IMG/VR virus record: IMGVR_UViG_3300025141_000029
Span: 1 to 64,000 of that record
Reading direction: 5' to 3' (one strand)
DNA: 64,000 bases
Source: a virus
Part shown: positions 1-64,000 of the stretch, piece by piece
Position numbering within the stretch: the stretch's first letter is position 1
Layout of the letters: each line of letters starts with the position of its first letter
Notes under the pieces: generated by a model
Told to the model about the DNA's origin: nothing
Seen by the model: only the letters and a program-made list of their open reading frames with translations
The model's database searches: none
Made by a program: the position numbers and the translations under genes

Positions 1-653
1 TTGAGCCATCGGACTTCTGTCTCAATGGTCTCGGCAGTTCCGACAGGAAGCACAATCACGGGAATAGCACCCTTTGCAGCGCCAGCAACCTTATCAGGAT
101 AATCAACAATCATGACCATCTTGTTCGCAAAGCGCTTCTTCGCACTCAGCGAAGGTGGTGCAGTTTGGCGAATCTTCGCCATTGTTCCTACAGGAAAAGT
201 AGGAACCGAGTTCATGTTGTCAAGCACTTTTTGAACGTACTTGTTTTCAACCATTGCGCGATACTGCTTTTCAGTAGGAATGTGGTCATCGTCGTTCAAA
301 ATACGATTAGCCAAGTCTGCAAAATATGGCGGATTATTCAAATAATAACGTGCAGCAATACACATTTTGTCGCGCATTTCTTGAGAAAAGCTATCATTCC
401 AAGACTTTCGTGCAGCCTGCACAGCAGGGTCACGATTCTTCTCGATGCGCTGAACAATAGATTCTTGTTTGGCAGTCAAACTTCCGTAACGATTCACACT
501 GTCCTTGACGGAAGCGAGAAAACTCTTTTCCCAATCAGAAAGACCAGCGCCATTAACAAGAACTTTATCAATGCGCGCAATAAGTTCAGGATTCGCTTTT
601 TCCCTGCGTTGTCGCATAACGGCTTCTCGTCGGCTGCCAGAATAGTATCCCAT
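1..653 (-). CDS. Hypothetical early protein, runs off window edge (MGYYSGSRRE...)
   Basis: Open frame from ATG at 653 to window start with GAGG RBS and upstream promoter; absent from the ORF track because it is truncated. Confidence 0.75.
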   Translation of the reverse strand, partial: MGYYSGSRREAVMRQRREKANPELIARIDKVLVNGAGLSDWEKSFLASVKDSVNRYGSLTAKQESIVQRIEKNRDPAVQAARKSWNDSFSQEMRDKMCIAARYYLNNPPYFADLANRILNDDDHIPTEKQYRAMVENKYVQKVLDNMNSVPTFPVGTMAKIRQTAPPSLSAKKRFANKMVMIVDYPDKVAGAAKGAIPVIVLPVGTAETIETEVRWL

Positions 654-682
654 TTTGATTTCCTCGTTTCGGGTACAGTTAA

Positions 683-710
683 AGTATAGGAACGGTGTTG
701 CTTAAATCAA
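683..710 (-). promoter_or_regulatory. sigma70-like promoter TTGATT-N16-TATACT
   Basis: Directly upstream of the ORF starting at 653; shares GTTCCTATA with promoters at 1308 and 2773. Confidence 0.65.
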
Positions 711-991
711 GAATCTACATGAGAAATAATCATTAGTTCCCAATTTTCACGCTGTTGTACGCGATGAGGCTCATTATCTCCCCACTGCTTGCGAGGAATC
801 GTTCGCGAAGGTCCGAGCCAATGCACCATCACATCAAAGCGTTCCTTCTTTTTTTGGCAAAGTAACTTGGCTGTGTGCTCACCGACAAAATGCTTTGTGG
901 ACAATACAATACCCTGAACCTTGGAATCTGGATGCCACGCTTCTCTAACGATTGCGCCTGGTTCTAACTTCTTTGCTTCTTTGAGGTTCAC
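707..991 (-). CDS. Hypothetical SH3/KOW-like small protein
   Basis: ORF track; LEPGAIV..GIVL..VHW pattern resembles the array proteins. Confidence 0.65.
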   Translation of the reverse strand: MNLKEAKKLEPGAIVREAWHPDSKVQGIVLSTKHFVGEHTAKLLCQKKKERFDVMVHWLGPSRTIPRKQWGDNEPHRVQQRENWELMIISHVDS

Positions 992-1290
992 TAACGGCGG
1001 CCCTCGATGAAGGAGGCCTTATCATCCGAGAAACCATCTTCGATGGACCTTCGCTTCTCAGCGTTGATGCTCATTTGCTCAACGGTTAGAGGTTTTGTGT
1101 CAACATCATAAATAGCTTTTTCAGCTTGATAGACTGCTTCTGCTAGTTGCTTACGTTTATTGTTTGTAAATACAACTTCTGCCCTTTCCAGGTTATCTGG
1201 TGCCGTTGGCTCCGTCATTCCAAGGACATTATTCGCAACAGAAAGAAAAGTCTCAAGTGATTCGCGAGGAATCGTGATTAAATCGTCCAT
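991..1290 (-). CDS. Hypothetical protein
   Basis: ORF with GGAGG RBS and promoter. Confidence 0.7.
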   Translation of the reverse strand: MDDLITIPRESLETFLSVANNVLGMTEPTAPDNLERAEVVFTNNKRKQLAEAVYQAEKAIYDVDTKPLTVEQMSINAEKRRSIEDGFSDDKASFIEGRR

Positions 1291-1307
1291 TAAAACCTCC
1301 GTAAAAA

Positions 1308-1335
1308 ACTATAGGAACAAAATACTGAGAGTAAA
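1308..1335 (-). promoter_or_regulatory. sigma70-like promoter TTTACT-N16-TATAGT
   Basis: Intergenic, upstream of 991..1290. Confidence 0.6.
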
Positions 1336-1336
1336 A

Positions 1337-2104
1337 CTACTCATCATCATAATCAATGCCATGGTACGAATAGGGGCGCTCTTTCTTGAAGTCCCCGCGC
1401 AGCTTTGCAGTGTTAAGGCAACACTCCATAGTCAAAAAATCTTCAGGGTACACCACATCAACCGGACTGGTGATCGTCATGGCAGACTCCCGGCGGCCTC
1501 TCTTGGGGTTGTCTTTGCAGATATCCTCAATGTCGGCGATTGAGCGAGGAAGCATACAACTATTGCGTCGACCAGTAAGTGTCTCAGTAGTAATCAAATC
1601 TATGTATTCTTGGTCGCCACCGAGCGCGGCATGATGTGTAATATACGTCCAGTTGACGCCGCTAACCATAGCCAACTCTTCCGCATCCCAGTTCTTTATC
1701 ATTACCAGGGCCCCAACACCCAGCCCATGCTCAGTAAACCTATCGATAAACTTTTCACGGGCTTCGAGAGTCTTCGTGGCAAAGTTATTCATATCGCCGT
1801 TGCGATAGCTACAGGTTCTACGAGTGTGACCTTGCTCTTTACAATAAGAACACTTGCGATTCTTGCCACGGTTGACAGTCTTGTTCAACTCTGCCTTGTG
1901 GCGGCTAAGATTGCGCTGCGCGTAGTTGCGCTCCCAATCATCGGTGAAGTTATCGTCTGCGATTTCCTTTTCATACGCAGCAATCTGATCCAGATGACTC
2001 TGCTTCTTCGCCTTGCACGAACCCTTGTTGTGACCCTTTTCATAGCAGTGGCCACAAGTTACAGTGCGCTTCCAGTTTCCATTTTCATCAGTATAATACG
2101 ACAT
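1337..2104 (-). CDS. Protein with two CCHC zinc knuckles
   Basis: CGHCYEKGHNKGSC and CSYCKEQGHTRRTC match CX2CX4HX4C. Confidence 0.8.
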   Translation of the reverse strand: MSYYTDENGNWKRTVTCGHCYEKGHNKGSCKAKKQSHLDQIAAYEKEIADDNFTDDWERNYAQRNLSRHKAELNKTVNRGKNRKCSYCKEQGHTRRTCSYRNGDMNNFATKTLEAREKFIDRFTEHGLGVGALVMIKNWDAEELAMVSGVNWTYITHHAALGGDQEYIDLITTETLTGRRNSCMLPRSIADIEDICKDNPKRGRRESAMTITSPVDVVYPEDFLTMECCLNTAKLRGDFKKERPYSYHGIDYDDE

Positions 2105-2135
2105 TTCAACCCTCCGTTGTGTCGTTTACAGTATA

Positions 2136-2163
2136 AGTATAATTACGCAGCTTGAAGAGTCAA
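2136..2163 (-). promoter_or_regulatory. sigma70-like promoter TTGACT-N16-TATACT
   Basis: Upstream of zinc-knuckle gene; same CTTGACTC..GTAATTATACT layout as the promoter at 8147. Confidence 0.7.
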
Positions 2164-2622
2164 GAGTGCGTCCAACATATCTACAGTTTTTGGGAGTCCG
2201 CCGCCCACTGGATAAACCCAGCACTTTGAGCCCCATGGACTATAAATGTTTGTGTCCTTTTCACATAGGACATCCAAAACCTGACAAACCTCAACATCTT
2301 CTAAAATATATTTTGGGGTTTCGTCGGGCTCGTCTTGATGAATGTTGTAAGCCACTCCAGCTTCAACCAACAAAATCATCATATGCTCGGTTAGTTCTTC
2401 GCCATCGAGTGGATTGTCGGAAAAGCAGTTCTCCGTAAAATACTCGTGGCACGACGGATCGTCGATGATGGCCTGTATTTCAACATAGCCGTTTTTAAGT
2501 TCTATGAGTTGCATATCAACTCCGTTGTCATACCAACTAAGATAGTTGTGAGTGAAACAACGAATCACTTTCTCATAAATATCTTTGCTATACTTGGGCT
2601 TAAAGATCCAAGATGATTGCAT
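2143..2622 (-). CDS. Hypothetical protein
   Basis: ORF track, 159 aa, AAGG RBS. Confidence 0.65.
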   Translation of the reverse strand: MQSSWIFKPKYSKDIYEKVIRCFTHNYLSWYDNGVDMQLIELKNGYVEIQAIIDDPSCHEYFTENCFSDNPLDGEELTEHMMILLVEAGVAYNIHQDEPDETPKYILEDVEVCQVLDVLCEKDTNIYSPWGSKCWVYPVGGGLPKTVDMLDALLTLQAA

Positions 2623-2633
2623 TTTTTACCTTA

Positions 2634-2663
2634 TGTGTCTTGTGTGCGTGTGTCTTGTGTGCG
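2634..2663. repeat. 15-bp tandem repeat x2 (tgtgtcttgtgtgcg)
   Basis: Seen directly downstream of tRNA-Ile. Confidence 0.8.
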
Positions 2664-2676
2664 TGAGCAAAAAAAA

Positions 2677-2753
2677 TGGTTGACCCGGTGGGACTTGAAC
2701 CCACGACTCCCACCTTATAAGGATGACGCTCTAACCTACTGAGCTACGGGTCA
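2677..2753 (-). tRNA. tRNA-Ile(UAU) with encoded CCA
   Basis: Cloverleaf TGACCCG/CGGGTCA, D arm GCTC/GAGC, loop CTTATAA (anticodon TAT), T arm GTGGG-TTCAAGT-CCCAC, ACCA. Confidence 0.9.
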
Positions 2754-2772
2754 GTAATCTGTCTACGCCCCA

Positions 2773-2800
2773 ACTATAGGAACCAAAAGATTCTAGTCAA
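2773..2800 (-). promoter_or_regulatory. sigma70-like promoter TTGACT-N16-TATAGT for tRNA-Ile
   Basis: About 20 nt upstream of the tRNA 5' end. Confidence 0.7.
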
Positions 2801-2979
2801 GACTCAGAAACAAGAAGTAATGTTTCTTCTCGTCGGCTGTGTTCCTCGCCTTCAAGTATATATAATCTAACGGATTTTCCATCTCGCTCACTTTCAATAA
2901 CCTCAACAATCATCTTGGCTGGATAGATTTCTTTGTAGTTTGAGTAACTTGAAGGTATTACTAAATCACCGACTTTCAC
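2797..2979 (-). CDS. MKVGDLV-family mini-protein (GTG start)
   Basis: MKVGDLVIPSS...LLVSES. Confidence 0.8.
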   Translation of the reverse strand: MKVGDLVIPSSYSNYKEIYPAKMIVEVIESERDGKSVRLYILEGEEHSRREETLLLVSES

Positions 2980-3139
2980 TGATAACCTCACAGCCTGATT
3001 GGACCATCCAACGAACTTCTCCGCTCTGGTCGATGGTTCTTACAGTCCCGCCTTCGTTGTTAATAAACAAAACAACAGCAATGCTCACAGGCGGGGGCAG
3101 CTTCAGAGGATTATACCTAATCAAATCACCGACTTTCAT
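2966..3139 (-). CDS. MKVGDLV-family mini-protein
   Basis: MKVGDLIRYNP...EVISESR. Confidence 0.8.
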   Translation of the reverse strand: MKVGDLIRYNPLKLPPPVSIAVVLFINNEGGTVRTIDQSGEVRWMVQSGCEVISESR

Positions 3140-3305
3140 AGTGATATTCCACATCGTCAGATTCTATTCCTTCGATTTCTCCATCGGACCACAAACATTC
3201 GAGCCAAAAGTTTTGTTTTAAGGGTCCGTGGCCGGCAGGTATACCTGAAACATCCAGAATGATAGCAAACTCGCCACCACACTTTATCAAATCACCGACT
3301 TTCAT
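3126..3305 (-). CDS. MKVGDLV-family mini-protein, 59 aa (below ORF-track cutoff)
   Basis: Hand translated MKVGDLIKCGGEFAIILDV...WLECLWSDG...EYHYESR. Confidence 0.8.
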   Translation of the reverse strand: MKVGDLIKCGGEFAIILDVSGIPAGHGPLKQNFWLECLWSDGEIEGIESDDVEYHYESR

Positions 3306-3458
3306 TTACAATCTCCAGTTCTCCCGCATAAAAGTCGACGCCTTCAACTTCCCCAATATCATCGCACCACTTCACCAAGGCTCGGTGGAGGGCTGATTGT
3401 TGACAATCAGCCCAAATGTATTTGAAGGAATGTGTCTTACCAGATCACCTGCTTTCAC
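3292..3458 (-). pseudogene. MKVGDLV-family gene with 1-nt frameshift
   Basis: MKAGDLVRHIPSNTFGLIV then early TGA; family C-terminus (ALVKWCDD...LEIVNESR) lies in the -1 frame; span is 167 nt. Confidence 0.7.
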
Positions 3459-3624
3459 TGACTAACTCCATACGAGGCTCAACCGTCCACACGGGAACCT
3501 CTCTTTCAGAAGTCAGAGATTGAACTTTCCACCAGCGGTTGCCAAATCCATAAGTTTTGTCTCTCTCAATTAAAATGTAATAACCATCTTGTTCAAGTAA
3601 AGTAACTAAATCGCCGGCCTTCAT
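3445..3624 (-). CDS. MKVGDLV-family mini-protein, 59 aa
   Basis: Hand translated MKAGDLVTLLEQDGYYILI...WWKVQ...MELVSESR. Confidence 0.8.
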   Translation of the reverse strand: MKAGDLVTLLEQDGYYILIERDKTYGFGNRWWKVQSLTSEREVPVWTVEPRMELVSESR

Positions 3625-3851
3625 ATTTTTCTACCAGCACCTACGATTGAGCTATCGCTTTCTTCAATCACTTCATTTGCCGGAATCCAATGAACTTTGT
3701 AATAAGGAATATCGGCCAACCTCAAATCAATATCTATTACGATTCCTATTTCCCAATCGTTTCCCTGTTCAGGCGTCCAGCCCTCTTCATTGAGGAGGTT
3801 CTTTTCTTCGTTGGCAGAAAGCTTAACTAAATCACCAACTTCAAACTTCAC
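3621..3851 (-). CDS. MKVGDLV-family mini-protein (GTG start at 3851)
   Basis: MKFEVGDLVKL...IGIVI...YKVHW. Confidence 0.75.
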   Translation of the reverse strand: MKFEVGDLVKLSANEEKNLLNEEGWTPEQGNDWEIGIVIDIDLRLADIPYYKVHWIPANEVIEESDSSIVGAGRKI

Positions 3852-4047
3852 CGGAAACAACCTCAATGCATTGTGATGGTGTCCAGGCTTCTTGTGGGCC
3901 ATATTCATCAGAAAACCAATAAATCCAAGCGCCTTCGCTGCTGCCTTCTCCATGCTTGACGTCATGCATGCGCAAAATAATCCCCGTGTGACCGTGGAAA
4001 TAAGCTCGGCCGGACCTCGCCCACCTGACCAAATCACCCGGCTTCAT
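3841..4047 (-). CDS. MKVGDLV-family mini-protein
   Basis: MKPGDLVRW...TGIIL...WIYW...IEVVSGEV. Confidence 0.8.
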   Translation of the reverse strand: MKPGDLVRWARSGRAYFHGHTGIILRMHDVKHGEGSSEGAWIYWFSDEYGPQEAWTPSQCIEVVSGEV

Positions 4048-4252
4048 TTAGAACCTCCAGCCAGCCGGCGAGCATACAATCTCGGTCCTCACCTTCTTTT
4101 GCTAGGTGTGCCGGTGAAACCCAACGAACCCACCAGCGATGAACACGCTGCTTGTGTTGCCGGTATACAATACCGATCGGGTAGTATTGTTCGCCTCCAA
4201 TATCGTCTGGACCCCATGCGTCGACACTTCTTACCAAGTTACCTACTTTCAT
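4034..4252 (-). CDS. MKVGDLV-family mini-protein
   Basis: MKVGNLVRS...IGIVY...WWVRW...LEVLNEAG. Confidence 0.8.
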   Translation of the reverse strand: MKVGNLVRSVDAWGPDDIGGEQYYPIGIVYRQHKQRVHRWWVRWVSPAHLAKEGEDRDCMLAGWLEVLNEAG

Positions 4253-4407
4253 TACCTACAACCATCGCAGCGGCTATCAGTCCATCGTTTGATTGCTGCA
4301 TCGATGACTTCCATGACGGCCTTGAAATCCTCTTCATCGTCTAGACACCGTGCGAGACACTGCTGTTCAAGCATGTGCTTAATCTCTTTTGCCAGTTCAT
4401 GATTCAC
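4252..4407 (-). CDS. Unrelated 51-aa protein inside the array
   Basis: Hand translated MNHELAKEIKHMLEQQCLARCLDDEEDF...; GTG start overlaps the SES* end of the upstream gene. Confidence 0.6.
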   Translation of the reverse strand: MNHELAKEIKHMLEQQCLARCLDDEEDFKAVMEVIDAAIKRWTDSRCDGCR

Positions 4408-4588
4408 TTATCAACTCCAACTGTTCTTCTTCGTGAAAGGAAAAATCGTCGTTCCATTGAACCCTATACGACTTCCAGGCTCCAATACCGTTGGCGCCTT
4501 CCTCAATAAATGTAATAACGCCTGGTCCATAGTAAACACCGGTCCAGCGCCAGTTTTCCCTAAGTAAAACAATATCACCGACTTTCAT
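4397..4588 (-). CDS. MKVGDLV-family mini-protein
   Basis: MKVGDIVLL...YYGPGVIT...WNDDFSFH..LELISES. Confidence 0.8.
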   Translation of the reverse strand: MKVGDIVLLRENWRWTGVYYGPGVITFIEEGANGIGAWKSYRVQWNDDFSFHEEEQLELISES

Positions 4589-4770
4589 ACTTTCTCCAGC
4601 CAGCTACAACTGTTCCAAGATACCTCTGCAATACCCTCCGGAGGGTTTAACCAGTGTATCAAGTATCCTACTCGCCAGTCGTCAACTCGCGGTTGGTCGA
4701 CCTCAAGTATAATCCCCAAATCGCAACGGACGTTGGCGTAGGTGTTTTTTACTAAATCACCGACTTTCAT
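4585..4770 (-). CDS. MKVGDLV-family mini-protein
   Basis: MKVGDLVKN...LGIIL...YLIHW...LEKV. Confidence 0.8.
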   Translation of the reverse strand: MKVGDLVKNTYANVRCDLGIILEVDQPRVDDWRVGYLIHWLNPPEGIAEVSWNSCSWLEKV

Positions 4771-4930
4771 CGGCTACCTCCAACATAGATGCTTGATAAT
4801 AGCCGGTTGCCGTGTACTTACAACACCATACGATTTTGAAGGAACCTCCGACATGCGTGTGAATAGCTATACCGAGAGGGCCTGAATCAATCGTATGACT
4901 CTTAAACTTTACCAAATCACCAACTTTCAC
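4757..4930 (-). CDS. MKVGDLV-family mini-protein, 57 aa
   Basis: Hand translated MKVGDLVKFKSH...LGIAI...FKIVW...LEVADESR. Confidence 0.8.
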   Translation of the reverse strand: MKVGDLVKFKSHTIDSGPLGIAIHTHVGGSFKIVWCCKYTATGYYQASMLEVADESR

Positions 4931-5105
4931 TTACAACCTCGATAAACTTCTCGGCCATCTTGCCGCCGGAATGAAAGTTCGCTTTGCATACGGGTGCCAG
5001 AATCCATGTTCGTGAATAACCCCAAGAACTGTCGTCTGCTCCTTCGACTATAATATAGTAACCAATCTTCGCGGGTAAAACTTGTACGAGATCACCGACT
5101 TTCAC
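4917..5105 (-). CDS. MKVGDLV-family mini-protein
   Basis: MKVGDLVQV...IEVVSESW. Confidence 0.8.
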   Translation of the reverse strand: MKVGDLVQVLPAKIGYYIIVEGADDSSWGYSRTWILAPVCKANFHSGGKMAEKFIEVVSESW

Positions 5106-5280
5106 TTACCATCTCCAGTTCGCATTCATGCCACCATCCAATCTCTTGTCTCCAGCAGACCTCGTAGTATAATATACCGTACTCATCTTCATGAGAGTCT
5201 AAAACAATACCGTATTTGAAATCAACGCCAAGCACATTGACCACGCCGGAACGTAATCGAACAACATCACCGGTCTTCAC
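5092..5280 (-). CDS. MKVGDLV-family mini-protein
   Basis: MKTGDVVRL...YGIVL...YEVCW...LEMVSESR. Confidence 0.8.
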   Translation of the reverse strand: MKTGDVVRLRSGVVNVLGVDFKYGIVLDSHEDEYGILYYEVCWRQEIGWWHECELEMVSESR

Positions 5281-5440
5281 TAATTACCTTTAGATATTCA
5301 ACGTCATAGTCGCTAGTGCGTCCAGTGTGCGGCCAACAAATAGAAACATAAGTACAGCCAGGAACCTTTGTCGGCTCTGATATCACAATCGCGATAGTGA
5401 CGGGGTCGCCCCGATATAATACCAAATCACCAACTTTCAT
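5267..5440 (-). CDS. MKVGDLV-family mini-protein, 57 aa
   Basis: Hand translated MKVGDLVLYRGDPVTIAIVI...VSICW...LKVISEDR. Confidence 0.8.
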   Translation of the reverse strand: MKVGDLVLYRGDPVTIAIVISEPTKVPGCTYVSICWPHTGRTSDYDVEYLKVISEDR

Positions 5441-5649
5441 TATAACACCACGATTGCGCCGTCGGCGACGTCTGCTAAACTAAACCAAGAGCCGCCAAGT
5501 TGTCCATCAATAATATCGCAGCCCCACACGACTCTCCATTCTGGTCCGGTGTTGTCGACAGACGGTCTGATTTCGAGTACGTGGCCGATGCCACTGTCGA
5601 TAGGGTCGTTCTTGTGTGCAACATATTGTACCAAATCACCTACTTTCAC
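5440..5649 (-). CDS. MKVGDLV-family mini-protein
   Basis: MKVGDLVQY...IGHVL...WRVVW. Confidence 0.8.
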   Translation of the reverse strand: MKVGDLVQYVAHKNDPIDSGIGHVLEIRPSVDNTGPEWRVVWGCDIIDGQLGGSWFSLADVADGAIVVL

Positions 5650-5824
5650 TGATTAGCTCCAATTCTTCTGTTCCGTGGAAGGAAAAATCGTCGTTCCAAT
5701 GTACTCTGTGAGAGACAAACCCCTCTTCGGGGTAGTCAGTTATAGATGTAATAACGCCAGGACCATAGTAAACATATTTTATCTGGTACTCTTCTTTAAG
5801 CAGAACTATATCACCGACTTTCAT
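5636..5824 (-). CDS. MKVGDLV-family mini-protein, close paralog of 4397..4588
   Basis: Shares YYGPGVIT and WNDDFSFH..LELISES. Confidence 0.8.
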   Translation of the reverse strand: MKVGDIVLLKEEYQIKYVYYGPGVITSITDYPEEGFVSHRVHWNDDFSFHGTEELELISESR

Positions 5825-5993
5825 TTACGACCTCCAAATGGTCTGGTCGACCAAACAACGATGCGCCATCCTTCCACAAGATTAGCACGCCATGGCGTAC
5901 AGTAGCACAACGTATCACGATGCCTATTTGATCTTGACGTTCATACGTCGACCAAAATCCACCAGCAACCTTTACCAAATCACCGACTTTCAT
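5811..5993 (-). CDS. MKVGDLV-family mini-protein
   Basis: MKVGDLVKV...IGIVI...VLILW...LEVVNESR. Confidence 0.8.
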   Translation of the reverse strand: MKVGDLVKVAGGFWSTYERQDQIGIVIRCATVRHGVLILWKDGASLFGRPDHLEVVNESR

Positions 5994-6199
5994 GCTCGGC
6001 TCATGACATGGAACAGAGCATCTTCAGTACAAAAATCTTCAGAAGTCCAGGGATCAGACAATATCTGGCCTGAACTCCAGGCAACCTCGATCATAAGATA
6101 ACATTCATCATGGTAGCATTTTAACACAATGCCGACGTCGCCATCTCTGCAACCAATAATATCACCCGTCTTCGGGGTTTCGTAGTATAATGTATTCAT
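5990..6199 (-). CDS. Divergent family member at the head of the array
   Basis: PKTGDII...VGIVL...IEVAW. Confidence 0.7.
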   Translation of the reverse strand: MNTLYYETPKTGDIIGCRDGDVGIVLKCYHDECYLMIEVAWSSGQILSDPWTSEDFCTEDALFHVMSRA

Positions 6200-6431
6200 C
6201 TTTCTGTTTTCGCGTCAGTTGTTTGAACCTATATTCGGCTTTTTGAGCAGAAGATCTATCTTTGAAGGTTGTCCAATAAACCACCTCAACAGGTCTCCTC
6301 GTCTTCGTATATTTTGCGCCCTTTGGCGAAGTATTGTGCTCATTAAGACGTCGCTTAACGTCGGTTGTCACACCAGTATAGTAAGAACCATCGGAGCAGA
6401 GTAAAACGTATAAAAACCAGTGTTTAATCAA
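6162..6431 (-). CDS. GIY-YIG nuclease (UPF0213/YhbQ-like)
   Basis: YVLLCSDGSYYTGVTTDVKRRLNEHN..GAKYT..R.P..AE; likely TTG start near 6431. Confidence 0.85.
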   Translation of the reverse strand: MIKHWFLYVLLCSDGSYYTGVTTDVKRRLNEHNTSPKGAKYTKTRRPVEVVYWTTFKDRSSAQKAEYRFKQLTRKQKDEYIILRNPEDG

Positions 6432-7104
6432 GGGAAAAGATAAAATTTCGCAAAGATCTGCGAGAGGGCGAGATAACAATATGATGAAAGCTCTTGTTGA
6501 TTCGCGAAACAAGACCAATGATTTCACCAGCTATGTTAAGAATCGGGGCTCCAGATGAGCCGGGGTAAGCCGGAATGGTGAAAACAGACGTTAAACTATC
6601 GCCGCCAGCAAAATGTCCAGAAACAACCGGAATTAAACCTTTTCCGGCTACTCCATCGGGGGCCATCATACTCCACACCACTTTACCTCGCGAGGGGCTC
6701 GACGTCGCTATAGGTATCGGATCGGCTAACAGGCTCCGGCCGGTCGTCATTAAACAAATGTCCCTTGAAGGATGAATATCCAATCCAATTGCGGCATATA
6801 CATTATCTTTGTCATCGTGAACAGTCACAAGAACTTTATCAAGAACTTCAGATTGTGCTGCGTTATCAAGCATTTTACGAACCCCAGCACAAATATGCCC
6901 AGCCGTCAAAATTTTGTTTGACCTTACAACAGTTCCAGAGCCAAAGCCGGCTTCCAGTACACAAGTAATACAATTTGCCTTATAGCGTTTCACCTTAATT
7001 TGTACAAAAGAATCGAATGGAATATTTGGCTTTGTGTCCACATACACGCGAGTGCAGGAGCAAAAAATTATTGAGCATAATACAATTAAAAACTTATTCT
7101 TCAT
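6424..7104 (-). CDS. Trypsin-like serine protease with signal/lipoprotein-like leader
   Basis: LTAGHIC (His), DICL (Asp), PGSSG (Ser); start MKNKFLIVLCSIIFCSC. Confidence 0.85.
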   Translation of the reverse strand: MKNKFLIVLCSIIFCSCTRVYVDTKPNIPFDSFVQIKVKRYKANCITCVLEAGFGSGTVVRSNKILTAGHICAGVRKMLDNAAQSEVLDKVLVTVHDDKDNVYAAIGLDIHPSRDICLMTTGRSLLADPIPIATSSPSRGKVVWSMMAPDGVAGKGLIPVVSGHFAGGDSLTSVFTIPAYPGSSGAPILNIAGEIIGLVSRINKSFHHIVISPSRRSLRNFIFSLD

Positions 7105-7396
7105 CAACTTTCTCCAAAATAATTCTTCCAGAAAAGCCGCCGCGACACTCTCTTTTGTCCATGGCGGTGCTCTCCACACCATCAATATCTAACTCATGAA
7201 GCATACACAAAGACCTGAAAACTTCAAAAACATCAGCGGCTTCTTCGTAACACGGATTGTCTATGAACTCTTGCATCTCTTCTTTCATTTTAGCAAAAAG
7301 ACGCATCTCATATTCATCAGCGGTGGCCACATGATAATCACATTTTCTTCCACTTTCCTCAATGATACGAGGAATTAAATCTCTAACCAATTTCAC
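7094..7396 (-). CDS. MazG-like / HisE-like nucleotide pyrophosphohydrolase
   Basis: KLVRDLIPRII...KMKEEMQE...EEAADVFEV; GTG start overlaps the upstream TGA. Confidence 0.8.
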   Translation of the reverse strand: MKLVRDLIPRIIEESGRKCDYHVATADEYEMRLFAKMKEEMQEFIDNPCYEEAADVFEVFRSLCMLHELDIDGVESTAMDKRECRGGFSGRIILEKVDEE

Positions 7397-7749
7397 CTGC
7401 CCTCTCCTTCTTTTTCTATGTGCCACTTATCGGACATACATTTGCGCCATCTAATTGTTCCATCTAGGTGTTTTACATAAAGATAATCTATTCCTAAGTG
7501 GCCATCATCGTCTGGGCTATATATGTAATCCGGTTGAGAGTCTTCCAAGAATTCAGATGCGCCAGTTTTTGGCGAAAAAAGACGATAGCCGCCTTTTGTT
7601 CCTGCGATAATGATATTATCATGTAATTCTTTAGGAGAACAATGTCCTATTTGTTCTAGCATATGTTCGGGATATCCGTCATAGTAACAAAAGACTCCAA
7701 TGTAGCTTCCGTCTTCCTTTTCAACATATAAATTACTTTGTGTGCCCAT
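7393..7749 (-). CDS. Conserved phage hypothetical protein
   Basis: MGT...CYYDGYP motif. Confidence 0.7.
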   Translation of the reverse strand: MGTQSNLYVEKEDGSYIGVFCYYDGYPEHMLEQIGHCSPKELHDNIIIAGTKGGYRLFSPKTGASEFLEDSQPDYIYSPDDDGHLGIDYLYVKHLDGTIRWRKCMSDKWHIEKEGEGR

Positions 7750-7758
7750 TATCCACCA

Positions 7759-8112
7759 TTAAAATTTAATTATTTCCCAATCACCATCACAGTTTGTATA
7801 GCGAACTTTTTTAATACCCGCTTCCTCAATATACTTGATACAATGTCGACATGGCTTGGCCATTGCCCAGCCACCAGACTTCTTAAAGCGAAGAACCTCC
7901 ATTGTATCACCGGGTTTCGCAAAACGAAGCACATTCATTTCAGCATGCATACAGTGGCCCTGTTTTCCGTCAGGATAACGACGTCCAAAACGGGGATGTG
8001 TTTTGTGTGTATTGACCCCAACACGAACGACACTCTTGCCTCGTCGTAAGATAGCGGCCAAATGATAATGTTGGCCGTTATTCATCGCTTTTTTTTCAGC
8101 TTTGTAGTACAC
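7759..8112 (-). CDS. Zn-dependent cytidine/deoxycytidylate deaminase-family protein
   Basis: HAE and PCRHC motifs. Confidence 0.85.
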   Translation of the reverse strand: MYYKAEKKAMNNGQHYHLAAILRRGKSVVRVGVNTHKTHPRFGRRYPDGKQGHCMHAEMNVLRFAKPGDTMEVLRFKKSGGWAMAKPCRHCIKYIEEAGIKKVRYTNCDGDWEIIKF

Positions 8113-8146
8113 TGGACATAGTGTCCACCTCCTGGCTTACACACCT

Positions 8147-8174
8147 AGTATAATTACAGAAGAACACGAGTCAA
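8147..8174 (-). promoter_or_regulatory. sigma70-like promoter TTGACT-N16-TATACT
   Basis: Heads the overlapping gene chain that continues through the mini-gene array. Confidence 0.7.
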
Positions 8175-8614
8175 GAGTCTTTTTTATTTTTTTTGAAGAC
8201 CTGGCGTATGGCAGCGAAAGACAGCAAATTAATTGCCAAACACCCAAGAAATAATAATATTGCGTACCACTCCATTATTCTTCAGTTTCATATTCATCTA
8301 GCTCATCTAAAAGCCACTGGAAGTCGCTATCTTCTATCAGGCTTTCAAAATCACTGTCTTCCAAACATGAACTATAGTGACAACGTAATATCTTAACATT
8401 TGCCAGAATATTATTTACAAGATTTTCAGCAATTTCACATTCGTCATTCATAAGTTTGTACCCGCCTCAACTAATAGTTTTCTAATATTATCTATGCGAA
8501 TATTTAATTTTTGTTCATTTTCAGTTAAAATTGCAGTTTTTAAAAGATACAATTGTTTTTTCGCCTCTTCAAGCAACTCGCCGGCTTTTGAGGGCACATA
8601 AACTTTCACTCGAA

Positions 8615-8830
8615 CTACTCCTTTTTTCGTTTGTTAAAAATTTTATTGGATTTAATTTCTTCTTTCAATTTTAAGTTTTCTGCTAGTATTTCTTGTAACA
8701 TACCGGTCAGCTCATCAATGAGATGCATCGCTGTAAAATCTGTTGCGAACACAGAGCCTTTTTGCATTTTTAGACTGTATTTGCGTGCTTTTTCTAACAG
8801 AAGAAGTTTTTTTTGAATAGCCATCTTCAT
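8615..8830 (-). CDS. Hypothetical coiled-coil protein
   Basis: ORF track. Confidence 0.55.
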   Translation of the reverse strand: MKMAIQKKLLLLEKARKYSLKMQKGSVFATDFTAMHLIDELTGMLQEILAENLKLKEEIKSNKIFNKRKKE

Positions 8831-8835
8831 GTGTA

Positions 8836-9822
8836 TTATATGCTATTTTTACAATCAGAAAAGAAAATTTCTATATTACTAGCTAGTTGCGAAGTTATAT
8901 AACTACACATTTCTTTTTCGTTTTTTAAATCAATAAGCTGTGAATTGTGATATATTTTCCATTGTCCCAATTCTCGCAATACATCCATTTTGCTGATAAC
9001 AAGTTTATTAACAGAATTAAGGGCAATATTTTTTTGTAACTCGTCTAAGTTAAGCCAATTACATTGGCGCGGACGGCCGGTGGTCGCGCCGTATTCGTCG
9101 CCTAAATCACGCAGAGCTTGAAACACCGGATCGGATGGCTCGAAAGATTTGGCTCCAACATAGGTCTCATAAATCTTTGCGACACCCCATACATCACGAA
9201 GCCATCGTGGACTAACGGCATTCAAAAATACGCCGCCTAAACCACAGTGACTAGAAGTGACATATGGATAGTCGCCCCAATCAATATCCAAACCGAATCC
9301 TTGTGCTCCTTCGCATAATACTTTAATTGTTTTATCATTGTGAAATTCCTCGTATAAGTCTATGATATAAGATCGTAATGAAGCTACCTCGTCGGCCCGC
9401 ATTCCTTTGCGGGCATACTTATCGCGATAAGCTGGTCCGTTACCACGACGCGTGGTACCAATCTTATTTTCTGCTGCTTCTTCAAGAAGATGCCCTTCGG
9501 TAATTACATGAGCATTCTTCGCAATAAAAAGCGTACCATCTAATTTAATTCCAGCATCTTGTAGCTCTCTTACTTCTTCAAAAAAATGTTTAGGGCTGAT
9601 TACACATCCAGGTCCAATAATTGATTTAACCCCATAAAATACGCCGGCAGGAATATGATGTGTTACAAATTTCCTACCTTCGTGATAAATTGTGTGACCA
9701 GCGTTACAGCCTCCATTAAATCTCAAAACATGAGTATAATTTTTGTTCTTGGATAAGTAGTGTGTAACTTTTCCTTTGGCCTCGTCGCCATGTTGAATTC
9801 CTAATACTACGTCAGCTAACAT
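8836..9822 (-). CDS. purA: Adenylosuccinate synthetase (short form)
   Basis: QHGDEAKGK, GGCNAGHT, IGTT..GNGPAY.DK, EGAQG..LD...G.YPYVTSS, GATTGRPR. Confidence 0.92.
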   Translation of the reverse strand: MLADVVLGIQHGDEAKGKVTHYLSKNKNYTHVLRFNGGCNAGHTIYHEGRKFVTHHIPAGVFYGVKSIIGPGCVISPKHFFEEVRELQDAGIKLDGTLFIAKNAHVITEGHLLEEAAENKIGTTRRGNGPAYRDKYARKGMRADEVASLRSYIIDLYEEFHNDKTIKVLCEGAQGFGLDIDWGDYPYVTSSHCGLGGVFLNAVSPRWLRDVWGVAKIYETYVGAKSFEPSDPVFQALRDLGDEYGATTGRPRQCNWLNLDELQKNIALNSVNKLVISKMDVLRELGQWKIYHNSQLIDLKNEKEMCSYITSQLASNIEIFFSDCKNSI

Positions 9823-9842
9823 TTTTTTCCTTTGTTATTTAG

Positions 9843-9915
9843 TACCCCCTGTAGGGATCGAACCTACGACCTGCGGATTAAGAGTCCGATGCTCTACCAA
9901 CTGAGCTAAGAGGGC
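9843..9915 (-). tRNA. tRNA-Lys(CUU)
   Basis: Cloverleaf, anticodon loop CTCTTAA, no encoded CCA. Confidence 0.9.
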
Positions 9916-9940
9916 TTATCTTGGTGGTTGCTTTTATCCG

Positions 9941-10606
9941 CTAATCAAGAATAGTTTTCGCTATATTTTTGACTGCCATCCTTTCGTTGCGAGACAAATC
10001 CCTGTAAGTCTCTAAGCCCTCGGTAAAAGTAAATGGCCGGTTATTAACTCTTGTCATAAACTCTGCTTCTTCGCCCAGCTTGATATTGCCAACCTGTACA
10101 GTTTGTCCTAAGCCTGGAAATTCACTGTAATTTGTGCCATACAAGTGTGCGCCTTCACCACCAGCGGGGATAATTAAAACAGAATCTTGACAAAATTTCT
10201 TGCCGAGCATTATAATATTATCAATAAAATCAGAAGCTTCTGGTAAATTAACAACTATATAACTTTCCTCTCCAACTTCCACGGCTTGTGGGGTATCAAA
10301 ATCTTCAACGTAGTTGCCGCCAACTCTTGTAACTCCATAATTTAATGATAGAAGTGTGGCCTTAAGATCTCGATTTCTTTGCTTGTTGACGCGAAGTTGG
10401 ACGCCTGTTCTGCCACCTTTTCCCTTTACTTCGGGTGGTAAATCCTCTCCGCCTCTCAAGGCATCGTCTACACATTTAGACATATCGTTGGGATCGTTAC
10501 GAAAAGCTGTCAATATTGCCGTCTCTGTCGAGTAAATAAACTTATGTACTCTTGAAAGCGAAGATTCATTGAGAAATGATTTCCATTTACCGAGCAAATC
10601 TTTCAT
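9941..10606 (-). CDS. T3 gp0.3-like SAM lyase (SAMase) with N-terminal leader
   Basis: ILTAFR, N..RNR.L...L, GNYVE, GEES, QDSVL parallel the recalled T3 SAMase motifs LVSAFR, N..RHR, GCYRE, TEEK, QDCVL. Confidence 0.7.
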   Translation of the reverse strand: MKDLLGKWKSFLNESSLSRVHKFIYSTETAILTAFRNDPNDMSKCVDDALRGGEDLPPEVKGKGGRTGVQLRVNKQRNRDLKATLLSLNYGVTRVGGNYVEDFDTPQAVEVGEESYIVVNLPEASDFIDNIIMLGKKFCQDSVLIIPAGGEGAHLYGTNYSEFPGLGQTVQVGNIKLGEEAEFMTRVNNRPFTFTEGLETYRDLSRNERMAVKNIAKTILD

Positions 10607-10878
10607 AGATTTCTCTCTGCATATTCAGTACACTTCTTTAGAGAATCAACTTCCCGACTTGGTTCAACAACCACCAGTTCATCAATTCGATATTCATGAT
10701 AATAGTGATCGCCTCCGCGCATTTCGTTTATAAAATCCATCGCACTTTCATACTTCTCATCGTTAAACCATTTTACTTTTGCAAACGACCAATTGTTCTT
10801 TCTTGCTTCCAGATTTGTTACCACGCCATAACGTCGTATGCCTTGATAATTCTGAAATACAATATCGCTAACTTTCAC
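10603..10878 (-). CDS. Outlying MKVGDLV-family protein
   Basis: MKVSDIV...YGVV...AKVKW; GTG start inside the SES* end of the upstream gene. Confidence 0.7.
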   Translation of the reverse strand: MKVSDIVFQNYQGIRRYGVVTNLEARKNNWSFAKVKWFNDEKYESAMDFINEMRGGDHYYHEYRIDELVVVEPSREVDSLKKCTEYAERNL

Positions 10879-11422
10879 TTAAACCTCCTTCAAGTTTATG
10901 TTTTGTGACTTCAATTGGCTCAAACCACACTACAATATCCATGTCCCCTGTCTTGTAACGCGCACCTTTATAGTTTGATTCTTCGGGACTCAACAAGCTT
11001 TCAGGCTCGGAACCATATTTGGATTGTCGTGGTTTATTGGCCAAACTTCTCAATATTCTATCGTAATCCGGTGTCACTCGAAATTGCGACATTGATTTAT
11101 TTTTCAGGTCCAGCGGATCCGTCGTTAAATCGTATATCTGTTCCGCAGGTACAGTTGCTGAGTACAAAGCAGAGTCTTGTTTGACCTGTTCTTCTGCTTG
11201 TTCTTTTTTCATATAGAAAAATACTCTTGGCATGTCTGATACTCTATAATCATTGCGGGAATAATGTTGTCTTTTTGTCAAAAAATATTGAGGATCCAGC
11301 ATTAAGCTGTCTCCCTGTTCTTTTGAAAAGTGATATAGCTTGATATTTTCGTTAGAAAATACATAATCATTGATATCTTCCTGTAAAAGGAATTTTTTCC
11401 AATTTTTAAATAGGAGTTTCAC
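10868..11422 (-). CDS. Putative ADP-ribosyltransferase-fold internal head protein
   Basis: LYHFS...RVFFY...LYSA...IYDL...YKG..Y...VVWF; N-terminus MKLLFKNWKKFLLQE; late motif upstream. Confidence 0.5.
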   Translation of the reverse strand: MKLLFKNWKKFLLQEDINDYVFSNENIKLYHFSKEQGDSLMLDPQYFLTKRQHYSRNDYRVSDMPRVFFYMKKEQAEEQVKQDSALYSATVPAEQIYDLTTDPLDLKNKSMSQFRVTPDYDRILRSLANKPRQSKYGSEPESLLSPEESNYKGARYKTGDMDIVVWFEPIEVTKHKLEGGLSES

Positions 11423-11428
11423 AATTAA

Positions 11429-11436
11429 TAATTAGT
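11429..11436 (-). promoter_or_regulatory. Putative late promoter ACTAATTA
   Basis: Same motif precedes the structural genes. Confidence 0.55.
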
Positions 11437-11530
11437 CTAATCCTTCTTGATGTTCTTAACCAATCGAGTTATAAACATATAATATAATTATAATAACAAA
11501 ATACTAATTTGTAAAGAATTTAATTCCTTG

Positions 11531-11607
11531 TGGTACGTTCGACAGGATTCGAACCTGTGACCCTCGGCTTAGAAGGCCGATGCTCTATCCATCTGAGCTA
11601 CGAACGC
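11531..11607 (-). tRNA. tRNA-Arg(UCU) with CCA
   Basis: Cloverleaf, loop CTTCTAA, ACCA end. Confidence 0.92.
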
Positions 11608-11793
11608 ACAAAGCCCCTTGCGGGGCAGCTCTCAAATAATAACAATAAGTGCGATATAAGTAATGGCGCTAGATATCATGAGATTCTTGAAAAGACCATC
11701 ACCGCTATAGCGTGAAAAACTATTCATATTATTTTCCTCCTTTTTGAATTGTATATATAGTAACTTCCTTGTGAAAGGAAAGTGTTTTTTTGA

Positions 11794-11865
11794 AGCCTTC
11801 TCGCGGATTTGAACCGCGAACGTCCACTTTACAAGAGTGGTGCTCTACCGTTGAGCTAAGAAGGC
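11794..11865 (-). tRNA. tRNA-Thr(UGU)
   Basis: Cloverleaf GCCTTCT/AGAAGGC, loop CTTGTAA. Confidence 0.9.
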
Positions 11866-12710
11866 ATACAATAATCGCGTATCCTTCTTTCAGATATATC
11901 AATATATTTTGTTTCTAAATCAATTCCTATAAACTTTCTATTCTCCAAAAGAGATGCTATTCCGGTACTTCCCGATCCACAAAAAGGATCGATAACAGTA
12001 CCTCCCTCGGGTACAAAAACCTTGACCAAGTAGGACATTAAAGAAATAGGCTTTGGAGTTGGGTGATCGTTGTATTCTCCCCTTTCTTTGCGTGTTACGC
12101 GAGGAGCATAAAAATACTTTTGATGAGCCGGATTATCAAAATATCCAATTATATTAGAAGGATAGCGTCCAGCTGGGTTGGCATCTTCTTTGCCAAATTC
12201 TTTTTGGGTTCCAGTTGTTTTCCCATCTTTTCCAAAGGTAAGCCTCTGTAAACCGCCCTTTACCCAGCCGGTTGGAGGTTTCCCATCCCATGGAATTCTA
12301 GTATTTTGTGTATCAATTAGCCCCACATTCCATTCCTCATGATTCTTTTTCAAAGAACCTTTGAAAGGTTTTTGAGCCACAACTATAGGCTCGTGGGCCG
12401 GCTTAAGCTTATTTTTCTTGGGCATTTTAGTTGTCACCATCCATATAATTTGATCTTTTATCAAAAATCCACCGTCCTCGACGGCGCAGGCCATCCGATG
12501 ATATAGTTGCGGACTACAAAAACTAAGACAAAAGGCACCTGGCTTTAGAATTCTCTTAACTTCGACCCATATTTCAGACGTCGGTACCGAATGGTCCCAC
12601 GCTTCCATTCCCATGCCATACGGAGGATCAGTAACGCAGCCATCAATACTATTATCGGGCAACTCTTTCATCGCCCCCAAGCAGTTTCCTACTATTAACC
12701 TATGAGACAT
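11856..12710 (-). CDS. DNA N6A/N4C methyltransferase, beta class
   Basis: TDPPY before HPTPKP and DPFCGSGSTG; likely start MSHRLIVGNC. Confidence 0.9.
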   Translation of the reverse strand: MSHRLIVGNCLGAMKELPDNSIDGCVTDPPYGMGMEAWDHSVPTSEIWVEVKRILKPGAFCLSFCSPQLYHRMACAVEDGGFLIKDQIIWMVTTKMPKKNKLKPAHEPIVVAQKPFKGSLKKNHEEWNVGLIDTQNTRIPWDGKPPTGWVKGGLQRLTFGKDGKTTGTQKEFGKEDANPAGRYPSNIIGYFDNPAHQKYFYAPRVTRKERGEYNDHPTPKPISLMSYLVKVFVPEGGTVIDPFCGSGSTGIASLLENRKFIGIDLETKYIDISERRIRDYCMPS

Positions 12711-13353
12711 AATCAAATACCTTTTGTTCGCATGCGGTGCGCATAGAATGTAAGAAATAGTCGACATAATCTTTGCCGCCCATTTGATTGTACATCGCCC
12801 GCGTATAAAATTGAAATCCACGCTTAAACTCATCACTCTCTCTTAATTTTTGATTAAGTTCTTCGTCTGCTTTTCTTGCTTTTTCAAGATGTTCTCTTAA
12901 CATCTTTCCTTGCTCACAAGAAAGGATATCCTGCCCTCGATAGACAGTAGTTTCGTCGGTTTTGTCAGAGCAAAAAATATAAATATATTTCGGATTAGGG
13001 AGACCGCTATTATAAATTGGGTAAACTCCTTGGGCGCTCTTACACTCTAGGTAATAAAGCTTGCCCCCAGACTTAACTATGAAGTCTGGACTTTTGTGAG
13101 TTCCGCATGGTTGCGGAATAAAAGAATTATCAGGTAGTTCCGAATGGTCCCCTCCATCTAGCCACAAGTCTCTTAGACCAGTTTTGGGCGCATGTGTGGG
13201 CATCGATGTTTCGACCAAATGATGTTTAACGAGCAGATCTTGAACAGCATCCTCGTGTTTAGCTTCATTGTGGACATTTCCACTTGACGCAGCATAATTT
13301 TGATAATAGGGCATTCGTTGAATATCCTTCATAATCGCGAGCATGTTGCTCAT
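12700..13353 (-). CDS. Putative PD-(D/E)xK restriction endonuclease
   Basis: HE...SPDF...LECKS; overlaps the methylase start. Confidence 0.7.
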   Translation of the reverse strand: MSNMLAIMKDIQRMPYYQNYAASSGNVHNEAKHEDAVQDLLVKHHLVETSMPTHAPKTGLRDLWLDGGDHSELPDNSFIPQPCGTHKSPDFIVKSGGKLYYLECKSAQGVYPIYNSGLPNPKYIYIFCSDKTDETTVYRGQDILSCEQGKMLREHLEKARKADEELNQKLRESDEFKRGFQFYTRAMYNQMGGKDYVDYFLHSMRTACEQKVFDYVS

Positions 13354-13370
13354 AATTGGTCTCCTTAAGG

Positions 13371-13919
13371 CTACTTGTAGTTTTTTACAATCCAGTCGTA
13401 CATCGCAATACCAGAACTGGTACCAACATTTAAACTTCGTACAGAGCCGAACTGCGCTATGTTAACACAATAGTCACATTCTTTTAAGAGTAAAGGAGAA
13501 ATTCCTTCTCCCTCCTCGCCGAAAATCATTAACGCGTTGGGCGGCCACTCAAATGTTTCCATCGGAACACAACAATCTAAGTTGTTATCAAGCGCAACAA
13601 AAACATACTTCTCTTTAAGTTTAAGTAACTCATCGAAATCATTAAGATAATTTAAATCAACATAGTGATGAGTACCAACAGCGCCTCGTCGATCCCAACG
13701 CTTGCGACCAATGTAAAACACCTGAGATGCGTTGAAAGCATTGGCGTTTCTAATCATTGTGCTGATATTAAAGTCACCTTTCCAATGTTCCATTAAGACT
13801 GCGAATGGATGAGCCTTTGAACATAAATCTTCTTTGATATCTTCGATGCTCCATGACTTATATTCATCAGTCACATTATATTTCCAAGCACTCAGTCGCT
13901 CTTTATCATTCATATTCAT
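13371..13919 (-). CDS. SpoU/TrmH-family RNA 2'-O-methyltransferase
   Basis: N...IRNANAF, FGEEGEG, RSLNV SPOUT motifs. Confidence 0.88.
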   Translation of the reverse strand: MNMNDKERLSAWKYNVTDEYKSWSIEDIKEDLCSKAHPFAVLMEHWKGDFNISTMIRNANAFNASQVFYIGRKRWDRRGAVGTHHYVDLNYLNDFDELLKLKEKYVFVALDNNLDCCVPMETFEWPPNALMIFGEEGEGISPLLLKECDYCVNIAQFGSVRSLNVGTSSGIAMYDWIVKNYK

Positions 13920-14205
13920 CTTGAAATGTATTCCTATGAAACTCTAACATAGTCTCAGCCGCGAGCAGCTTAGTTGCATGTCCATTCAAATTAGCTGAAG
14001 GATTGTTTCCAATTTTAACGATTGGAATATATGTAACAATATATCTTTCGCCCGGTGCCATTTTCAATGACTTATCTGCACGGTAGGGGCCCCAATCAAT
14101 ATTTCTGTTCTCTTTCAAAAGAGTAAAAATTTCTCCAATAAATATTCCATCATGCCAAACATTCAGGCGACCAGTGTGAGACTGCTTCTTAAAGACAAAA
14201 TTCAT
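13906..14205 (-). CDS. Hypothetical protein
   Basis: ORF with GAGG RBS. Confidence 0.6.
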   Translation of the reverse strand: MNFVFKKQSHTGRLNVWHDGIFIGEIFTLLKENRNIDWGPYRADKSLKMAPGERYIVTYIPIVKIGNNPSANLNGHATKLLAAETMLEFHRNTFQDEYE

Positions 14206-14226
14206 TTTTCCTCATTTAAAATGATC

Positions 14227-14248
14227 AAAAAAAAGCGCCCGGAGGCGC
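14227..14248 (-). terminator. Intrinsic terminator
   Basis: GCGCC-TCCG-GGCGC followed by a U-tract. Confidence 0.75.
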
Positions 14249-14267
14249 ACAAAACTTAAAAAAAGTT

Positions 14268-14519
14268 TTAGTTTTCTACGTCTTCTTCAACAGCAAGAAC
14301 AACATCGGCGGTGTCAAGGGACACTTCTAGATCAGAATCAACATCGACACTTTCAAATGTGTCCTCAGTCACTTCTTCAACTAGAATATCGCCAACGACA
14401 ACATCGTCGGTCACTTGTTCCAACACCGTTGAGTCATCCGTAGTACAGCCTTGGATAGCTGTAATCATTAACAAAATCATTGCAAATGTGATTTTCATAA
14501 TATACTCCTTTGAAATCAT
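14268..14519 (-). CDS. Small acidic lipoprotein-like protein
   Basis: MKITFAMILLMITAIQGC leader then D/E-rich tail. Confidence 0.6.
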   Translation of the reverse strand: MISKEYIMKITFAMILLMITAIQGCTTDDSTVLEQVTDDVVVGDILVEEVTEDTFESVDVDSDLEVSLDTADVVLAVEEDVEN

Positions 14520-14560
14520 GAAGTATAAATATACGCACCGATAAAAAATAGTAAATAATA

Positions 14561-14818
14561 TTACTTAAAATCTGGAGTTGGCACACAAGTTTCTGGATCG
14601 ATTGTGACTTCGTTGTTTTTGTGAGCCTCGATAAATTCTTGAGCTGCTTTCTTATTCTTGAAATTTGTAAGATAAATTAGCTTCTCATCTTCTTTAAGAA
14701 GAACCTCGTAACATCCATGCCGTGCGTGATTAATATCATAAACGCTGGGCCTCTCATTTTCTTTGAGTTTCTTGAAGTTTCTTGGTCTTTTGCAAAACTT
14801 CATCTTGTGTCCTTTCAT
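14561..14818 (-). CDS. Hypothetical protein
   Basis: ORF track; promoter directly upstream. Confidence 0.6.
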   Translation of the reverse strand: MKGHKMKFCKRPRNFKKLKENERPSVYDINHARHGCYEVLLKEDEKLIYLTNFKNKKAAQEFIEAHKNNEVTIDPETCVPTPDFK

Positions 14819-14824
14819 ATATCA

Positions 14825-14852
14825 ATTATAATAACACCACGCTCATCGTCAA
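14825..14852 (-). promoter_or_regulatory. sigma70-like promoter TTGACG-N16-TATAAT
   Basis: Near-consensus boxes. Confidence 0.65.
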
Positions 14853-15099
14853 GATCTTCTTCTTCCTGTTGCTGTACATTTTCTTTAAGCCATTGAACAT
14901 ATCTTTCCTGCTCTTCCTGTGGTGAAGGTACCCGAACGTACAATCTTTCATATTCGCTCATTACTCAACTCCTCAATTATTTCTCTTAACTGTTGATTTT
15001 CGCTACCTAATTCATGAATCAACTCATTCATTTCGTGAACAGCTTGAACTAAAAGATCGTATCTGGTTTTCAGATCTTTTAATTCCTGCTCATGTGTTT

Positions 15100-15285
15100 T
15101 CACCTTCCCTGGCCTCGGTAGGGCTTTTTGCGACGTCGAGCGTTGCTCGGCGGGGTGCCGTCGCGATGGCCATTGTGAAATGTCTCACCTCCCGAATGAG
15201 GGGTTCTAGAATAAGTCCCATTTCCCTGTGAGGTTTTTTTCGGAATGCTACCGATGCTATACACAATTCCTCTAATCTTTGCCAT
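15100..15285 (-). CDS. Small basic phage protein (KKTSQG...YRGQGR type)
   Basis: AGGAG RBS and late-like motif at 15302-15309. Confidence 0.7.
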   Translation of the reverse strand: MAKIRGIVYSIGSIPKKTSQGNGTYSRTPHSGGETFHNGHRDGTPPSNARRRKKPYRGQGR

Positions 15286-15335
15286 TTTATTCTCCTTATA
15301 GTAATTAGGGCAAGAGACGTTTCAAACGTCTTTTT

Positions 15336-15366
15336 AAAAAAAAAGGATACCCGTTGGGTATCCTTT
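15336..15366 (-). terminator. Intrinsic terminator after hsp20
   Basis: AAAGGATACCC-aac-GGGTATCCTTT plus U-tract. Confidence 0.85.
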
Positions 15367-15388
15367 AGAAACTTAAGATCTTAAAAGA

Positions 15389-15823
15389 TTACTTAATATT
15401 AATACACAACGGCTTAACTTCAGGTCTCGTTGGTACAACGAGCTTAAGCAGGCCGTTCTCAAATTCTGCTGTTATAGCATTAAGATCTAAATTGTTATCA
15501 TAATTAACATACGTCTTAGAAAAGTTCCGGCGTGCTACGCGCCTGGAGCGTTCTCGTGCGTTGATATCCTCAGTGTTCGCACTAACTGTGATACTGTTCT
15601 TTTCTGGTTTGATTTCAATATTCAAATCTTCCTTTGAAAATCCAGCCAAAGCAAATTCCATTACAGTATCTCCATTGTCTTCCCGATAAATATCGGCTAC
15701 AGGATATCCCTGTGTTGTTCTCTGCATCAACTGTGGAAAATCCAGCATTGAATCAAAGATGTCCTCAAAAACATTCCGACCCAGAAGGCTCGGACGATAA
15801 GTTGCAAGTGTTGTACTAGTCAT
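15389..15823 (-). CDS. Small heat shock protein Hsp20/IbpA-like
   Basis: YPVADI..E.ALAGFSKEDL.I...R.FS...A.FENGLLKL.VP; AGGAG RBS before MTSTT. Confidence 0.92.
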   Translation of the reverse strand: MTSTTLATYRPSLLGRNVFEDIFDSMLDFPQLMQRTTQGYPVADIYREDNGDTVMEFALAGFSKEDLNIEIKPEKNSITVSANTEDINARERSRRVARRNFSKTYVNYDNNLDLNAITAEFENGLLKLVVPTRPEVKPLCINIK

Positions 15824-15936
15824 AATATTTTCTCCTTTTAAAGCAAGTATTTGAGCGAGAATCCCTTGCAGGCGACACTCGCTATATCTAAACAATAAGC
15901 ACGCTCAAGAATCAGTCAAGAAGAAAATATATTTTT

Positions 15937-16293
15937 TTAATGAAGGGACAAAGAACAATTTAATTTTAGAAGTTCTTTTTTTGTGAAGGCTCTTGCCAAT
16001 ATCGCCTGCTCTGTTAAAATAATATCTGTCTCATTTAATGCGATAACACTACCTTCGTTATCATCTTTCATAAGATTGGAGTTCAAGTTTGATTTTAAAA
16101 CTCTCCATATATGATAGTTTGATGAGAATGAATCACACAATAGTGTCATCAGCCTTGAGTCTAGTGGGTCTTCCGAGGCCTTATCACTAATTAAATCCGC
16201 TAAAATATCAATTTGTTCATCGGCTATTTTTATCATCAAAATGACAATTGATTCATCTAGCGTATACAGATTTGGATTTTCTTTGTCAGACAT
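15937..16293 (-). CDS. Hypothetical protein
   Basis: ORF track. Confidence 0.6.
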   Translation of the reverse strand: MSDKENPNLYTLDESIVILMIKIADEQIDILADLISDKASEDPLDSRLMTLLCDSFSSNYHIWRVLKSNLNSNLMKDDNEGSVIALNETDIILTEQAILARAFTKKELLKLNCSLSLH

Positions 16294-16296
16294 ATC

Positions 16297-16548
16297 TCAC
16301 TCCTCTATATCCAGACGCTCAATCAAATCGGTATAGCCTCCCAGGAGTTTATAGGTTTTTTCATCAGTCACTTCAAATACCATAGGTACAGTCTGCCATC
16401 CATAAATATCTTTTAGTTCTTCCCAAACCAGTGGCCGCCAATCCAGTAAAAATGTCTTGAAATCAATATTTTCATCTCGTAATTTTTTTACTGCTTTGGT
16501 ACAAAAACAACATTCTTTCTTTATGTAAAGGATAAATTTTTTATTCAT
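16297..16548 (-). CDS. Glutaredoxin
   Basis: CCFC, TVP, GGYTDL. Confidence 0.88.
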   Translation of the reverse strand: MNKKFILYIKKECCFCTKAVKKLRDENIDFKTFLLDWRPLVWEELKDIYGWQTVPMVFEVTDEKTYKLLGGYTDLIERLDIEE

Positions 16549-16549
16549 T

Positions 16550-16840
16550 TTAATCTCGTAATTTTTCCAGTATTATCTCTAAGTTACCTATAATATTCAT
16601 AGTATGTGAGCCATTGCCTACCCCCGACAAATGAATTTTTACAAATTCAGCTTTCTCGTTTAGGTTAGCCGGCCACTTCTTAAGTTTTATAAGTTTTTGT
16701 TTTAAATCATGATTTGGCTTAATAGCCACAATAAAGTCGCGATTAATCAAAACTTCTTTTATAGAATAATTTCTATTTTCATTAGATAATCTTTGTCTAT
16801 CTTCTTGTATTTCAACCAACGATACTAATTTAAACACCAT
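16550..16840 (-). CDS. Hypothetical protein (weak FlbD-like pattern)
   Basis: LIN.D.I..IKP ...G.LE.I.EKL. Confidence 0.5.
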   Translation of the reverse strand: MVFKLVSLVEIQEDRQRLSNENRNYSIKEVLINRDFIVAIKPNHDLKQKLIKLKKWPANLNEKAEFVKIHLSGVGNGSHTMNIIGNLEIILEKLRD

Positions 16841-17030
16841 ACACCTTTCTTTTTTCTACGTACCATACATCACCTTGAAAATAAACACCAAGGTCATTTT
16901 CCTGTTCTTCTTTCACTAATAAATATTTTGGCTTCTCTAAACATACAACTTTATTGGGACATCCATCGGTGTATTTCATCAAATTTGTATCTGAAGGAAT
17001 ATACACTAGTTTTCCCACCGTATTATTCAT
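16830..17030 (-). CDS. Small SH3-like hypothetical protein
   Basis: VGKLVYIP...; overlaps both neighbours. Confidence 0.55.
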   Translation of the reverse strand: MNNTVGKLVYIPSDTNLMKYTDGCPNKVVCLEKPKYLLVKEEQENDLGVYFQGDVWYVEKRKVYGV

Positions 17031-17523
17031 CCTTAAGGATTTCCTCTACTTTGTTGCCGGCTGTCAGCGAACTCAAATCGATATTCGGAAACGTTGGCAG
17101 CGGCTCGTTTGTATCAAAATAGTTTTCCTCAAGTAATTTATTATATGTGTTTTTTAAAGATTCGAGAGTGGGTAGATTTTTTGGAACTTCACCAACATTT
17201 TGTTGTTTCGGATCGGCCATAAAATCACTTGCACCGGTATCTTCATCAGGATTTTCATTCTTATTTTCTTTTGCTGTTGCTTGCTCAAGAGTCTTCTGGT
17301 ACGCATAAATCAGAGAAGCGCACTCCTCAAATCTTGCATCAACTTGAAACATTCTTTTTCTCAAAAAATCTAAATTTTTCAGAAAATCATCTATTTTTGT
17401 GACATCGAGCGCGCCGGCTGAGTGTGATAAAGCTTTAAGCTGCTCGGTCGCTTGTAAGAGTATACCATTCGCACGAAAGGGAACTTCTTCAAGCTCAACT
17501 ACTTGTTGTATTGTTACTTTCAT
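17023..17523 (-). CDS. Hypothetical protein
   Basis: ORF track, abuts groEL. Confidence 0.6.
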   Translation of the reverse strand: MKVTIQQVVELEEVPFRANGILLQATEQLKALSHSAGALDVTKIDDFLKNLDFLRKRMFQVDARFEECASLIYAYQKTLEQATAKENKNENPDEDTGASDFMADPKQQNVGEVPKNLPTLESLKNTYNKLLEENYFDTNEPLPTFPNIDLSSLTAGNKVEEILKDE

Positions 17524-19107
17524 TTATGCCTCCACTATTGCATAGTTTGTTATTATTAATATTGATGCGACCGAAACAGCATTTGTCAAAGCAATTCGAG
17601 CGACCTTTGTCGGGTCAACAATACCTGCCTCAATCATATCAACAATCTCACCATTTTTAAAGTTATAACCACAATTGCCCACTTCAGATTCAATCATGCT
17701 GACGACAATATCGGCCGACTCGCCGGCATTTGTGGCCATCTGTCTGATCGGCTCATATGCGGCTTTCTTGAGAATTTCAACACCTAGATGCTGGTCCTCG
17801 TTGTCTACTTCGACTTCTAAATCTTCTATTGCTCGTACAAAAGCCACTCCGCCGCCGGGAAGAATTCCCTCTTCCTGTGCTGACTTGATTGCCTCAAGGG
17901 CATCTTCAATTCGATGCTTCTTTTCAATCATTTCAACTTCTGTGGCAGCACCGATTCGAATTACAGCAACGCCGCTGGCAAGTCTAGTTATCCTTTCTTG
18001 CATCCTTTCGCAATCTTGTATGTTATCGTTTGCTTTAATTTGTTCCTTGAGGTCTTCGATAGTTTCCTCGACCTTTTCCCAATCTGCATTACCGCCGATA
18101 AAAGTAGTATTATACTTCAGAATATCAGCTTTCTTACATTTACCAAAATCAACTAACTTAACCTCGGATAGTTTTTTACCAGATTCACGATTAACAAATG
18201 TACCGCCGACAGAGAGTGCCAAATCATTAAGAATTTTGCGACGTTCAGTACCATATCGCGGTGCTTTTACAGCAACGATCTTCATTGTGCCCCTCACTGT
18301 ATTCATGATAAGGGCTGCTAGGGCCTGTCCTTCAATATCTTCAGCAACAATTACAAGAGGTTTGCTCTCTCTGGCTACCAATTCTAGTATTGGAAGGATG
18401 TCCTGTACCTTGTCAATTTTGTGATCAGTCACCAAGATGTAGGGATCATCGTATTCAACCGATCCTCTCCTCTGGTTTGTAACAAAGGCATTCGCAAGAA
18501 AACCAGAATCAAAATGAAAACCTTCGGTTACGTCTAGGGTCGTTTCAAATGATTTGCCATCCTCTACGCTAATTGAACCATCATGGCCGGCCTGCTCAAC
18601 AGCCATTGAAATAAGTTTACCAATCGACACATCGTTGTTCGCAGAAATGGCCGCTATGTGTTCTATGTCTTCTTGAGACTCAATGGGACGTGATATATCT
18701 TGTAGCTTAACTACAATCGCTTCTAGCGCCTTATCCATACCTCGTTTAAGCTCCACAGGAGAGACACCAGTAGAAATATACTTCTGAGCTGTGTTAAGTA
18801 TTGCTCGGGCTAATATTGTCGAAGTGGTTGTCCCATCGCCAGCTAAATTTGCAGTCTGCGAAGCAGCTTGTTTGATTAGCTGTGCTCCAGCATTTTCAAA
18901 CGGATCGTCAAAATCAACAAATTTGGCAACTGTTACGCCATCTTTTGTGACTATCGGATTTAATCCTTTTTTATGTAAGAGAACATTTCGTCCCTTTGGC
19001 CCAAGTGTTGAACCAACAACATCTGCTAATTTATTTACCCCATCTAATATTTGGGTCTGTAATCTGTTCCCGCTCTGATATTGCTTTGACGTTATTTCTT
19101 GTGTCAT
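17524..19107 (-). CDS. groEL: Chaperonin GroEL
   Basis: TLGPKGRNV, TKDGVTVA, AGDGTTT, PGGG, G.VDPTKV. Confidence 0.97.
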   Translation of the reverse strand: MTQEITSKQYQSGNRLQTQILDGVNKLADVVGSTLGPKGRNVLLHKKGLNPIVTKDGVTVAKFVDFDDPFENAGAQLIKQAASQTANLAGDGTTTSTILARAILNTAQKYISTGVSPVELKRGMDKALEAIVVKLQDISRPIESQEDIEHIAAISANNDVSIGKLISMAVEQAGHDGSISVEDGKSFETTLDVTEGFHFDSGFLANAFVTNQRRGSVEYDDPYILVTDHKIDKVQDILPILELVARESKPLVIVAEDIEGQALAALIMNTVRGTMKIVAVKAPRYGTERRKILNDLALSVGGTFVNRESGKKLSEVKLVDFGKCKKADILKYNTTFIGGNADWEKVEETIEDLKEQIKANDNIQDCERMQERITRLASGVAVIRIGAATEVEMIEKKHRIEDALEAIKSAQEEGILPGGGVAFVRAIEDLEVEVDNEDQHLGVEILKKAAYEPIRQMATNAGESADIVVSMIESEVGNCGYNFKNGEIVDMIEAGIVDPTKVARIALTNAVSVASILIITNYAIVEA

Positions 19108-19288
19108 TCACACCTCGTTCTAATTCTGTGACTTTTGTTTGAAGCACTGCCGCTTCGAGCTTTAACTCATTATAAACAGCATCCATGTGGCGATGCATCT
19201 CGTTTATTTTACTTTGTAAATATATACCTATAATAGTCCCTAATAATATAAGACTAATCAATACAATTGTCAAGGATAAAGTTTGCAT
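19031..19288 (-). CDS. Small membrane-anchored coiled-coil protein
   Basis: N-terminal hydrophobic helix. Confidence 0.5.
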   Translation of the reverse strand: MQTLSLTIVLISLILLGTIIGIYLQSKINEMHRHMDAVYNELKLEAAVLQTKVTELERGVNDTRNNVKAISEREQITDPNIRWGK

Positions 19289-19296
19289 TTTTTAAA

Positions 19297-20907
19297 TTAT
19301 TCTTCGGCGGGACGTAGAGCATGCGGAAGAACTGTCGTATCCATCCGTGTTTCTCCTGTTCCTTTCATTTGCGCAACCGATTTTTCTACCGCACTTTTCA
19401 ATATCATGGAATTCTGAATTGCGGCTTGGCCGTGCTTGTCTTGATTCTGCGCATCTCTTTTGCTGCACTTGTTTCCACCACAGTCGGTTAAGAAAAATCT
19501 ACCAATATTATCAGTAAGTTCGGCCATAGCGTTGAACATTTCTGTCATCTGGGGGCCAACTTGATCAGCACCAAGTTGAAAAACGTCTTTAACCTTTTGA
19601 TCTGTAATTTTCAAGAATCCAATTTTTTCTCCCTTGCCTTTGTAGTGAACAGGCGTAATATGGAATTGCTGATTTGTCTTGTATCCTGGTGCTTCGGTCG
19701 AAACTTTGGCCCAAAACTCATTGCGCGGAAGATCCTGGGCCAGACCAAGCCAACGAGACCGCTCATCTGGGCTTCCCCAGATCTTGTCAGTAGATTTTCC
19801 ACCGAGACCGGGCACTTCTTCATAACCTTTTTGTAAGGTTGCCCCTCCAAAGCCGCCGGCAGTATACTGTGCCAAATCGACAGTATAACTTACACCAGGA
19901 TCCAAAGTCCCCTCTCTCACCGGACCATCAGAACCTTGAAGGTTAACTAGCTCTGCTACCTCGGGATTTATAACGTAAATGCCACCTTTAGCTCTTTTGG
20001 CCAAGGCATACCACTCTTTAGTAGCTGTGTGCTTGCCGGTGACCTTTGCGTGCTTGACCAGAAAGCGTTCGCCAGTATTTTTAAATGGGCCTTTTTTGCC
20101 TTTTTCTAGAAACAATTTAAATTTTCTCGGCGCGCCTTTTTCAATTGTTTCGGTGTGTTTTAAATATCCAATCCAATCAAAGAAGGTATCATTGTTGATA
20201 TCAAATTCATAAAAAGTAACAGCAGACACACCTTTGTTTTTACCACTCTGATCTTTAACAACAATTACATAGCGCATATTTTGGCCGCCTTTAGCGAAAT
20301 GATTAACTAGATCTGTAAAACTTCCTTTGACGTCTCCGTCCTTATTAAGAATTTTGAGACTAATTGGCTCATCTTTACCCATCGGAGTATCAATACGAAT
20401 ATCAGCAATATCGTGTTCGCTGGTTGGAACTTGGCGAGATTTGCCACCAAATAGAGAAGCCAAAAATGGTTCCCACAAGAAACCAGCAACAGACGCATTA
20501 AACTCTTTCAGCATCCAGGTAAAGTAATTTAAAAACATCAAATAAGATAAAACTTCTGGAATACTTGAGCCTTGAATTTGGGGTCCTGGATTTTCAAAAT
20601 ACTCGCTAATAATTGTTAGTTTATCATTAACGCTGGCTTCGCCTCCAATATTCGTCATCCATTTTTCAAAGTCGGCGCGTTCGGCGCTAGAAGGCTTTTG
20701 TCCAACTGAAATTTCAGTCGCGGCCATACTTGGTAAACGAATAGCTCGCTGTCTTTCTTTGGCCCCCTCAAAGAGAAAATTACTTTCAGTAAATTCTCTC
20801 ATTCTTGTTTCAAGCTCAAGCAACAGATTAAACGGTGTTGTCTTCTTGTTTTCTTTAATTGTTTTGAGTGCGTTATCGATGGACGCTTCAGTCATTTTAA
20901 ATTCCAT
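19297..20907 (-). CDS. Large late protein with PD-(D/E)xK-like nuclease motif
   Basis: AGFLWEPFLA...DIAD...ISLK; late-like motif at 20913-20920. Confidence 0.5.
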   Translation of the reverse strand: MEFKMTEASIDNALKTIKENKKTTPFNLLLELETRMREFTESNFLFEGAKERQRAIRLPSMAATEISVGQKPSSAERADFEKWMTNIGGEASVNDKLTIISEYFENPGPQIQGSSIPEVLSYLMFLNYFTWMLKEFNASVAGFLWEPFLASLFGGKSRQVPTSEHDIADIRIDTPMGKDEPISLKILNKDGDVKGSFTDLVNHFAKGGQNMRYVIVVKDQSGKNKGVSAVTFYEFDINNDTFFDWIGYLKHTETIEKGAPRKFKLFLEKGKKGPFKNTGERFLVKHAKVTGKHTATKEWYALAKRAKGGIYVINPEVAELVNLQGSDGPVREGTLDPGVSYTVDLAQYTAGGFGGATLQKGYEEVPGLGGKSTDKIWGSPDERSRWLGLAQDLPRNEFWAKVSTEAPGYKTNQQFHITPVHYKGKGEKIGFLKITDQKVKDVFQLGADQVGPQMTEMFNAMAELTDNIGRFFLTDCGGNKCSKRDAQNQDKHGQAAIQNSMILKSAVEKSVAQMKGTGETRMDTTVLPHALRPAEE

Positions 20908-20915
20908 AACTATAA

Positions 20916-21785
20916 TTAGGCCTCCAGTTCCTTAATACTATCAACAATTTCGTCAAGTTTTAAACCAGCTGTATCAATTTTATTTTTAGTTAAGTTATAA
21001 TGATTGACAATACCTTTGAATTTATTTTCAATAGCTGGTTTGTAAATTGTCGTACATAAAAATCCATTTTCATCTTTTGGATAATCAAGTGGAATATCAT
21101 ATGTACTACACAAAAAGCGTACCAAAGCAGTGTAAGCTTGAATTTGAACTGGATAATATCCCAAATGAGTTGGCAGCCTGCGATTGTGAACAACACTGTT
21201 TGACAACAACGGCCTGGGACCAAATCCTTTCTTGGTGTAAGTATTGAAATATTTTGTGTAATATGCTGACGATATATCAATTCCTATTCCAACGTTGTTC
21301 GCGCCCCGGGCATGCCACGCAACATCATTTGGATCAACTAACTGAACAATTGTTCCGTCATTATCAATCACGAAATGTGTAGAAATATTTCTCTTTTCTA
21401 AGACTCTTTTACAGGAATCAGCAGAAGTACAAACATCCCAGTGAGTCACAATAACGTGTGGCTTTCTTTCTTTTCTAGATGTCTTGTAACAACTGGATGG
21501 TAAAAAATCACGCTTTACTCTGTGCCAGCCAATCGACTTTAGTTCACCATTCACTAATATTTTATTCGGTGACTGATCCGTATTTTCTTGTAATTCGTGC
21601 CATAATTTTAAACGCCGAAATGTATTAGTACCAACATAGCCATCGGGCTTTAAGCTATGACTTCCTTGAAATTGAATAATTTTTTCAATCAAATCACGAT
21701 TAAAGTCAGTGGCTTCTAGCCATGAAGGAAACCATCCCAATTCTTTGGATGATTTTTTATTATATCTAATTTTTCTCCACATCAT
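20916..21785 (-). CDS. N-acetylmuramoyl-L-alanine amidase with PG-binding domain (endolysin)
   Basis: FQ..H.L.PDGYVG..T; IVTHWD, STHFVID.DG, AWHA, GID, HY..KID. Confidence 0.88.
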   Translation of the reverse strand: MMWRKIRYNKKSSKELGWFPSWLEATDFNRDLIEKIIQFQGSHSLKPDGYVGTNTFRRLKLWHELQENTDQSPNKILVNGELKSIGWHRVKRDFLPSSCYKTSRKERKPHVIVTHWDVCTSADSCKRVLEKRNISTHFVIDNDGTIVQLVDPNDVAWHARGANNVGIGIDISSAYYTKYFNTYTKKGFGPRPLLSNSVVHNRRLPTHLGYYPVQIQAYTALVRFLCSTYDIPLDYPKDENGFLCTTIYKPAIENKFKGIVNHYNLTKNKIDTAGLKLDEIVDSIKELEA

Positions 21786-22471
21786 ATTATTATATCTGCT
21801 ATTCCCAAATCAACGGCTTCTTGAGCCGATAGATAAACATTGCTCTTTTTCTTAATTAGATTTCTTATGTATCTTTCAGTCATATTTGTTTCTTCCGCAA
21901 GCGCCTGTATGTACATCTTTTGTGTCATTTTGGCTTCATCAAATTCATTTTCAATATCAGCCAAGTGACCATGCTGACCAGATACGACACCATGTATCAT
22001 CACGCGACAATATTTTCCAATTCGTCGTTCACCTTTAGTGCCGCCGGCCAAGAGTAGCGCGCCCGCTGACATGACTTTTCCTATTCCAATTGTATGGATA
22101 GGCATTGTTTGTTTAATCTGCCTCATCACATCATATATCGCAAACATATCTAGCGCGTTGCCGCCATATGTAGAAATATAAAATTCAAATGGTTCGTATA
22201 CCTCTATTAATTCGGATTCTGGATCATCAGGATCAGAGGGTTCCAATTGTTTTCCAGACTGCTCCAATAACAATATTGAATACAACACTTCAGAGCATCT
22301 TTCTTCGTTAATGTCACCATATAATCCAGTTGTCCGTAGCTTTGGAGTATTTTCATTCATACTATCTCCCAAATTAACAAGAAAAGATAAATCTTCTACG
22401 CCTGTTTCGGGCTCTTTTACATTGTCTTTTTCTTCTTTCTTCTCTTTTTTTTCTTTTTTTGTACCAAACAC
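21782..22471 (-). CDS. clpP: ClpP-family protease
   Basis: YISTYGG, MSAG, MIHG, LSAQEAVDLGIAD. Confidence 0.85.
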   Translation of the reverse strand: MFGTKKEKKEKKEEKDNVKEPETGVEDLSFLVNLGDSMNENTPKLRTTGLYGDINEERCSEVLYSILLLEQSGKQLEPSDPDDPESELIEVYEPFEFYISTYGGNALDMFAIYDVMRQIKQTMPIHTIGIGKVMSAGALLLAGGTKGERRIGKYCRVMIHGVVSGQHGHLADIENEFDEAKMTQKMYIQALAEETNMTERYIRNLIKKKSNVYLSAQEAVDLGIADIII

Positions 22472-22480
22472 TTTAAATTC

Positions 22481-22876
22481 CTATTTTTTTAATAATTGCA
22501 TCGCAGTTCGCCAGTCTTTAAATTTTAAAATACCCCGAATATTTTTGGGACAACAAGAAATAATTGTACTTATAATCATTGTTCTCCAAAGTTCATGAGC
22601 TTGCAAATTTATGTTTCTAGCATTTCTCATCTGTTCTTCATCGATCCCCTCTTGACCTGAAAAATCTTGTTGTTTTTCGAGCACAAGAAGCATCTGTTCA
22701 TCAGCTTTCTTAATCATAATTAAGGAGCCCATCATAGTTTGAGCAAATAAATTAGCCGATATGCTTAAGCCAAAAAGGTGAGCCCCAAACTTATAGATCA
22801 AGGCACCTCCCAAAAACCAAAGTAAATTTATCAACATTACATTCTCCATTATAACCTCATTCAAAAAAAAAGGCAA
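22481..22876 (-). CDS. Membrane hypothetical protein
   Basis: Hydrophobic N-terminal helices. Confidence 0.55.
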   Translation of the reverse strand: MPFFLNEVIMENVMLINLLWFLGGALIYKFGAHLFGLSISANLFAQTMMGSLIMIKKADEQMLLVLEKQQDFSGQEGIDEEQMRNARNINLQAHELWRTMIISTIISCCPKNIRGILKFKDWRTAMQLLKK

Positions 22877-22895
22877 GGTTTAAAAACCTTGCCTT
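22863..22895 (-). terminator. Intrinsic terminator
   Basis: AAGGCAAGGTT-ttta-AACCTTGCCTT plus U-tract. Confidence 0.85.
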
Positions 22896-22920
22896 CAAAA
22901 CCTCAAGTTTTAAGTATTAA

Positions 22921-23430
22921 TTATTTTTTACTTTCCTTCAAAAGGCGTGCGGCGACGCGTTGAGTAACTTTCTGTACGATGTTTTCAACGACCATTCCCC
23001 CTTCTTCTTCTTCTTCTTCTTCTTCGCCGGGAAGCATCTCGCCAGATTCAACATCCTCGTCGCCCTCTTCTTCGCCGCCAAACTCTTCTTCACCGCCAAA
23101 CTCTTCTTCACCGCCAAGCTCTTCTTCGCCGCCAAGCTCTTCTTCGCCAGCTTCGCCTTCAACCGAAATATCAACATTCGTGTGCTTTGAGATAATATCT
23201 ACTAAATCACGAACCAAGTCTTCTACTTCTACTTCGGCCTCTTCCAGTACTTCTTCTGTGACGGGATCAGATTCAGTATACGACCCCGAGTCGGCCGGGC
23301 GATCCTCATCAATAGTTTCTTCTAGATTCTCTTCGCTTATACGATCGAGAAAATTTTCAGTAAGTGGGATTATATCCGCAAATTTCATAAATTTGCGAAT
23401 TTCTGATTCAGTTAGAAGACTCTTTTTCAT
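22921..23430 (-). CDS. Acidic late protein, probable head/core protein
   Basis: LLTESEIRKF N-terminus, GGEEE repeats, RLLKES end; late motif upstream. Confidence 0.7.
   Translation of the reverse strand: MKKSLLTESEIRKFMKFADIIPLTENFLDRISEENLEETIDEDRPADSGSYTESDPVTEEVLEEAEVEVEDLVRDLVDIISKHTNVDISVEGEAGEEELGGEEELGGEEEFGGEEEFGGEEEGDEDVESGEMLPGEEEEEEEEGGMVVENIVQKVTQRVAARLLKESKK
23065..23148. repeat. 18-bp tandem repeat x4.7 encoding (L/F)GGEEE
   Basis: ctcttcttcRccgccaaR units. Confidence 0.9.
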
Positions 23431-23462
23431 TGTAAAACTCCTGGAAAAATAGATATCAAAAA

Positions 23463-23470
23463 TAAATAGT
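23463..23470 (-). promoter_or_regulatory. Putative late promoter ACTATTTA
   Basis: Intergenic, recurring motif. Confidence 0.6.
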
Positions 23471-23480
23471 TTAAAAAAAA

Positions 23481-23753
23481 CTAAAAGTCATCTTTTAAAA
23501 GATATTCAAGCAGCTGTGGGTTACCCAAATTTAACTTTTTTAACGCTTTATCCTCGATTTGTTTTACTCTTACAAAGCTAATGCCAAGTCTTTTCGCAAC
23601 TTCACGTAGAGTTAGTGGTCGATTACCACTGCTCTCAATAGTTTGTAGGGCACAATTCAGATCTTCCGGAAAGTCAATCCACTGGCGGCAATCTGCATCA
23701 TCGCAGGGTTTTTTTTCCTGGCGCACCTTCCTCAAACATTTAATACATTTCAT
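23481..23753 (-). CDS. Cys-rich domain fused to a sigma70 region 4 HTH
   Basis: CxxC..C....C..C then LTLREVAKRLGISFVRVKQIEDKALKKL. Confidence 0.8.
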   Translation of the reverse strand: MKCIKCLRKVRQEKKPCDDADCRQWIDFPEDLNCALQTIESSGNRPLTLREVAKRLGISFVRVKQIEDKALKKLNLGNPQLLEYLLKDDF

Positions 23754-24094
23754 AATTCTGGAAATTCCTCCGCAATAATATCGAATATATCTTCAATTTC
23801 ATTTTCATTAAGAGCGAATTGTTTTTTAGTTTCGTTATATTTTTTGAGACCTTTTACAATTTGTTTGCGTTTTTGAACTCCCTGCGTCACATGCTTCTCT
23901 TTATATTCATCTAAATATTTGGTTATGTGTTCGTCTTTCTCTAGGTAGCCAGTGATCATTGCGCGAAAAAAATGAGACTGTGTAAATCCGTCTAATTGTA
24001 ATCTTATTTTTAAATCAGCCTGTCGTTTTGGAGAATCCCAAAACATTAATTTTTTACGATCATCGGGCCTAGGCTGCGCCGGATCTCTAGCCAT
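23750..24094 (-). CDS. Hypothetical protein
   Basis: ORF overlapping both neighbours. Confidence 0.6.
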   Translation of the reverse strand: MARDPAQPRPDDRKKLMFWDSPKRQADLKIRLQLDGFTQSHFFRAMITGYLEKDEHITKYLDEYKEKHVTQGVQKRKQIVKGLKKYNETKKQFALNENEIEDIFDIIAEEFPEL

Positions 24095-25116
24095 TAACTC
24101 CTCCTCAAAATGTGGGTGGAACTTTCGGATTGACCAGAATATGTCTGTCGGATGAAAGTTGCTTTACATCGAAGCTCTTGCAAGCTTCGTACGCCTGAGT
24201 AAGAGAGACCACTGCGTATACCCCCAGCAAGATCTTTAAGAATAGCATTAACACTGCCTTTATACGGAACGGTAGTCGAAATTCCTTCCGGTGCGGAAGA
24301 TTTGCCCCGCCAATCATTTTGCGCTTCGGACGATGCCATGCCCCTGTAGACTTTGTATTTTTTGCCTGAGTTTGCTGTGAATATTTCACCAGGAGATTCC
24401 TTGGTACCAGCGAGCAAAGAGCCAATCATAACAAAATCTGCGCCAGCTGCCAATGATTTAATTATATCGCCGGAAGTTTTTATTCCCCCATCGGCAATAA
24501 TTTTTGTATCATATTCACTTTTCGCGCAGTCCATAATGCTTTGTAATGTTGGTATGCCATGGCCAGAAACTAGGCGCGTAGAGCATATAGAGCCTCCTCC
24601 GATGCCAACACGAATTGAATCGGCACCCCAGGAGGCCAAAGCATCAAATCCTTCAAGAGTGGCAACATTCCCAGCCATAATATGAACTTCATCCCCAAAA
24701 CGATCTTTGAGTGTTTTGAGGCAACGTTCCATCATAATATGATGTCCATGAGCAACGTCAACACACAATACTTGTACACCAACCATCTTCAATGCCATGG
24801 CGCGTTCTTCAAAATCACCAGTCATTCCAATCGCCGCACCGACTTTTAATTTACCATTCTCATAAAGTACCCGGGCAGCAATTCTCACTTGTTCGGGAAT
24901 TTCATTATATCGATGAACAATTCCCATCCCACCGCACCTTGACATTGCAATTGCCATTTTATCTTCTGTGATGGTATCCATCGGGCTTGATATAATTGGT
25001 AATTTAAAACTTAAACTTTCATCTAATTTGCTACCAATGTCAACCTGATTTCTACTTTCGATATTGCTGTATTTTGGCACCAACAATACATCATCATATG
25101 ATAATACTTCTTTCAC
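24094..25116 (-). CDS. IMP dehydrogenase / GMP reductase family, no CBS domains
   Basis: YDDVLLVP, SPMDT, DVAHGH, GNVAT, GIGGGSICSTR, IADGG, YRGMAS. Confidence 0.9.
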   Translation of the reverse strand: MKEVLSYDDVLLVPKYSNIESRNQVDIGSKLDESLSFKLPIISSPMDTITEDKMAIAMSRCGGMGIVHRYNEIPEQVRIAARVLYENGKLKVGAAIGMTGDFEERAMALKMVGVQVLCVDVAHGHHIMMERCLKTLKDRFGDEVHIMAGNVATLEGFDALASWGADSIRVGIGGGSICSTRLVSGHGIPTLQSIMDCAKSEYDTKIIADGGIKTSGDIIKSLAAGADFVMIGSLLAGTKESPGEIFTANSGKKYKVYRGMASSEAQNDWRGKSSAPEGISTTVPYKGSVNAILKDLAGGIRSGLSYSGVRSLQELRCKATFIRQTYSGQSESSTHILRRS

Positions 25117-25143
25117 TGACTCTCCTTTATTTTAAATGTCATA

Positions 25144-25386
25144 TCAATTATATCCCGGGATAGGTTTGTCCATGATAATTATGGATCCAATATTAGTATA
25201 ATTTTCGTATTTCCAATATAGTTCATTCTTTTTTAACAGTTGAATCACCAGGGTATGTATGTGTTTTGATTTACCAGTTATAATTCTAAACGGTAGGTCA
25301 AGAGGAAGACGATGATTAACAAACTTTATTAACTTTTCTTCCACCTTACTGTGCTTGGTGTTGTGTAGATCAAGAGTCTTCAACAA
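25144..25386 (-). CDS. Stand-alone Smr domain protein
   Basis: LDLH...RIITGKS...N.G. Confidence 0.7.
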   Translation of the reverse strand: MLKTLDLHNTKHSKVEEKLIKFVNHRLPLDLPFRIITGKSKHIHTLVIQLLKKNELYWKYENYTNIGSIIIMDKPIPGYN

Positions 25387-25711
25387 GGGTCTCCAAGTAC
25401 CTCTTCAGGTACCAAATTGCCTTCTCAATATCTTGTCTGGGGTTCTCCTTGTGATTGTGTCTAGAGATATATTTAACTGCGTTTCCGCAATGGAAATCTA
25501 AATTCCAATCTTCTATTACATCAATGGTCTCATACTTGCCACCATTATAGTGTTTTGGGTGGTTAACTTTGGGATCGTATATTTCATCTCCTAGTTGTAC
25601 ACCTGGTAGTGGATTAATTTGTTCGCGGGCTCGGGGGATCTCCCTTAAGTCTCTTTCATGTAAATCTGCTAAGCCACTTATTCCGCGCCACTGTTCTTTG
25701 TTAATTTTCAT
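25370..25711 (-). CDS. DUF3310 / T7 gp1.7-like nucleotide kinase family
   Basis: VNHPKHY..E.ID.I...GNAVKY..R..K...D.EKA.WYL. Confidence 0.85.
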   Translation of the reverse strand: MKINKEQWRGISGLADLHERDLREIPRAREQINPLPGVQLGDEIYDPKVNHPKHYNGGKYETIDVIEDWNLDFHCGNAVKYISRHNHKENPRQDIEKAIWYLKRYLETLVEDS

Positions 25712-26205
25712 TAGAAGCCGCCTCCGTTTTGTCCATTTAATGGGTGCTGCTTTTTTAGATCTGTGCTACCCAAGGCCCCTTCCCCTCGATTACTTATTGT
25801 AAGCCCTTGATTTTCATATAAATTCTGACCAATGCTTTTTCTAGGCCGGAAATGAACTACGGGTACTAAAATCAATTGTGCTATCTTGTCACCGTTGGCA
25901 ATGATTTGTATCTCTGAGCCAATATTATGAAGATCAATAAAAACTTCTCCATCGTAGCCCGAATCGATTATATGTGCCCCGACAACCAATGATCGCTTTG
26001 CTCCCATACTAGATCTATTACACACTTGTAACATGTAGCCATGCGGAATTCCAAAACGTAAACCAGTTGGAATCATTTTGTTTTGCCCGGGCTCAACTTG
26101 AACTGTTTCTGGCAATTGCGCATATATATCTAAACCTGCGTCAGATGGATTACCCCTCGTTGGTGTTTTAACGCCGATACCAGTTGTTGTATACTCAATT
26201 ATCAT
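25711..26205 (-). CDS. dut: Trimeric dUTPase
   Basis: AGLD, RSS, IDSGYDGE, GDKIAQ, RGEGALGST. Confidence 0.95.
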   Translation of the reverse strand: MIIEYTTTGIGVKTPTRGNPSDAGLDIYAQLPETVQVEPGQNKMIPTGLRFGIPHGYMLQVCNRSSMGAKRSLVVGAHIIDSGYDGEVFIDLHNIGSEIQIIANGDKIAQLILVPVVHFRPRKSIGQNLYENQGLTISNRGEGALGSTDLKKQHPLNGQNGGGF

Positions 26206-26489
26206 TCTTTACTCCTTGCGAATTCCTCAATAATGTTTTTTGCTTTTGTCCAACATCCAGGACAATAAAGATTCACTTTGTTTTCTTTTTTGCGAACTAC
26301 AACATTCCAACTTTGAACTTGTTCTTTGTTTTTTTTATCAAAAGGTTCTCTACAGGCTAGGCATTCGTCACCTAGTTTGTCAAACATGAACATTTTTTCT
26401 TCTAGTTCTTTTTGTGCTCGTTTCTGTTTAGCGCGCTTAATTTTTCTTTTTGCTCCACTCATAATATCAAGCTCCTTTTTGCTTGTCAA
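26202..26489 (-). CDS. Hypothetical Zn-ribbon protein
   Basis: CLAC and YCPGC pairs. Confidence 0.65.
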   Translation of the reverse strand: MTSKKELDIMSGAKRKIKRAKQKRAQKELEEKMFMFDKLGDECLACREPFDKKNKEQVQSWNVVVRKKENKVNLYCPGCWTKAKNIIEEFARSKE

Positions 26490-29400
26490 CCTAATAATAC
26501 TAATTTATTTCTATTTAGCCTCAAGCTAAATCCCCAATCTTCACTAAAGCTTAGTTGGGCACCATAAGGGCGATTCAAATGAATTAAATCTCTGCGAGGA
26601 TCAACACCCCAAACTCTAATGGTATTAACAGTTGAAGTACTATCGATAACCTTCAATATCCAGTATGGCTTATCATTTTTCGTCTTCTTGGCAATTTTTT
26701 CACGCGGAATAAACCAGGCTGCTCCAAGTTCTGGATCCCAATCGCCGAGCGCTGGAACCTCATATCGTTGTATTGCCGCCTTGACATCTTTCGAGAGAAC
26801 AATGTCAAAAGGAAAAATTCCCGTCAAATCTGATATATTATTAATCTTTTCCTCTCGCGAGAATTCGCGCTCCTCGTGAAACTCCTGAATATTGTCTTGT
26901 AGTTTCTTTTTGTTCTTCGGACGATTTTGAACGCAGGCCATCCAAAAGTGTTTCATTCCCGTAAATGTATCGTCAACAATTTTATCCAGCGCGCCGGAAC
27001 GACATAATACATCTAATGCTTTCTTGTTCAATTTGGAATAAGTAACTCCTTCTTTAAATAATAGATCTTCAGCATTTTCAAATGGACGATTATTGACAAT
27101 CTGCTTAATAGCCGCAACGCCTAAGCCCTTGATAGAACTCAAAGGTTGAACTAAGGTTTTACCATCATCGCTAATCTCCCAAGAAATTCCCGCAGAAGTA
27201 TTAATATCAATATCTGTTACATTGAAACCATACTGTTGCGCTAGAGAAATAGCCAATTCTTTACGTGATTCTGGTTCTTTATCCAAGAAAGCCGCAACCC
27301 AACATTCTGGATAATAATTTAGAAGCCAGGCACATTGATAAGATAAGAGACTATAAGCAACAGCATGAGACTTGTTAAAGCCATACCCACTAAAATACTC
27401 AAAATTTCTCCAGAGTTTATCGGCGGTGGCTCGATCAATTGACTTAGCAGAGCATCCTTCAATAAATCTTTTTCTGATTTGTTCTTTTTCTTCATTTCCT
27501 TTACCTGTACCTTTTTTTGTCAAAAGCTTTCGAAGCTTGTTGCCCTCATCAAGGCTGATTCCGTTGCCAAGCTTGTGTGCTAACAGCGCAATCTGCTCTT
27601 GAAAAATAAGAAACCCGGCGGTCTCTTGTGTAACTTCTTTTACTAGATCATTTACATATTGGATCTCAGAAGGATTTCGCTTTGCCTTTACATATGATCG
27701 ATCGACGTTAGCACTCAGGGGCCCTGGACGATAAATGGAAGTAATAGCAGAAATATCAATGATACTAGTAGGTTTTGCCGACTTACAAAAGCGCTGTGCA
27801 CCCTCATTTGTAAACTGGAATATCCCAATAAATTTACCCTTTTGAAAGATATTCTTGTAGACTTTCTGGTCATTTAAGTCAATCTTATCTGGATGTAAAT
27901 ATGTATTATAATATTTCTTAATGTCTTGATAAGTTGGATTCTCAACTCCTTTGTGGCGACGAAGAATATGTCCGACGCAAGATTGAATCATCTCAAGTGT
28001 TGAAAGGCCAAGCAAATCAAATTTAATGAAGCCCATAGGCTCCAGATGTCTTACATGTTGGCCCTCGGCCCACGGAGTTTGAATAACGCCACCTCTATTG
28101 ATTAGAGGCATGTGCTTGTCCAAATCTTCTCCAATAACAACACCGCCGGCATGTCGACTAACAGAACGCACCTGTCCATATAGAGCCTCAATATGAGTCT
28201 TGATATGAGGATACTTCTCCAAAAAGACCTTCAAAGAATCAGAATATTTCATTAGCTCTTCAAAATCTGGAATATATAAACCAGCTTTAATACCTTTTGC
28301 TGCTTTTGCTTTTGGAGTAGCTTCTTTGGCCATTCGACCAGTTACAATGTTTACTTCTGTGAAATCGACTCCATAAAACTTTGATATATCTTTAATTAAA
28401 GATCTCAGCTGAAGCGTATTAAAATTTGAGATAGGCACAACGTTGGTGTCTCCCCATTCCTTTGCCAAAATCTCTTTCAGCCCAAAGGCGTCACTGACAT
28501 CATAATCAATATCTGGATAATCTGTTGCGTCCGAGCGCAGAAAACGGCTAAAGAGGAGGCCGTGCTTAATAGGATCGACCTGTGTAATACCTAGAACGTA
28601 AGCTACAAGTGAGCCGGCCGCTGATCCGCGACCAGGACCTGAGAGCATATTCTCGTTCGCTTTATCTGCTATTGCTTTCATCGTAAGAAAGTACTTTGAA
28701 AAACCACGGTCAATAATGACATCTAGTTCGTGCCGTAGTCTTCCTGTATATACTTCATCGCCATCCAAATCAAGATTACGTAGCGCTGTGACAGAGATTT
28801 TTAGGAGTGCCTCATCTGCAGTTGCGCCCTCCGGAACAACAAAGCTTGGGAGGCGAACTGTGTCATCAGGCATAAAATCCTCAATACGCTCATTAGCAAT
28901 GTAATGAGTTTTCACTAGAGAATCATAAATCAAATCATCATCATAAATTACCTGACACTCCTCTGAGTACTTCTTGTACGATTCCCACATTTGATCGCCA
29001 TTTTTTGGATAGAGTTCCATTCCCATTTCATCGACATCAATAGGAAGTTCCGATGTTAACCATTCTGGCTTCTTTGGCCTGTTGAGATAACCCAGGCGCC
29101 TGTATAACTCACGATCCTTCCAGGCATCGCGAGTTGGGTAGTGACTATCAGCAGTTGAAATAAGCTCAATTCCAAATTCATCATGCATCTGGATGACATA
29201 CTCATTTAAAGTATGTTGTTCTGGGACATTATTCCACTGTAGTTCCCCATACCAACGATCTCCAAAAATAGATTGCATTGTGCTGGTTGTTTCGCGCATT
29301 GCGCCTAGGATAGCATCAGGTCCACTATCACGGTTATCCCAATAATTACCAGCGTACACGCCGCCCAAACAAGCAGACGAAGCGATAATTCCTTCATTAT

Positions 29401-29920
29401 ATTTCTCCAATAATTCATAATCAACACGAGGGTAACGATAAAAATGATCTCCCTGATGAGTTTCAGATACAATCTTAAAAATATTGTTGAGGCCGGTTTG
29501 ATTCTGTGCTAACAGCACTAAATGCCGGCGGGCCTTAATTAAATTACTCTTTTGTTTTGAGGCATTTTCATCTTCTGTTACCAGGCGGCCGTCATCTTTT
29601 TCAAGACCTTTCGCTGTCTTTTTATCGGTTTTAGCTTCTTCATAGGCCTCTTTCCATTTTGTGATAGAAGGCACAAAGTAGGCTTCAACACCAAAAATCG
29701 GTTTAAACTCTTTGCCTTCCGACTTCATCTTCTTGGCGTGTAAAACCTGATAGGATGTACCGTTCATGTTTCCGTGATCTGTTAACGCTAAAGCATTCGT
29801 ACCATTTTGATATGCAAAATCCATATGATCTTGCGGATATCCAAATCCATCAAATGGAGAGCCCACAACACTATGTGCATGTAGGCCTACAAAAGGAATG
29901 CTTGATTTTATTCGTTCCAT
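26486..29920 (-). CDS. dnaE: DNA polymerase III alpha subunit
   Basis: PHP LHAHS/LTDHG, GRGSAAGSLVAY, PDIDYD, HAGG, KFDLLGL, FNKSHA. Confidence 0.96.
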   Translation of the reverse strand: MERIKSSIPFVGLHAHSVVGSPFDGFGYPQDHMDFAYQNGTNALALTDHGNMNGTSYQVLHAKKMKSEGKEFKPIFGVEAYFVPSITKWKEAYEEAKTDKKTAKGLEKDDGRLVTEDENASKQKSNLIKARRHLVLLAQNQTGLNNIFKIVSETHQGDHFYRYPRVDYELLEKYNEGIIASSACLGGVYAGNYWDNRDSGPDAILGAMRETTSTMQSIFGDRWYGELQWNNVPEQHTLNEYVIQMHDEFGIELISTADSHYPTRDAWKDRELYRRLGYLNRPKKPEWLTSELPIDVDEMGMELYPKNGDQMWESYKKYSEECQVIYDDDLIYDSLVKTHYIANERIEDFMPDDTVRLPSFVVPEGATADEALLKISVTALRNLDLDGDEVYTGRLRHELDVIIDRGFSKYFLTMKAIADKANENMLSGPGRGSAAGSLVAYVLGITQVDPIKHGLLFSRFLRSDATDYPDIDYDVSDAFGLKEILAKEWGDTNVVPISNFNTLQLRSLIKDISKFYGVDFTEVNIVTGRMAKEATPKAKAAKGIKAGLYIPDFEELMKYSDSLKVFLEKYPHIKTHIEALYGQVRSVSRHAGGVVIGEDLDKHMPLINRGGVIQTPWAEGQHVRHLEPMGFIKFDLLGLSTLEMIQSCVGHILRRHKGVENPTYQDIKKYYNTYLHPDKIDLNDQKVYKNIFQKGKFIGIFQFTNEGAQRFCKSAKPTSIIDISAITSIYRPGPLSANVDRSYVKAKRNPSEIQYVNDLVKEVTQETAGFLIFQEQIALLAHKLGNGISLDEGNKLRKLLTKKGTGKGNEEKEQIRKRFIEGCSAKSIDRATADKLWRNFEYFSGYGFNKSHAVAYSLLSYQCAWLLNYYPECWVAAFLDKEPESRKELAISLAQQYGFNVTDIDINTSAGISWEISDDGKTLVQPLSSIKGLGVAAIKQIVNNRPFENAEDLLFKEGVTYSKLNKKALDVLCRSGALDKIVDDTFTGMKHFWMACVQNRPKNKKKLQDNIQEFHEEREFSREEKINNISDLTGIFPFDIVLSKDVKAAIQRYEVPALGDWDPELGAAWFIPREKIAKKTKNDKPYWILKVIDSTSTVNTIRVWGVDPRRDLIHLNRPYGAQLSFSEDWGFSLRLNRNKLVLLG

Positions 29921-29940
29921 AATACCCTCTCTGTTTCTAT

Positions 29941-29968
29941 ATTATAATAATGAAAAACTAAGAGTAAA
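29941..29968 (-). promoter_or_regulatory. sigma70-like promoter TTTACT-N16-TATAAT for dnaE
   Basis: Same 16-bp spacing. Confidence 0.6.
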
Positions 29969-30818
29969 GAGATAAATATCTTTCACCGCGATCATGAAGA
30001 AAGGTGATAATCGCTCCGGTACCTTTGTGAGTTTTAGCACACTGTTCAGCCGCCAAGATATTAGCACCGGAGCTAATGCCAACCAATAAGCCATTTGAGG
30101 ACAATTCTCTAGCCTTCTTCATCGCGTCGTCGGTCTTAATATAAACAATTTCATCAATAAAATCAGGATCTACTAGATAATCTCCGCCGTCTCCAATGCC
30201 CTGTATACCATGATTTAAGGCATCTTCGGCCGGCTTGACCTGTATGATCCTGAGATCTTTATTAATTCGCTTAAGGGCCCTTCCCACGCCCATTATGGTG
30301 CCTCCAGTTCCTGCACCGCAAATCAATACTTCTGGCTCTCTCTGGCGGTCGATAAAAACCTGTCTTATAATTTCACGAGCAGTTGTTTTTTCGTGACATT
30401 CGATGTTTAGTGGGTTCTCAAATTGATTTAGAGACCACCAATTGTTATTCTCTTGAACGGATCGATCCCTCAACGCAATTGCGCCTGGAAAATCATTAGG
30501 ACCAACTTCAATGATTTCTGCTCCATACAATCTCATGAGCTGTTTCCGCTCTGCAGACATGTTGGAGGGCATTATGATTTTTACTTTGTAGCCTTTTATA
30601 GCACCAAGCATAGCGAGAGCAATACCAGTGTTGCCGCTCGTTGCTTCAACCAAAACAGTGTTTTCATTAATTAAACCTTCTTTCTCGGCTTGAGATATTA
30701 TATATAGTACAATACGATCTTTAATACTTCCTGACAAATTAAAAGTTTCCAACTTAGCAAAAATATTAGACTTTAATTCAACTATTGGTGTGTTACCAAT
30801 AAGATCTTCAATGTTCAT
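29958..30818 (-). CDS. PLP-dependent cysteine synthase (CysK/CysM)
   Basis: IGNTP, SGSIKDR, EATSGNTG, GAGTGGT, IQGIG, GISSG. Confidence 0.93.
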   Translation of the reverse strand: MNIEDLIGNTPIVELKSNIFAKLETFNLSGSIKDRIVLYIISQAEKEGLINENTVLVEATSGNTGIALAMLGAIKGYKVKIIMPSNMSAERKQLMRLYGAEIIEVGPNDFPGAIALRDRSVQENNNWWSLNQFENPLNIECHEKTTAREIIRQVFIDRQREPEVLICGAGTGGTIMGVGRALKRINKDLRIIQVKPAEDALNHGIQGIGDGGDYLVDPDFIDEIVYIKTDDAMKKARELSSNGLLVGISSGANILAAEQCAKTHKGTGAIITFLHDRGERYLSLYS

Positions 30819-30827
30819 TTGGCCTCT

Positions 30828-31694
30828 TTAATCATCGACTCCAACAGGATTAATCTGGTTAGCTTTCAAAAGACTTCGTGGAATAGGATATTGCACTTTT
30901 CCTTCCGAAGATATATAGTCAGAATATAAATCCCAAGTATCTATTCTATGATATTTTTCGAGATCAAGATACACAACGTTGTCTGTGTCGATTGTATTAA
31001 AAATTTGATCTAAAGTAAAAAATCTATATGAATATCTTTCTTTTAAAGATAATTTTTCCCTTTGTTCATTTTTAAACAACCCAGTTGATTTTTCTCTTAC
31101 CTCGTCGATAAATTGCTGTAAATCTGATTGATTAAATGTGAACCCCAAGTATTCTCCATCCATAATAGTTTTATCACCGTAGCGATATAAAACTTTTTTA
31201 TTTTGTTTTGTAGATATTTTATCGCGGTGGGGACGAGGGAACCAATGCGGATATACGCCATAGGGAAAAGCCACATAAAATCGATGTGGTGTGAGCCAAG
31301 TACTTATTGCTCGACTTATCTTATCTGCTGTCTTGGCACCATATAAAATTGACCACCCATAACAATCTCTCTTGTTTTTATCTCTTGGGTGAATTGGAAC
31401 ATATTGAATTGGAATAAATTTCTTTTTTTTACTTTTTTCTCTATCAAAATGTCTGTAAACCCAAACAGGATCATTCACATATTCGCCTAGGCGATATCTT
31501 ATAAGCGGCTGCATATCATCATCACAAACAATCCAAATTGTCTCACAGCCGGCATATGCACACTCTAAAACAGCGCGCTCAATAGCAAGATAATCTTTCG
31601 CTATGGGCATCATACAATCATGCCATGGAAAATTAAAATCTAATTTTGGGCCGGCAACAGGAATAATACCAGCAAGATGAAATCCTGCACTCAT
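30828..31694 (-). CDS. Degenerate sugar nucleotidyltransferase-fold protein
   Basis: GIIPVAG...MMPI...AG.ETIWIV resembles the NTP_transferase N-terminus but lacks GxGxR. Confidence 0.55.
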   Translation of the reverse strand: MSAGFHLAGIIPVAGPKLDFNFPWHDCMMPIAKDYLAIERAVLECAYAGCETIWIVCDDDMQPLIRYRLGEYVNDPVWVYRHFDREKSKKKKFIPIQYVPIHPRDKNKRDCYGWSILYGAKTADKISRAISTWLTPHRFYVAFPYGVYPHWFPRPHRDKISTKQNKKVLYRYGDKTIMDGEYLGFTFNQSDLQQFIDEVREKSTGLFKNEQREKLSLKERYSYRFFTLDQIFNTIDTDNVVYLDLEKYHRIDTWDLYSDYISSEGKVQYPIPRSLLKANQINPVGVDD

Positions 31695-32413
31695 CTAAAC
31701 TCCCTGGTATCTAATATATAATTATCTCTTTTTTGTGTAATTTCTTCTTTAATTTTAAAGACTTGTCGCTCAATTAGTTCCATTTTAATTGGATACCAAT
31801 AAGTTTTCGTATGTTTTGTTCCCAAAATGCCCACTTCTTTCATTGTTGAAATAGTTTTTAGGCGCGCCATTGTTGAAGTATAATCAACATGATTCAGGTT
31901 TTCTTGTGAAATAAAAGATTGCGAAACACAATCTTTATACTTTGGCAAAGTAATTTTAGGAAAAAAATAGATCTTATTCACAAAGTCATCGTCAGTTTCT
32001 AATAACAAATGGTCATGGTTCGTACCTGATGTAACCCGAAACCAATCACACACACAATAGTTTTTAATGTTAATTCTAGAAAATGGAAAATTTTCGATAT
32101 TATCCTCATCAAAGAATTTGATATTTTTATAATTAACGACATATTTTCTAATTCCACAGAATACTTCTATTTCATTTTGGTTAATGCGAATAGAAGAAAT
32201 CTTATCTCCGAAAGGAACTAGGCCTCGCAAAGATAAATCAGAAACAATTTCTTGCCACTTTTCATGCTCAAGATCACCAGAATTAAGCTTCTTAAACTTA
32301 AAAAAGGCCGGCTCTTTGTTAAAAAGAACTGGCCAATTCATTTCTTGGGCCCACTTGACAGCAGATAGCGTAGTGCCTATTACTACGTTATCCCACACAA
32401 ATTCAGCAGCCAT
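31691..32413 (-). CDS. Hypothetical protein with degenerate Rossmann/FAD-like start
   Basis: DNVVIGTTLSA; likely start MAAEFVW. Confidence 0.5.
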   Translation of the reverse strand: MAAEFVWDNVVIGTTLSAVKWAQEMNWPVLFNKEPAFFKFKKLNSGDLEHEKWQEIVSDLSLRGLVPFGDKISSIRINQNEIEVFCGIRKYVVNYKNIKFFDEDNIENFPFSRINIKNYCVCDWFRVTSGTNHDHLLLETDDDFVNKIYFFPKITLPKYKDCVSQSFISQENLNHVDYTSTMARLKTISTMKEVGILGTKHTKTYWYPIKMELIERQVFKIKEEITQKRDNYILDTREFR

Positions 32414-32996
32414 TCGCCCTTTTAATTTTAATATTTTTGTACCAACGCTTAAGTATACGTAGATGATTGGGTGCTTGGCGACATCGACCACCTATTTTTT
32501 TAGAGCGTATACCAGTCACCCAGGCAGCTACCCAAATCTTAGCATCTGTTTTATAGCCACACTTGCGTTTAATTTTGGGTATTTGTTTTACAATATGTCC
32601 CATCCAGGCCCGGGCGGCTGCTCTTGGATCTGTTCTGTCTAATCCAGGATACATTTTTTTATAAATTGGCCACATCTGTAATATGCCAATGGCCATTGGT
32701 GTTTTTTTGTTTTTACTAAACTTTCTATCGCCCCTGGCTTTAGGATTATATGCGCTTTCCTGGCAGGCAGCTGCCAATATCATTCCTCTAAGTTCGGGGG
32801 GTACGCCAAATTCTTTTTCAATTTCAATTAATTCTCGTAATAATTTAATATCAACCTTTCCCGGATTGACACCCCGACAATTATGAATTGCTTCCTGAAG
32901 AACCTCATCATATGTTGGATATTCAACATTATATGTTTCTAAATAAGTCTCTGATGGAGGTATTGTAGCCAATACCAATAATAGTAAATAAGTCAT
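32403..32996 (-). CDS. SLT lytic transglycosylase with signal peptide
   Basis: QESAYNP.ARG, GILQM. Confidence 0.8.
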   Translation of the reverse strand: MTYLLLLVLATIPPSETYLETYNVEYPTYDEVLQEAIHNCRGVNPGKVDIKLLRELIEIEKEFGVPPELRGMILAAACQESAYNPKARGDRKFSKNKKTPMAIGILQMWPIYKKMYPGLDRTDPRAAARAWMGHIVKQIPKIKRKCGYKTDAKIWVAAWVTGIRSKKIGGRCRQAPNHLRILKRWYKNIKIKRANGC

Positions 32997-33694
32997 TTTA
33001 TTTTAATCTCCCTGTAGGCACTCACGGCGCATGGCCACAAATCAGTGACCATCTCTAGTAGTGCTGTGGCAACTTTTTGAATTTCCCACTGAGCGCCTTC
33101 GTGTGTTCTTAAGTCTATAAATTTAAATAGATTATTTAAATTACAAGTACCATAATATTCTGTATATAAGTTCTGTGGTAATACACCGCGAGCCTGTTCG
33201 CGGCAGATACCATTTTTAATAAGTTTGTTGTAAAGTTTCAACGATTTTTTGTGGTGACTCATCACTAGATATGATGCCAAACTTCCCCCGCAAATATCTT
33301 CAGGATCTATCATCGGATTCTGAATATCATCCTGGTTGCTGGCTTGCCTGTTTGACTGATGCTGTGTTCTGAACGCTTTTGGCTCGTAAAAACGAATATC
33401 TACATCGGTATAGCGACGGCTAATTTCATTATAGGACCAAGTCCTGTGGCGATGATGCTGGCTGCGGATAAACAAAGGTACCACAAACCTAAATGTAGCA
33501 ATGTTGTGTTCAAAGGTTGATGTATGTTTATGTTTAACCAAGTAGTTAATGAGTTTTTTGTCTTTTTCGTCAAGTTCATCTTTATGTTTTCCAAAGGAAA
33601 CGCGAGCAGAATTGACAATCGTAAGGTCAGAACCCATATGATCAACTAATTCTACTGCGCCTATTCCATCTCCGTAAAGTTCAATTCGTTTCAT
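32993..33694 (-). CDS. thyX: Flavin-dependent thymidylate synthase
   Basis: ARVS, HTSTFEH, RHR..SYNEISRRY, EQAR..LP, AQWEI. Confidence 0.95.
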   Translation of the reverse strand: MKRIELYGDGIGAVELVDHMGSDLTIVNSARVSFGKHKDELDEKDKKLINYLVKHKHTSTFEHNIATFRFVVPLFIRSQHHRHRTWSYNEISRRYTDVDIRFYEPKAFRTQHQSNRQASNQDDIQNPMIDPEDICGGSLASYLVMSHHKKSLKLYNKLIKNGICREQARGVLPQNLYTEYYGTCNLNNLFKFIDLRTHEGAQWEIQKVATALLEMVTDLWPCAVSAYREIKIK

Positions 33695-33959
33695 GAATAA
33701 TACCAAGTACATAGTTCTCTAAAAGAAGAAAAGACTCTTTTCCACCAAGAGCTACATTCTCAGTCATGCTTATTGAATATACTACAGTATCTCCTTCGCA
33801 AACATCAATATTACAATCTTTTGCTTTGCTGATTACAAGGGCGATTCCAAATGGATTTTGTTTCTTATAATCATCCGGCAATAAAATAGATGATTCTTCT
33901 AGTTCATCTTCTTCTAGGGGCTCAATTAGGAGATATCTGTTACAGGGTCTCAGCAGCAT
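33681..33959 (-). CDS. groES: Co-chaperonin GroES
   Basis: LRP.NR.LLIE...ILLP...V..GD.V.Y.....G....LL.E..VLG. Confidence 0.8.
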   Translation of the reverse strand: MLLRPCNRYLLIEPLEEDELEESSILLPDDYKKQNPFGIALVISKAKDCNIDVCEGDTVVYSISMTENVALGGKESFLLLENYVLGIIHETN

Positions 33960-33967
33960 TCTTTCTC

Positions 33968-34207
33968 CTAACTAATCTTTTTTTGTAGCTTGTCAAAAAT
34001 TTCGGTAAAATCATCAATATTTTCACCCTTCTTTAGCATTCGATAGGCGCGCAGACCCTGACTAATCTCTTGTTTTGATAGCCAGCCGTTCTCAACATAG
34101 TTCTTCTTAAGGTCCTTTTTGTGTTCCTTATAGGGCTCCATTTCCAGCTCGACGGCCTGAAAAGCCTTAAAATACTCAACCAAATAATCATTTGTTTCAT
34201 CAGACAT
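33968..34207 (-). CDS. Small DNA-binding protein, T4 DsbA/GapR-like
   Basis: Helical E.E...E..KDL......G pattern and size. Confidence 0.45.
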   Translation of the reverse strand: MSDETNDYLVEYFKAFQAVELEMEPYKEHKKDLKKNYVENGWLSKQEISQGLRAYRMLKKGENIDDFTEIFDKLQKKIS

Positions 34208-34233
34208 ATCTTCCTCCTTGATGTCTCGACTAT

Positions 34234-34261
34234 ATTATACGTACTATTTTTATGAAGTCAA
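34234..34261 (-). promoter_or_regulatory. sigma70-like promoter TTGACT-N16-TATAAT
   Basis: Near-consensus boxes, GGAGG downstream. Confidence 0.75.
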
Positions 34262-34268
34262 TACTTTT

Positions 34269-36125
34269 CTACATTATTTCGCAAGAACCACCAGAACAAG
34301 CTAATTCACCCTGCAGGTCAGTATTATCCTCAAGCTCAACGACTTGGGTTAAATCAATATCTTCCAAAGAATCATATAACACTTGGTATTTTTCTTTCGA
34401 ACACTCTTCAAATGGCGGTTGTACATAAGTGTGCTCTTCATAAGGTAACACCGAGAGACCGTTATAATAATCTCGATTTTCCCACATCCAATCGCCCACA
34501 TCAACCCATTCATCATTTCTTATTGAAAGGGTAGCAGAAATATTATGAGTATTTTGGCCACGTCGGGTGCCCGGGCGCACCCATTCATTCGTAACATATT
34601 TAATTCTCTTAAGAAGTTGGAGGGCGCTCTCTTTACGCGTGACTGCATTTTCAGGTGCCTTCTGAGGAACTGTGATAACCGCAGTATCGTGAGGCCTGAA
34701 ATATTCATCCTCTATCAACTCAGGGTGATGAATTAATAAGTGTGTATAGATTGATTCATTTTTTGCGACACGAATTCTTCGTAAATAATATTCGCTGTGC
34801 CACGGATGAATTCCACTGGAAGTTCCAAGAGCCAAAGAAGTTGTTCCGGCCGGCTTTACAGTTGTACAACGGGCCGCGCTTTTAATTCCGATCAACTTAG
34901 CAACTCTTGCATTTTCTCTTTTAACAACCGTTGCCGCCTTTTTCATATCAAGTTCTACAGCTTTTCCAGAGGCAATGCCAGTCATCGAAACACCAATGAG
35001 AGCCTCTTTTTCAGTTTGTTTCTGCCATATATCGCGAAGATAATGAAAATCTGTATACCCAGCCTGAAGAGTTCCAATTAAGGCAGCTGCTTTGGCCCTA
35101 TCTTCATATTCTTTTTGGGTCTCAAGATCCGAAGTATTCACCTCCGTTAAATTACAGAACTGATAGGGGCGCAAAGCTATTTCACAGCAAGGATTGGTAC
35201 CCCAATCTTTATCGTTGGAAAAATAAAAACCGGGTTCCCCGCAGCCACTGGCTTTTACTCGATCCCAAAGATCTATAAAATATTCTTTTGTAATTCTATG
35301 TCTGAGGAGAACTACTGAATTGTTGGCTCTCCCTCTTTGTGGGTTTTTTTCCCACCAGTTTCCGGTTTTGGCGGCGAGCATTTCATCATCATCAGCCGAA
35401 AAAAGTGATATAAGAGCAGCACGACGAATCCCCCCGGCAAGAACAGCATCAGCAATGTGACAAACAATATCGTGAACTTCAATAGGACGTAATTTATCAC
35501 CAGTCTCCTTTTCGGCTAGAATACCTTCAATTTTGACAAGACATTCGCGCAAAGGTTGCGGGCCAGGTGCCTTGCCGCCACTAGTAACTAGTGAGGCGCC
35601 CTTCGGACGGATATCAGAAAAATCAAATCTTAGCGGGGTACCTCCAAAAAAATAACTTTTTATTAAAGTCTTGATAGCATCGGCCCAGCCCTCAATTGAA
35701 TCGCCAATCAAATACCGTTTTGTTCTTTTCGATACAGGTTTTTGTATTTCAGGAAGCTTCTCAATATGGTGCTTTTGTACACTAAATCCAACACCAGTTC
35801 CCCCAAGTAAGAGAAACATTGTTTCACTGAAAGATAACCAATTATCAACAGGAAGGTAGGCACAATTATAAATACGGTTAGGAGCCACCTCGATAGGTTT
35901 ACCGCCAAATTGCATAGAGCGCATAGAAGGGAGGACTTTTTTGTTATAGACATATTCATAAGCATTTTTAATCTCCTCTTTGAGTTGAGGGTATTTCTTA
36001 AGGTGCATATTTTTATTTCGTGTAACTAGTTCTTTCCAGGTCTCACGACGATTTTTCTTCTTTAAATAACGCGCATATTTCATGTAAATTGTAATATCTG
36101 ATAAAATTTTTGATGATAGCTCCAT
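34269..36125 (-). CDS. nrdJ: Class II (B12-dependent, RTPR-type) ribonucleotide reductase
   Basis: NCA, GGTGVG, GGIRR.A, TNPCCEI, KPAGT, C-terminal CSGGSC; no nrdB nearby. Confidence 0.88.
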   Translation of the reverse strand: MELSSKILSDITIYMKYARYLKKKNRRETWKELVTRNKNMHLKKYPQLKEEIKNAYEYVYNKKVLPSMRSMQFGGKPIEVAPNRIYNCAYLPVDNWLSFSETMFLLLGGTGVGFSVQKHHIEKLPEIQKPVSKRTKRYLIGDSIEGWADAIKTLIKSYFFGGTPLRFDFSDIRPKGASLVTSGGKAPGPQPLRECLVKIEGILAEKETGDKLRPIEVHDIVCHIADAVLAGGIRRAALISLFSADDDEMLAAKTGNWWEKNPQRGRANNSVVLLRHRITKEYFIDLWDRVKASGCGEPGFYFSNDKDWGTNPCCEIALRPYQFCNLTEVNTSDLETQKEYEDRAKAAALIGTLQAGYTDFHYLRDIWQKQTEKEALIGVSMTGIASGKAVELDMKKAATVVKRENARVAKLIGIKSAARCTTVKPAGTTSLALGTSSGIHPWHSEYYLRRIRVAKNESIYTHLLIHHPELIEDEYFRPHDTAVITVPQKAPENAVTRKESALQLLKRIKYVTNEWVRPGTRRGQNTHNISATLSIRNDEWVDVGDWMWENRDYYNGLSVLPYEEHTYVQPPFEECSKEKYQVLYDSLEDIDLTQVVELEDNTDLQGELACSGGSCEIM

Positions 36126-37489
36126 TAGCTTAGTACTCCGTCTTGTCTGTATTTTTTATATTTATCTTTAAGTTTTTGATTCAAATCTCCAGGATCAGAA
36201 GCCGGCATGATATTTCCAATCTCAGTCTTGTCAATAATTTGTAATCTTACACACGACGTATCCATATGCATAGAAAATATCAGCCCGTCGGGGCCATTGC
36301 GATTTTTAGCAATGTACATTCTTGCTTGGTTAGAATTTTTATCTTTGATTGTTCTCGATATAGAACAAATAAAATCTGCTACAAAACATTTATTGAAGGC
36401 TTCTGAGATTGATTCCATAGTTACGACTTCGGCACTTAATCCTGAACGATTTGTCTGCGATGCTGTCCAGATTGGACATTGTTGTTCTTGAGCAATTGCC
36501 CTTAGCTCTTCATAAATAGACTCTAATTCATTCCTTTTCTCTTTGTAAGTTTTGGTCGGTCGGAGCAAATCAGCGTAATCTACTATAATCATATCAATTT
36601 TTCGATTTTGTTTTTTTAATTTTTCTAAATGTTTTCTTATTGTGTTGGGAGAAGCAGTTTTTGTTGGGTATTCTTTAATTATAAGAGATCCTTTAATATC
36701 TACAATATTTTCAAATACTTCGTCCTTTCTATCGAATAATTGTGACAATGGTACGCCTGTTGTACAACTATCATATCGCTGGCCAGTTACGGCTTCAGAC
36801 AGTTCCAAAGTATAATGTACTATATCTAGCCCATTTTTAACAGCTGTCGATCCCAAGTGGGCCAGAGCCATCGACTTACCAGCACCAGTAGGGGCAATAA
36901 TAACACCTAACTCCCCGGAACCAATACCTTTTCCTAGGATACTATCAATCTTTTCCCATCCGGTTGAAACAGGATTGCGCGCCCTAATTTCATATCGCGC
37001 CTCAAAATCTTTTAGGAAGTCATGGCCAAAATTATTGTCCATTCCTAGTTTCAAGGCTTCATCAATAACTTGTTTTACCTCATCAAAAGATGAATTACGA
37101 ATTAGCTCTACAGACTGTACCAGCGCGCTTTTTAGCTTTTGTTTCTTACAAAAATCTAAGCTTGTGTCTTTGATATATTTCTTATCTTGAATATCACGAG
37201 CTTCGCAGCGCGCATAATAATCACGAACCTGTTTTTGTAAAGCAGGCGAATAATGTTCTAATTCTGTACGCAATATTGACGTGAATATATCTGTCGACGG
37301 ATGTACTCCGTATTGCTTCCTATAATTAAAAACGCGCTCAATAAAGGCGCGCAAATACTTTAATTCAAAAAAGTTTATATCTAATACTTCTTCAATTTGA
37401 TCACAGAAAGGACGATCTTCAAATATTAGCTGTGCTAATGATTCTTGAAAGGCCTTTCCATACTTGGAAAAATCCATACCCTCAGTCAT
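36125..37489 (-). CDS. Replicative helicase (DnaB/gp41-like)
   Basis: APTGAGKS, IIVDYAD, TASQTNR, KNRNG. Confidence 0.92.
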   Translation of the reverse strand: MTEGMDFSKYGKAFQESLAQLIFEDRPFCDQIEEVLDINFFELKYLRAFIERVFNYRKQYGVHPSTDIFTSILRTELEHYSPALQKQVRDYYARCEARDIQDKKYIKDTSLDFCKKQKLKSALVQSVELIRNSSFDEVKQVIDEALKLGMDNNFGHDFLKDFEARYEIRARNPVSTGWEKIDSILGKGIGSGELGVIIAPTGAGKSMALAHLGSTAVKNGLDIVHYTLELSEAVTGQRYDSCTTGVPLSQLFDRKDEVFENIVDIKGSLIIKEYPTKTASPNTIRKHLEKLKKQNRKIDMIIVDYADLLRPTKTYKEKRNELESIYEELRAIAQEQQCPIWTASQTNRSGLSAEVVTMESISEAFNKCFVADFICSISRTIKDKNSNQARMYIAKNRNGPDGLIFSMHMDTSCVRLQIIDKTEIGNIMPASDPGDLNQKLKDKYKKYRQDGVLS

Positions 37490-37498
37490 TTTATCCTC

Positions 37499-38467
37499 TT
37501 ACTGTTTCGCCATTCTCTGGAAAGCCTGAAACATCCCAGAGAAACTTACCTGTGCAAATTCATCTCGCATCATCATCTTCATAACATTCATTTTGCTAAA
37601 AGTCAAATCTGGATTTTCAATTACTTCTTGAATTTCTTTTTTGTGATCCAGAGACAATTGTGGAGCGTAAAGTTGCATCATCTTATAGTTTAATCTAATA
37701 ACCCTTTCATTATCGACAACCTCTTTCCACATTTTTCTTTTACTAGTTTGTTGATTTTCGCGACAATAATCTAATAATTCATCAATTGTAATTTGTTGAT
37801 CGCTATTAAATTGCGGAAAATCCTTTTTGATTCGGCCTTCGCCAACCCCAGAAATTCCCGGTAAGTTATCACTCTTGTCGCCAATCATTGCTTTTGCTAA
37901 AGCAAAATTATGAGGATGTATTTTAAATTCATTGAGAACGGTTCTGCTATTATATACACGATTCTTTTCGATTGGGCGCATCAATACTGTTTTGCCAGAA
38001 ACTAATTGATAAAAGTCTTTATCATTAGATACGATTACCTTTTCACAATTTTCTAGTTCTGGCATTTGACAAATATATGCCACGATATCATCCGCCTCAA
38101 TATTATCGAAACGAAATTGAATTACTGGCATTTCGTTAAAATATTCAATCAAGCGAAGCTCTTGAAAAAAACGATTCTGTTTTGCCTCATCTTCATCCAA
38201 ATGATGAAAAGCTCGATTTAAACGCAATGGCGCTCTTCCTGCTTTATAATCTTTCTTCATTTGTTTGCGCTTTAATGAGCCGCCGGGACCATCCCAACAA
38301 ATAACAATATGATCTGGCTTTATATCATTACAAAGTTTCTGTAATGATTGTAAAGTACCTTTAATGCCCCCAATCGGCCCCCATTGGGACTCTGATGGAT
38401 TGACCACATAATTACGCAAAAACAAGTTGAGCTGATCAATGACCAACACCCTTCCACTAATTGACAT
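37499..38467 (-). CDS. 5'-3' exonuclease / RNase H (T4 Rnh, PolI-N-like)
   Basis: ID..N, WDG, YKAGR, EADD, SNDKDF.Q, GDKSDNLPG. Confidence 0.92.
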   Translation of the reverse strand: MSISGRVLVIDQLNLFLRNYVVNPSESQWGPIGGIKGTLQSLQKLCNDIKPDHIVICWDGPGGSLKRKQMKKDYKAGRAPLRLNRAFHHLDEDEAKQNRFFQELRLIEYFNEMPVIQFRFDNIEADDIVAYICQMPELENCEKVIVSNDKDFYQLVSGKTVLMRPIEKNRVYNSRTVLNEFKIHPHNFALAKAMIGDKSDNLPGISGVGEGRIKKDFPQFNSDQQITIDELLDYCRENQQTSKRKMWKEVVDNERVIRLNYKMMQLYAPQLSLDHKKEIQEVIENPDLTFSKMNVMKMMMRDEFAQVSFSGMFQAFQRMAKQ

Positions 38468-38476
38468 TTTAAACCT

Positions 38477-38806
38477 CTATCTGTAAATTCGACTATAGTA
38501 TTTTGAAGCCTTCACCGGCATAAAAGAATATACGCCTTGAATTTTTCTGGCCTCGGTGGACATTTTGCGAAGATGTGATTTGAGATTATTCTCTGATAAA
38601 AAGAAACGTACATTTAATGTTACTCGCTCAACAGCATCAGAAACAGGTTTTGAGGGTACCGTGACATTAACAATTGTAATGCCACAAACGCCACGTAATT
38701 TATCTGATATAATTGTTAGATTCTCGTCTCGTGAAAGTCTCATTATCACAGTTGCTTCAAACAGACCTTCATCGAACACTTCTTTTATCAAGTTTTTTAA
38801 ATTCAT
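38477..38806 (-). CDS. Hypothetical late protein
   Basis: LKNLIKE N-terminus; late motif at 38815-38822. Confidence 0.6.
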   Translation of the reverse strand: MNLKNLIKEVFDEGLFEATVIMRLSRDENLTIISDKLRGVCGITIVNVTVPSKPVSDAVERVTLNVRFFLSENNLKSHLRKMSTEARKIQGVYSFMPVKASKYYSRIYR

Positions 38807-38871
38807 ACTATTATTAAATAGTTATAATCAAATATAGAAACTCTTTAATCTGAAATATCGCAAATATTATC

Positions 38872-39960
38872 TTATGCTTTATTTTTATCCATCGAATGCC
38901 AACCCTGTACAACAACCTCGTCCATTATCTGGAGGATTCTTGATCTAAACTTTTCATTCTTAATTTTCTCGTGCCACTTGGTAAATTGAAACTTTTCTGA
39001 CGTTCCATCTTCAAATACCAGAGTATACCATGCGCCGTTACGTTGTAGGTGTTCAGATGGCTGAATCGCATCAAACCAACTTTCTTCATCACATATTCCA
39101 ACGTTGCCGCCCCAAAGAATCTTAAATGTACATTCTCGACCTAGGGATCCAAAACGTGACTTTTTAATTCGCGCCTTGACTTCAGAACCAATCTTGTAGC
39201 CATATTCATCGGTGACATATGATGCTTTCGCTTTTCGTACAGTAAGCCAAATTCGTAAAGAATATGAATATGGTAACGCTTTGCCTCCAGGTGTGACATA
39301 TGGTTCTGTCATCAAAGAAGCACGATCGGTTGTAATATTTGTCTTTAACTGGTTCAAAGCCAGCAAAGTACATTGACCATTAGCGAGCGGTATCGTCATC
39401 TTTTTCATTGCCTTAGATAAAAGACGTGCCTTATAGCCAATAGACGATTGCGGATCAAAATCCTCATCCAACATCTTTCTAGTTGGCGTTTGAGCAACAC
39501 TATCCCAGACAAACAAAATTTTCTTATCAGTTTCGCCCAAGAGCATTTCCATGGTCTCATACACAAATTCAACAGTTTTTGCTTGCGTATAGACAATATC
39601 GGCAACATCACAGCCGGCCTGCTCTAAAAATGCCGGATCTAGCGCTGATTCTGAATCAAAATAAACAACCGAGATTCCCATCTTTTGAGCATTTGCAGCA
39701 ATTTGAGCTGCCATATAAGATTTACCTGATCCTTCTAGGCCAGCTAATTCTGTAATTTTACCAACGGGAACTCCCCCATTTACGTTGCCCACACAAACAA
39801 TTTTGTTGAGCCATGTTGATCCGGTTGGAATCCATTCTTTGACTTCTGTTGGATTGTCCTTCGTGAGATCATAAGCGAGAACTTCGCCTGCCTTTTTATT
39901 GATTAAGTCTCTTAAACTTGTCGTATCTAATCTGCCATTTGTATTCTTTTTCTTGGCCAT
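38872..39960 (-). CDS. RecA/UvsX recombinase
   Basis: GLEGSGKS, DSE, WDSV, NQ, PGG.AL. Confidence 0.92.
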   Translation of the reverse strand: MAKKKNTNGRLDTTSLRDLINKKAGEVLAYDLTKDNPTEVKEWIPTGSTWLNKIVCVGNVNGGVPVGKITELAGLEGSGKSYMAAQIAANAQKMGISVVYFDSESALDPAFLEQAGCDVADIVYTQAKTVEFVYETMEMLLGETDKKILFVWDSVAQTPTRKMLDEDFDPQSSIGYKARLLSKAMKKMTIPLANGQCTLLALNQLKTNITTDRASLMTEPYVTPGGKALPYSYSLRIWLTVRKAKASYVTDEYGYKIGSEVKARIKKSRFGSLGRECTFKILWGGNVGICDEESWFDAIQPSEHLQRNGAWYTLVFEDGTSEKFQFTKWHEKIKNEKFRSRILQIMDEVVVQGWHSMDKNKA

Positions 39961-40022
39961 TTATTCCCTCGGATTAAAAATTGGGACCTCTGTAAACCCA
40001 GGCCCCCCTGCGGTTGAGGGCT

Positions 40023-40760
40023 TTACCCGTTCAATAGCTCTTTAAAAGCGCGATCGGTGTTGCTATCACTGCTGTCATAGCGCTTCGATTCGGTTGAAAC
40101 GTCTTCCGCATCATCCTGACTCAGGAGAAATTCATCAAGCATGGTTCGAACCTCTTGCGGGGTCTTGCGCTCAAAAACCTCCTCAAAGTTAGGAATGGAA
40201 TCAAGCCACGCATGAACCTGATTTTCGTCCTCCGACAAAGCAGAAGTCTTACGACGAGGCGTAATTGACGTCTGCGGAAACTGTGCGCCAACAGGCTTGC
40301 CATAATTAATGACTAAATCAGTACCCTCGGCTGTGTCGGTAACATCGCCGTAATCGGGGTTTAATACTAGGCTAAGCAGCTCTTTGTAGGCAGTCTTACC
40401 GTAGCCCCAAATTTTAACGCCCTGGTCTTCCTGGCCCCTTACAATGACCGGTGTGAAGAAACGCTGGCGTGCGCCGAGCTTCTTCGCAAGTCGGACATTA
40501 TCGTCACCGCCTTCGCGATAAAGCTGGCGGATAAAACTATCCAATGGATCTTCCTCGCCGAAGTTCTTCTTCGGGCTCAAGAATCCCGGGTTGTTTCCAA
40601 CGTTGTAGTGAAACCAATACTCCTTGAAAGGATCGCCATCAGCAGTCGGCACCAGGCGAATGGTGGTTTCTCCGTCATCGGGGCGCCAAAAAATATTCTT
40701 GCCGCCTCGGTTCTCTAGTGCGCTCATCTTCTCGCGCATCTTCTTCAAATCAATACCCAT
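40023..40760 (-). CDS. ssDNA-binding protein (gp32-like)
   Basis: FWRP..G...IR..P; acidic C-tail; next to recombinase. Confidence 0.75.
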   Translation of the reverse strand: MGIDLKKMREKMSALENRGGKNIFWRPDDGETTIRLVPTADGDPFKEYWFHYNVGNNPGFLSPKKNFGEEDPLDSFIRQLYREGGDDNVRLAKKLGARQRFFTPVIVRGQEDQGVKIWGYGKTAYKELLSLVLNPDYGDVTDTAEGTDLVINYGKPVGAQFPQTSITPRRKTSALSEDENQVHAWLDSIPNFEEVFERKTPQEVRTMLDEFLLSQDDAEDVSTESKRYDSSDSNTDRAFKELLNG

Positions 40761-40835
40761 GATAAACTCCTTTTTTTTTGTTCCGTTAAGGTATAGTCAG
40801 TCCGATTGGTCGATCGAACCGCTTATTATGTGTAT

Positions 40836-40864
40836 ATTATAGTAACGCTATTCTTCGGAGTCAA
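40836..40864 (-). promoter_or_regulatory. sigma70-like promoter TTGACT-N17-TATAAT for ssb
   Basis: Near consensus. Confidence 0.7.
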
Positions 40865-41708
40865 GAGAAAAATCATAATTTTCTTCTTGAATCATCGAAG
40901 CGAAAGAACAAGAATACACATAATCTTGATCATAGTTGTTTTCGTATACTGAATACGAAACTTTCATTTTGTCTGTCATGAAAGATCTAACTTGTTTCTT
41001 TATATTTTTGATCAATGACGCGTCCGACTCTAAGTTCTTTTTACATATTGAATAATATAGGTGTTTTTCCCTCGGAAACTTTAAATCATAAAATAAAGAT
41101 TCTTTTCCATCTTTATCGACCAAGCCAAAAGTCGCTATCTTGCACATCTCCTGTGGACTTCCCTGTGTTTGTATAATTGGATCAATATTTTGATAAACGT
41201 TATACATATGAAAAGTCGACGCAATCAATTCATTGATTTTGCTAAAATAGCTCTTTATTGTTAAATCGCCCAAGGCCTCTTCACATTGAGAATTTGAAAC
41301 AACAAACATCTTATCTAATAAGCTTGAACGGGCGTATTGCTGTAAAACATGAAACACCAAGCGTTCTTGTCTATAAGCCGCCTCAGACAATAGATCAATA
41401 TCGGGCTTAATATATAAAATTGATATCTTTTGTGAATCAATTTGTTCCAAAAGTCGCAATATAGCGCCGGATATAGCGCCGGATCCACCAACAATAACGG
41501 TATAGGGATTTTTTGTACCCTCCAAGAATTCTTTAATAGAAGGAAAATTTTCTTCATATTTTTCAATATTTTCTTGTGCTTCTATAAGCTTAAAATTTTC
41601 TTCATCTCGACCTTGAGAATCAATATACAACGTTTTGTATTGTGGATATTTATTCAATATTCGAGCAATATTGCAGCCGGCGTTTCCTAAACCAATAATA
41701 GTTGACAT
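40848..41708 (-). CDS. Tubulin/FtsZ-family GTPase (PhuZ/TubZ-like)
   Basis: IIGLGNAGCNIA, ID, GGSG..SG loop, VVSN, INE. Confidence 0.75.
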   Translation of the reverse strand: MSTIIGLGNAGCNIARILNKYPQYKTLYIDSQGRDEENFKLIEAQENIEKYEENFPSIKEFLEGTKNPYTVIVGGSGAISGAILRLLEQIDSQKISILYIKPDIDLLSEAAYRQERLVFHVLQQYARSSLLDKMFVVSNSQCEEALGDLTIKSYFSKINELIASTFHMYNVYQNIDPIIQTQGSPQEMCKIATFGLVDKDGKESLFYDLKFPREKHLYYSICKKNLESDASLIKNIKKQVRSFMTDKMKVSYSVYENNYDQDYVYSCSFASMIQEENYDFSLDSEE

Positions 41709-42874
41709 TATATTTTTCTCATATCTCCAAAATTTCTACCCAATGAAACGTTTGTTTTAAATATTCCAAGATCTGTATTTGAAAATATTTCAATGATTTC
41801 ATTAAGTTTATGTCCTTCTGACTTACAAACATCAATTATAATACTATCGTGTATAACAAAAGCAATAAAAGATTTTTCAAGAAGTTTGTTTATTTTAGTG
41901 GCCTGCTTCAATACCAGATCGCTGGTTGTGCTCTGTATAATATAGTTCAGAGCTTTTCTTTCTTCAACGAGAATTTTTCGATCATAAAAAGTATTAACAA
42001 ACTCGCCATCGTAATAATAATCTAATATCTTCTCTTTGTCAAATATTTTTTCTAATTTCTTATTCGAAGCCTTCGTATTATAAAGCCAGGCAAATGTTTT
42101 TTCTTTGGATTTCTCTCTTGTAATCTTGTTGTTAAAGACATTTTCCAATATCCAATCATGAATATCAATTGTTGGCTGCTCCATCTTCAAGAGTCCAAAT
42201 GCAGTTCTCAACTCTGCTGAATTGTAATCAAGTTCCAAAAATAAATCATTTTGAGGCTCGATTATGTTTCTACTTTCTTTGTTAATCGTTAATATTGGAA
42301 AACTACTTGATGTTGTGGCCAATCGTCCTGTTTTGGTCTTCCATGGATCATAGCAAATTTTATTGGGCATATGTGGCTTCTTTTTTAAAAGGGCCCTCGA
42401 CTTTATATTTGTTGTTTTGATCGAATTCCAATTTAAATTTAAATCGGCACCCTCAATACCGGCAATCAACTCAACTATATCTTTCATTAAATCATAATTT
42501 TTAGGTTTCTCGTAATTTTCGAAAATCCACTGGCATATTTCATTTTTAATCTCGCAATATTGAAATAAAAATTTTTGAGGCACCAAATCATAAAAACAAA
42601 CATCGTTTAAATTAAGTTTAGCAACACCAAAGCTGGTGTAGAAAGTACGTAATTTTGCCTGAGCTGTCTCCCACTCTTTTTCAAGGTGTTCCGGACATAT
42701 TTCATCCAGAGTTTTTCCTAGTACATATATTTGTGCATAATCTATATTTTTATCAATTAATGCGGAATTTTGTCTCCAGGTCATAGAAAAATCTTCTTTT
42801 GCCTCGGGCCAAAATTGCTTTTTATGATAAAAGTTAATACAACCATTTTTATTATCAAGCGCTTGAAACAACAT
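41708..42874 (-). CDS. Minimal family A DNA polymerase
   Basis: TGRL, DYNSAELR (motif A), R..K...F..LY (motif B), N..IQS, IHDS (motif C). Confidence 0.8.
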   Translation of the reverse strand: MLFQALDNKNGCINFYHKKQFWPEAKEDFSMTWRQNSALIDKNIDYAQIYVLGKTLDEICPEHLEKEWETAQAKLRTFYTSFGVAKLNLNDVCFYDLVPQKFLFQYCEIKNEICQWIFENYEKPKNYDLMKDIVELIAGIEGADLNLNWNSIKTTNIKSRALLKKKPHMPNKICYDPWKTKTGRLATTSSSFPILTINKESRNIIEPQNDLFLELDYNSAELRTAFGLLKMEQPTIDIHDWILENVFNNKITREKSKEKTFAWLYNTKASNKKLEKIFDKEKILDYYYDGEFVNTFYDRKILVEERKALNYIIQSTTSDLVLKQATKINKLLEKSFIAFVIHDSIIIDVCKSEGHKLNEIIEIFSNTDLGIFKTNVSLGRNFGDMRKI

Positions 42875-42881
42875 ATAGTAC

Positions 42882-42909
42882 ATTATAGCAACGATTTATA
42901 AAAAATCAA
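42882..42909 (-). promoter_or_regulatory. sigma70-like promoter TTGATT-N16-TATAAT, probably leaderless
   Basis: -10 box ends 7 nt before ATG at 42874. Confidence 0.55.
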
Positions 42910-44234
42910 TAAGATTTAAATGATACATGGCTCGTTCCAACACTCGTTGGAACAATATTTTGTGAACTTTTCGGAAAAGTACGTCCAGAATTTAATAAAA
43001 ACGCGGCTTCAGTGAGTTCATTTAAGAAATATTTTTTAATTCTTCGATTTAAAAACCCATAAGCATGATCAGGGCTTTTTGCCACATACAATGTTTTTGC
43101 TATCTTCATAGTATATTTTATATCTTCTTCCTTTAAATCATGTTTAAGTTCCAAAAGCCTGAATCTAAAAACTTTTTCCATCCAATAATCTTTATAATTG
43201 TAAACTACACTTTTTTCATAATCCGTGAGTTCTTTCCTGGGAACGCTTCTTCTTAGGAGACCACCAACGTTATTTCTACATACATAATAAGAAGATTCTG
43301 GATATTTCACTTTGTATTGGAGCAATGTTGTATACATCGCATACATATACTCTCTTATCAGGCTATAATCTAAAATAAATGTCTTTATATAATATTGATC
43401 AAAAAGATTTTTCGTACCATATTGATATGTTATATCAAAGGCCGGCTGAGCCATCATAATTTGCATTGATTCAGAATTTAAATTGGCTATTAAGCGCCAA
43501 GGAATATTTCTGTCGACCGCAAATCCAAATTTGTTTGCCAGATTTTTGAAAAAGCTAAAATTAATATCATTAACAAAAACATTTTGTTTTGGCAAATCAT
43601 CTGCCGGATTTGCTCCAAAAAATAAATCTATTATCAAGCCACTAATGTGGGGCGGCACTAAGTTACTTGTAACATAAGAAGAAAACGTAAACGGAGATCC
43701 GTGCGCCGTAACATTGTCTCGAATAAATATAAAAAACTCTTCCACAAAGTCATCAAAATTTGAAACACGATACTCTATGTTCCGATATTCCAGATAAGAG
43801 GTAAACATATTAAGCAAACTAGTCATATATCTATGATAAGGTTGATATGCCGCACTGAATGCTTGACCAGGAGTAAATTGTCTAAATACTGTTTGGTTAC
43901 TTGGTATTAGATTTTTTGCCAAATATTTATTCATTTCAATTAACAGTTGATTAAATGCCAATGAAACAAAATTTAAAGTATAATATGTTTTATTATCTTT
44001 TGCTTTTAGAGATCTCAGAAAACTTTCTCGCGCAACAATAATATTTCCTTTTCTATCAAGCCTGCCATATAAATTTCTATCATACCATAAATCAGCAGTA
44101 CCAATTTCAGGTGGGCGCTCTGCTTGTCCCTTATTAACTAAAATATCTTTTTTATATTTCTTTCTATAGGCATATAGATCAAGCGTATCTGATGTATTTG
44201 TTGCTAAAGATTTTGGTGGTAAATTTATTGACAT
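42906..44234 (-). CDS. Hypothetical protein at the end of the tail operon
   Basis: 442-aa ORF. Confidence 0.7.
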   Translation of the reverse strand: MSINLPPKSLATNTSDTLDLYAYRKKYKKDILVNKGQAERPPEIGTADLWYDRNLYGRLDRKGNIIVARESFLRSLKAKDNKTYYTLNFVSLAFNQLLIEMNKYLAKNLIPSNQTVFRQFTPGQAFSAAYQPYHRYMTSLLNMFTSYLEYRNIEYRVSNFDDFVEEFFIFIRDNVTAHGSPFTFSSYVTSNLVPPHISGLIIDLFFGANPADDLPKQNVFVNDINFSFFKNLANKFGFAVDRNIPWRLIANLNSESMQIMMAQPAFDITYQYGTKNLFDQYYIKTFILDYSLIREYMYAMYTTLLQYKVKYPESSYYVCRNNVGGLLRRSVPRKELTDYEKSVVYNYKDYWMEKVFRFRLLELKHDLKEEDIKYTMKIAKTLYVAKSPDHAYGFLNRRIKKYFLNELTEAAFLLNSGRTFPKSSQNIVPTSVGTSHVSFKSY

Positions 44235-44251
44235 ATATTAAATCTCTTTTA

Positions 44252-47200
44252 TTAGTAAATCAGGTCCCAAATATCTCCTATGAGAGTCGTTGGGTCGTCG
44301 TCGGCTGCGGCGTGAGCTACGGTTATAGTCTTACAGCCGCTATGGGTCCAGCCCGGGGTATTCATACAGTCGTCATACACTTGTTTTCTCTCCGGATCCA
44401 AGCCATTAATCCACTCTCGGTCGACGGCTGCGCCCATCTCGCCGGCAGTCCCCGGTGGCGCCTCCGGTGGAGGGCCAGTTGTTGGCGTAGTAGCGCCGCC
44501 CGTTGATGGGGGGCCCACAATAGTAGCCGACGTTAGCGCACTGCCGGCAACCTCTTCTTCTGAATCAGCGCATACACCATTTGAGTTAAACATACACTTG
44601 AGCTTTGTAACATAGCCGGACGGACTCAATTGCCCCGCCACATTAAAAATATTATAATAGCCACCCAACCCTATTGTGCGCGCAACTTCCGAATCGACGC
44701 CCATAGTTTTTGGATCCAAAAAAACATATTGACCATTTCGAAACATTGGGCAGCCAAATAAATCTACAGTAGCATTAAATTTTGCGAATAATTGGCCTAG
44801 GCCGGTCTGGCCATCATAAATCGTTCGGGCTTCAGTCGCATATTTTAAATCAGCGGCTTCAAATTTTATATTTTTTACAATGCCTCGATCAAGACCAATG
44901 CCCAAGTGATATATGCCATCTTTCTCATCTTCTACTTTATTGACTTTTCGCTTTATAAGATTTCGGGCTGCGCCATGGAGTATATTATAATGAAGTATTT
45001 TGTCAGAAGAAACGCCATCTAGTGGACGAGTAAAAAAGTCTGATATAGGTTGTCCCCGGGCCGATAAAACTCCGAGTTGGGAAGTAATTCTAGGATATTT
45101 CCATTCGGCGGCCGGCGTACGAAGATCCTCTCCTTGTGTTCGAGGACCGTCCTCCAGGACTCTGGTACCCGTCGCTGCCCTAGTCATGCGCGGAATTGGC
45201 TCACATTTCGAAACATCGCCAGGATTATGGCACTGACCGGCCGGTCTGTATTTGGTAGTAATTGAGGTGGTACTCAGAGCCGGAACGGGAGCACCGCGAC
45301 CGCCGATGCATGCGTCGCCCATGGCTCTAAAAAATAAATCATTCATGATGTCTTTGATATAATCTCCAACAAAATAACTCGTACGACCGGGTTTAATTAC
45401 ATGTTCTCTCCAGAACATAACAAATTGATCAAGTGACACCGGAATATCAGCGATGTTCACAGATTTGGGGCGTTCTTGAAAATCATGATAATCAATTTTT
45501 CCGGTACACAAACGCGAATTTGTTCCCGCAATAGTTGCCTGTTGGTTCGCCGCGTTGAGGCCAATATAATTTGGATTCATAAAATTAACGTAGTACATCC
45601 CCAAATCGAGAAGATCCCCCATAAATATAAAGGTAACAACGCGGCGGTTTGATTGTGCCATCGAGGATTGTATGAAACTCTCACAGTCGATGATCTCCTC
45701 GGCGTCCTCCGGCTCTTCGGCCTGATCAACGATAGGCTGCTGCGGATCCTCTCTGCCAAAATATTCGGATTCGCGACCTTCTTCGCGGGCTCGGTCCAGC
45801 GCTCGGCCGGCCTCTCGACTTATTCGACTAGTTTCACAATCAATGGCGGCGACCATTCCTCCTTCGGTACCGCGGGGGCCTCGGCCAATGCCTGGACGTC
45901 CATCAGGACCAAGCATACCAGAACCGCCCGTAAGGCCTTGGGTAGCCGGCGCGCCGTGGCCGCGCTTCGTGCGTCTGAGTGTAGTTAGAGTTTGATCCAA
46001 ATCTTTTACTAACATGGCTTGCGTCACGCCATGCCAAGAAGAAGAGGTATTTGCGGCTTCGCGTGCGCTGGCATAATCTTTGTTCTTGGCTTCGATTTCG
46101 CCAGGCTTGATTTGAGAGCCTACAGCCGGGTCCATCTGATCAACTGCCCTATATTGCTTAAGCGTATCGTCCCTCACATAAAATTGATAAACTTTTTCGT
46201 GCGCCAACAGATCTTCTAGAAATCTTCTATAAAAGTTAAGCCTGTGTATTTCAATTATGGCTTTTGTGGTCTTATCGACTGACTGTAATTCTCTTTTGGC
46301 TTGTTTTTTTATTGCCTCTTTTGATAGTTTTTTGGTCGCGCATGCACCGGGGAGTACCCCCGTCTCAACTTGATCAATCTTGTTCGAACGTTCTTGTTTT
46401 ATGCTTTCCTTTTTTTTGTTACCTCTCATGGTACGATCGCGGATCTGATCTTTTAATATGTAAAACATATCAGCAGTTGGCTCTGTTAATTCACCCTCAA
46501 GAGAACCCCTATAATCAATCGTTAAAGATACTGTTCCATTGTTTTTAAAATCCAAATTATAATTTATCATCTCTAAGAAAATATCAAGTTGTAGGTCTCT
46601 AATAAGATTTCGATCATCCTGAGAGAAAATAACGTCATCAGATGCTGGTGGCACTGCCCAGCCAACAGAAGCCTTAATTCTTCGATATTTTGGATTAAAA
46701 ATTAATTCACTGTTTGGCTTATATACATCACGCTCCTCTTTTGCTGTTCTACAAAAATTTAATATGTTATCGCTCGTATATGCTTTGTTATAATCATATC
46801 TGGGTATCATTCTTTTGGTACGAAGCAACAAATCTAAAAATGCGACACCATTGCGTTTTTTGGTAAGAGCTTCAAAATTTGTAAATACTAATTCTAATCT
46901 TGCCTTAATTGATTTACGAGTTGTCGCAGGATCTTTACCATCAAATTCATAATCAAAACTTTTTAATCCTATGCCATATGCCCTTCCTTTATGATTTGTC
47001 ATTATATCGTCGATGATATCGCTGCTGATATAGTCATCAAAAAGAAATTCTGAACTCGAAATTTCTTGTGGTAGTGGCCGGCCCTCCTCGCTCGACGCTG
47101 GATGATCTAGAACATTAGTATTTTGATTTTCATATTGAATCATAAATAATCTTATTTTAGGGATAAGAAACGATAATTGATGTGGCTTATATGTGAAGAA

Positions 47201-47536
47201 CTTCTCGGCGCCTGGTCGGTGAGCCAACTTACTAATAGCTGCAGCCGGATCTCCGCCGATCGGAATTAAATCATGCCATCGATTATTAAGATCTCCCGGC
47301 GGAAGGTAATTACGTATTACATCTTGAAAATCAAGTAAAAGGCACTGATCTTGAAAAGCGGCGATACGGCGGGCAGTCTCAGCGGCTTCAAAAGTTCCTT
47401 CATCATCATCTTCATCATCATCATCGCCCGGGTCGTCGTCGCAATCCTCGTCGGCTCTGATGAAACAATATTGACGCTGTTCTATAAAAAGAGGATCTAA
47501 TCGCTCTTCTATATCTAATTTATCAAATAAAAGCAT
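44252..47536 (-). CDS. Large baseplate hub-like protein
   Basis: Position after LysM-like gene; C-terminal G.P.F..GQ...LGGYY pattern. Confidence 0.55.
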   Translation of the reverse strand: MLLFDKLDIEERLDPLFIEQRQYCFIRADEDCDDDPGDDDDEDDDEGTFEAAETARRIAAFQDQCLLLDFQDVIRNYLPPGDLNNRWHDLIPIGGDPAAAISKLAHRPGAEKFFTYKPHQLSFLIPKIRLFMIQYENQNTNVLDHPASSEEGRPLPQEISSSEFLFDDYISSDIIDDIMTNHKGRAYGIGLKSFDYEFDGKDPATTRKSIKARLELVFTNFEALTKKRNGVAFLDLLLRTKRMIPRYDYNKAYTSDNILNFCRTAKEERDVYKPNSELIFNPKYRRIKASVGWAVPPASDDVIFSQDDRNLIRDLQLDIFLEMINYNLDFKNNGTVSLTIDYRGSLEGELTEPTADMFYILKDQIRDRTMRGNKKKESIKQERSNKIDQVETGVLPGACATKKLSKEAIKKQAKRELQSVDKTTKAIIEIHRLNFYRRFLEDLLAHEKVYQFYVRDDTLKQYRAVDQMDPAVGSQIKPGEIEAKNKDYASAREAANTSSSWHGVTQAMLVKDLDQTLTTLRRTKRGHGAPATQGLTGGSGMLGPDGRPGIGRGPRGTEGGMVAAIDCETSRISREAGRALDRAREEGRESEYFGREDPQQPIVDQAEEPEDAEEIIDCESFIQSSMAQSNRRVVTFIFMGDLLDLGMYYVNFMNPNYIGLNAANQQATIAGTNSRLCTGKIDYHDFQERPKSVNIADIPVSLDQFVMFWREHVIKPGRTSYFVGDYIKDIMNDLFFRAMGDACIGGRGAPVPALSTTSITTKYRPAGQCHNPGDVSKCEPIPRMTRAATGTRVLEDGPRTQGEDLRTPAAEWKYPRITSQLGVLSARGQPISDFFTRPLDGVSSDKILHYNILHGAARNLIKRKVNKVEDEKDGIYHLGIGLDRGIVKNIKFEAADLKYATEARTIYDGQTGLGQLFAKFNATVDLFGCPMFRNGQYVFLDPKTMGVDSEVARTIGLGGYYNIFNVAGQLSPSGYVTKLKCMFNSNGVCADSEEEVAGSALTSATIVGPPSTGGATTPTTGPPPEAPPGTAGEMGAAVDREWINGLDPERKQVYDDCMNTPGWTHSGCKTITVAHAAADDDPTTLIGDIWDLIY

Positions 47537-47539
47537 TCA

Positions 47540-47881
47540 TTAAATTCCCAAAAACTGATATACAACTTCTAAAGGGCCCGGGATCATAATAAGATTTCCT
47601 GTTTGAACATGGGCTTCGGTGGGCTTTTGATTAAACCATCCAATAACCCACCACGCAGCGGGATCATCATAATAACTTGATGCTAATTTCCAAAAACGAT
47701 CTCCGGTTGTCCAGGTATGGTGTTGAACACTGAAACTACTCATTTGTTCTGTTGTTGGATATTGAAATCTTTTTGAGCCATAATGTGCTATAAAAGGCAC
47801 ATATCGATCTTTGAGTATTTTGCTATATATATCATTATTGTTCAGAAAAGTAATTCTTAATTTATCTCTTTCGATTGCCAT
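47540..47881 (-). CDS. LysM-like / gp53-like baseplate protein
   Basis: GDRFWKLA..YY.D...WW.I..FN....G..I.IP. Confidence 0.75.
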   Translation of the reverse strand: MAIERDKLRITFLNNNDIYSKILKDRYVPFIAHYGSKRFQYPTTEQMSSFSVQHHTWTTGDRFWKLASSYYDDPAAWWVIGWFNQKPTEAHVQTGNLIMIPGPLEVVYQFLGI

Positions 47882-47920
47882 AATATAACACCTCCCTGGC
47901 TATTGATTGTTTATCATATA

Positions 47921-48898
47921 TCAAAATGTTTGGAATGCTTTAGCGACGCCAAACATTTGACCCACCTCTGAATCTCTAAATGATCCTTCTGGTGTCACAA
48001 CTGCGCTATTTTGACATGTAGCATCTGTTGTGAGGCCTAGGCCGGTCACATAATCAGCTGCTTCACATTCTTTGGTCCCTGTTGCTAAGTCGGGCGGCCT
48101 CGTGGTACCAAAGTCACCGACGACGGCGGTACCGTATGGAAAATTTTGTTTTCTTCTTTCTATGCTTGTTCCAGATAATTTAAATCCCAGACCGTGCTCG
48201 TGTAAAACGTTAAATGAGCAATTTAAACTAAATTCCATTGGAATGAGTGTTCCCGAGGCCCCCTTATCATGAAAGCCGGCTTCAAAGTTTGGTGTAAAAT
48301 TAATCCCATCTAAATAACCAAGTAAACCTCCCGTTACAACATCAGGAAGAGGACCAAAGCTGGCCTTCGTTATTAAATTTCCAAATTTCATCCTCAAGAG
48401 AGGGGCGCCCACAATTTGACTGGCGCTGCCACCAGATTGTTCCTGATAAACAGGATATAACATGGTAATTAATCTACTTAATTTATCAAAATTACCCTTG
48501 GCCTCTTTATTATCATATGAAGGAACGCCAAATGAAACATTAAGTCTACGCGTAGTATTCTCAAATGTAGCAATTGGGTCCATACGTCCATATACGGAAT
48601 TTGGTGTCCATTTCGATGTATATTGATCGTCAAAAGCCGTTAAAAAAGCTTTAAAACTAACTACGAGCGGTTTTGATGTCCCTGACGCAACATAGAAAAA
48701 AGAAAGCTTTTGTTGTTTTCTGAAATACAGTGTATCAGTTGGATCAAAACTAACATCTTTCGCCGCAAGTTCAGAAGGCGGCGACGATTCACCACCAAAT
48801 GCAGCCGCAAGGCCTGCACCTATAGTACCGCCAGTCCGAGCACCAGAAGCAATACCTCCTACGGTGTCTCCGATATTAAAATCATCAAAAAATGCCAT
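47921..48898 (-). CDS. Tail tube initiator / baseplate protein
   Basis: F.D...S.W....YGR.DP...F..T.R; P..RMKFGNL. Confidence 0.6.
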   Translation of the reverse strand: MAFFDDFNIGDTVGGIASGARTGGTIGAGLAAAFGGESSPPSELAAKDVSFDPTDTLYFRKQQKLSFFYVASGTSKPLVVSFKAFLTAFDDQYTSKWTPNSVYGRMDPIATFENTTRRLNVSFGVPSYDNKEAKGNFDKLSRLITMLYPVYQEQSGGSASQIVGAPLLRMKFGNLITKASFGPLPDVVTGGLLGYLDGINFTPNFEAGFHDKGASGTLIPMEFSLNCSFNVLHEHGLGFKLSGTSIERRKQNFPYGTAVVGDFGTTRPPDLATGTKECEAADYVTGLGLTTDATCQNSAVVTPEGSFRDSEVGQMFGVAKAFQTF

Positions 48899-48937
48899 TA
48901 TTATATACCTTGTTCTTATTCATTTAAATCTCCTGTA

Positions 48938-51463
48938 TTAGGATCCAACATCTTTTATCATCCCCATTAATCGTCCGGATATGTAAGGAAGTACCACTTC
49001 CGCCATGCGATAGCCATCAGCTTCCATTATTACCGTACGCGAACCTCCTCCTCCTCCGCCTCCTTTACCACCAGCCTCAAATGCCTTAGATAATTTAGTA
49101 AGTACGTGAATTAGTTTATCCATAAATTGTAGATTCTTTTCATCGACTTTTAGCTTCGCAAGTTGCACAGTATTTTTAAGAATACCTTCAGTTGCCACCG
49201 CTGCCGAAGCATCAATTTCAGATACTTTTGTAACCAAATGTGTTACCCGTATGATGCCAGCTGAATCTGGAACATCAAGATCAGCAAGAGCATCAGTCAC
49301 GGTTAAGAAATTACTTACTGCGCTCGATGTCAAGCTGCCAATACTGGAAAATAAAAAACCAAGAGCATTAATTTCATCTTCCGGCAATAAGGCGAGGGAC
49401 AATGCCAAAATGGCAAGGGAGCCGCCAATAGCCGCCATACCGGCGCCGAGGACGAGAGCACCGCCGGCCATGAGGAAGGCGCCGAGGAGGGTGGCTGCGC
49501 CGGTAAAAGCAGCTAACCACTTCAAGACATCCCATAATTTATCGGTATCAAGACCTTGCAAAGAAGAAAACATAAGACCAAAACCGCCGGCGAGGAGTCC
49601 GATGCCGGCAGCTGCTAAACCAATGCCAGCGCCTATTTCCAAAACAGCCACACCAAATGCTGCCATACCACCCGCAGCTCCGCCGGCTGCTGTTCCCAAT
49701 GCCGCTACAGGGGGCCCCGCGAGTCCGGACGCTAGCGCCTGTGCTTCTGTTGCTGCAGCGACGGCGGCCGTATTTGCCGCTAACGCAGCTTGAATGCCAC
49801 TAATAGCAGCTATACCAGCTTTCATAGCTGCCATTGCCTTGTATGCTCTTACTACTTTCCATATGATTCCAACGATACCACCAATGACGATGAGATAGGC
49901 TGCCCATGTATTATCCGATAACCAATCAACGACAGTTTTTAAGCCGTCCGCGAGCCAGGAGATCACTCTGACTAGATCATCTAATACAGGAGTGAGTTGG
50001 AGCAATAAAGCGTTAAATTTTTGACTCCAAGATAAGTTTTTAAAAGCTTCGCTGGAAAGATCTCTTAAGCTCATTTCGCCACCTTCGGCCAAAGCCTGAA
50101 GTTCATCGTAAGCTGATAAACTTGTATTAAATAATTTATTGGCCTCGGCCATATCTGTGATACCAGCAGCATTTGCAATTGCTTTTTGCTCAAAACGTCC
50201 AAGCTGATTGAAAGATTTTCCAGTGGCCGCAACTCCTTGTATCAATAATCTAACTCTTTCTGATTCTGTGGCAGTAACCATCTGAACTGTATCAAAATAA
50301 GCGCCGCCCAAAAGAGCGTTTAAGCTACCAACTTTATCGCCGGCGTCTGCAAATGTATCGAATCCTGCGACGGTATTCAAAAGAGAATCCATAGACATTG
50401 CTGTTGCCTTGGCTGCAGCCGAAAGATCTTTAAATTCTTGTTCCATTCTACCGCCATGAGCCATTAAAGTAGTAGCTGCGCGGCCATAATCTTCCATTAT
50501 TATGTGAGGCGGAACCTTTAATTCCATCGCGAGGCCCCTAAGATTATTTATCAGCTGTTCTGACTCTCTGCCTGTTTTTCCTTGGGCCGCTGTCATGACG
50601 TCAAAAGCCGTAGCAAAGCTGCGGGCTTCAATACCAAACATCGCCATGGTTGACGCTGTTGTCACTACACTTTCTTGGACGCTCTGATCATATTGTAAAA
50701 ATCTTGCGGAGGAAGTGCCCAACTCCTCATAAGTTTGGCCGACGTGCTCGGACGCAATACCAAGTTTCTTAACATTTCTGGTTACCTCGGCAACAGATCT
50801 AGTTATTTCTGGGCCCACGCCTAATGTCACCCTTAAGTCAGCGGCGACTTCAGAAAGTTTATTTACATAATCTAAGGCTTGGGCAACGATTTTTGTCATC
50901 AGAGAACCAAACATATTCATCGGATTCATTGTTTCCTTAATGTTCGAACCAATTTCAGACATTGCTTGACCGAGATTAACACCCTTGTCAAGAGCATTAA
51001 TTAGACTACCAGTGAGGCCGGCCGCTCTCCAATTATTATCGATACCAAGAATACTTCCGGCCGTCTGACCAAATGCCGAACCAAGATCTCTTGCCGCTTC
51101 TGTGCTCTGCATAAGCGCAGCCGTCATATCAGCTTGAGCCTCAGTTCTGCGCATCGTATCTCTTATTTCTTCATCGCTAGCGCTCTTAAGAAATTTAAAA
51201 TGCTCTTGTTGTGCTTCTGTAAGTTTTCCAAGCGCTTTTCTTTGCGCAAGAATCCATTTTTTACGTTCAACAGAGTCGGCAGCGCCGGATTGCATAGCGC
51301 TTATTCTTAGTTTGTTTTGCTCACGTAGAGCAGTAATCTGCTTTTCATACTCTTTTATCTCTATATCGATAAGCTTTATATTAGATTGCGTAATCTTAGC
51401 AATCTCTTTTTTAAGAGCAATCTCTTTTTCTAGAGAAATATTTGCATCATCTCGCGAAGCCAT
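48938..51463 (-). CDS. Tape measure protein
   Basis: Long helical Ala/Gly-rich protein with hydrophobic segments, downstream of the chaperone pair. Confidence 0.75.
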   Translation of the reverse strand: MASRDDANISLEKEIALKKEIAKITQSNIKLIDIEIKEYEKQITALREQNKLRISAMQSGAADSVERKKWILAQRKALGKLTEAQQEHFKFLKSASDEEIRDTMRRTEAQADMTAALMQSTEAARDLGSAFGQTAGSILGIDNNWRAAGLTGSLINALDKGVNLGQAMSEIGSNIKETMNPMNMFGSLMTKIVAQALDYVNKLSEVAADLRVTLGVGPEITRSVAEVTRNVKKLGIASEHVGQTYEELGTSSARFLQYDQSVQESVVTTASTMAMFGIEARSFATAFDVMTAAQGKTGRESEQLINNLRGLAMELKVPPHIIMEDYGRAATTLMAHGGRMEQEFKDLSAAAKATAMSMDSLLNTVAGFDTFADAGDKVGSLNALLGGAYFDTVQMVTATESERVRLLIQGVAATGKSFNQLGRFEQKAIANAAGITDMAEANKLFNTSLSAYDELQALAEGGEMSLRDLSSEAFKNLSWSQKFNALLLQLTPVLDDLVRVISWLADGLKTVVDWLSDNTWAAYLIVIGGIVGIIWKVVRAYKAMAAMKAGIAAISGIQAALAANTAAVAAATEAQALASGLAGPPVAALGTAAGGAAGGMAAFGVAVLEIGAGIGLAAAGIGLLAGGFGLMFSSLQGLDTDKLWDVLKWLAAFTGAATLLGAFLMAGGALVLGAGMAAIGGSLAILALSLALLPEDEINALGFLFSSIGSLTSSAVSNFLTVTDALADLDVPDSAGIIRVTHLVTKVSEIDASAAVATEGILKNTVQLAKLKVDEKNLQFMDKLIHVLTKLSKAFEAGGKGGGGGGGSRTVIMEADGYRMAEVVLPYISGRLMGMIKDVGS

Positions 51464-51475
51464 TCAGATAAACCC

Positions 51476-51790
51476 TTACTTAAAGGGCCACTTGATACCT
51501 GTGACCCGTTCAAAATTTCTTGTTGCGTTATTAAGCAATGCCTTACTATGATATGTACGTGGATCATTTAGGCCATACTGTAGGTATGCGCCCATATATT
51601 TTTTTTCTTTAACCAAGGTATCCAAAAAACTTTGGATATCTTGTTTTGAGCCCTTCACAGTCGTTGGCAAGCTAATACCGCCAAACATGGCACTCAGAAT
51701 TCTCTTTACTTTTAGACCCAGGTTACCAAGTGTTCGGCCGGCCGCCTCATCGATTGTACTTTTTGTTAAATCAATTTCAATAATTTCCAC
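51476..51790 (-). CDS. Hypothetical late protein
   Basis: FER.TG.KWP end; late motif at 51814-51821. Confidence 0.65.
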   Translation of the reverse strand: MEIIEIDLTKSTIDEAAGRTLGNLGLKVKRILSAMFGGISLPTTVKGSKQDIQSFLDTLVKEKKYMGAYLQYGLNDPRTYHSKALLNNATRNFERVTGIKWPFK

Positions 51791-51843
51791 GATTAAACCT
51801 CATAACGCTATTATAAATAGTATTTTAATGAAAATAAAGACTG

Positions 51844-52069
51844 TTAAGATAACGTATGAGTTTGTTTGCCGGAAGAGGCACCTTTACCACGGGCTTTCTC
51901 AATTTGCTCATGTTCATATTCTTTTTGTTGATTTAGCCTTTCTGTAAACCAATTTCTTAGTTTTACAGGCAGGTTATAAATCTCAATAAAGCTCCAATTT
52001 CCATGATATTTGAGAGCGAATGCTTGTTCGTATAAATGCTTTTGATAATTATGATCTAGGCCAAAAAAA
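51844..52069 (-). CDS. gp51-like chaperone segment, probably reached by frameshift
   Basis: YEQ.F.L.YHG.WSF.EIYNLP..LR.WF; no good start codon of its own. Confidence 0.65.
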
Positions 52070-52909
52070 TTCCGTAGTAAACGGCACCTCCATATCTTGG
52101 GAATGTCCACATTCAAAACACTCAAAAAATTGAGTCAAGTCGACATTGGGTACTATTTTGGAATAATGATTACGTAAATATTTTGAATCAAAGGCTGGCA
52201 TTACATTAATAAATTCTGCAATAAGGTTTCTATCCTCGACATCATTTACTGCTACAATATACGCCTTAAATTGATCTGTTAGGGTAAATTCATTTTTATT
52301 CTTTTTTGAACTTTGTAAAAGTCTTTTTTCATCGCGTCCGGTTAAAAGCCTGGTTTCAACAACCGCTTTTGATCTAGGAAGGGTAAAAGCAAATGTGCCA
52401 CGCTCTGTTACTTTGGCTTCTCCAAGATCTAGATCATCAGGGGTTTTTGTTGTATTATCCTCTAAATTAAATGTAAATTCTTGTGCTGCCGCGCATGCTG
52501 GACATGTAACAGAGGCTTTATATTCGGCGCCATATGCCGAAATTCTACTGGCTACAATTAATGCATTCTTATCTCCAATACATAAATCTTCCAGTCGAAC
52601 GCCGGCTGTAACGATAAGCGATTGAAGCATTCTATCAAGAGCGACGCCCTTTTTAAGAAGAGATTTATTAACTAAAATATCTTCTTCTTTCGCTGTCATT
52701 AATTTAATTTCCACCTCTTCTTTCATATGAAGTGGATGTCCTTGCGGATAAAAACGTCCCTTTGTTGGTAAATCAACCAGCTCAGTGGGTACAACAAAGT
52801 GTAAACCGCCAGAAACATCTGCTGCTTCAACGGTCTCATCTGTTATATCATTGTGGGGGACGTTTGGAGTAGGCGCCTGAAAGCGGGCGCTATTATCTCT
52901 AACTGTCAT
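52049..52909 (-). CDS. gp26-like baseplate hub assembly / tail chaperone
   Basis: LPTKG.FY, MTAKEEDIL, R..AYG..Y...CP.C, C.EC, ends FFWP. Confidence 0.8.
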   Translation of the reverse strand: MTVRDNSARFQAPTPNVPHNDITDETVEAADVSGGLHFVVPTELVDLPTKGRFYPQGHPLHMKEEVEIKLMTAKEEDILVNKSLLKKGVALDRMLQSLIVTAGVRLEDLCIGDKNALIVASRISAYGAEYKASVTCPACAAAQEFTFNLEDNTTKTPDDLDLGEAKVTERGTFAFTLPRSKAVVETRLLTGRDEKRLLQSSKKNKNEFTLTDQFKAYIVAVNDVEDRNLIAEFINVMPAFDSKYLRNHYSKIVPNVDLTQFFECFECGHSQDMEVPFTTEFFWPRS

Positions 52910-52931
52910 GAAAACCTCTTTTTTGTATTAG

Positions 52932-53621
52932 TTATGAAGACTCACCACCGGTATCGATAGTATTTGGAATGAATGCCGACCCAATAATATCTTTAGCGAG
53001 ACCCAGGCCGGCAGAATTGTTAATAATCTGACTAATTCCATTACTCTCGCCGCCGGCTTTGGTCATGTAGGCAAAGTCATATTGAAGAGTCATACTAACT
53101 GTAGTAAGCTCTTCATTGCCATAATCCAGTGATCCAAAATCAACAGTACCTTGAATAAAAGGATTAATTAATCTCCATTGATCAACTATTCTTTGTAGTG
53201 GGGGTGTCGTAAGATCAAAATTTGGGGGAATACCAAGTTGCGAGATCGTAACATCGCCTAAAACGCCAACCATCGATCCTTTAGTAAGATTTGTTGCTGC
53301 TGCATTTGCGGCGACGGAAGCACCGCCGGCCGGCACCTCGTAACCAGCCAATCTTAGAAAAGACATGACTGTCGCAGACGAGTCAGTCGGACTGACAGGA
53401 TCAACTAATGTTAAACTAATTGGTGACCAAGTAACGCGACCAGGATAATTAAAAGTATGATTAATGTACTGATGGGGAGTGCTGGAAACTTCAAATTTAG
53501 GTTTATCAACGGATTTAACAAGCCACTTGATATTATCAAAATTAGATATGCTGACAACAAATCTAAAATTTCTTTTTGGCTCAACTGCGGGGCTATCCCA
53601 GAAATTATCGAACGATCCCAT
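52932..53621 (-). CDS. Tail tube protein (gp19-like)
   Basis: EPKR.FRF, P......YPGR..W..I..TL.DP, FG.LDY. Confidence 0.85.
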   Translation of the reverse strand: MGSFDNFWDSPAVEPKRNFRFVVSISNFDNIKWLVKSVDKPKFEVSSTPHQYINHTFNYPGRVTWSPISLTLVDPVSPTDSSATVMSFLRLAGYEVPAGGASVAANAAATNLTKGSMVGVLGDVTISQLGIPPNFDLTTPPLQRIVDQWRLINPFIQGTVDFGSLDYGNEELTTVSMTLQYDFAYMTKAGGESNGISQIINNSAGLGLAKDIIGSAFIPNTIDTGGESS

Positions 53622-53658
53622 TTATTTAAAGTCTCCCTGTATGATACTAACTCATTTA

Positions 53659-53666
53659 TAATTAGT
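53659..53666 (-). promoter_or_regulatory. Putative late promoter ACTAATTA
   Basis: Upstream of tail tube gene. Confidence 0.6.
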
Positions 53667-53679
53667 TGTTAAATTGTTT

Positions 53680-56646
53680 TTAATCTTCGAAAGATGCTCC
53701 ACTGCGTGTAATTAAGAAATCAATCGCAATAAATTCAATTGCCTTGGCAGGTTTCAAGAATATTTTTGCGTACATAATGTTTCTATCACGCATTTCCGGA
53801 GTGGTCGTTGACTCATCCAAAATGAGTTTGTAATCTTCAAGACCAAATTTTGATTGAACATCTTTAAGAACCGGATTTGCTGCGCCGACGAAACGGGCCC
53901 AAGTTGAGGGAACGTTTTGATCAAATAAAACCAGGTTTGCAATTTGAGAAATTCTCTTTTTGAGATAAATCATCAAGCGACGAACATTAATTCTATCTAG
54001 CGCCGATTGCTCAAGCTGTAGTGTCTTCTGTCCAAAGACCACAATTCCTTCTGCCGGAAAAGAAGCAATCGGATTGATTCTAACATCATAAAGATCATCT
54101 CTTTCACGCGAAGTAAGTTTTCTGCGAACATTTGTTATCGGAATACCGGCAGCACCCTTGCTCAAGCCGCCTCGATTAAAGCCGGCTGGAGCAAACCAAA
54201 GTTCACTTCTTGCGGCAGAACTACCCATTGTTCCCAAAGCAGCTACAGAAGATGGAATCCACAACATTTGGCCTGTGCCCCCATCAACTGTCTGTACCCA
54301 CGGGAAGAAGGCGCAGCCATAACTTGAATTTGTAGATCTGGCTCTCATACTAGCAACGGCTTGAGCAACATCCGGAACTGCTGGATATGAAGTTGAATCT
54401 GGATCACCTTCCTGTACTGGTACGTAATCATTTTCTACATCGATGATCGCCAGAGCATCGCCCCGGTCTTCACAAACTTCGATCAAACGGTCAGTAAACG
54501 CCGGCACGTAAACACCAGGTATCGTCGCAAGATTACATTCTACAACTTCTGGATCCGCAATAATATTGATTGCTCTATTCACCGAGGCGCGTGCATAATT
54601 TGTAACATCGGTGGTGCCGCGGCCTCCGGTGGAGGTGACCCCATCTAATACGGTATTGCGGAATGGATCACGATCTGTAATATCAAGACCATCAAAACCT
54701 CCATGTAATACTGTGGTAAATTTACTAATCTTGTTTGTATTGATCAGTGCGGACGAGCCGGACTTGGCAGTCCAAGACGTACTGCTGGCGCGGGAGCCGG
54801 ATTCATAATACCAAGAATCACCATCGGCTTTTGTTGAGCTATTCTTGCCGCCAGAACCTGTTTTAATTAGATTATCTAATGTAAATACATATTGATACTT
54901 GACGGGCGTCGCGATGGTGGAGCCCGGGGTCCAACTATCAAGACCCATTGGCTTAGCTCGAACCAGATCTAAAGTGCCTTCATCAAATCTAGTTTTTGAG
55001 CCGGCTTGATTAACATTCACACCGAAATACGCATCTCGGGGGTCAATAAAGCCCATATCGCTCGAAGAACCAATAAGAGCCAAAGATGGGGAGGTAAAGC
55101 TGCCAGTCATGCCCTCGGTGTCGGTGCCGGGGGAGGTGGCGCAACGAATGTACGTTAACGGCATTTCATAGCCCTTGGCAATAAAGCCGGCGTCTTGGGT
55201 GTGAGGGTTCCGGCCGGTGGTAGCAATCTCAGCCGACACGCTCGTGAGCGAGCTGGAGACCATTGTCCAAGTCTTATATGTTAGCGGCCCTTTTACACCA
55301 AATGGCATGAGTTCCGCGTTCAAAGTACCAGCATCCACATCAGAATCCATTTCTACACGAATGTATTTGGAAACATTATTGTAGTTTCCATAATGTACGA
55401 GCCTCTGAGTTACTGAATCGTATTGAAATCTTTTATCGCCGATTTTACGTGCTATATAATTCGGAGATTGAGGATTTAAATTACAATTAGAGAAAGTCTC
55501 TAAAACTTTCGGACGTATATCAGTATCGCGCAATTGGCGAACTTCCAGCGTGAAAGAAGGGTAAGGATCTACTGATTTTTCTTGAGCACTTGGAGATCTT
55601 AAATCACGAATTGAAATTTTAATTTCTTTTTGTGTTTGCTCTCCATTTGCTGTCAGGCCATGAACTCTGAATAAGTTCTCCGTATGGACCGCTGGATTAA
55701 ATGTAACAGCGGGAGCACTAGTATCTTGTGAAATAAACCAACCAGTGGCGGCAGCTTGAGGGCCTTTATCTGTCGTCGTAAGTCCCAAGAAATCTGCGCC
55801 ATCGATTGAGCCCGAAAGAAGACCTAAAATTATACCATAATATCCGTCTGAACTTGACAATGCAGCAACAGCTTTTTCATAAGTTTCTCCTAGCCAATAA
55901 TCAATTCTTTTTTCCGATGATACGGTGCCCGTATTTATTCTTGTTGGATCCGTATTAAAGGCGGCCCGAATATAATTTGAACTGGTTCGAACAAAATCAA
56001 CGCTTTTTGTTTCCACAACTCCATTGGCGCCTGTTAAAGCAATCTTAAATTGTGGTGGATTTCCGGCCGTACCGACTGAGTTAATAAAAATTGCATTCCC
56101 TCGTTCGTTGCCGGCGGTACTGACAGCGCGAACAGAGCCAGATAAAACAGGAGTAGACCCAGTACAATAAAAAACCGCAGCAAGAGTACCAGTGACGGCC
56201 GTGTCGTACGAGGCCGATGGACAAATCCACAAACCATAAGCGCCGATGCCGTTGTCGTCACTGGATAAGCCGCCCGGTGACCAACCGGCTGCTCCAGCAG
56301 CTTTAGTGGCTCCGGCATTAACTGATTGTGCTCCCAATAAACGTACAAACGTTATTGGGCTGTTATTGGCCAGATATGCTTTTGCAGCATATGTAGCATA
56401 CATGGGACTGGTGAAATTTCCGTTTCTCCATACATCAAGCGACGTACCTCCAGGTACAGTATCTCCAAATATTTGGACAAATTCATCATAAGATCTAATA
56501 ACTGTTGGTACAAAAGCCGGTCCCATGGCGGTTCGGCCAATAATGACGGGTCCCTGAACCACATTTCCTAAATTTGGTACTTGAGATTGGTCGACTTCTG
56601 TTATGAAGACTCCAGGTGACACAAAACGATATTTATCTGCCGGCAT
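53680..56646 (-). CDS. Tail sheath protein (gp18-like)
   Basis: SPGV...EVD, WFAPAG..RG, INPI, FGQKT, RINVRRL, EFI. Confidence 0.95.
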   Translation of the reverse strand: MPADKYRFVSPGVFITEVDQSQVPNLGNVVQGPVIIGRTAMGPAFVPTVIRSYDEFVQIFGDTVPGGTSLDVWRNGNFTSPMYATYAAKAYLANNSPITFVRLLGAQSVNAGATKAAGAAGWSPGGLSSDDNGIGAYGLWICPSASYDTAVTGTLAAVFYCTGSTPVLSGSVRAVSTAGNERGNAIFINSVGTAGNPPQFKIALTGANGVVETKSVDFVRTSSNYIRAAFNTDPTRINTGTVSSEKRIDYWLGETYEKAVAALSSSDGYYGIILGLLSGSIDGADFLGLTTTDKGPQAAATGWFISQDTSAPAVTFNPAVHTENLFRVHGLTANGEQTQKEIKISIRDLRSPSAQEKSVDPYPSFTLEVRQLRDTDIRPKVLETFSNCNLNPQSPNYIARKIGDKRFQYDSVTQRLVHYGNYNNVSKYIRVEMDSDVDAGTLNAELMPFGVKGPLTYKTWTMVSSSLTSVSAEIATTGRNPHTQDAGFIAKGYEMPLTYIRCATSPGTDTEGMTGSFTSPSLALIGSSSDMGFIDPRDAYFGVNVNQAGSKTRFDEGTLDLVRAKPMGLDSWTPGSTIATPVKYQYVFTLDNLIKTGSGGKNSSTKADGDSWYYESGSRASSTSWTAKSGSSALINTNKISKFTTVLHGGFDGLDITDRDPFRNTVLDGVTSTGGRGTTDVTNYARASVNRAINIIADPEVVECNLATIPGVYVPAFTDRLIEVCEDRGDALAIIDVENDYVPVQEGDPDSTSYPAVPDVAQAVASMRARSTNSSYGCAFFPWVQTVDGGTGQMLWIPSSVAALGTMGSSAARSELWFAPAGFNRGGLSKGAAGIPITNVRRKLTSRERDDLYDVRINPIASFPAEGIVVFGQKTLQLEQSALDRINVRRLMIYLKKRISQIANLVLFDQNVPSTWARFVGAANPVLKDVQSKFGLEDYKLILDESTTTPEMRDRNIMYAKIFLKPAKAIEFIAIDFLITRSGASFED

Positions 56647-56691
56647 TATTAATTTCTCCTTAAAAAAGCTTTGATGTGGAAATAGCTATAA

Positions 56692-56699
56692 TAAATAGT
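56692..56699 (-). promoter_or_regulatory. Putative late promoter ACTATTTA
   Basis: Upstream of sheath gene. Confidence 0.65.
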
Positions 56700-56724
56700 A
56701 AATAAATAACCAAAAAGAATTTTA

Positions 56725-57636
56725 TCAAGATTTATAGAAACTATCTTTGCCCGTAGGATTAGGAACTTCAAAAACAACTCGCTCGCGACCAATTTTAATT
56801 TCGACTGCGTTTTGCGTTTTGGTGATCTTGGGAAGATTTTCATTTGGGCCGGCGCCGTGGATATAACCAAGAACTCTTAAGCTCAAGGTCATTTTGAATT
56901 TACGCTCCTGTTCTTCTAAAGTTGATATGGTGTTATCTACCGCATAGTCAGAATCCAAAAAACCTTCATATGAGTGGCCATTGCGACTCAAAATAATATA
57001 ATTTGATGCGTTTGTCGCATCAATCATATATGCAGCAATATCATTCATTTGTTGTTGATATTCAGTGAAACACTCAACTTCATAGTTGATTTCCATGTAA
57101 GACGGCGCCGGTATTGTTATTGTTTCATATACAACCTTTTTGTTAATACGTTTAAAATTCTTGTCGCCGGCATCATTGCTTTTACGGAAAGCATCTGCTG
57201 TTGCGAACTTATTTGTATCATCTTGTGCTATACGTCGAGCGATGATAACATCTGACTCTCCTGCTTGCCGCAATCTATCAAGTGGCGAAAATAACTTTCC
57301 TCGCTTGGTGCGATCTTTTGATATTCCTCTGCGCTCAATTGTTACTGCGGGATAGACGACGGCGCCGAGATCGTCACTTTTCGCAATAAATGTTTCATCG
57401 TCAGTCCAATTCCTGTCTTTTCTATTAAATGCGCGCTCAATGCCAACCCAAGAAACTGGAACCAATCTAAAACCTTCATTTGAATAAGTTGAAATATTTA
57501 AATTTTGAAAAAAATTATAAACAGAAAAATCAATATTTTCCAAAGTCGAAGGCATAAATATCTGCTCTTCTACCCTATCAGGCTTTTCTACTTCCGTATA
57601 AGAATAATCAATATCTTTTCTTCTATCTACCATCAA
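56725..57636 (-). CDS. Tail terminator / sheath stabiliser (gp15-like)
   Basis: Synteny; P.Y....Y...T.YQ.QMN pattern. Confidence 0.6.
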   Translation of the reverse strand: MMVDRRKDIDYSYTEVEKPDRVEEQIFMPSTLENIDFSVYNFFQNLNISTYSNEGFRLVPVSWVGIERAFNRKDRNWTDDETFIAKSDDLGAVVYPAVTIERRGISKDRTKRGKLFSPLDRLRQAGESDVIIARRIAQDDTNKFATADAFRKSNDAGDKNFKRINKKVVYETITIPAPSYMEINYEVECFTEYQQQMNDIAAYMIDATNASNYIILSRNGHSYEGFLDSDYAVDNTISTLEEQERKFKMTLSLRVLGYIHGAGPNENLPKITKTQNAVEIKIGRERVVFEVPNPTGKDSFYKS

Positions 57637-58114
57637 AAAGTCCCTTTCTCGCTCTCACACATTTAGCGGTAATTTCAAATCTATGATCAGCTTGTCCAAA
57701 TAATTGTTTAGGTTCATTTAAAGTAACAATTTCATAATAAAATTTACCATATAAAACAAAATCACCTTCTCGAATAAATATATCTTGATCTTCTGTTAAT
57801 CTTCTTTTGTGAAAATGAATATTTATCGTCGTAATGACATCCAATCCGTATTTATCAGTTGTCGTTTGTAATCCTTCCCAATCAACCAAAGCAAATACCC
57901 TAACCGGTGGTAAAAATGTTTTTTCTATCGCTTCACCATATAAAGAATGATAATCCGTTGTTGTAACATCAATCGCATAATACAAAACTTGTTGACCAAT
58001 AATTCGCTCAACTAATTCATCGTTAACCTGCTTTACAAGATCACGCTCTTTTTTGTTTAAAAATAAAGGCGGGGGTGGATCTGCGGGTTGTGACCATTTA
58101 TTACTATCTGACAC
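57623..58114 (-). CDS. Neck protein (gp14-like)
   Basis: LYGE, EGD, YEI; synteny. Confidence 0.7.
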   Translation of the reverse strand: MSDSNKWSQPADPPPPLFLNKKERDLVKQVNDELVERIIGQQVLYYAIDVTTTDYHSLYGEAIEKTFLPPVRVFALVDWEGLQTTTDKYGLDVITTINIHFHKRRLTEDQDIFIREGDFVLYGKFYYEIVTLNEPKQLFGQADHRFEITAKCVRARKGLFDGR

Positions 58115-58119
58115 TTACA

Positions 58120-59388
58120 TCACCCCACATATACGCCATATGGTATAGTCTTTAGCATATTATTGGTCGATTGGGCCATAGTAGCCTGGTCTTCCACAAT
58201 TTTACTATACGTTATTTCGGCCAATATAGTTTTAAGCTCTTCTCTCAGCTTATCTTGCTCTTCTTTAGCTTGAGCGGCCAATTCAGAAGCATTCAACGTG
58301 ACTGATTCTCCTGGTATCGGAATTGTCGTAAATTTACCTCTTATTTGCGCCAATATCTCCTTGGCCAAAGAAAAAGCAAAGCGTCGAATCCACTGTTTAC
58401 CAATTGAATTAATGTTTTGGTATGGAATATTTGCAAAAGGCAATGTATTCATATTATTGATTCCATTAACTCCAGTATCCACACTACCGGTAGCTTCCGT
58501 CCATGGATCACTCTTGATTGTAAAATCAACATACATCTTTTTAGGAGAATAATCGCCTGGACGCGGAAAGACTCTTATTTTATTACTCTTAATCTCATAA
58601 GAATAATGAGAATTTCTTGTATAAATTGCGTCTTCGTACGCCATAGATTGAAGTTTGTTTTGCCACGGTGGAATAACTTCAAAAGTAGAATCATCGGCGT
58701 ACATGCCGTATGTCGACATATTACCAATTGCGTTAATTCCGCCATAATAGCCGAAAAATCTCCACATCGCGTGTGGTGTTTTATAAAAAACTCGACGAAC
58801 TGTTACCCTATTTGTTCCTACTTTTCCATAGAATGAAGAGCTGGCATCGTTGGCTGAAGACGAAGCTATAATTTCTTGTAAATCATAATCTTGCTGACCA
58901 CTTACAATTGCAAATGAGCCAGAATAAATTGGCTCTGTGCCGCCAATACCAACTTCTGTTGCTGTTTTGTCGGCAATTTGTCTTGCGTAGCCAAAATCAA
59001 ATTTAGGATATTTTAAACTGGCGCTTAACGCAGCAACAGAAGTTTCTTTTATTTCGCCATCATGATCAAATGTGCCAGTAATAGCACCAAGAACCGATCC
59101 AATCGCATTTTTAGCCTGGTGTATATTGACTAGATATGAATACTCTAAAACAGCCTCTTCATAGGCCGCAAAAACGTTTTTTTGCGTTAATTCAACGTTT
59201 AGGACATCGCCACCAAGCTTTCGATAAGTATAATTAACTTGTTCGGCGGCTCCAGAAACGAAATCTGTATTTTCTACATATATGCCATACGGATAATTAG
59301 CAGCACTGGCAGCTGAAGTTAAAGATCCCGTCTCCGGTAATGTTATAGCTGGTGTTGTTGACGTCGGCGTTAATGTAGGTACAGCCAT
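58120..59388 (-). CDS. Neck protein (gp13-like head-tail adaptor)
   Basis: KLG...VEL, W.RR....AK..L...RGKF..P...LN. Confidence 0.75.
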   Translation of the reverse strand: MAVPTLTPTSTTPAITLPETGSLTSAASAANYPYGIYVENTDFVSGAAEQVNYTYRKLGGDVLNVELTQKNVFAAYEEAVLEYSYLVNIHQAKNAIGSVLGAITGTFDHDGEIKETSVAALSASLKYPKFDFGYARQIADKTATEVGIGGTEPIYSGSFAIVSGQQDYDLQEIIASSSANDASSSFYGKVGTNRVTVRRVFYKTPHAMWRFFGYYGGINAIGNMSTYGMYADDSTFEVIPPWQNKLQSMAYEDAIYTRNSHYSYEIKSNKIRVFPRPGDYSPKKMYVDFTIKSDPWTEATGSVDTGVNGINNMNTLPFANIPYQNINSIGKQWIRRFAFSLAKEILAQIRGKFTTIPIPGESVTLNASELAAQAKEEQDKLREELKTILAEITYSKIVEDQATMAQSTNNMLKTIPYGVYVG

Positions 59389-59415
59389 TCATTTGTTCTC
59401 CGTGGATTACTAATA

Positions 59416-59423
59416 TAAATAGT
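59416..59423 (-). promoter_or_regulatory. Putative late promoter ACTATTTA
   Basis: Upstream of neck gene. Confidence 0.65.
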
Positions 59424-59437
59424 ATCTGCTGGGAGTA

Positions 59438-59647
59438 TCAAACTTTTTTAGTTGTTTTCTCGGCCACAGATCTTGAAAGATCCTTTTTTACAGGGGCCTT
59501 TTTTACAGGGGCCTTTTTTACAGGGGTCTCGACAGTTTTTTTTGGAGGTGCCGGTGGCGCTGCGACAACTGGAGCTTCTTCAACAACTGGCGTTGCTGCA
59601 GCTGCTTGTCTCGCTAATAATCTAAGTCTTTTCTTCTTTCTACCCAT
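59438..59647 (-). CDS. Small Lys/Ala/Pro-rich histone-H1-like protein
   Basis: PVKKA x3; GGAGG RBS; late motif at 59672-59679. Confidence 0.65.
   Translation of the reverse strand: MGRKKKRLRLLARQAAAATPVVEEAPVVAAPPAPPKKTVETPVKKAPVKKAPVKKDLSRSVAEKTTKKV
59482..59526. repeat. 15-bp perfect tandem repeat x3
   Basis: ccttttttacagggg. Confidence 0.9.
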
Positions 59648-59742
59648 GATAATAGGCCTCCTATTTCCTTATAAATAGTTGATTATAAAACAAAAATCTC
59701 AAAAATTGACTGCGAAAAAAAATTGACCAATTGAGTTTTCAT

Positions 59743-59776
59743 AAAAAAACCCCGCCAAGGAAAACCAAGGCGGGGT
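59743..59776 (-). terminator. Intrinsic terminator
   Basis: ACCCCGCC..GG....CC..GGCGGGGT plus U-tract. Confidence 0.8.
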
Positions 59777-59806
59777 ATACTATAATAATAAAAGTTGAAT
59801 CTAAAT

Positions 59807-60109
59807 CTAAGCTGACCCAGCGCAGCCTTGAGAGCCAGTTACAAAAGTCCAAGCATAACCACCAGATCCAGACATACAAATATAAAATCTTTGACAATTT
59901 CCATCTGTCTGTATTGTCATTGTGCCCAGTGTATTTATGTTACAAGAACCAGTCGAAGCTACGGGAAATTGAGATCCTGACAGGCTTGTTCCGCTTGAGC
60001 CCGAAATTGAAGAGGCACCATAAGTTGTCTCTCCTTCGGATCCGCTAACAGTAGTCTGACTACCACTAATTGTTGTTTCGCCTGCTGACGATGATACGTT
60101 AATCGGCAT
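59807..60109 (-). CDS. Ser/Gly/Thr-rich small virion protein
   Basis: Repeated SGS motifs; coupled to the upstream gene. Confidence 0.55.
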   Translation of the reverse strand: MPINVSSSAGETTISGSQTTVSGSEGETTYGASSISGSSGTSLSGSQFPVASTGSCNINTLGTMTIQTDGNCQRFYICMSGSGGYAWTFVTGSQGCAGSA

Positions 60110-60389
60110 CTTCTTCTCCTTCTTCTATTTCCTCTAAAACAAATTTATAAAGTTTTCCATTCTGATTATTCTTTATAGACAAATAATTACTTTCCTCTAC
60201 AATTGTCCAATCACCTCTATCATTCTTTAGTTGTAAATCTTGTGTGTATATATTCGCAAATCTGTTATCGCGTGATCCTAAATTTGCGGCGCCGTTACTG
60301 GTTGGCCTAATATTTGCTTGTATTAAGATATCTTGTACTACTGCTTCTATTAGTGCTCGTATTCTTAGAGTACCGATTTTTTTGGCCAT
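60099..60389 (-). CDS. Stand-alone fibre C-terminal-like module
   Basis: LGS...RF.NIYT.DL.L.N.RG.WT..EE...NN..GK.YKF.LEEI; late-like ACTACTTA at 60421-60428. Confidence 0.6.
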   Translation of the reverse strand: MAKKIGTLRIRALIEAVVQDILIQANIRPTSNGAANLGSRDNRFANIYTQDLQLKNDRGDWTIVEESNYLSIKNNQNGKLYKFVLEEIEEGEEDAD

Positions 60390-60457
60390 TAACTAATCCC
60401 TCCCTTGTTCCTCACACTAATAAGTAGTCTTCGATGTGGGCATGCTCTCAATTTTTA

Positions 60458-60491
60458 TAAAAAAACCCCGATCTCTCGAAAGAAACCGGGG
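60458..60491 (-). terminator. Intrinsic terminator after major capsid gene
   Basis: CCCCGG...TCGGGG plus U-tract. Confidence 0.8.
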
Positions 60492-60515
60492 CATATCAAA
60501 CTACGCTAATTGTTA

Positions 60516-62348
60516 TTAGCCGGTGCCAGACTCACCAAGGAGTCCGCGGACAACAACAAGGCCATACATATCAGGTCGGACCATCTTCTTAGCGTAACGA
60601 GTCATCACGCCCTTACGGGGCACGAAGTCTTCGGTACCGAAGATTGTCGGAGTGACCTGGAGAGGTACGTACGGGGCATATACATAACCCGTTTCGAGGA
60701 AACTGCCACCCTTACGGCCGACAAGAACCAAGTTACGCGGGAAGTACGGATCAACCCAGAGGTCCCATTTCTTGGAAATGGATCCAACGTTGACAGCACC
60801 AACAGTACCACGATCAGCATCAGCTGTAACGTTAGCACGGAAACCAGCAGTAAACTCAAGGATGTTAGCAACTTCAGGTGAGGTCACCAAGAAGTTAGCT
60901 CCACCACGTAGAGTCTTTCTGTGGATCTGAGCGCTTACGTCATTAACGGTCTCGACAAGAGTCTCATACCATTCGCTGACCGTACCAGTGAAGTCAGGAG
61001 CAGCTGCGCTAGCACCAACTTCTAGACCAGTTGTACGATTAACGAAAAGTCCCGGGGAGCGCGACCAGTAGTATGTACCAGCTGTAGCACCCTGAATAAG
61101 ATCGTTAACGATTTCGCGGTCAATCTCAAGAGCGATCTGCTCAGAAAGAATCTGAGTAAGCTCAACCTCGGCATCAAGGTTATGATAAGCATTTAGGTCT
61201 TGACCTAATTCCGGAGACCACTTGGCCTTCAGTTTCTTGGTCATCGCCGTAACAGCAATACTGTCGACTTTGATATCAATCTCGGGAATGGTATTCTTAA
61301 CATTTCCATCAAACTCATTATCAGGAACATTGCCAGCACCCTCCAAGGGGAAGATATCGCCAACGACGGCGCCAACAGCAGAAGCTTGATCGTAATCATC
61401 AGCAACGGGATAAGTCAAAGCAATTGTACCAGAAACAGCATCAAAGGTAGCTGCAGGACCAGCCAGAGTAACAACCAATCTTTCAGTTCCGCTGACGGTA
61501 ACAAGTTTAGTCAAACGACGAACAAGCTGAATGGTCGTGGAGGCGGGCGGGTCTTCGGCGGCATCTAAGACGAAGCCATTAATTGCCGAAGCCGAAATAG
61601 CAATTAAGTTCTTGCGATTAAGCGGACCAGAATTATTACCATCAGAAGAATAATCATCACTACCGGGCACACTCATTGTAATCTGCAGATAAGTATTAGT
61701 ACTATCAGCAAGAGTATCCGGATCCCAACGAAGAGAAGCCAGCTGAGCGGCACCAGCCGTAGTACCATTAAGGTTGGCCAGGTCCGCCATCGTAGTACTA
61801 GCTGTTATCGGAGCCCAGGCAGACTGGCCGGCCGACGCCGTCAAACCGGGCGCGGCGACAGCGACCGATCCTGTCGGCGAAGTATAACCAGTTTGGAGGT
61901 TATAAAAACCACCGCCGTCTTCTGTAATGTCGGTCACGCCACCAGTTAACTCACTGCCAACCACGCCACCGCCGTAAAGTGACTCACCAGCATCTAGACC
62001 CGACCGTTGTTCGTTAAAAGTAAAGTCCATGAAGAAAATGAGGCCTGACGGGAGGCTCATCGGCTGAACCGAAACGAGATCGTTTGCGATCAAACCACCG
62101 AAAACTCTGCGGACGAGAGGAAACGCAACTGCTGCGAAACCTTGAACGTCGGCGCCGCCCATTGAAGAGGCCTCTTTAAGTAATTGAGCCGCCTGGTTTT
62201 CGAGCAAGCGAGCCATTCCATTTTTGGCACTGTCCGTATTAAGACCCTCTAAAAGACCGGTGCGCTCCCATTTTTCAATGATGGCAGCACCTTCTTTAGC
62301 AAGGGATCTGTCAACGATGCCTTCTGTTAATTTTTTTAAAACTGACAT
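60516..62348 (-). CDS. Major capsid protein (T4 gp23-like)
   Basis: VQPM..PSGLIF, LKA.WS.E..QDL.A.H..DAE.EL..I..EIDRE, YAPYVPL, TRY. Confidence 0.96.
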   Translation of the reverse strand: MSVLKKLTEGIVDRSLAKEGAAIIEKWERTGLLEGLNTDSAKNGMARLLENQAAQLLKEASSMGGADVQGFAAVAFPLVRRVFGGLIANDLVSVQPMSLPSGLIFFMDFTFNEQRSGLDAGESLYGGGVVGSELTGGVTDITEDGGGFYNLQTGYTSPTGSVAVAAPGLTASAGQSAWAPITASTTMADLANLNGTTAGAAQLASLRWDPDTLADSTNTYLQITMSVPGSDDYSSDGNNSGPLNRKNLIAISASAINGFVLDAAEDPPASTTIQLVRRLTKLVTVSGTERLVVTLAGPAATFDAVSGTIALTYPVADDYDQASAVGAVVGDIFPLEGAGNVPDNEFDGNVKNTIPEIDIKVDSIAVTAMTKKLKAKWSPELGQDLNAYHNLDAEVELTQILSEQIALEIDREIVNDLIQGATAGTYYWSRSPGLFVNRTTGLEVGASAAAPDFTGTVSEWYETLVETVNDVSAQIHRKTLRGGANFLVTSPEVANILEFTAGFRANVTADADRGTVGAVNVGSISKKWDLWVDPYFPRNLVLVGRKGGSFLETGYVYAPYVPLQVTPTIFGTEDFVPRKGVMTRYAKKMVRPDMYGLVVVRGLLGESGTG

Positions 62349-62365
62349 GTTAAAATCTCCTTATA

Positions 62366-63784
62366 TTATTTTTTATTTAAGCCAGCCAAAATTTTCCATC
62401 TATCAATAGATGAATCATTTTGGATTGTTTTGTTTTCTCTGTCGCGGTTGCGATGAGAAAGGATCAATGTTGAAGTAGTCTTATTCATTGCTTCGCTCAA
62501 CGATTCTGGCTTATTATTCTTAATGGTGCTGCCCGTTGCGCTTTGAAGTGTTTCATAAATTATTTTAGCTTCTTCAACACTTTCAGAGTTAGATAAGGCT
62601 TCGACAATTTTATTTTTTTGTCGCTCATTCAGAGAGTCGCTCATCAAAACTTTGTTTGTATATAATAGTTTGGCATTCGCAAGATTGGATTCACTTAATT
62701 TATCCTTCAATCTGTTTGTAACACCAAGTAATTCTTTTTTATCAGATGTCAATTTATTAACATCTGTCTGTAATTTGTTGCTCGATTCTTCAAGATTTTT
62801 AAGAGCCTTTCTTTTAGCATCCCACTCTTCACGAACTTTTGAATCCTGAAGCATTGCCAAAAGTTCTTCTTCTGCCAATCGAAAAACAGATTCCGGTGGC
62901 GTGCCCCAACCCGATTGAAGCGTTTTTATATCTACATCAACCGTTAGGGCCTCTTCAACAACTTCGTTTAAATCTTCTTCATTAATCTCTAAGGATTCAC
63001 CATTTTCATCAACCACGTCGCGTTTCCAGCCCGAGCCCTTTATGGGCGGCGTGGACGGCGCAGTCTTCGACGGGATCCCCTTTGGGGCCTTGGGGTACGA
63101 CTTCGCCGCCGGCTGGGTAGTCGGGCCGGGCCTTGGATCACCGACGTCCCGGGTCGGCAAGTCCTTGACGGGGACGGCCATGGGTTGATCCAGGCCCGGG
63201 ATGGGGTTTTCAATGGGATCATAATCGAGCCCGGGGAGCATCGTCGACGGGTCACCCTCAGAAGCCTCGACCATCTGCGCTAGTTCGTCCAATAAATCTT
63301 CTTCCAATGTCATTTCCGTATATGTATCTTTGTTTGACATTTCTTTTAAAAAGCCTTCATCAAGCTCTAGGTTTTCTGGAATTGTTTCCAGGGGCCCTTC
63401 TTCGTCCCCCATTAGTTCAGTATCCTCTAAGGTGCCAGGCTCTTCTCCTGCCTCCAAATCAGACTCTAAACTCTGTAAATCAATATGTACTGTCTGTGTT
63501 TCGTCCGGACACGCACATAATTCTAGACCTTCGGCATTTGCTAGCGGAAGGTCGACTTCGGGATCTTCGGGATCTTCTTCTGCTTCGAGAGCACCAAATT
63601 CTTGACCCTCAATGCTTTCATCTTCGACGTCTCCAAAAACATCTTCTTCGACTTCTAAGATTTGCTGGACGGCTTCTTTAATTTGATCTGAAAATTTATC
63701 TAATACTGTTGCTTCTGCATTACGCAAAGCAACTTCTTTTAAAGCCTCCGCGTCAATAATAGCTTGATCAAGCAAATTTGACAT
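62366..63784 (-). CDS. Prohead scaffold/core protein
   Basis: Acidic coiled coil directly upstream of MCP; ends RW..LAGL. Confidence 0.8.
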   Translation of the reverse strand: MSNLLDQAIIDAEALKEVALRNAEATVLDKFSDQIKEAVQQILEVEEDVFGDVEDESIEGQEFGALEAEEDPEDPEVDLPLANAEGLELCACPDETQTVHIDLQSLESDLEAGEEPGTLEDTELMGDEEGPLETIPENLELDEGFLKEMSNKDTYTEMTLEEDLLDELAQMVEASEGDPSTMLPGLDYDPIENPIPGLDQPMAVPVKDLPTRDVGDPRPGPTTQPAAKSYPKAPKGIPSKTAPSTPPIKGSGWKRDVVDENGESLEINEEDLNEVVEEALTVDVDIKTLQSGWGTPPESVFRLAEEELLAMLQDSKVREEWDAKRKALKNLEESSNKLQTDVNKLTSDKKELLGVTNRLKDKLSESNLANAKLLYTNKVLMSDSLNERQKNKIVEALSNSESVEEAKIIYETLQSATGSTIKNNKPESLSEAMNKTTSTLILSHRNRDRENKTIQNDSSIDRWKILAGLNKK

Positions 63785-63815
63785 TTATAAACTCCTTAAG
63801 CTTAAGTTTCTAGAA

Positions 63816-63823
63816 TAAATAGT
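63816..63823 (-). promoter_or_regulatory. Putative late promoter ACTATTTA for scaffold-MCP
   Basis: Recurring motif. Confidence 0.65.
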
Positions 63824-63852
63824 ATATATATCCTTTAAATGACAAAATCACT

Positions 63853-64000
63853 TTATAAAGTATTTACACCAGAGCCAGAAATATAATCACCAGGCATTCG
63901 AGTTGATGGGATGTTTGTTAATTCAGCGAATATTTGGAAGGATGCCGTTGCTGCGGTGCCACCTGCGATGACGGCGACATTGATGTGATTAGTTCTCACT
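63853..64000 (-). CDS. 3' end of an upstream virion gene (partial)
   Basis: ...FQIFAELTNIP...SGSGVNTL*. Confidence 0.55.
   Translation of the reverse strand, partial: VRTNHINVAVIAGGTAATASFQIFAELTNIPSTRMPGDYISGSGVNTL

Follow-up and report, generated by a model that had tools for sequence, protein, structure and literature searches.

The palindrome GCCGGC is over-represented in an uncultured marine T4-like phage and in many of its relatives

Phages commonly avoid palindromes, and a phage that is enriched for the palindrome GCCGGC does the reverse. This raises the question of whether the excess is present in the DNA as such, or follows from the proteins that are encoded, and what could maintain it.

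Size of the excess

The window, i.e. the whole stretch of 64 kb that was analysed, contains exactly 55 copies of GCCGGC, the number that the first-pass annotation had counted by eye as a minimum, and all 19 of the coordinates it gave as examples are correct. The whole 157.7-kb phage record holds 116 copies. A GC content of about 38%, as estimated earlier, fits the whole genome (38%) but not the window, which is at 40.3%. Zero-order composition predicts 4.1 copies in the window and about 7 (6.8) in the whole record, dinucleotide-preserving shuffles of the window give 6.65 ± 2.45 with a maximum of 14, and Markov models of order 1, 2, 3 and 4 predict 6.8, 14.1, 30.0 and 39.1 for the window. Ranked by z among the hexamers of the window, GCCGGC comes first under orders 0 to 3.

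A synonymous-codon shuffle was done within genes, which were simple longest-ORF calls, and preserved every dipeptide as well as the codon usage of each gene. It leaves 14.0 ± 3.2 copies expected against 54 coding copies in the window, and 28.3 ± 5.4 against 113 in the genome (z 15.8). The enrichment survives this control for codons and dipeptides, at about four times what proteins and codons require, and GCCGGC is a truly over-represented palindrome at the DNA level. The 20 nt on each side of the sites in the window have background composition, and the unit is thus the hexamer itself.

Layers, reading frames and sites

The raw excess of 13-17x consists of three layers. Amino-acid and codon composition, with Ala-Gly written as GCC-GGC, makes up about 4x, a tendency to favour NNC-GNC codon pairs in general, together with short-range GC clustering, about 1.6x, and a part specific to the hexamer about 2.6x. 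The fold increase over a zero-order model that was implied earlier is therefore misleading as to size, since a factor of about 4 is plain Ala-Gly and codon composition, although the excess as such exists. Over the genome, the sites in frames 0, 1 and 2 number 86, 4 and 23 against 23.8, 0.6 and 4.4 in the synonymous shuffle, an enrichment of 3.6x, 6.7x and 5.2x respectively, and an excess in all frames means that whatever causes it acts on DNA. In the window there are 38 Ala-Gly sites (GCC-GGC), 13 x-Pro-Ala sites, three in the third frame and one intergenic. Sites do lie in several frames, as had been noticed, but 70% of those in the window (76% in the genome) are one codon pair.

The sites of the window, given here without strand, were assigned to frames by our own ORF calls. 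The first one, 3231..3236, is intergenic by these calls. Those in the third frame (frame 1) are 4064..4069, in a region of small genes where the call is uncertain, 29524..29529 (Arg-Arg-His, in the DNA polymerase gene) and 47077..47082 (Gly-Arg-Pro). Frame 2 reads Lys-Pro-Ala at 12397..12402 (within the adenine methylase gene), 30229..30234 and 34849..34854 (ribonucleotide reductase gene), Trp-Pro-Ala at 16668..16673, Glu-Pro-Ala at 32307..32312, Met-Pro-Ala at 36201..36206 (DnaB-like helicase gene), Thr-Pro-Ala at 45111..45116, Ala-Pro-Ala at 45945..45950, Val-Pro-Ala at 54500..54505, and Gln-Pro-Ala at 43441..43446 and at the last site of the window, 63108..63113. An overlapping pair, GCCGGCCGGC at 53325..53334, combines Ala-Gly in frame 0 (53325) with Val-Pro-Ala in frame 2 (53329).

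Ala-Gly sites in frame 0 are found in a minus-strand ORF at 3445-3624 (3613..3618) and in the genes for a PurA-like protein (9643..9648), a GroEL-like protein (17722..17727 and 18586..18591), a ClpP-like protein (22043..22048), the DNA polymerase (28145..28150 and 28613..28618), a UvsX-like recombinase (39613..39618) and the major head protein (61827..61832). ORF 44252-47536 has one at 44441..44446, ORF 48938-51463 one at 49463..49468 and ORF 53680-56646 one at 54181..54186. Others in this frame are 6946..6951, 8580..8585, 17056..17061, 17413..17418, 19855..19860, 31548..31553, 31650..31655, 41676..41681, 44543..44548, 45806..45811, 48275..48280, 49586..49591, 49604..49609, 49682..49687, 50339..50344, 51017..51022, 51737..51742, 52601..52606, 53007..53012, 53052..53057 and 55000..55005; five further sites of the window are treated below together with the strain that retains them.

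No codon pair of the genome ranks above GCC-GGC (86 against 20.7 expected, z 14.3), and the next in rank is another palindrome, CCC-GGG. The excess could then be a by-product of translation and reflect codon-pair bias only, through the high frequency of Ala-Gly, a preference for the codons GCC and GGC, the shunning of NNA-GGN as it makes AGG, and the mutual attraction of C-ending neighbours. The large share of GCC-GGC among the sites speaks for this, and so does the fact that codon and amino-acid composition alone lifts the expectation from 6.8 to 28. GCA-GGC is depleted, with 4 against 24 expected, because all four-fold codon families disfavour an A in front of GG. NNC-GNC pairs other than GCC-GGC are however raised only 1.59x, and the residual of about 2.6x remains after both composition and pair effects. 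Frames 1 and 2 are enriched at least as much as frame 0, and in frame 0 the third base of the Gly codon tends to be complementary to the base that opens the codon before it, in all four NCC-GGN' pairs, which no translational model predicts. The excess is present in every gene class, with a uniform O/E (2.1-6.1), and at every level of GC3 (4.7, 4.7 and 3.5 by tercile), and related phages with the same proteins carry no sites at all. The tests of frame and symmetry have already largely refuted an origin in translation, which we regard as very improbable. Autocorrelation of GC3 is limited to lags 1-2, and mosaic tracts are thus not the cause.

A wider palindrome bias and the candidate enzymes

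Within a bias towards GC-only words and perfect palindromes of 6-8 bp, chiefly NCCGGN', GCCGGC shows the strongest effect. Palindromes of the form NCCGGN' number 229 against 130.8 expected; all four flank pairs are raised, and the effect is seen in each frame. The wider core RCCGGY that had been proposed does not fit, since GCCGGT and ACCGGC, which are one-off neighbours of GCCGGC, show no enrichment and all four NCCGGN' palindromes do. All-GC palindromes reach 2.64x, and all-GC words that are not palindromes 1.64x. Relative to the maximal-order Markov expectation, hexamer palindromes as a whole are at 1.11x in this genome and 1.12x in its relatives, whereas four control phages (T4, RM378, immuto and Mel-JY01) avoid them at 0.83-0.95x, which bears out the earlier remark that this phage is the opposite of what is usual. 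T4, in which palindrome-perfecting template switching was reportedly first described, has no palindrome excess, and this counts against the explanation that we favour below. Palindromes with a CCGG core (1.66-1.75x) stand out from those with a GGCC core (1.05-1.26x). That CCGG is singled out among the all-GC cores suggests recognition by a protein over generic chemistry, and counts in the same direction.

The record has a single DNA methyltransferase (N6_N4_Mtase, 11856..12836, minus strand), and this enzyme, with which the first-pass annotation had connected the palindrome, was tested and is excluded as the agent. Its motif IV is DPPY and it is most similar to CcrM, DpnA and RsrI, which are N6-adenine enzymes; GCCGGC contains no adenine, and an enzyme of this type cannot act on it. 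Genes for a C5 methylase, Vsr, MutH, NaeI or NgoMIV were not found in the record, which is 87% complete, so that a phage enzyme could sit in the missing part.

The enzymes could also be those of the host. Hosts with solitary or restriction-modification cytosine methylases for GCCGGC, RCCGGY, CCCGGG or GGCGCC might, through methylation-dependent mismatch repair of the G-meC (Elhai) or Vsr type, push replicating phage DNA to complete these words. The special position of CCGG agrees with this, Caulobacter has a solitary YGCCGGCR methylase with a Vsr-like partner, and in cyanobacteria that have the cognate methylases these words occur as alternate HIPs (PMC4390886). We nevertheless find a host-driven process rather unlikely. 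The deamination neighbours of GCCGGC are not depleted (GCTGGC 0.96x, GCCAGC 1.74x, GTCGGC 1.93x, GCCGAC 2.17x), the two one-off words above, which would be the intermediates of the Elhai model, are not enriched, no Y..R flank preference was found around GCCGGC, and GC-only words without palindromy are enriched too.

Turnover in the family and the maintenance of the excess

Among 114 related marine loci the O/E of GCCGGC is bimodal, with 57 loci at 4x or more and 35 that are purged. The purged loci form one clade with 99% support, in which there is no GCCGGC. In 51 enriched loci the synonymous shuffle gives 221.6 expected against 605 observed, and, palindrome by palindrome, O/E in this genome is correlated with that in its relatives (rho 0.71). 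Sister lineages can differ completely, as do L064 with no site and L071 with 24, over 21.8 kb each, and such a flip speaks for a process driven by host methylases. The strongest enrichment in this genome is that of GCCGGC, CCCGGG, GTCGAC and GGCGCC, all of them classical type II targets, and exactly these words are purged in the sister clade; this fits a link with host restriction-modification or methylases and counts against the explanation that we favour. On the other hand, members with the common word profile are only 58-77% identical in their capsid protein, and one methylase set would be demanded in all of their hosts.

Individual sites are not conserved in position. A strain that is 98.5% identical, L095, keeps the Ala-Gly sites (frame 0) at 55186..55191, 56110..56115, 56848..56853 and 57166..57171 and the Met-Pro-Ala site (frame 2) at 56639..56644. 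Its relative L094 also retains 56639, has GCGGGC at 56848 and lacks 57166; it shares about 4 of 43 sites with this genome, yet has 42 GCCGGC in 23 kb. At 81-89% nucleotide identity 5 sites are shared and 31 unshared, at conserved Ala-Gly positions the probability of a site given a site in this genome is 0.20 against 0.12, and the turnover is at least that of other GC hexamers.

This also bears on the proposal that a phage or host protein reads GCCGGC as a binding or self mark whose density matters, with selection on the number of sites rather than their position. Such a mark might serve packaging, the initiation of recombination, the organisation of the nucleoid, or protection. The density stays high despite the turnover, the symmetry of a palindrome suits a dimeric reader and the trait spans the family. 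We see little chance for such a mark, however, as positions are not conserved, the spacing is irregular and Poisson-like (CV 1.17), intergenic sites (3 of 116) are not enriched in a genome that is 5.6% non-coding, the density (0.4-1.8 sites per kb) varies about 4-fold among the enriched relatives, numerous other GC words are enriched, a whole clade exists without any site, and no candidate reader protein was found.

The interpretation given earlier is thus partly supported. We think that the excess is probably a feature of genome composition, common to an entire family of uncultured marine T4-like phages, rather than a collection of sites that each have a function. The most reasonable explanation, which we favour with some reservation, is a HIP-like drive of biased substitution, which would be a “ratchet” of mutation or mismatch repair. 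Sites are rapidly lost and, as we infer, gained, yet the density is high in relatives, which points to biased substitution as what keeps the excess up. Such a drive would work wherever synonymous freedom permits, and lineages whose hosts restrict these words would purge them completely. A process that belongs to the phage's own apparatus for replication and recombination is somewhat more likely than one driven by host methylases, because the word profile is common to distant relatives and the record yielded no cytosine methylase that would fit, and neither Vsr nor MutH.

The closest known case is that of the alternate HIPs of cyanobacteria, for which biased substitution has likewise been proposed. 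They are rCCGGy, including GCCGGC, and GGCGCC (Elhai 2015, PMC4390886), the same words as in this phage, and the analogy with HIPs that was first drawn from GCCGGC holds.

The GCCGGC excess and its null models

The 157,733 bp record (87% complete, 37.6% GC; the window, its first 64 kb, has 40.3% GC) comes from an uncultured marine T4-like ('far-T4') phage, and nearly all of its genes lie on the minus strand. They include those for a gp23-type major head protein, a DNA polymerase, a UvsX-like recombinase, a DnaB-like helicase, a ribonucleotide reductase, GroEL and ClpP. Marine viromes contain hundreds of relatives of the capsid protein, and near-identical DNA is found in marine metagenomes from about 21 studies. 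The cultured relatives of the capsid protein, only Microcystis phage Mel-JY01, Flavobacterium phage immuto and Rhodothermus phage RM378, are all distant, and a megablast of the phage against cultured phages gave no match. MAG bins with relatives name no host, as they span unrelated phyla (Acidiferrobacteraceae, Legionellales, Pirellulales, Flavobacteriales and Woesebacteria).

There are 116 copies of GCCGGC in the genome, of which 55 are in the window, so that the count made by eye in the first-pass annotation was exact, and every coordinate listed there is correct. This amounts to 735 copies per Mb of genome and 859 per Mb of window. For the window, 4.1 copies are expected from a zero-order model, 6.65 +/- 2.45 from dinucleotide shuffles (the largest shuffle had 14), and 6.8, 14.1, 30.0 and 39.1 from Markov models of orders 1 to 4. 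Under orders 0-3, GCCGGC is the hexamer with the highest z in window and genome alike, and of the twenty hexamers made of three G and three C the second commonest has 52 copies in the genome. The 20 bases on each side have background composition and the unit is thus the hexamer; a palindromic extension to an 8-mer is not preferred in the genome either (32 vs 29.1 expected), and we therefore reject a wider motif. Repeated or tandem coding segments are rejected as the source, since every flank is different.

The sites are not concentrated between genes (3/116 are intergenic). The other 113 are coding, 86 as GCC-GGC (Ala-Gly), 23 as xxG-CCG-GCx (Pro-Ala) and 4 in the third frame. Shuffling synonymous codons within each gene, which preserves the protein sequence, all dipeptides and the codon usage per gene, gives 28.3 +/- 5.4 coding sites for the genome (4.0x, z 15.8), and 14.0 +/- 3.2 for the window against 54 observed. 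Control for codon and dipeptide usage was the check on which the first-pass annotation had let its proposal depend, and the enrichment survives it. Of the raw excess, about a factor of 4 is plain composition and another factor of 4 lies beyond composition. The practical point is that raw counts set against base composition inflate such signals about 4-fold, and that codon-shuffled nulls are essential.

The most deviant codon pair of the genome is GCC-GGC (86 vs 20.7, z 14.3), in which one third of the Ala-Gly dipeptides (86/255) are written, and the second most deviant, CCC-GGG, is likewise a CCGG palindrome. A translational codon-pair bias would be confined to one frame. It fails here because the Ala-Gly, third and Pro-Ala frames hold 86, 4 and 23 sites where the shuffle gives 23.8, 0.6 and 4.4, an enrichment of 6.7x in the third frame and 5.2x in the Pro-Ala frame. 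Ordinary context effects do exist. NNC-GNC codon pairs other than GCC-GGC are at 1.59x (660 vs 416), which is all that this general context accounts for, and the symmetry of the flanks is seen in every frame. A or G preceding GG is avoided in every four-fold codon family, because AGG or GGG would arise, and GCA-GGC is nearly missing (4 vs 24) for the same avoidance of A before GG. After three general context effects, a residual of about 2.6x is left for GCC-GGC. GC-rich mosaic tracts are ruled out as the source, as the autocorrelation of GC3 (mean 0.297) falls from 0.376 to 0.343 and then to a plateau near 0.32, and thus spans only one or two codons. The excess over the shuffle is uniform, 2.1-6.1 by gene class (replication, structural, glycan island) and 4.7, 4.7 and 3.5 by gene GC3 tercile; it is therefore not tied to highly expressed genes, and expression-linked codon choice is rejected.

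A wider bias towards GC-rich palindromes

GCCGGC is the extreme member of a broader bias. The genome has 242 GC-only runs of at least 8 bases, 68 of them with GCCGGC inside, and such runs occur at 1.8-4.5x the shuffle expectation. Non-palindromic all-GC hexamers reach 1.64x of the shuffle overall (median 1.46) and palindromic ones 2.64x, led by GCCGGC (4.0), CCCGGG (3.9), GCGCGC (3.2) and CGGCCG (3.0). CCGG cores carry complementary flanking bases in 229 cases vs 130.8 expected, and all four of the resulting palindromes are raised (ACCGGT 27/16, CCCGGG 41/12, GCCGGC 116/80 and TCCGGA 45/22.5, observed/expected). Flank complementarity within each of the reading frames is 1.50x, 1.69x and 1.95x, and where the core is split evenly between two codons, the third base of the glycine codon tracks the complement of the first base of the codon before it, which is predicted by no translational model and implies that the constraint acts on the duplex.

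Taken over all cores and against a maximal-order Markov model, palindromes of six bases reach 1.11x and those of eight bases 1.22x. The palindrome ratio climbs with GC content, while direct and mirror repeats stay flat at 1.0; in T4, RM378, immuto and Mel-JY01 the hexamer ratio is 0.83-0.95. Inverted repeats of GC trimers peak without a spacer, at 2.57 vs 1.78 for direct repeats, and decay within a few bases. The wider core RCCGGY that had been suggested in the first-pass annotation is not the unit, for relative to the synonymous shuffle GCCGGT reaches 0.63x and ACCGGC 1.56x, and the two add up to 55 in the flank table vs about 75 for independent flanks by hand calculation.

The genome does avoid some palindromes, as CTCGAG, GAGCTC and CGCGCG have 0 copies each in 157.7 kb, with 13-18 expected for each. 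The avoidance of CTCGAG (XhoI type) and GAGCTC (SacI type) is family-wide, alongside the palindrome excess, with 3 and 4 copies in 556 kb of GCCGGC-rich relatives and none of either in 182 kb of GCCGGC-free ones; CGCGCG is avoided in this genome only and has 47 copies among the enriched relatives. Some other words of the genome also deviate. CCCGGA/TCCGGG is strongly depleted (5 vs 32.6) though CCCGGG is enriched (41 vs about 10), hexamers containing TGCA are strongly depleted (e.g. ATGCAA, 7 vs 72), and GTGCAC and CACGTG have 3 and 2 copies.

Enriched and purged relatives, and the turnover of sites

Among 80 viral loci that surround the capsid gene, GCCGGC is either common or absent. The 44 enriched loci (556 kb, 43% GC) hold 443 copies vs 58 from a zero-order model, and they have the same general excess of GC words, the same rise of all four CCGG palindromes, and palindromes at 1.12x (hexamer) and 1.24x (octamer). 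The 21 purged loci (182 kb, 44% GC) have 0 GCCGGC, 0 CCCGGG, 3 GGCGCC, 1 GCGCGC and 63 GGCC, which is the classical avoidance pattern. Of these purged loci, 17 group in a single clade of the capsid tree with 99% support, and enrichment is present on both sides of the root. The purged clade is represented by contigs of at most 28 kb. A pair of sisters in that tree, the viral contigs L064 and L071, have 0 and 24 copies in 21.8 kb each, a full reversal of the trait across a short evolutionary distance.

The division is seen also when all 114 family loci of at least 8 kb are considered, where observed/expected is bimodal: 35 loci are below 0.5 and 57 at 4 or more, and a neutral level, between 0.5 and 2, is rare (11 loci). 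The synonymous shuffle gives 221.6 copies for 51 enriched loci that have 605, or 2.7x (10th-90th percentile 1.95-4.14), a value somewhat inflated by the choice of these loci by site density, and the 4.0x of the present genome is at the upper end of their range. With GCCGGC left out, the palindrome profile of the genome still agrees with that of the enriched relatives (rho 0.71), and 7 of its 8 most enriched palindromes are almost missing in the purged clade. GCCGGC and GGCGCC are the two commonest all-GC palindromes of the phage family. A widespread marine phage family reverses palindrome avoidance, and close relatives purge the same words completely.

The Microcystis phage Mel-JY01 (PP395634.1, 1-50000), a cultured far relative, has a palindrome excess of its own, with 44 CCCGGG in 50 kb at 35.6% GC (1.5 expected) and 0 copies of both GCCGGC and GGCGCC. 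About 20 of the 44 are in a collagen-like tandem-repeat gene (739-2298) and about 23 are dispersed in AT-rich context. It could be an experimental proxy.

The individual sites turn over freely. At Ala-Gly dipeptides conserved between the genome and enriched relatives, the relative has GCCGGC in 20% of the cases where the genome has it and in 12% where it has not. Pairs of relatives with 81-89% DNA identity share 5 sites and differ in 31, and the retention in these pairs is 24% for GCCGGC vs 39% for other all-GC hexamers. The nearest substantial relative (Ga0208299_1000242, 77% DNA identity) holds 42 sites within 23 kb, which makes it 2.5 times as dense in them as this genome, and the positions are almost all different: about 4 are shared of roughly 43 sites present in either in the aligned regions, and the differences are mostly synonymous (GCTGGT, GCAGGC, GCCGGT and similar). 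A locus with 98.5% identity over 4.8 kb has kept 5/5 sites, the divergence being small. A density that stays high while the sites come and go freely speaks for their continual biased creation, or for selection on their number, and not for a position-specific function. A functional dispersed signal such as Chi, uptake sequences or binding sites is rejected on the same unconserved positions and on a spacing that is Poisson-like (CV 1.17), and the role as a binding or self mark, which the first-pass annotation had considered, is for these reasons unlikely.

Four marine runs mapped to 44001-64000 contain a strain about 2.4% divergent, and 0 of the 40 listed variants (of 556) fall inside GCCGGC, the runs being represented by contigs. 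Contigs of one run (X4) show the co-occurrence of this strain over the same region, with e.g. 95 differences in 3.9 kb. The capsid gene (60.0-61.3 kb) has a very high depth, as many relatives map to it.

Origin of the excess and comparison with known systems

A link between the palindrome and the methylase gene at 11856-12836 (minus strand) had been proposed in the first-pass annotation. It does not hold, as the product is of the N6-adenine type, with a DPPY motif and best matches to CcrM, DpnA, RsrI and MboIIA-type enzymes, and GCCGGC lacks adenine. The 87% complete record has no other DNA methylase, and we found in it no methylase for GCCGGC or its core, and no C5 methylase, Vsr, DUF559, MutH or thymidylate-synthase-like gene. 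PF00145, PF03852 and PF04480 are absent from the record by searches that detected their positive controls; the searches of the record for NgoMIV and NaeI genes, also negative, weigh less since no positive control was detected. Hypermodification of cytosine is rejected, no homologue of ThyA or dCMP-hydroxymethylase having been found in the record.

A short adenylosuccinate-synthetase homologue (8836-9822, minus strand, 328 aa) has more than 100 homologues, 60-85% identical, on phage-sized marine contigs. Its product scores below the NCBIfam cut-offs of both PurA and PurZ, the aminoadenine enzyme, and the idea of a Z-genome was dropped because it is far nearer to PurA (193 bits) than to PurZ (58 bits). 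A gene of the SAM-lyase family (9941-10606, minus strand) is situated within about 3 kb of two genes for SAM-dependent methyltransferases, the adenine methylase and a SpoU-type RNA methylase (13371-13919, minus strand), an odd pairing if all three are co-expressed.

The most likely explanation of the excess is a biased-substitution drive that would act on the DNA duplex, layered over the Ala-Gly codon composition, and that in some lineages would be overridden by restriction-driven purging. As the source of such a drive we somewhat prefer the phage's own replication and recombination machinery to methylases of the host, because the whole family shares the word profile and enzymes of a host type need not be assumed. 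Should the generator be a bias of repair or replication, it would amount to a directional mutational force able to set a third of the Ala-Gly codon pairs, and these phages would be a small and tractable system for the 30-year-old question of the origin of HIP-type palindromes. If it is host methylation, the word profile would become a host-range fingerprint for uncultured phages. A bolder proposal, which we think improbable, is a built-in palindrome ratchet, where a replication, recombination or repair activity encoded by the phage would write perfect GC-rich palindromes, the classical targets of type II restriction enzymes, into its own genome; enrichment would then be the default, and complete purging would arise only in lineages that encounter the matching restriction enzymes. 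Viruses would thereby have a directional sequence drive of a new kind, and the unsolved HIP problem could be approached mechanistically. A literature search for a described palindrome excess in phages found none.

Quasi-palindrome templated mutation, or template switching, was reportedly first described by Ripley in phage T4 rII. It would perfect near-palindromes in any frame and without a methylase, and it fits a recombination-dependent T4-like phage with a UvsX gene (38872-39960). Against it, T4 itself has no palindrome excess, and the effect in this phage peaks where the arms adjoin directly and has vanished for 10-mers; the prominence of CCGG cores would also be left unexplained.

Phages are textbook cases of palindrome avoidance under restriction pressure, and the words concerned here are of the same class, GC-rich palindromes of 4-6 bp. 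In this genome, and in roughly one half of its family, GCCGGC and most GC palindromes show the opposite sign, while avoidance holds for CTCGAG, GAGCTC and CGCGCG in the genome and for GCCGGC in the sister clade.

Very-short-patch (VSP) repair raises the methylated word, and in E. coli the Dcm/Vsr pair gives a word bias at CCWGG. The GCCGGC core is the target of a known solitary cytosine methylase, ScmA of Caulobacter, which methylates YGCCGGCR and has a Vsr-like partner, VsrA (PMC12907096). Unlike both systems, the phage is without C5 methylase, Vsr and DUF559 protein, its sites show no Y..R flank preference, and the C-to-T neighbours of GCCGGC are not depleted (GCTGGC 0.96x, GCCAGC 1.74x, GTCGGC 1.93x and GCCGAC 2.17x of the shuffle), which is why we reject an excess of the VSP-repair type.

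The closest parallel is found in cyanobacteria. HIP1 (GCGATCGC), like GCCGGC here, is a GC-rich palindrome in unexplained genome-wide excess and independent of frame. It has been connected with methylases, those for GATC and CGATCG being present in HIP1-rich genomes, and it is an 8-mer with palindromic extensions at an observed/expected of 40-70. GCCGGC is a hexamer without a preferred 8-mer context, and the excess of HIP1 is far larger. Cyanobacteria that have lost HIP1 show alternate HIPs, rCCGGy (GCCGGC, GCCGGT and ACCGGC) in Oscillatoria PCC 10802 and GGCGCC in Calothrix PCC 7103, each accompanied by a cognate methylase and with 1000-2000 copies per Mb, and Elhai proposed that a methyl-directed mismatch-repair ratchet makes the HIP excess an epiphenomenon (Elhai 2015, PMC4390886). 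The words GCCGGC and GGCGCC are the same as in the phage family, where they too are perfect GC-rich palindromes found throughout coding sequence in more than one frame. The density is comparable, although slightly under that range (735-860 per Mb), and the phage excess may likewise be a by-product of repair and not of selection on individual sites. As in a HIP, GCCGGC is the outstanding GC-rich palindrome of its genome, the top hexamer under orders 0-3, and it exceeds amino-acid and codon preference in all three frames. The one-off variants GCCGGT/ACCGGC are not in excess, all four CCGG palindromes and many non-palindromic GC words are raised, and a sister clade purges the word; the alternate HIPs belong to cellular genomes with a cognate methylase, and this is a virus with a methylase of the adenine type only. 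The HIP analogy drawn in the first-pass annotation thus holds for word, density and independence of frame and not for the cognate methylase. We therefore class the GCCGGC excess as HIP-like in its behaviour, and not as a member of a methylase-linked HIP system.

Follow-up and report, generated by a model that had tools for sequence, protein, structure and literature searches.

The locus and its phage

The gene described here lies in the first 64 kb (hereafter the window) of an IMG/VR virus contig of 157,733 bp with 37.6% G+C, and its reading frame, which encodes 221 residues from an ATG start on the minus strand, is exactly the one given by the first-pass annotation of this DNA (Table 1). The contig comes from a marine T4-like phage. 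Besides four tRNAs, its genes include those for a tail sheath, GroEL, a DNA polymerase of family B, a T4-type major capsid protein and, beyond the window, a prohead protease of the T4 gp21 type. Megablast against phage records returned tRNA matches only, and the phage therefore has no close cultured relative. Comparison with T4 gp23 located an L-K-E/A-S-S site in the N-terminal part of the phage's own major capsid protein, as where gp23 is cut. The two SAM-dependent methylases that had been noticed close to the gene are real, matching N6_N4_Mtase and SpoU_methylase, respectively.

Table 1. Genes, protein segments and expression signals discussed in the text; positions refer to the window unless stated otherwise.
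Feature	Position	Strand	Evidence or remark
Long-form SAM lyase gene	9941..10606	(-)	ATG start, 221 aa; PF23780 39.5 bits; AF2 + Foldseek/VIA
Proposed capsid-targeting propeptide, residues 1-14	10565..10606	(-)	Ends L-N-E; predicted cleavage before Ser15
SAM lyase core, PII-like fold, residues 27-197	10016..10528	(-)	G97, Y99, E113, Q140, D141, S142
C-terminal extension, residues 198-221, helix 206-220	9944..10015	(-)	AF2 secondary structure
91-aa small protein, between both leader-bearing genes, overlaps each	10603..10878	(-)	ORF
184-aa leader-bearing protein, ADP-ribosyltransferase/RES-like fold	10868..11422	(-)	AF2 model, Foldseek, VIA
ACTAATTA, late-type box variant	11429..11436	(-)	One mismatch vs ACTATTTA; 14 nt before the unit's GTG start
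Sigma-70-like promoter TTTACA-17-TATAAT	11487..11515	(-)	Consensus scan, 11/12 matches
N6_N4_Mtase, SAM-dependent methylase	11856..12836		
SpoU_methylase, SAM-dependent methylase	13371..13919		
GroEL homologue	17524..19107		
T4-type major capsid protein	60516..62348	(-)	PF07068 + phrog_138
Peptidase_S77 prohead protease (T4 gp21-type)	genome 66686..67330, beyond the 64-kb window		111 bits

The order of a leader-bearing protein of 172-184 aa, a small protein of 91-99 aa and the SAM lyase is kept in three relatives (L005, L007 and L009). No Pfam family matched the 184-aa protein of the window. Its AF2 model (pLDDT 82) gave Foldseek and VIA matches of which, among those listed, all but a few have the ADP-ribosyltransferase (ART) fold, including RES toxins and ParT (Z 7.1-7.3), MbcT, the catalytic domain of diphtheria toxin, exotoxin A (ExoA) and PARPs, and His31, Tyr70 and Glu77 are invariant in its family. 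On the other side of the unit, a MunI-like endonuclease and a D12 methylase follow the SAM lyase gene in relatives, and in the cyanophage S-CREM2 the SAM hydrolase gene lies near Dam and an EcoRI-like gene. This recurrent position beside phage DNA methylase and restriction genes points to the biology of SAM and DNA methylation.

A long-form member of the S-AdoMet lyase family

SAM lyases, homo-oligomers whose active site lies between subunits, convert S-adenosylmethionine to methylthioadenosine (MTA) and homoserine lactone, and are familiar from T3-like podoviruses, which express them early to counter defences. In the window protein, PF23780 (S-AdoMet lyase) matched residues 66-174 above the cut-off of 28 bits (E 6.7e-10), and the same family was present in 120 of 120 homologues among the matches listed, while a PDB sequence search with the protein gave no match. 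A structural relationship to the T3 SAMase and Svi3-3, which the first-pass annotation had suggested checking with Foldseek, was borne out: the best five Foldseek matches of the AF2 model (pLDDT 71) are these SAM lyases (6zm9, 7ock in two chains, 6znb and 8bb1), as are the best four in VIA (Z 8.0, 7.7, 6.8 and 6.1), with generic PII/S6 folds at about 5. VIA superposed model residues 21-197 on the T3 SAM lyase 8bb1_E with Z 8.0 and an rmsd of 4.2 over 129 aligned residues, covering the whole T3 enzyme, and gave Z 7.7 for 7ock_L; as these Z values are middling, the fold match supports rather than proves family membership.

The conserved substrate-binding residues agree with this assignment. In an alignment of 27 homologues, G97, E113, Q140, D141 and S142 are invariant and Y99 is conserved in at least 90%, and the positions G97/Y99/E113/Q140/D141 correspond to G56/Y58/E69/Q104/E105 of Svi3-3, where Gly56, Glu69 and Gln104 are the sole residues strictly conserved among active SAM lyases and Tyr58 stacks on the sulfonium of SAM (PMC7877911). 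The hhalign comparison of the family profile with T3 gp0.3, whose sequence was taken from NC_003298, was weak (E 0.0033, probability 9.7%); it paired the R-N-R, G-x-Y, E-E and Q-D-x-V-L blocks, with G97/Y99, E113 and Q140 falling on G-C-Y, E-E and Q-D of T3. All six T3 gp0.3 motifs given in the first-pass annotation are present in this T3 sequence, in the same order as here. The description 'T3-like SAM lyase' consequently holds at the level of the family, by PF23780, fold and residues, but not as a close relationship to T3 gp0.3, given the hhalign E value. Judged by HMM, fold and conserved residues together, the protein is very probably a member of the S-AdoMet lyase family.

Within this family it is one of a long-form subfamily whose members have about 205-220 residues and for which a word-indexed search yielded 279 matches and an exhaustive search 868 clusters at 50% identity. 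Cultured members are found in PANV1, Microcystis phage Mel-JY01, Alishewanella phages, Lak megaphages, CP220-like phages of Campylobacter and T4-like cyanophages. The C-terminal extension is kept across the subfamily, has no counterpart in T3 gp0.3 and is not covered by the alignment to solved SAM lyases. A Peptidase_S77 protein is encoded in the present genome as well as in each of the 7 further complete genomes carrying the long form that were checked, all of them big myoviruses.

We also considered that a protein with the SAM lyase fold may have as its true substrate SAM-AMP, which is the signal in type III CRISPR, or a different conjugate of SAM; this would make it an anti-CRISPR protein like the candidate AcrIIIB4, packaged or not. 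The PII-like trimer and the catalytic Glu/Gln are common to SAM-AMP and SAM lyases, and a phage enzyme with this fold acts on SAM-AMP but leaves SAM uncleaved (PMC12255297); moreover, the residues conserved here cannot tell SAM from SAM-AMP. No SAM-AMP lyase structure was among the listed structural matches, which is uninformative on the substrate. However, the near-invariant Tyr99 is the counterpart of the sulfonium-stacking Tyr58 in Svi3-3, SAM lyases proper account for the Pfam match and for the top structural matches, and the recurrent neighbours are DNA methylase and restriction genes. We take SAM to be the likely substrate on these comparative grounds, and consider a lyase for SAM-AMP or another conjugate improbable.

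A leader shared by two unrelated proteins

The first-pass annotation had drawn attention to an N-terminal leader common to the SAM lyase and the neighbouring 184-aa protein, and the two leaders were found as quoted. The leader pattern fits 2 of 3311 candidate ORF starts in the whole genome, namely those of these two genes, compared with 1.5 from shuffles; this count is not above chance, and the case for the leader therefore rests on conservation and adjacency rather than on the count. Among 27 homologues of the SAM lyase, W8 is found in 23, F/Y11 in 21, L/I12 in 26 and E14 in all 27, while W8 of the 184-aa protein is kept in 20 of 21 members of its own family. Each of the two proteins has a separate metagenomic family, the leader being kept in both, and BLASTP between them revealed no similarity outside the leader, so that they are not paralogues. 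In both AF2 models the leader forms a separate low-confidence helix (residues 2-12), followed by a coil that contains L-x-E. A second, different class of shared leader (MKITK type) is also present in the same genome, where it occurs beside the protease gene and in an array of four genes.

An alternative is that the protein is an ordinary cytoplasmic SAM lyase as in T3, unpackaged, in which the helix and the h-x-E-S-S-L-S-R stretch are structural, for instance with a part in oligomerisation or regulation, and in which any likeness to a T4 capsid targeting sequence (CTS) reflects the convergence of short amphipathic helices. The chance-level pattern count in the phage's own genome is in keeping with such an enzyme, and so is the observation that [LIV]-x-E-S-S-L-S-R is kept family-wide whatever lies upstream, the preceding part ranging from 2 to more than 200 residues and the block being internal in fused forms. 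Across 100 diverse SAM lyase-family members, E-S-S-L-S-R marks the start of the conserved core, with L/I at P3, at any upstream length, and E14 could for this reason be structural and not a cleavage site; the conserved L/I at P3 and Glu could represent either a structural feature or a conserved cleavage site. On the other hand, a purely cytoplasmic role does not account for an unrelated ART-fold family that conserves the same leader, nor for a leader that is modelled in both proteins as a separate helix joined by coil. Together with the observations on relatives given below, these points make us consider an unpackaged cytoplasmic enzyme unlikely.

Likeness to the T4 capsid targeting sequence

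T4 IPII and IPIII share a ten-residue N-terminal CTS that ends in I-A-E (NC_000866). Propeptides of the T4 internal proteins (IPs) comprise 10-19 residues, the CTS mediates targeting mainly via residues 4 and 7 and processing via residues 8 and 10, and Alt, the T4 ADP-ribosyltransferase, is also packaged, processed and ejected (review of Black's work, PMC9026906). Counted back from the Glu, W8, F11, L12 and E14 of the window protein fall on Y4, F7, I8 and E10 of the T4 CTS, and by this residue-by-residue comparison the leader matches the T4 CTS at its functionally mapped positions (aromatic, Phe, aliphatic, Glu). The earlier suggestion that the leader ends in an L-x-E site of the kind cut by T4-type prohead protease is in line with this match and with the Peptidase_S77 protein encoded in the genome. 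The leader is four residues longer than the T4 CTS and uses Trp, which counts against its reading as a T4-type CTS.

In several SAM lyase-family members, E-S-S-L-S-R is immediately preceded by an N-terminus that nearly copies the T4 CTS, examples being PANV1 gp48 (MKTFSEFLGE), a member from a Kyanoviridae single-virus genome (MKTFKEFLEE), the P-TIM68 member (MKTYKEFIQD...) and the metagenomic member P0291. For a cytoplasmic enzyme, structural demands alone hardly account for this near-identity. We further scored the T4 CTS against a leader profile made of the 10 residues before the E-S-S-L-S-R point (with L/I at P3) in the 100 diverse SAM lyase-family members only. Among 10-mers with a terminal Glu it ranked in the top 0.14%. 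When the trivial first and last positions were left out and P9-P2 only were scored, it ranked in the top 0.4% of 10-mers of every kind.

The same profile bears on the idea that the leader is a chaperonin-targeting tag, resembling the conserved K-W motif found close to the N-terminal end of major capsid proteins of the T4 type. T4 gp23 has L-L-N-K-W-K-P-L-L-E near its N-terminus (NC_000866), a similar K-W...L-L-E stretch is present in the capsid protein of this phage, the gp23 N-terminus directs fusions to GroEL (PMC3012670), and the phage encodes a GroEL of its own. Nevertheless, the likeness is weak, with the gp23 10-mer reaching no more than the top 7% when scored on the family profile, and the cyanophage relatives have F/Y-type leaders without W. 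A GroEL tag would also leave the conserved L-x-E and the virion proteome data unexplained, and we regard it as very improbable.

We rather favour, with moderate confidence, a precursor SAM lyase whose first 14 residues would act as a T4-type capsid targeting sequence. By analogy, the neighbouring 184-aa ART-fold protein is probably a second cargo and the counterpart of T4 Alt.

Virion proteomes of relatives

Published proteomics of homologues also bear on packaging. Virions of the T4-like cyanophage S-CREM2, purified on CsCl, yielded 19 unique peptides of ORF6 (26.3% coverage), and the authors proposed in 2023 that the SAM hydrolase enters the host and protects the DNA from restriction, while cautioning that abundant proteins may co-purify with virions (PMC10665884). 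Its GenBank label for gp6 reads 'S-adenosyl-L-methionine hydrolase (virion protein)'. Neither a targeting sequence nor an N-terminal signal or cleavage is mentioned for ORF6 in the S-CREM2 paper (PMC10665884), and our literature search found no paper joining SAM lyase with capsid targeting. With hhalign, the family profile of the window protein aligned to S-CREM2 gp6 over residues 1-197, including the leader (probability 97.6%, E 2.7e-12). The window protein is acidic (pI 5.4), in contrast to the basic cyanophage homologues (pI 10.5), and differs in this from the T4 IPs as well, a point against its packaging.

In S-CREM2, 5 of 4841 candidate starts fit the leader pattern, whereas shuffling predicts 1.2 and gave at most 4 in 200 rounds. 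Each of the five belongs to an annotated gene whose product is in the virion table, which lists 52 proteins for this phage of 221 ORFs; these genes encode the SAM hydrolase, an APH/ChoK-like kinase, a cytidylyltransferase and two hypothetical proteins, although only two of these five matches are independent, because the pattern was written after three of them were known. In a second phage, the virion-detected cytidylyltransferase S-SZBM1_140 carries an aromatic-x-x-F-I-x-E leader.

For an unpackaged cytoplasmic enzyme one may point to two homologues that are missing from published virion lists: S-SZBM1_194, a fused SAM-lyase-like protein of 707 aa, and IBB_35 gene 5-9, a distant Campylobacter homologue that is not among 38 virion proteins identified by gel-band MS, which is a weak negative. 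S-SZBM1_194, however, is devoid of both the leader and the anchor block, and its absence from virions thus fits packaging. The paper on PANV1 contains no mass spectrometry of virions. The 19 unique peptides of ORF6, and the fact that all leader-bearing S-CREM2 proteins are virion-borne, likewise argue against cytoplasmic confinement. The view that the invariant Glu14 is purely domain-intrinsic was dropped in consideration of the near-T4-CTS starts of relatives and the S-CREM2 proteome.

Expression signals of the unit

The unit had been described as headed by a late motif, and a late-type box is indeed present, albeit as the variant ACTAATTA and with a sigma-70-like promoter also lying upstream. 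The canonical T4 late promoter TATAAATA was tried and rejected, as it is not enriched and never occurs on the coding strand; the genome's own box is ACTATTTA, with 14 copies on the coding strand versus 2 on the other. Ten ACTATTTA copies are intergenic, a compartment that makes up 6.8% of the genome, and lie 11-57 nt before starts, mostly of virion genes. The variant ACTAATTA has 6 copies, 4 of them intergenic and some before tail-region genes. As for the relatives, an exact ACTATTTA box is located 6 nt before the start of the orthologous unit in L005, ACTACTTA precedes that in L007, and no obvious late box was found in L009, where the unit directly follows the replication genes DnaB and RNR.

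The sigma-70-like element lies 65-93 nt upstream of the unit and is a pattern match only, in AT-rich DNA. It leaves early, T3-like expression possible and is compatible with an ordinary cytoplasmic SAM lyase, as is the position of the L009 unit directly after DnaB and RNR genes. With a box variant abutting the unit, a sigma-70-like promoter upstream and a boxless L009, late expression appears plausible, although not exclusive.

Proposed packaging and its meaning

Setting sequence comparison beside the published proteomics of a homologue, we regard packaging of its own enzyme via a CTS-like propeptide as the best explanation for this phage, and a reasonably probable one; like the packaging itself, cleavage, ejection and activity in this phage are what we infer. 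The amphipathic leader would bind the scaffolding core of the prohead, whereupon the gp21-type protease of the phage would cut after L-N-E. The mature enzyme would be kept in the head, enter the next host cell with the DNA and lower SAM there before any phage transcription. Type I restriction, BREX and other defences that depend on SAM would be blunted by this drop.

The idea that virions carry a SAM hydrolase is not new, having been put forward in 2023 (PMC10665884). New here, from the comparison of sequences, are the apparent T4-type leader recognised on the SAM lyase family and seemingly common to other virion-associated enzymes, the W-type variant of this leader, and its pairing with an ART-fold putative cargo. 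SAM lyase chemistry thereby appears joined to the T4 way of pre-loading head proteins. If this is true, a large and widespread family, with 868 clusters spread over marine, cyanobacterial, Campylobacter and gut megaphage lineages, would deliver SAM depletion at DNA entry, coinciding with the moment at which restriction and BREX act. The leader would also provide a simple sequence rule for predicting the injected cargo enzymes of uncultured T4-like phages, and may help to load foreign proteins into non-coliphage capsids.

More tentatively, we speculate that marine T4-like phages might share a portable N-terminal code (Met-Lys, aromatic, x-x, Phe, Leu/Ile, x, Glu) by which varying sets of enzymes are loaded into the capsid, possibly comprising the SAM lyase, the ADP-ribosyltransferase-like protein, the kinase and the cytidylyltransferase, with the SAM lyase being a zymogen activated only once the prohead protease has taken off the leader. 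A zymogen would explain how SAM-dependent methylases and a late-made SAM destroyer occur in one phage.

Comparison with known systems

T3 gp0.3 and Svi3-3 (PF23780; PDB 8BB1, 7OCK and 6ZM9) resemble the window protein in their PII-like fold, the order of motifs, the Gly-x-Tyr/Glu/Gln-(Asp/Glu)-Ser residues and the presumed role against SAM-dependent defences. The window protein is about 70 residues longer: the 14-residue leader and a helix precede the core, a variable insert follows the first strand, and a further helix lies at the C-terminus. Its gene stands behind a late-type box in a 158-kb T4-like myovirus, whereas that of T3 is the first early gene of a podovirus.

SAM-AMP lyases, represented by the type III CRISPR accessory enzyme of C. 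botulinum and by AcrIIIB4 (PMC12255297), belong to the same fold superfamily and share the catalytic Glu/Gln, and AcrIIIB4 is likewise a phage-encoded anti-defence candidate. They differ in acting on SAM-AMP (the phage enzyme not on SAM) and in the T-loop, and reports of a leader or of packaging are lacking for them.

Homology between S-CREM2 ORF6 and the window protein spans the SAM lyase domain in full and takes in both the leader and the E-S-S-L-S-R block. ORF6 likewise comes from a T4-like phage that has Peptidase_S77 and carries the enzyme gene beside phage methylase/restriction genes. Unlike the acidic window protein of 221 aa with its W-type leader, ORF6 is a basic protein of 414 aa with an extra C-terminal part and an F-type leader arranged in two tandem L-x-E segments.

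The T4 proteins IPI-III and Alt (Mullaney and Black 1996, via PMC9026906 and PMC3012670) offer a parallel for the proposed route, with a short N-terminal propeptide of the same residue spacing, unrelated cargoes encoded side by side, a gp21-type protease and roles in anti-defence or host takeover; the ART-fold neighbour here parallels Alt. In contrast to the T4 IPs, whose leader has 10 residues, the leader here has 14-15, and the putative cargo would be a metabolite-degrading enzyme and not a nuclease inhibitor.

Leader-bearing proteins and the neighbours of the SAM lyase gene

In S-CREM2, a T4-like cyanophage with a published virion proteome, every gene carrying an M-K-x-F-x-x-F-L-x-E type leader (five of five) has its product in that proteome, and all three 'regulatory' enzymes are among these five virion proteins. 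The signal is not mentioned in the S-CREM2 paper (PMC10665884). The conserved N-terminal K-W...L-L-E stretch of T4-type major capsid proteins is loosely similar to the W-type leader, and this region of T4-type capsid proteins is reported to target fusions to GroEL (PMC3012670); the window phage carries a GroEL gene. Another leader, of MKITK..L..II.EE type and unlike that of the SAM lyase, is shared by a tandem array of four small genes and by the gene adjoining the prohead protease. The head-targeting tags of this phage may form two classes.

The leader of the SAM lyase is also found on a 184-aa neighbour that has no Pfam family, and whose predicted model, in structure comparison, matched almost exclusively ADP-ribosyltransferase/RES-fold (ART-fold) proteins, with H31, Y70, and E77 as invariant residues. 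Because the leader is common to both, this protein is possibly an injected effector against the bacterial host, resembling Alt, the packaged ADP-ribosyltransferase of T4. The 91-aa protein encoded between the two leader genes keeps its position in three related contigs (L005, L007, and L009), which makes it a lasting part of the three-gene unit rather than a newly landed cassette; for the ART-fold protein it could serve as a partner or as an immunity factor. DNA methylase and restriction-endonuclease-like phage genes repeatedly adjoin the long-form SAM lyase gene.

Table. Features discussed in the text
Feature	Location	Strand	Remarks
S-CREM2 leader-bearing ORFs 6, 13, 14, 136, 154	OR473000.1 (L025-L032)		M-K-x-F-x-x-F-L-x-E type N-terminus
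ART-fold protein, 184 aa	window 10868-11422	-	predicted model; leader as on SAM lyase
MKVSDIV-type protein, 91 aa	window 10603-10878	-	between both leader genes
Its counterparts	L005:3729-4004, L007:3721-4011, L009:3700-3999		conserved position
K-W...L-L-E stretch, major capsid protein	window 62200-62348	-	near N-terminus
T4 gp23	L011:946-1245		same stretch
GroEL gene	window 17524-19107		
Box ACTATTTA	e.g. window 63823, 59679, 59423, 56699, 51821, 38822, 23470	-	
TTGACA-18-TATAAT (sigma-70 consensus)	window 10187-10216	+	perfect, 12/12; antisense within SAM lyase gene
MKITK..L..II.EE leader	genome 79631-80912, 66219-66680		both outside window
MunI-like + D12 methylase	L005:4673-6063, L007:4675-6080		beside SAM lyase
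Dam + EcoRI-like	S-CREM2 gp8 and gp11		beside SAM lyase
N6_N4 methylase + 217-aa ORF	window 11856-13353		near SAM lyase
Basic cyanophage members	L019:401-916 (Kyanoviridae), L020:2483-2998 (P-TIM68)		pI ~10.5

Promoter-like elements

The box ACTATTTA is intergenic and strongly strand-biased, lying 11-57 nt upstream of mostly virion genes, and it is probably the late promoter in the group of the window phage. No copy of the canonical T4 late promoter TATAAATA is present on the coding strand. The antisense sigma-70 consensus may be a chance match in AT-rich DNA.

Fused and basic SAM lyase family members

Fused forms also occur in the family, for example P0185, P0243, P0249, P0275, P0281, S-CREM2 gp6, and Mel-JY01 WWT39336. 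Some of them carry a 160-220-aa N-terminal domain before the SAM lyase domain, with the [LI]-x-E junction retained, while in others the SAM lyase domain is followed by at least 200 extra residues. The cyanophage members are very basic, as are the internal proteins of T4, whereas the SAM lyase of the window is acidic (pI 5.4).
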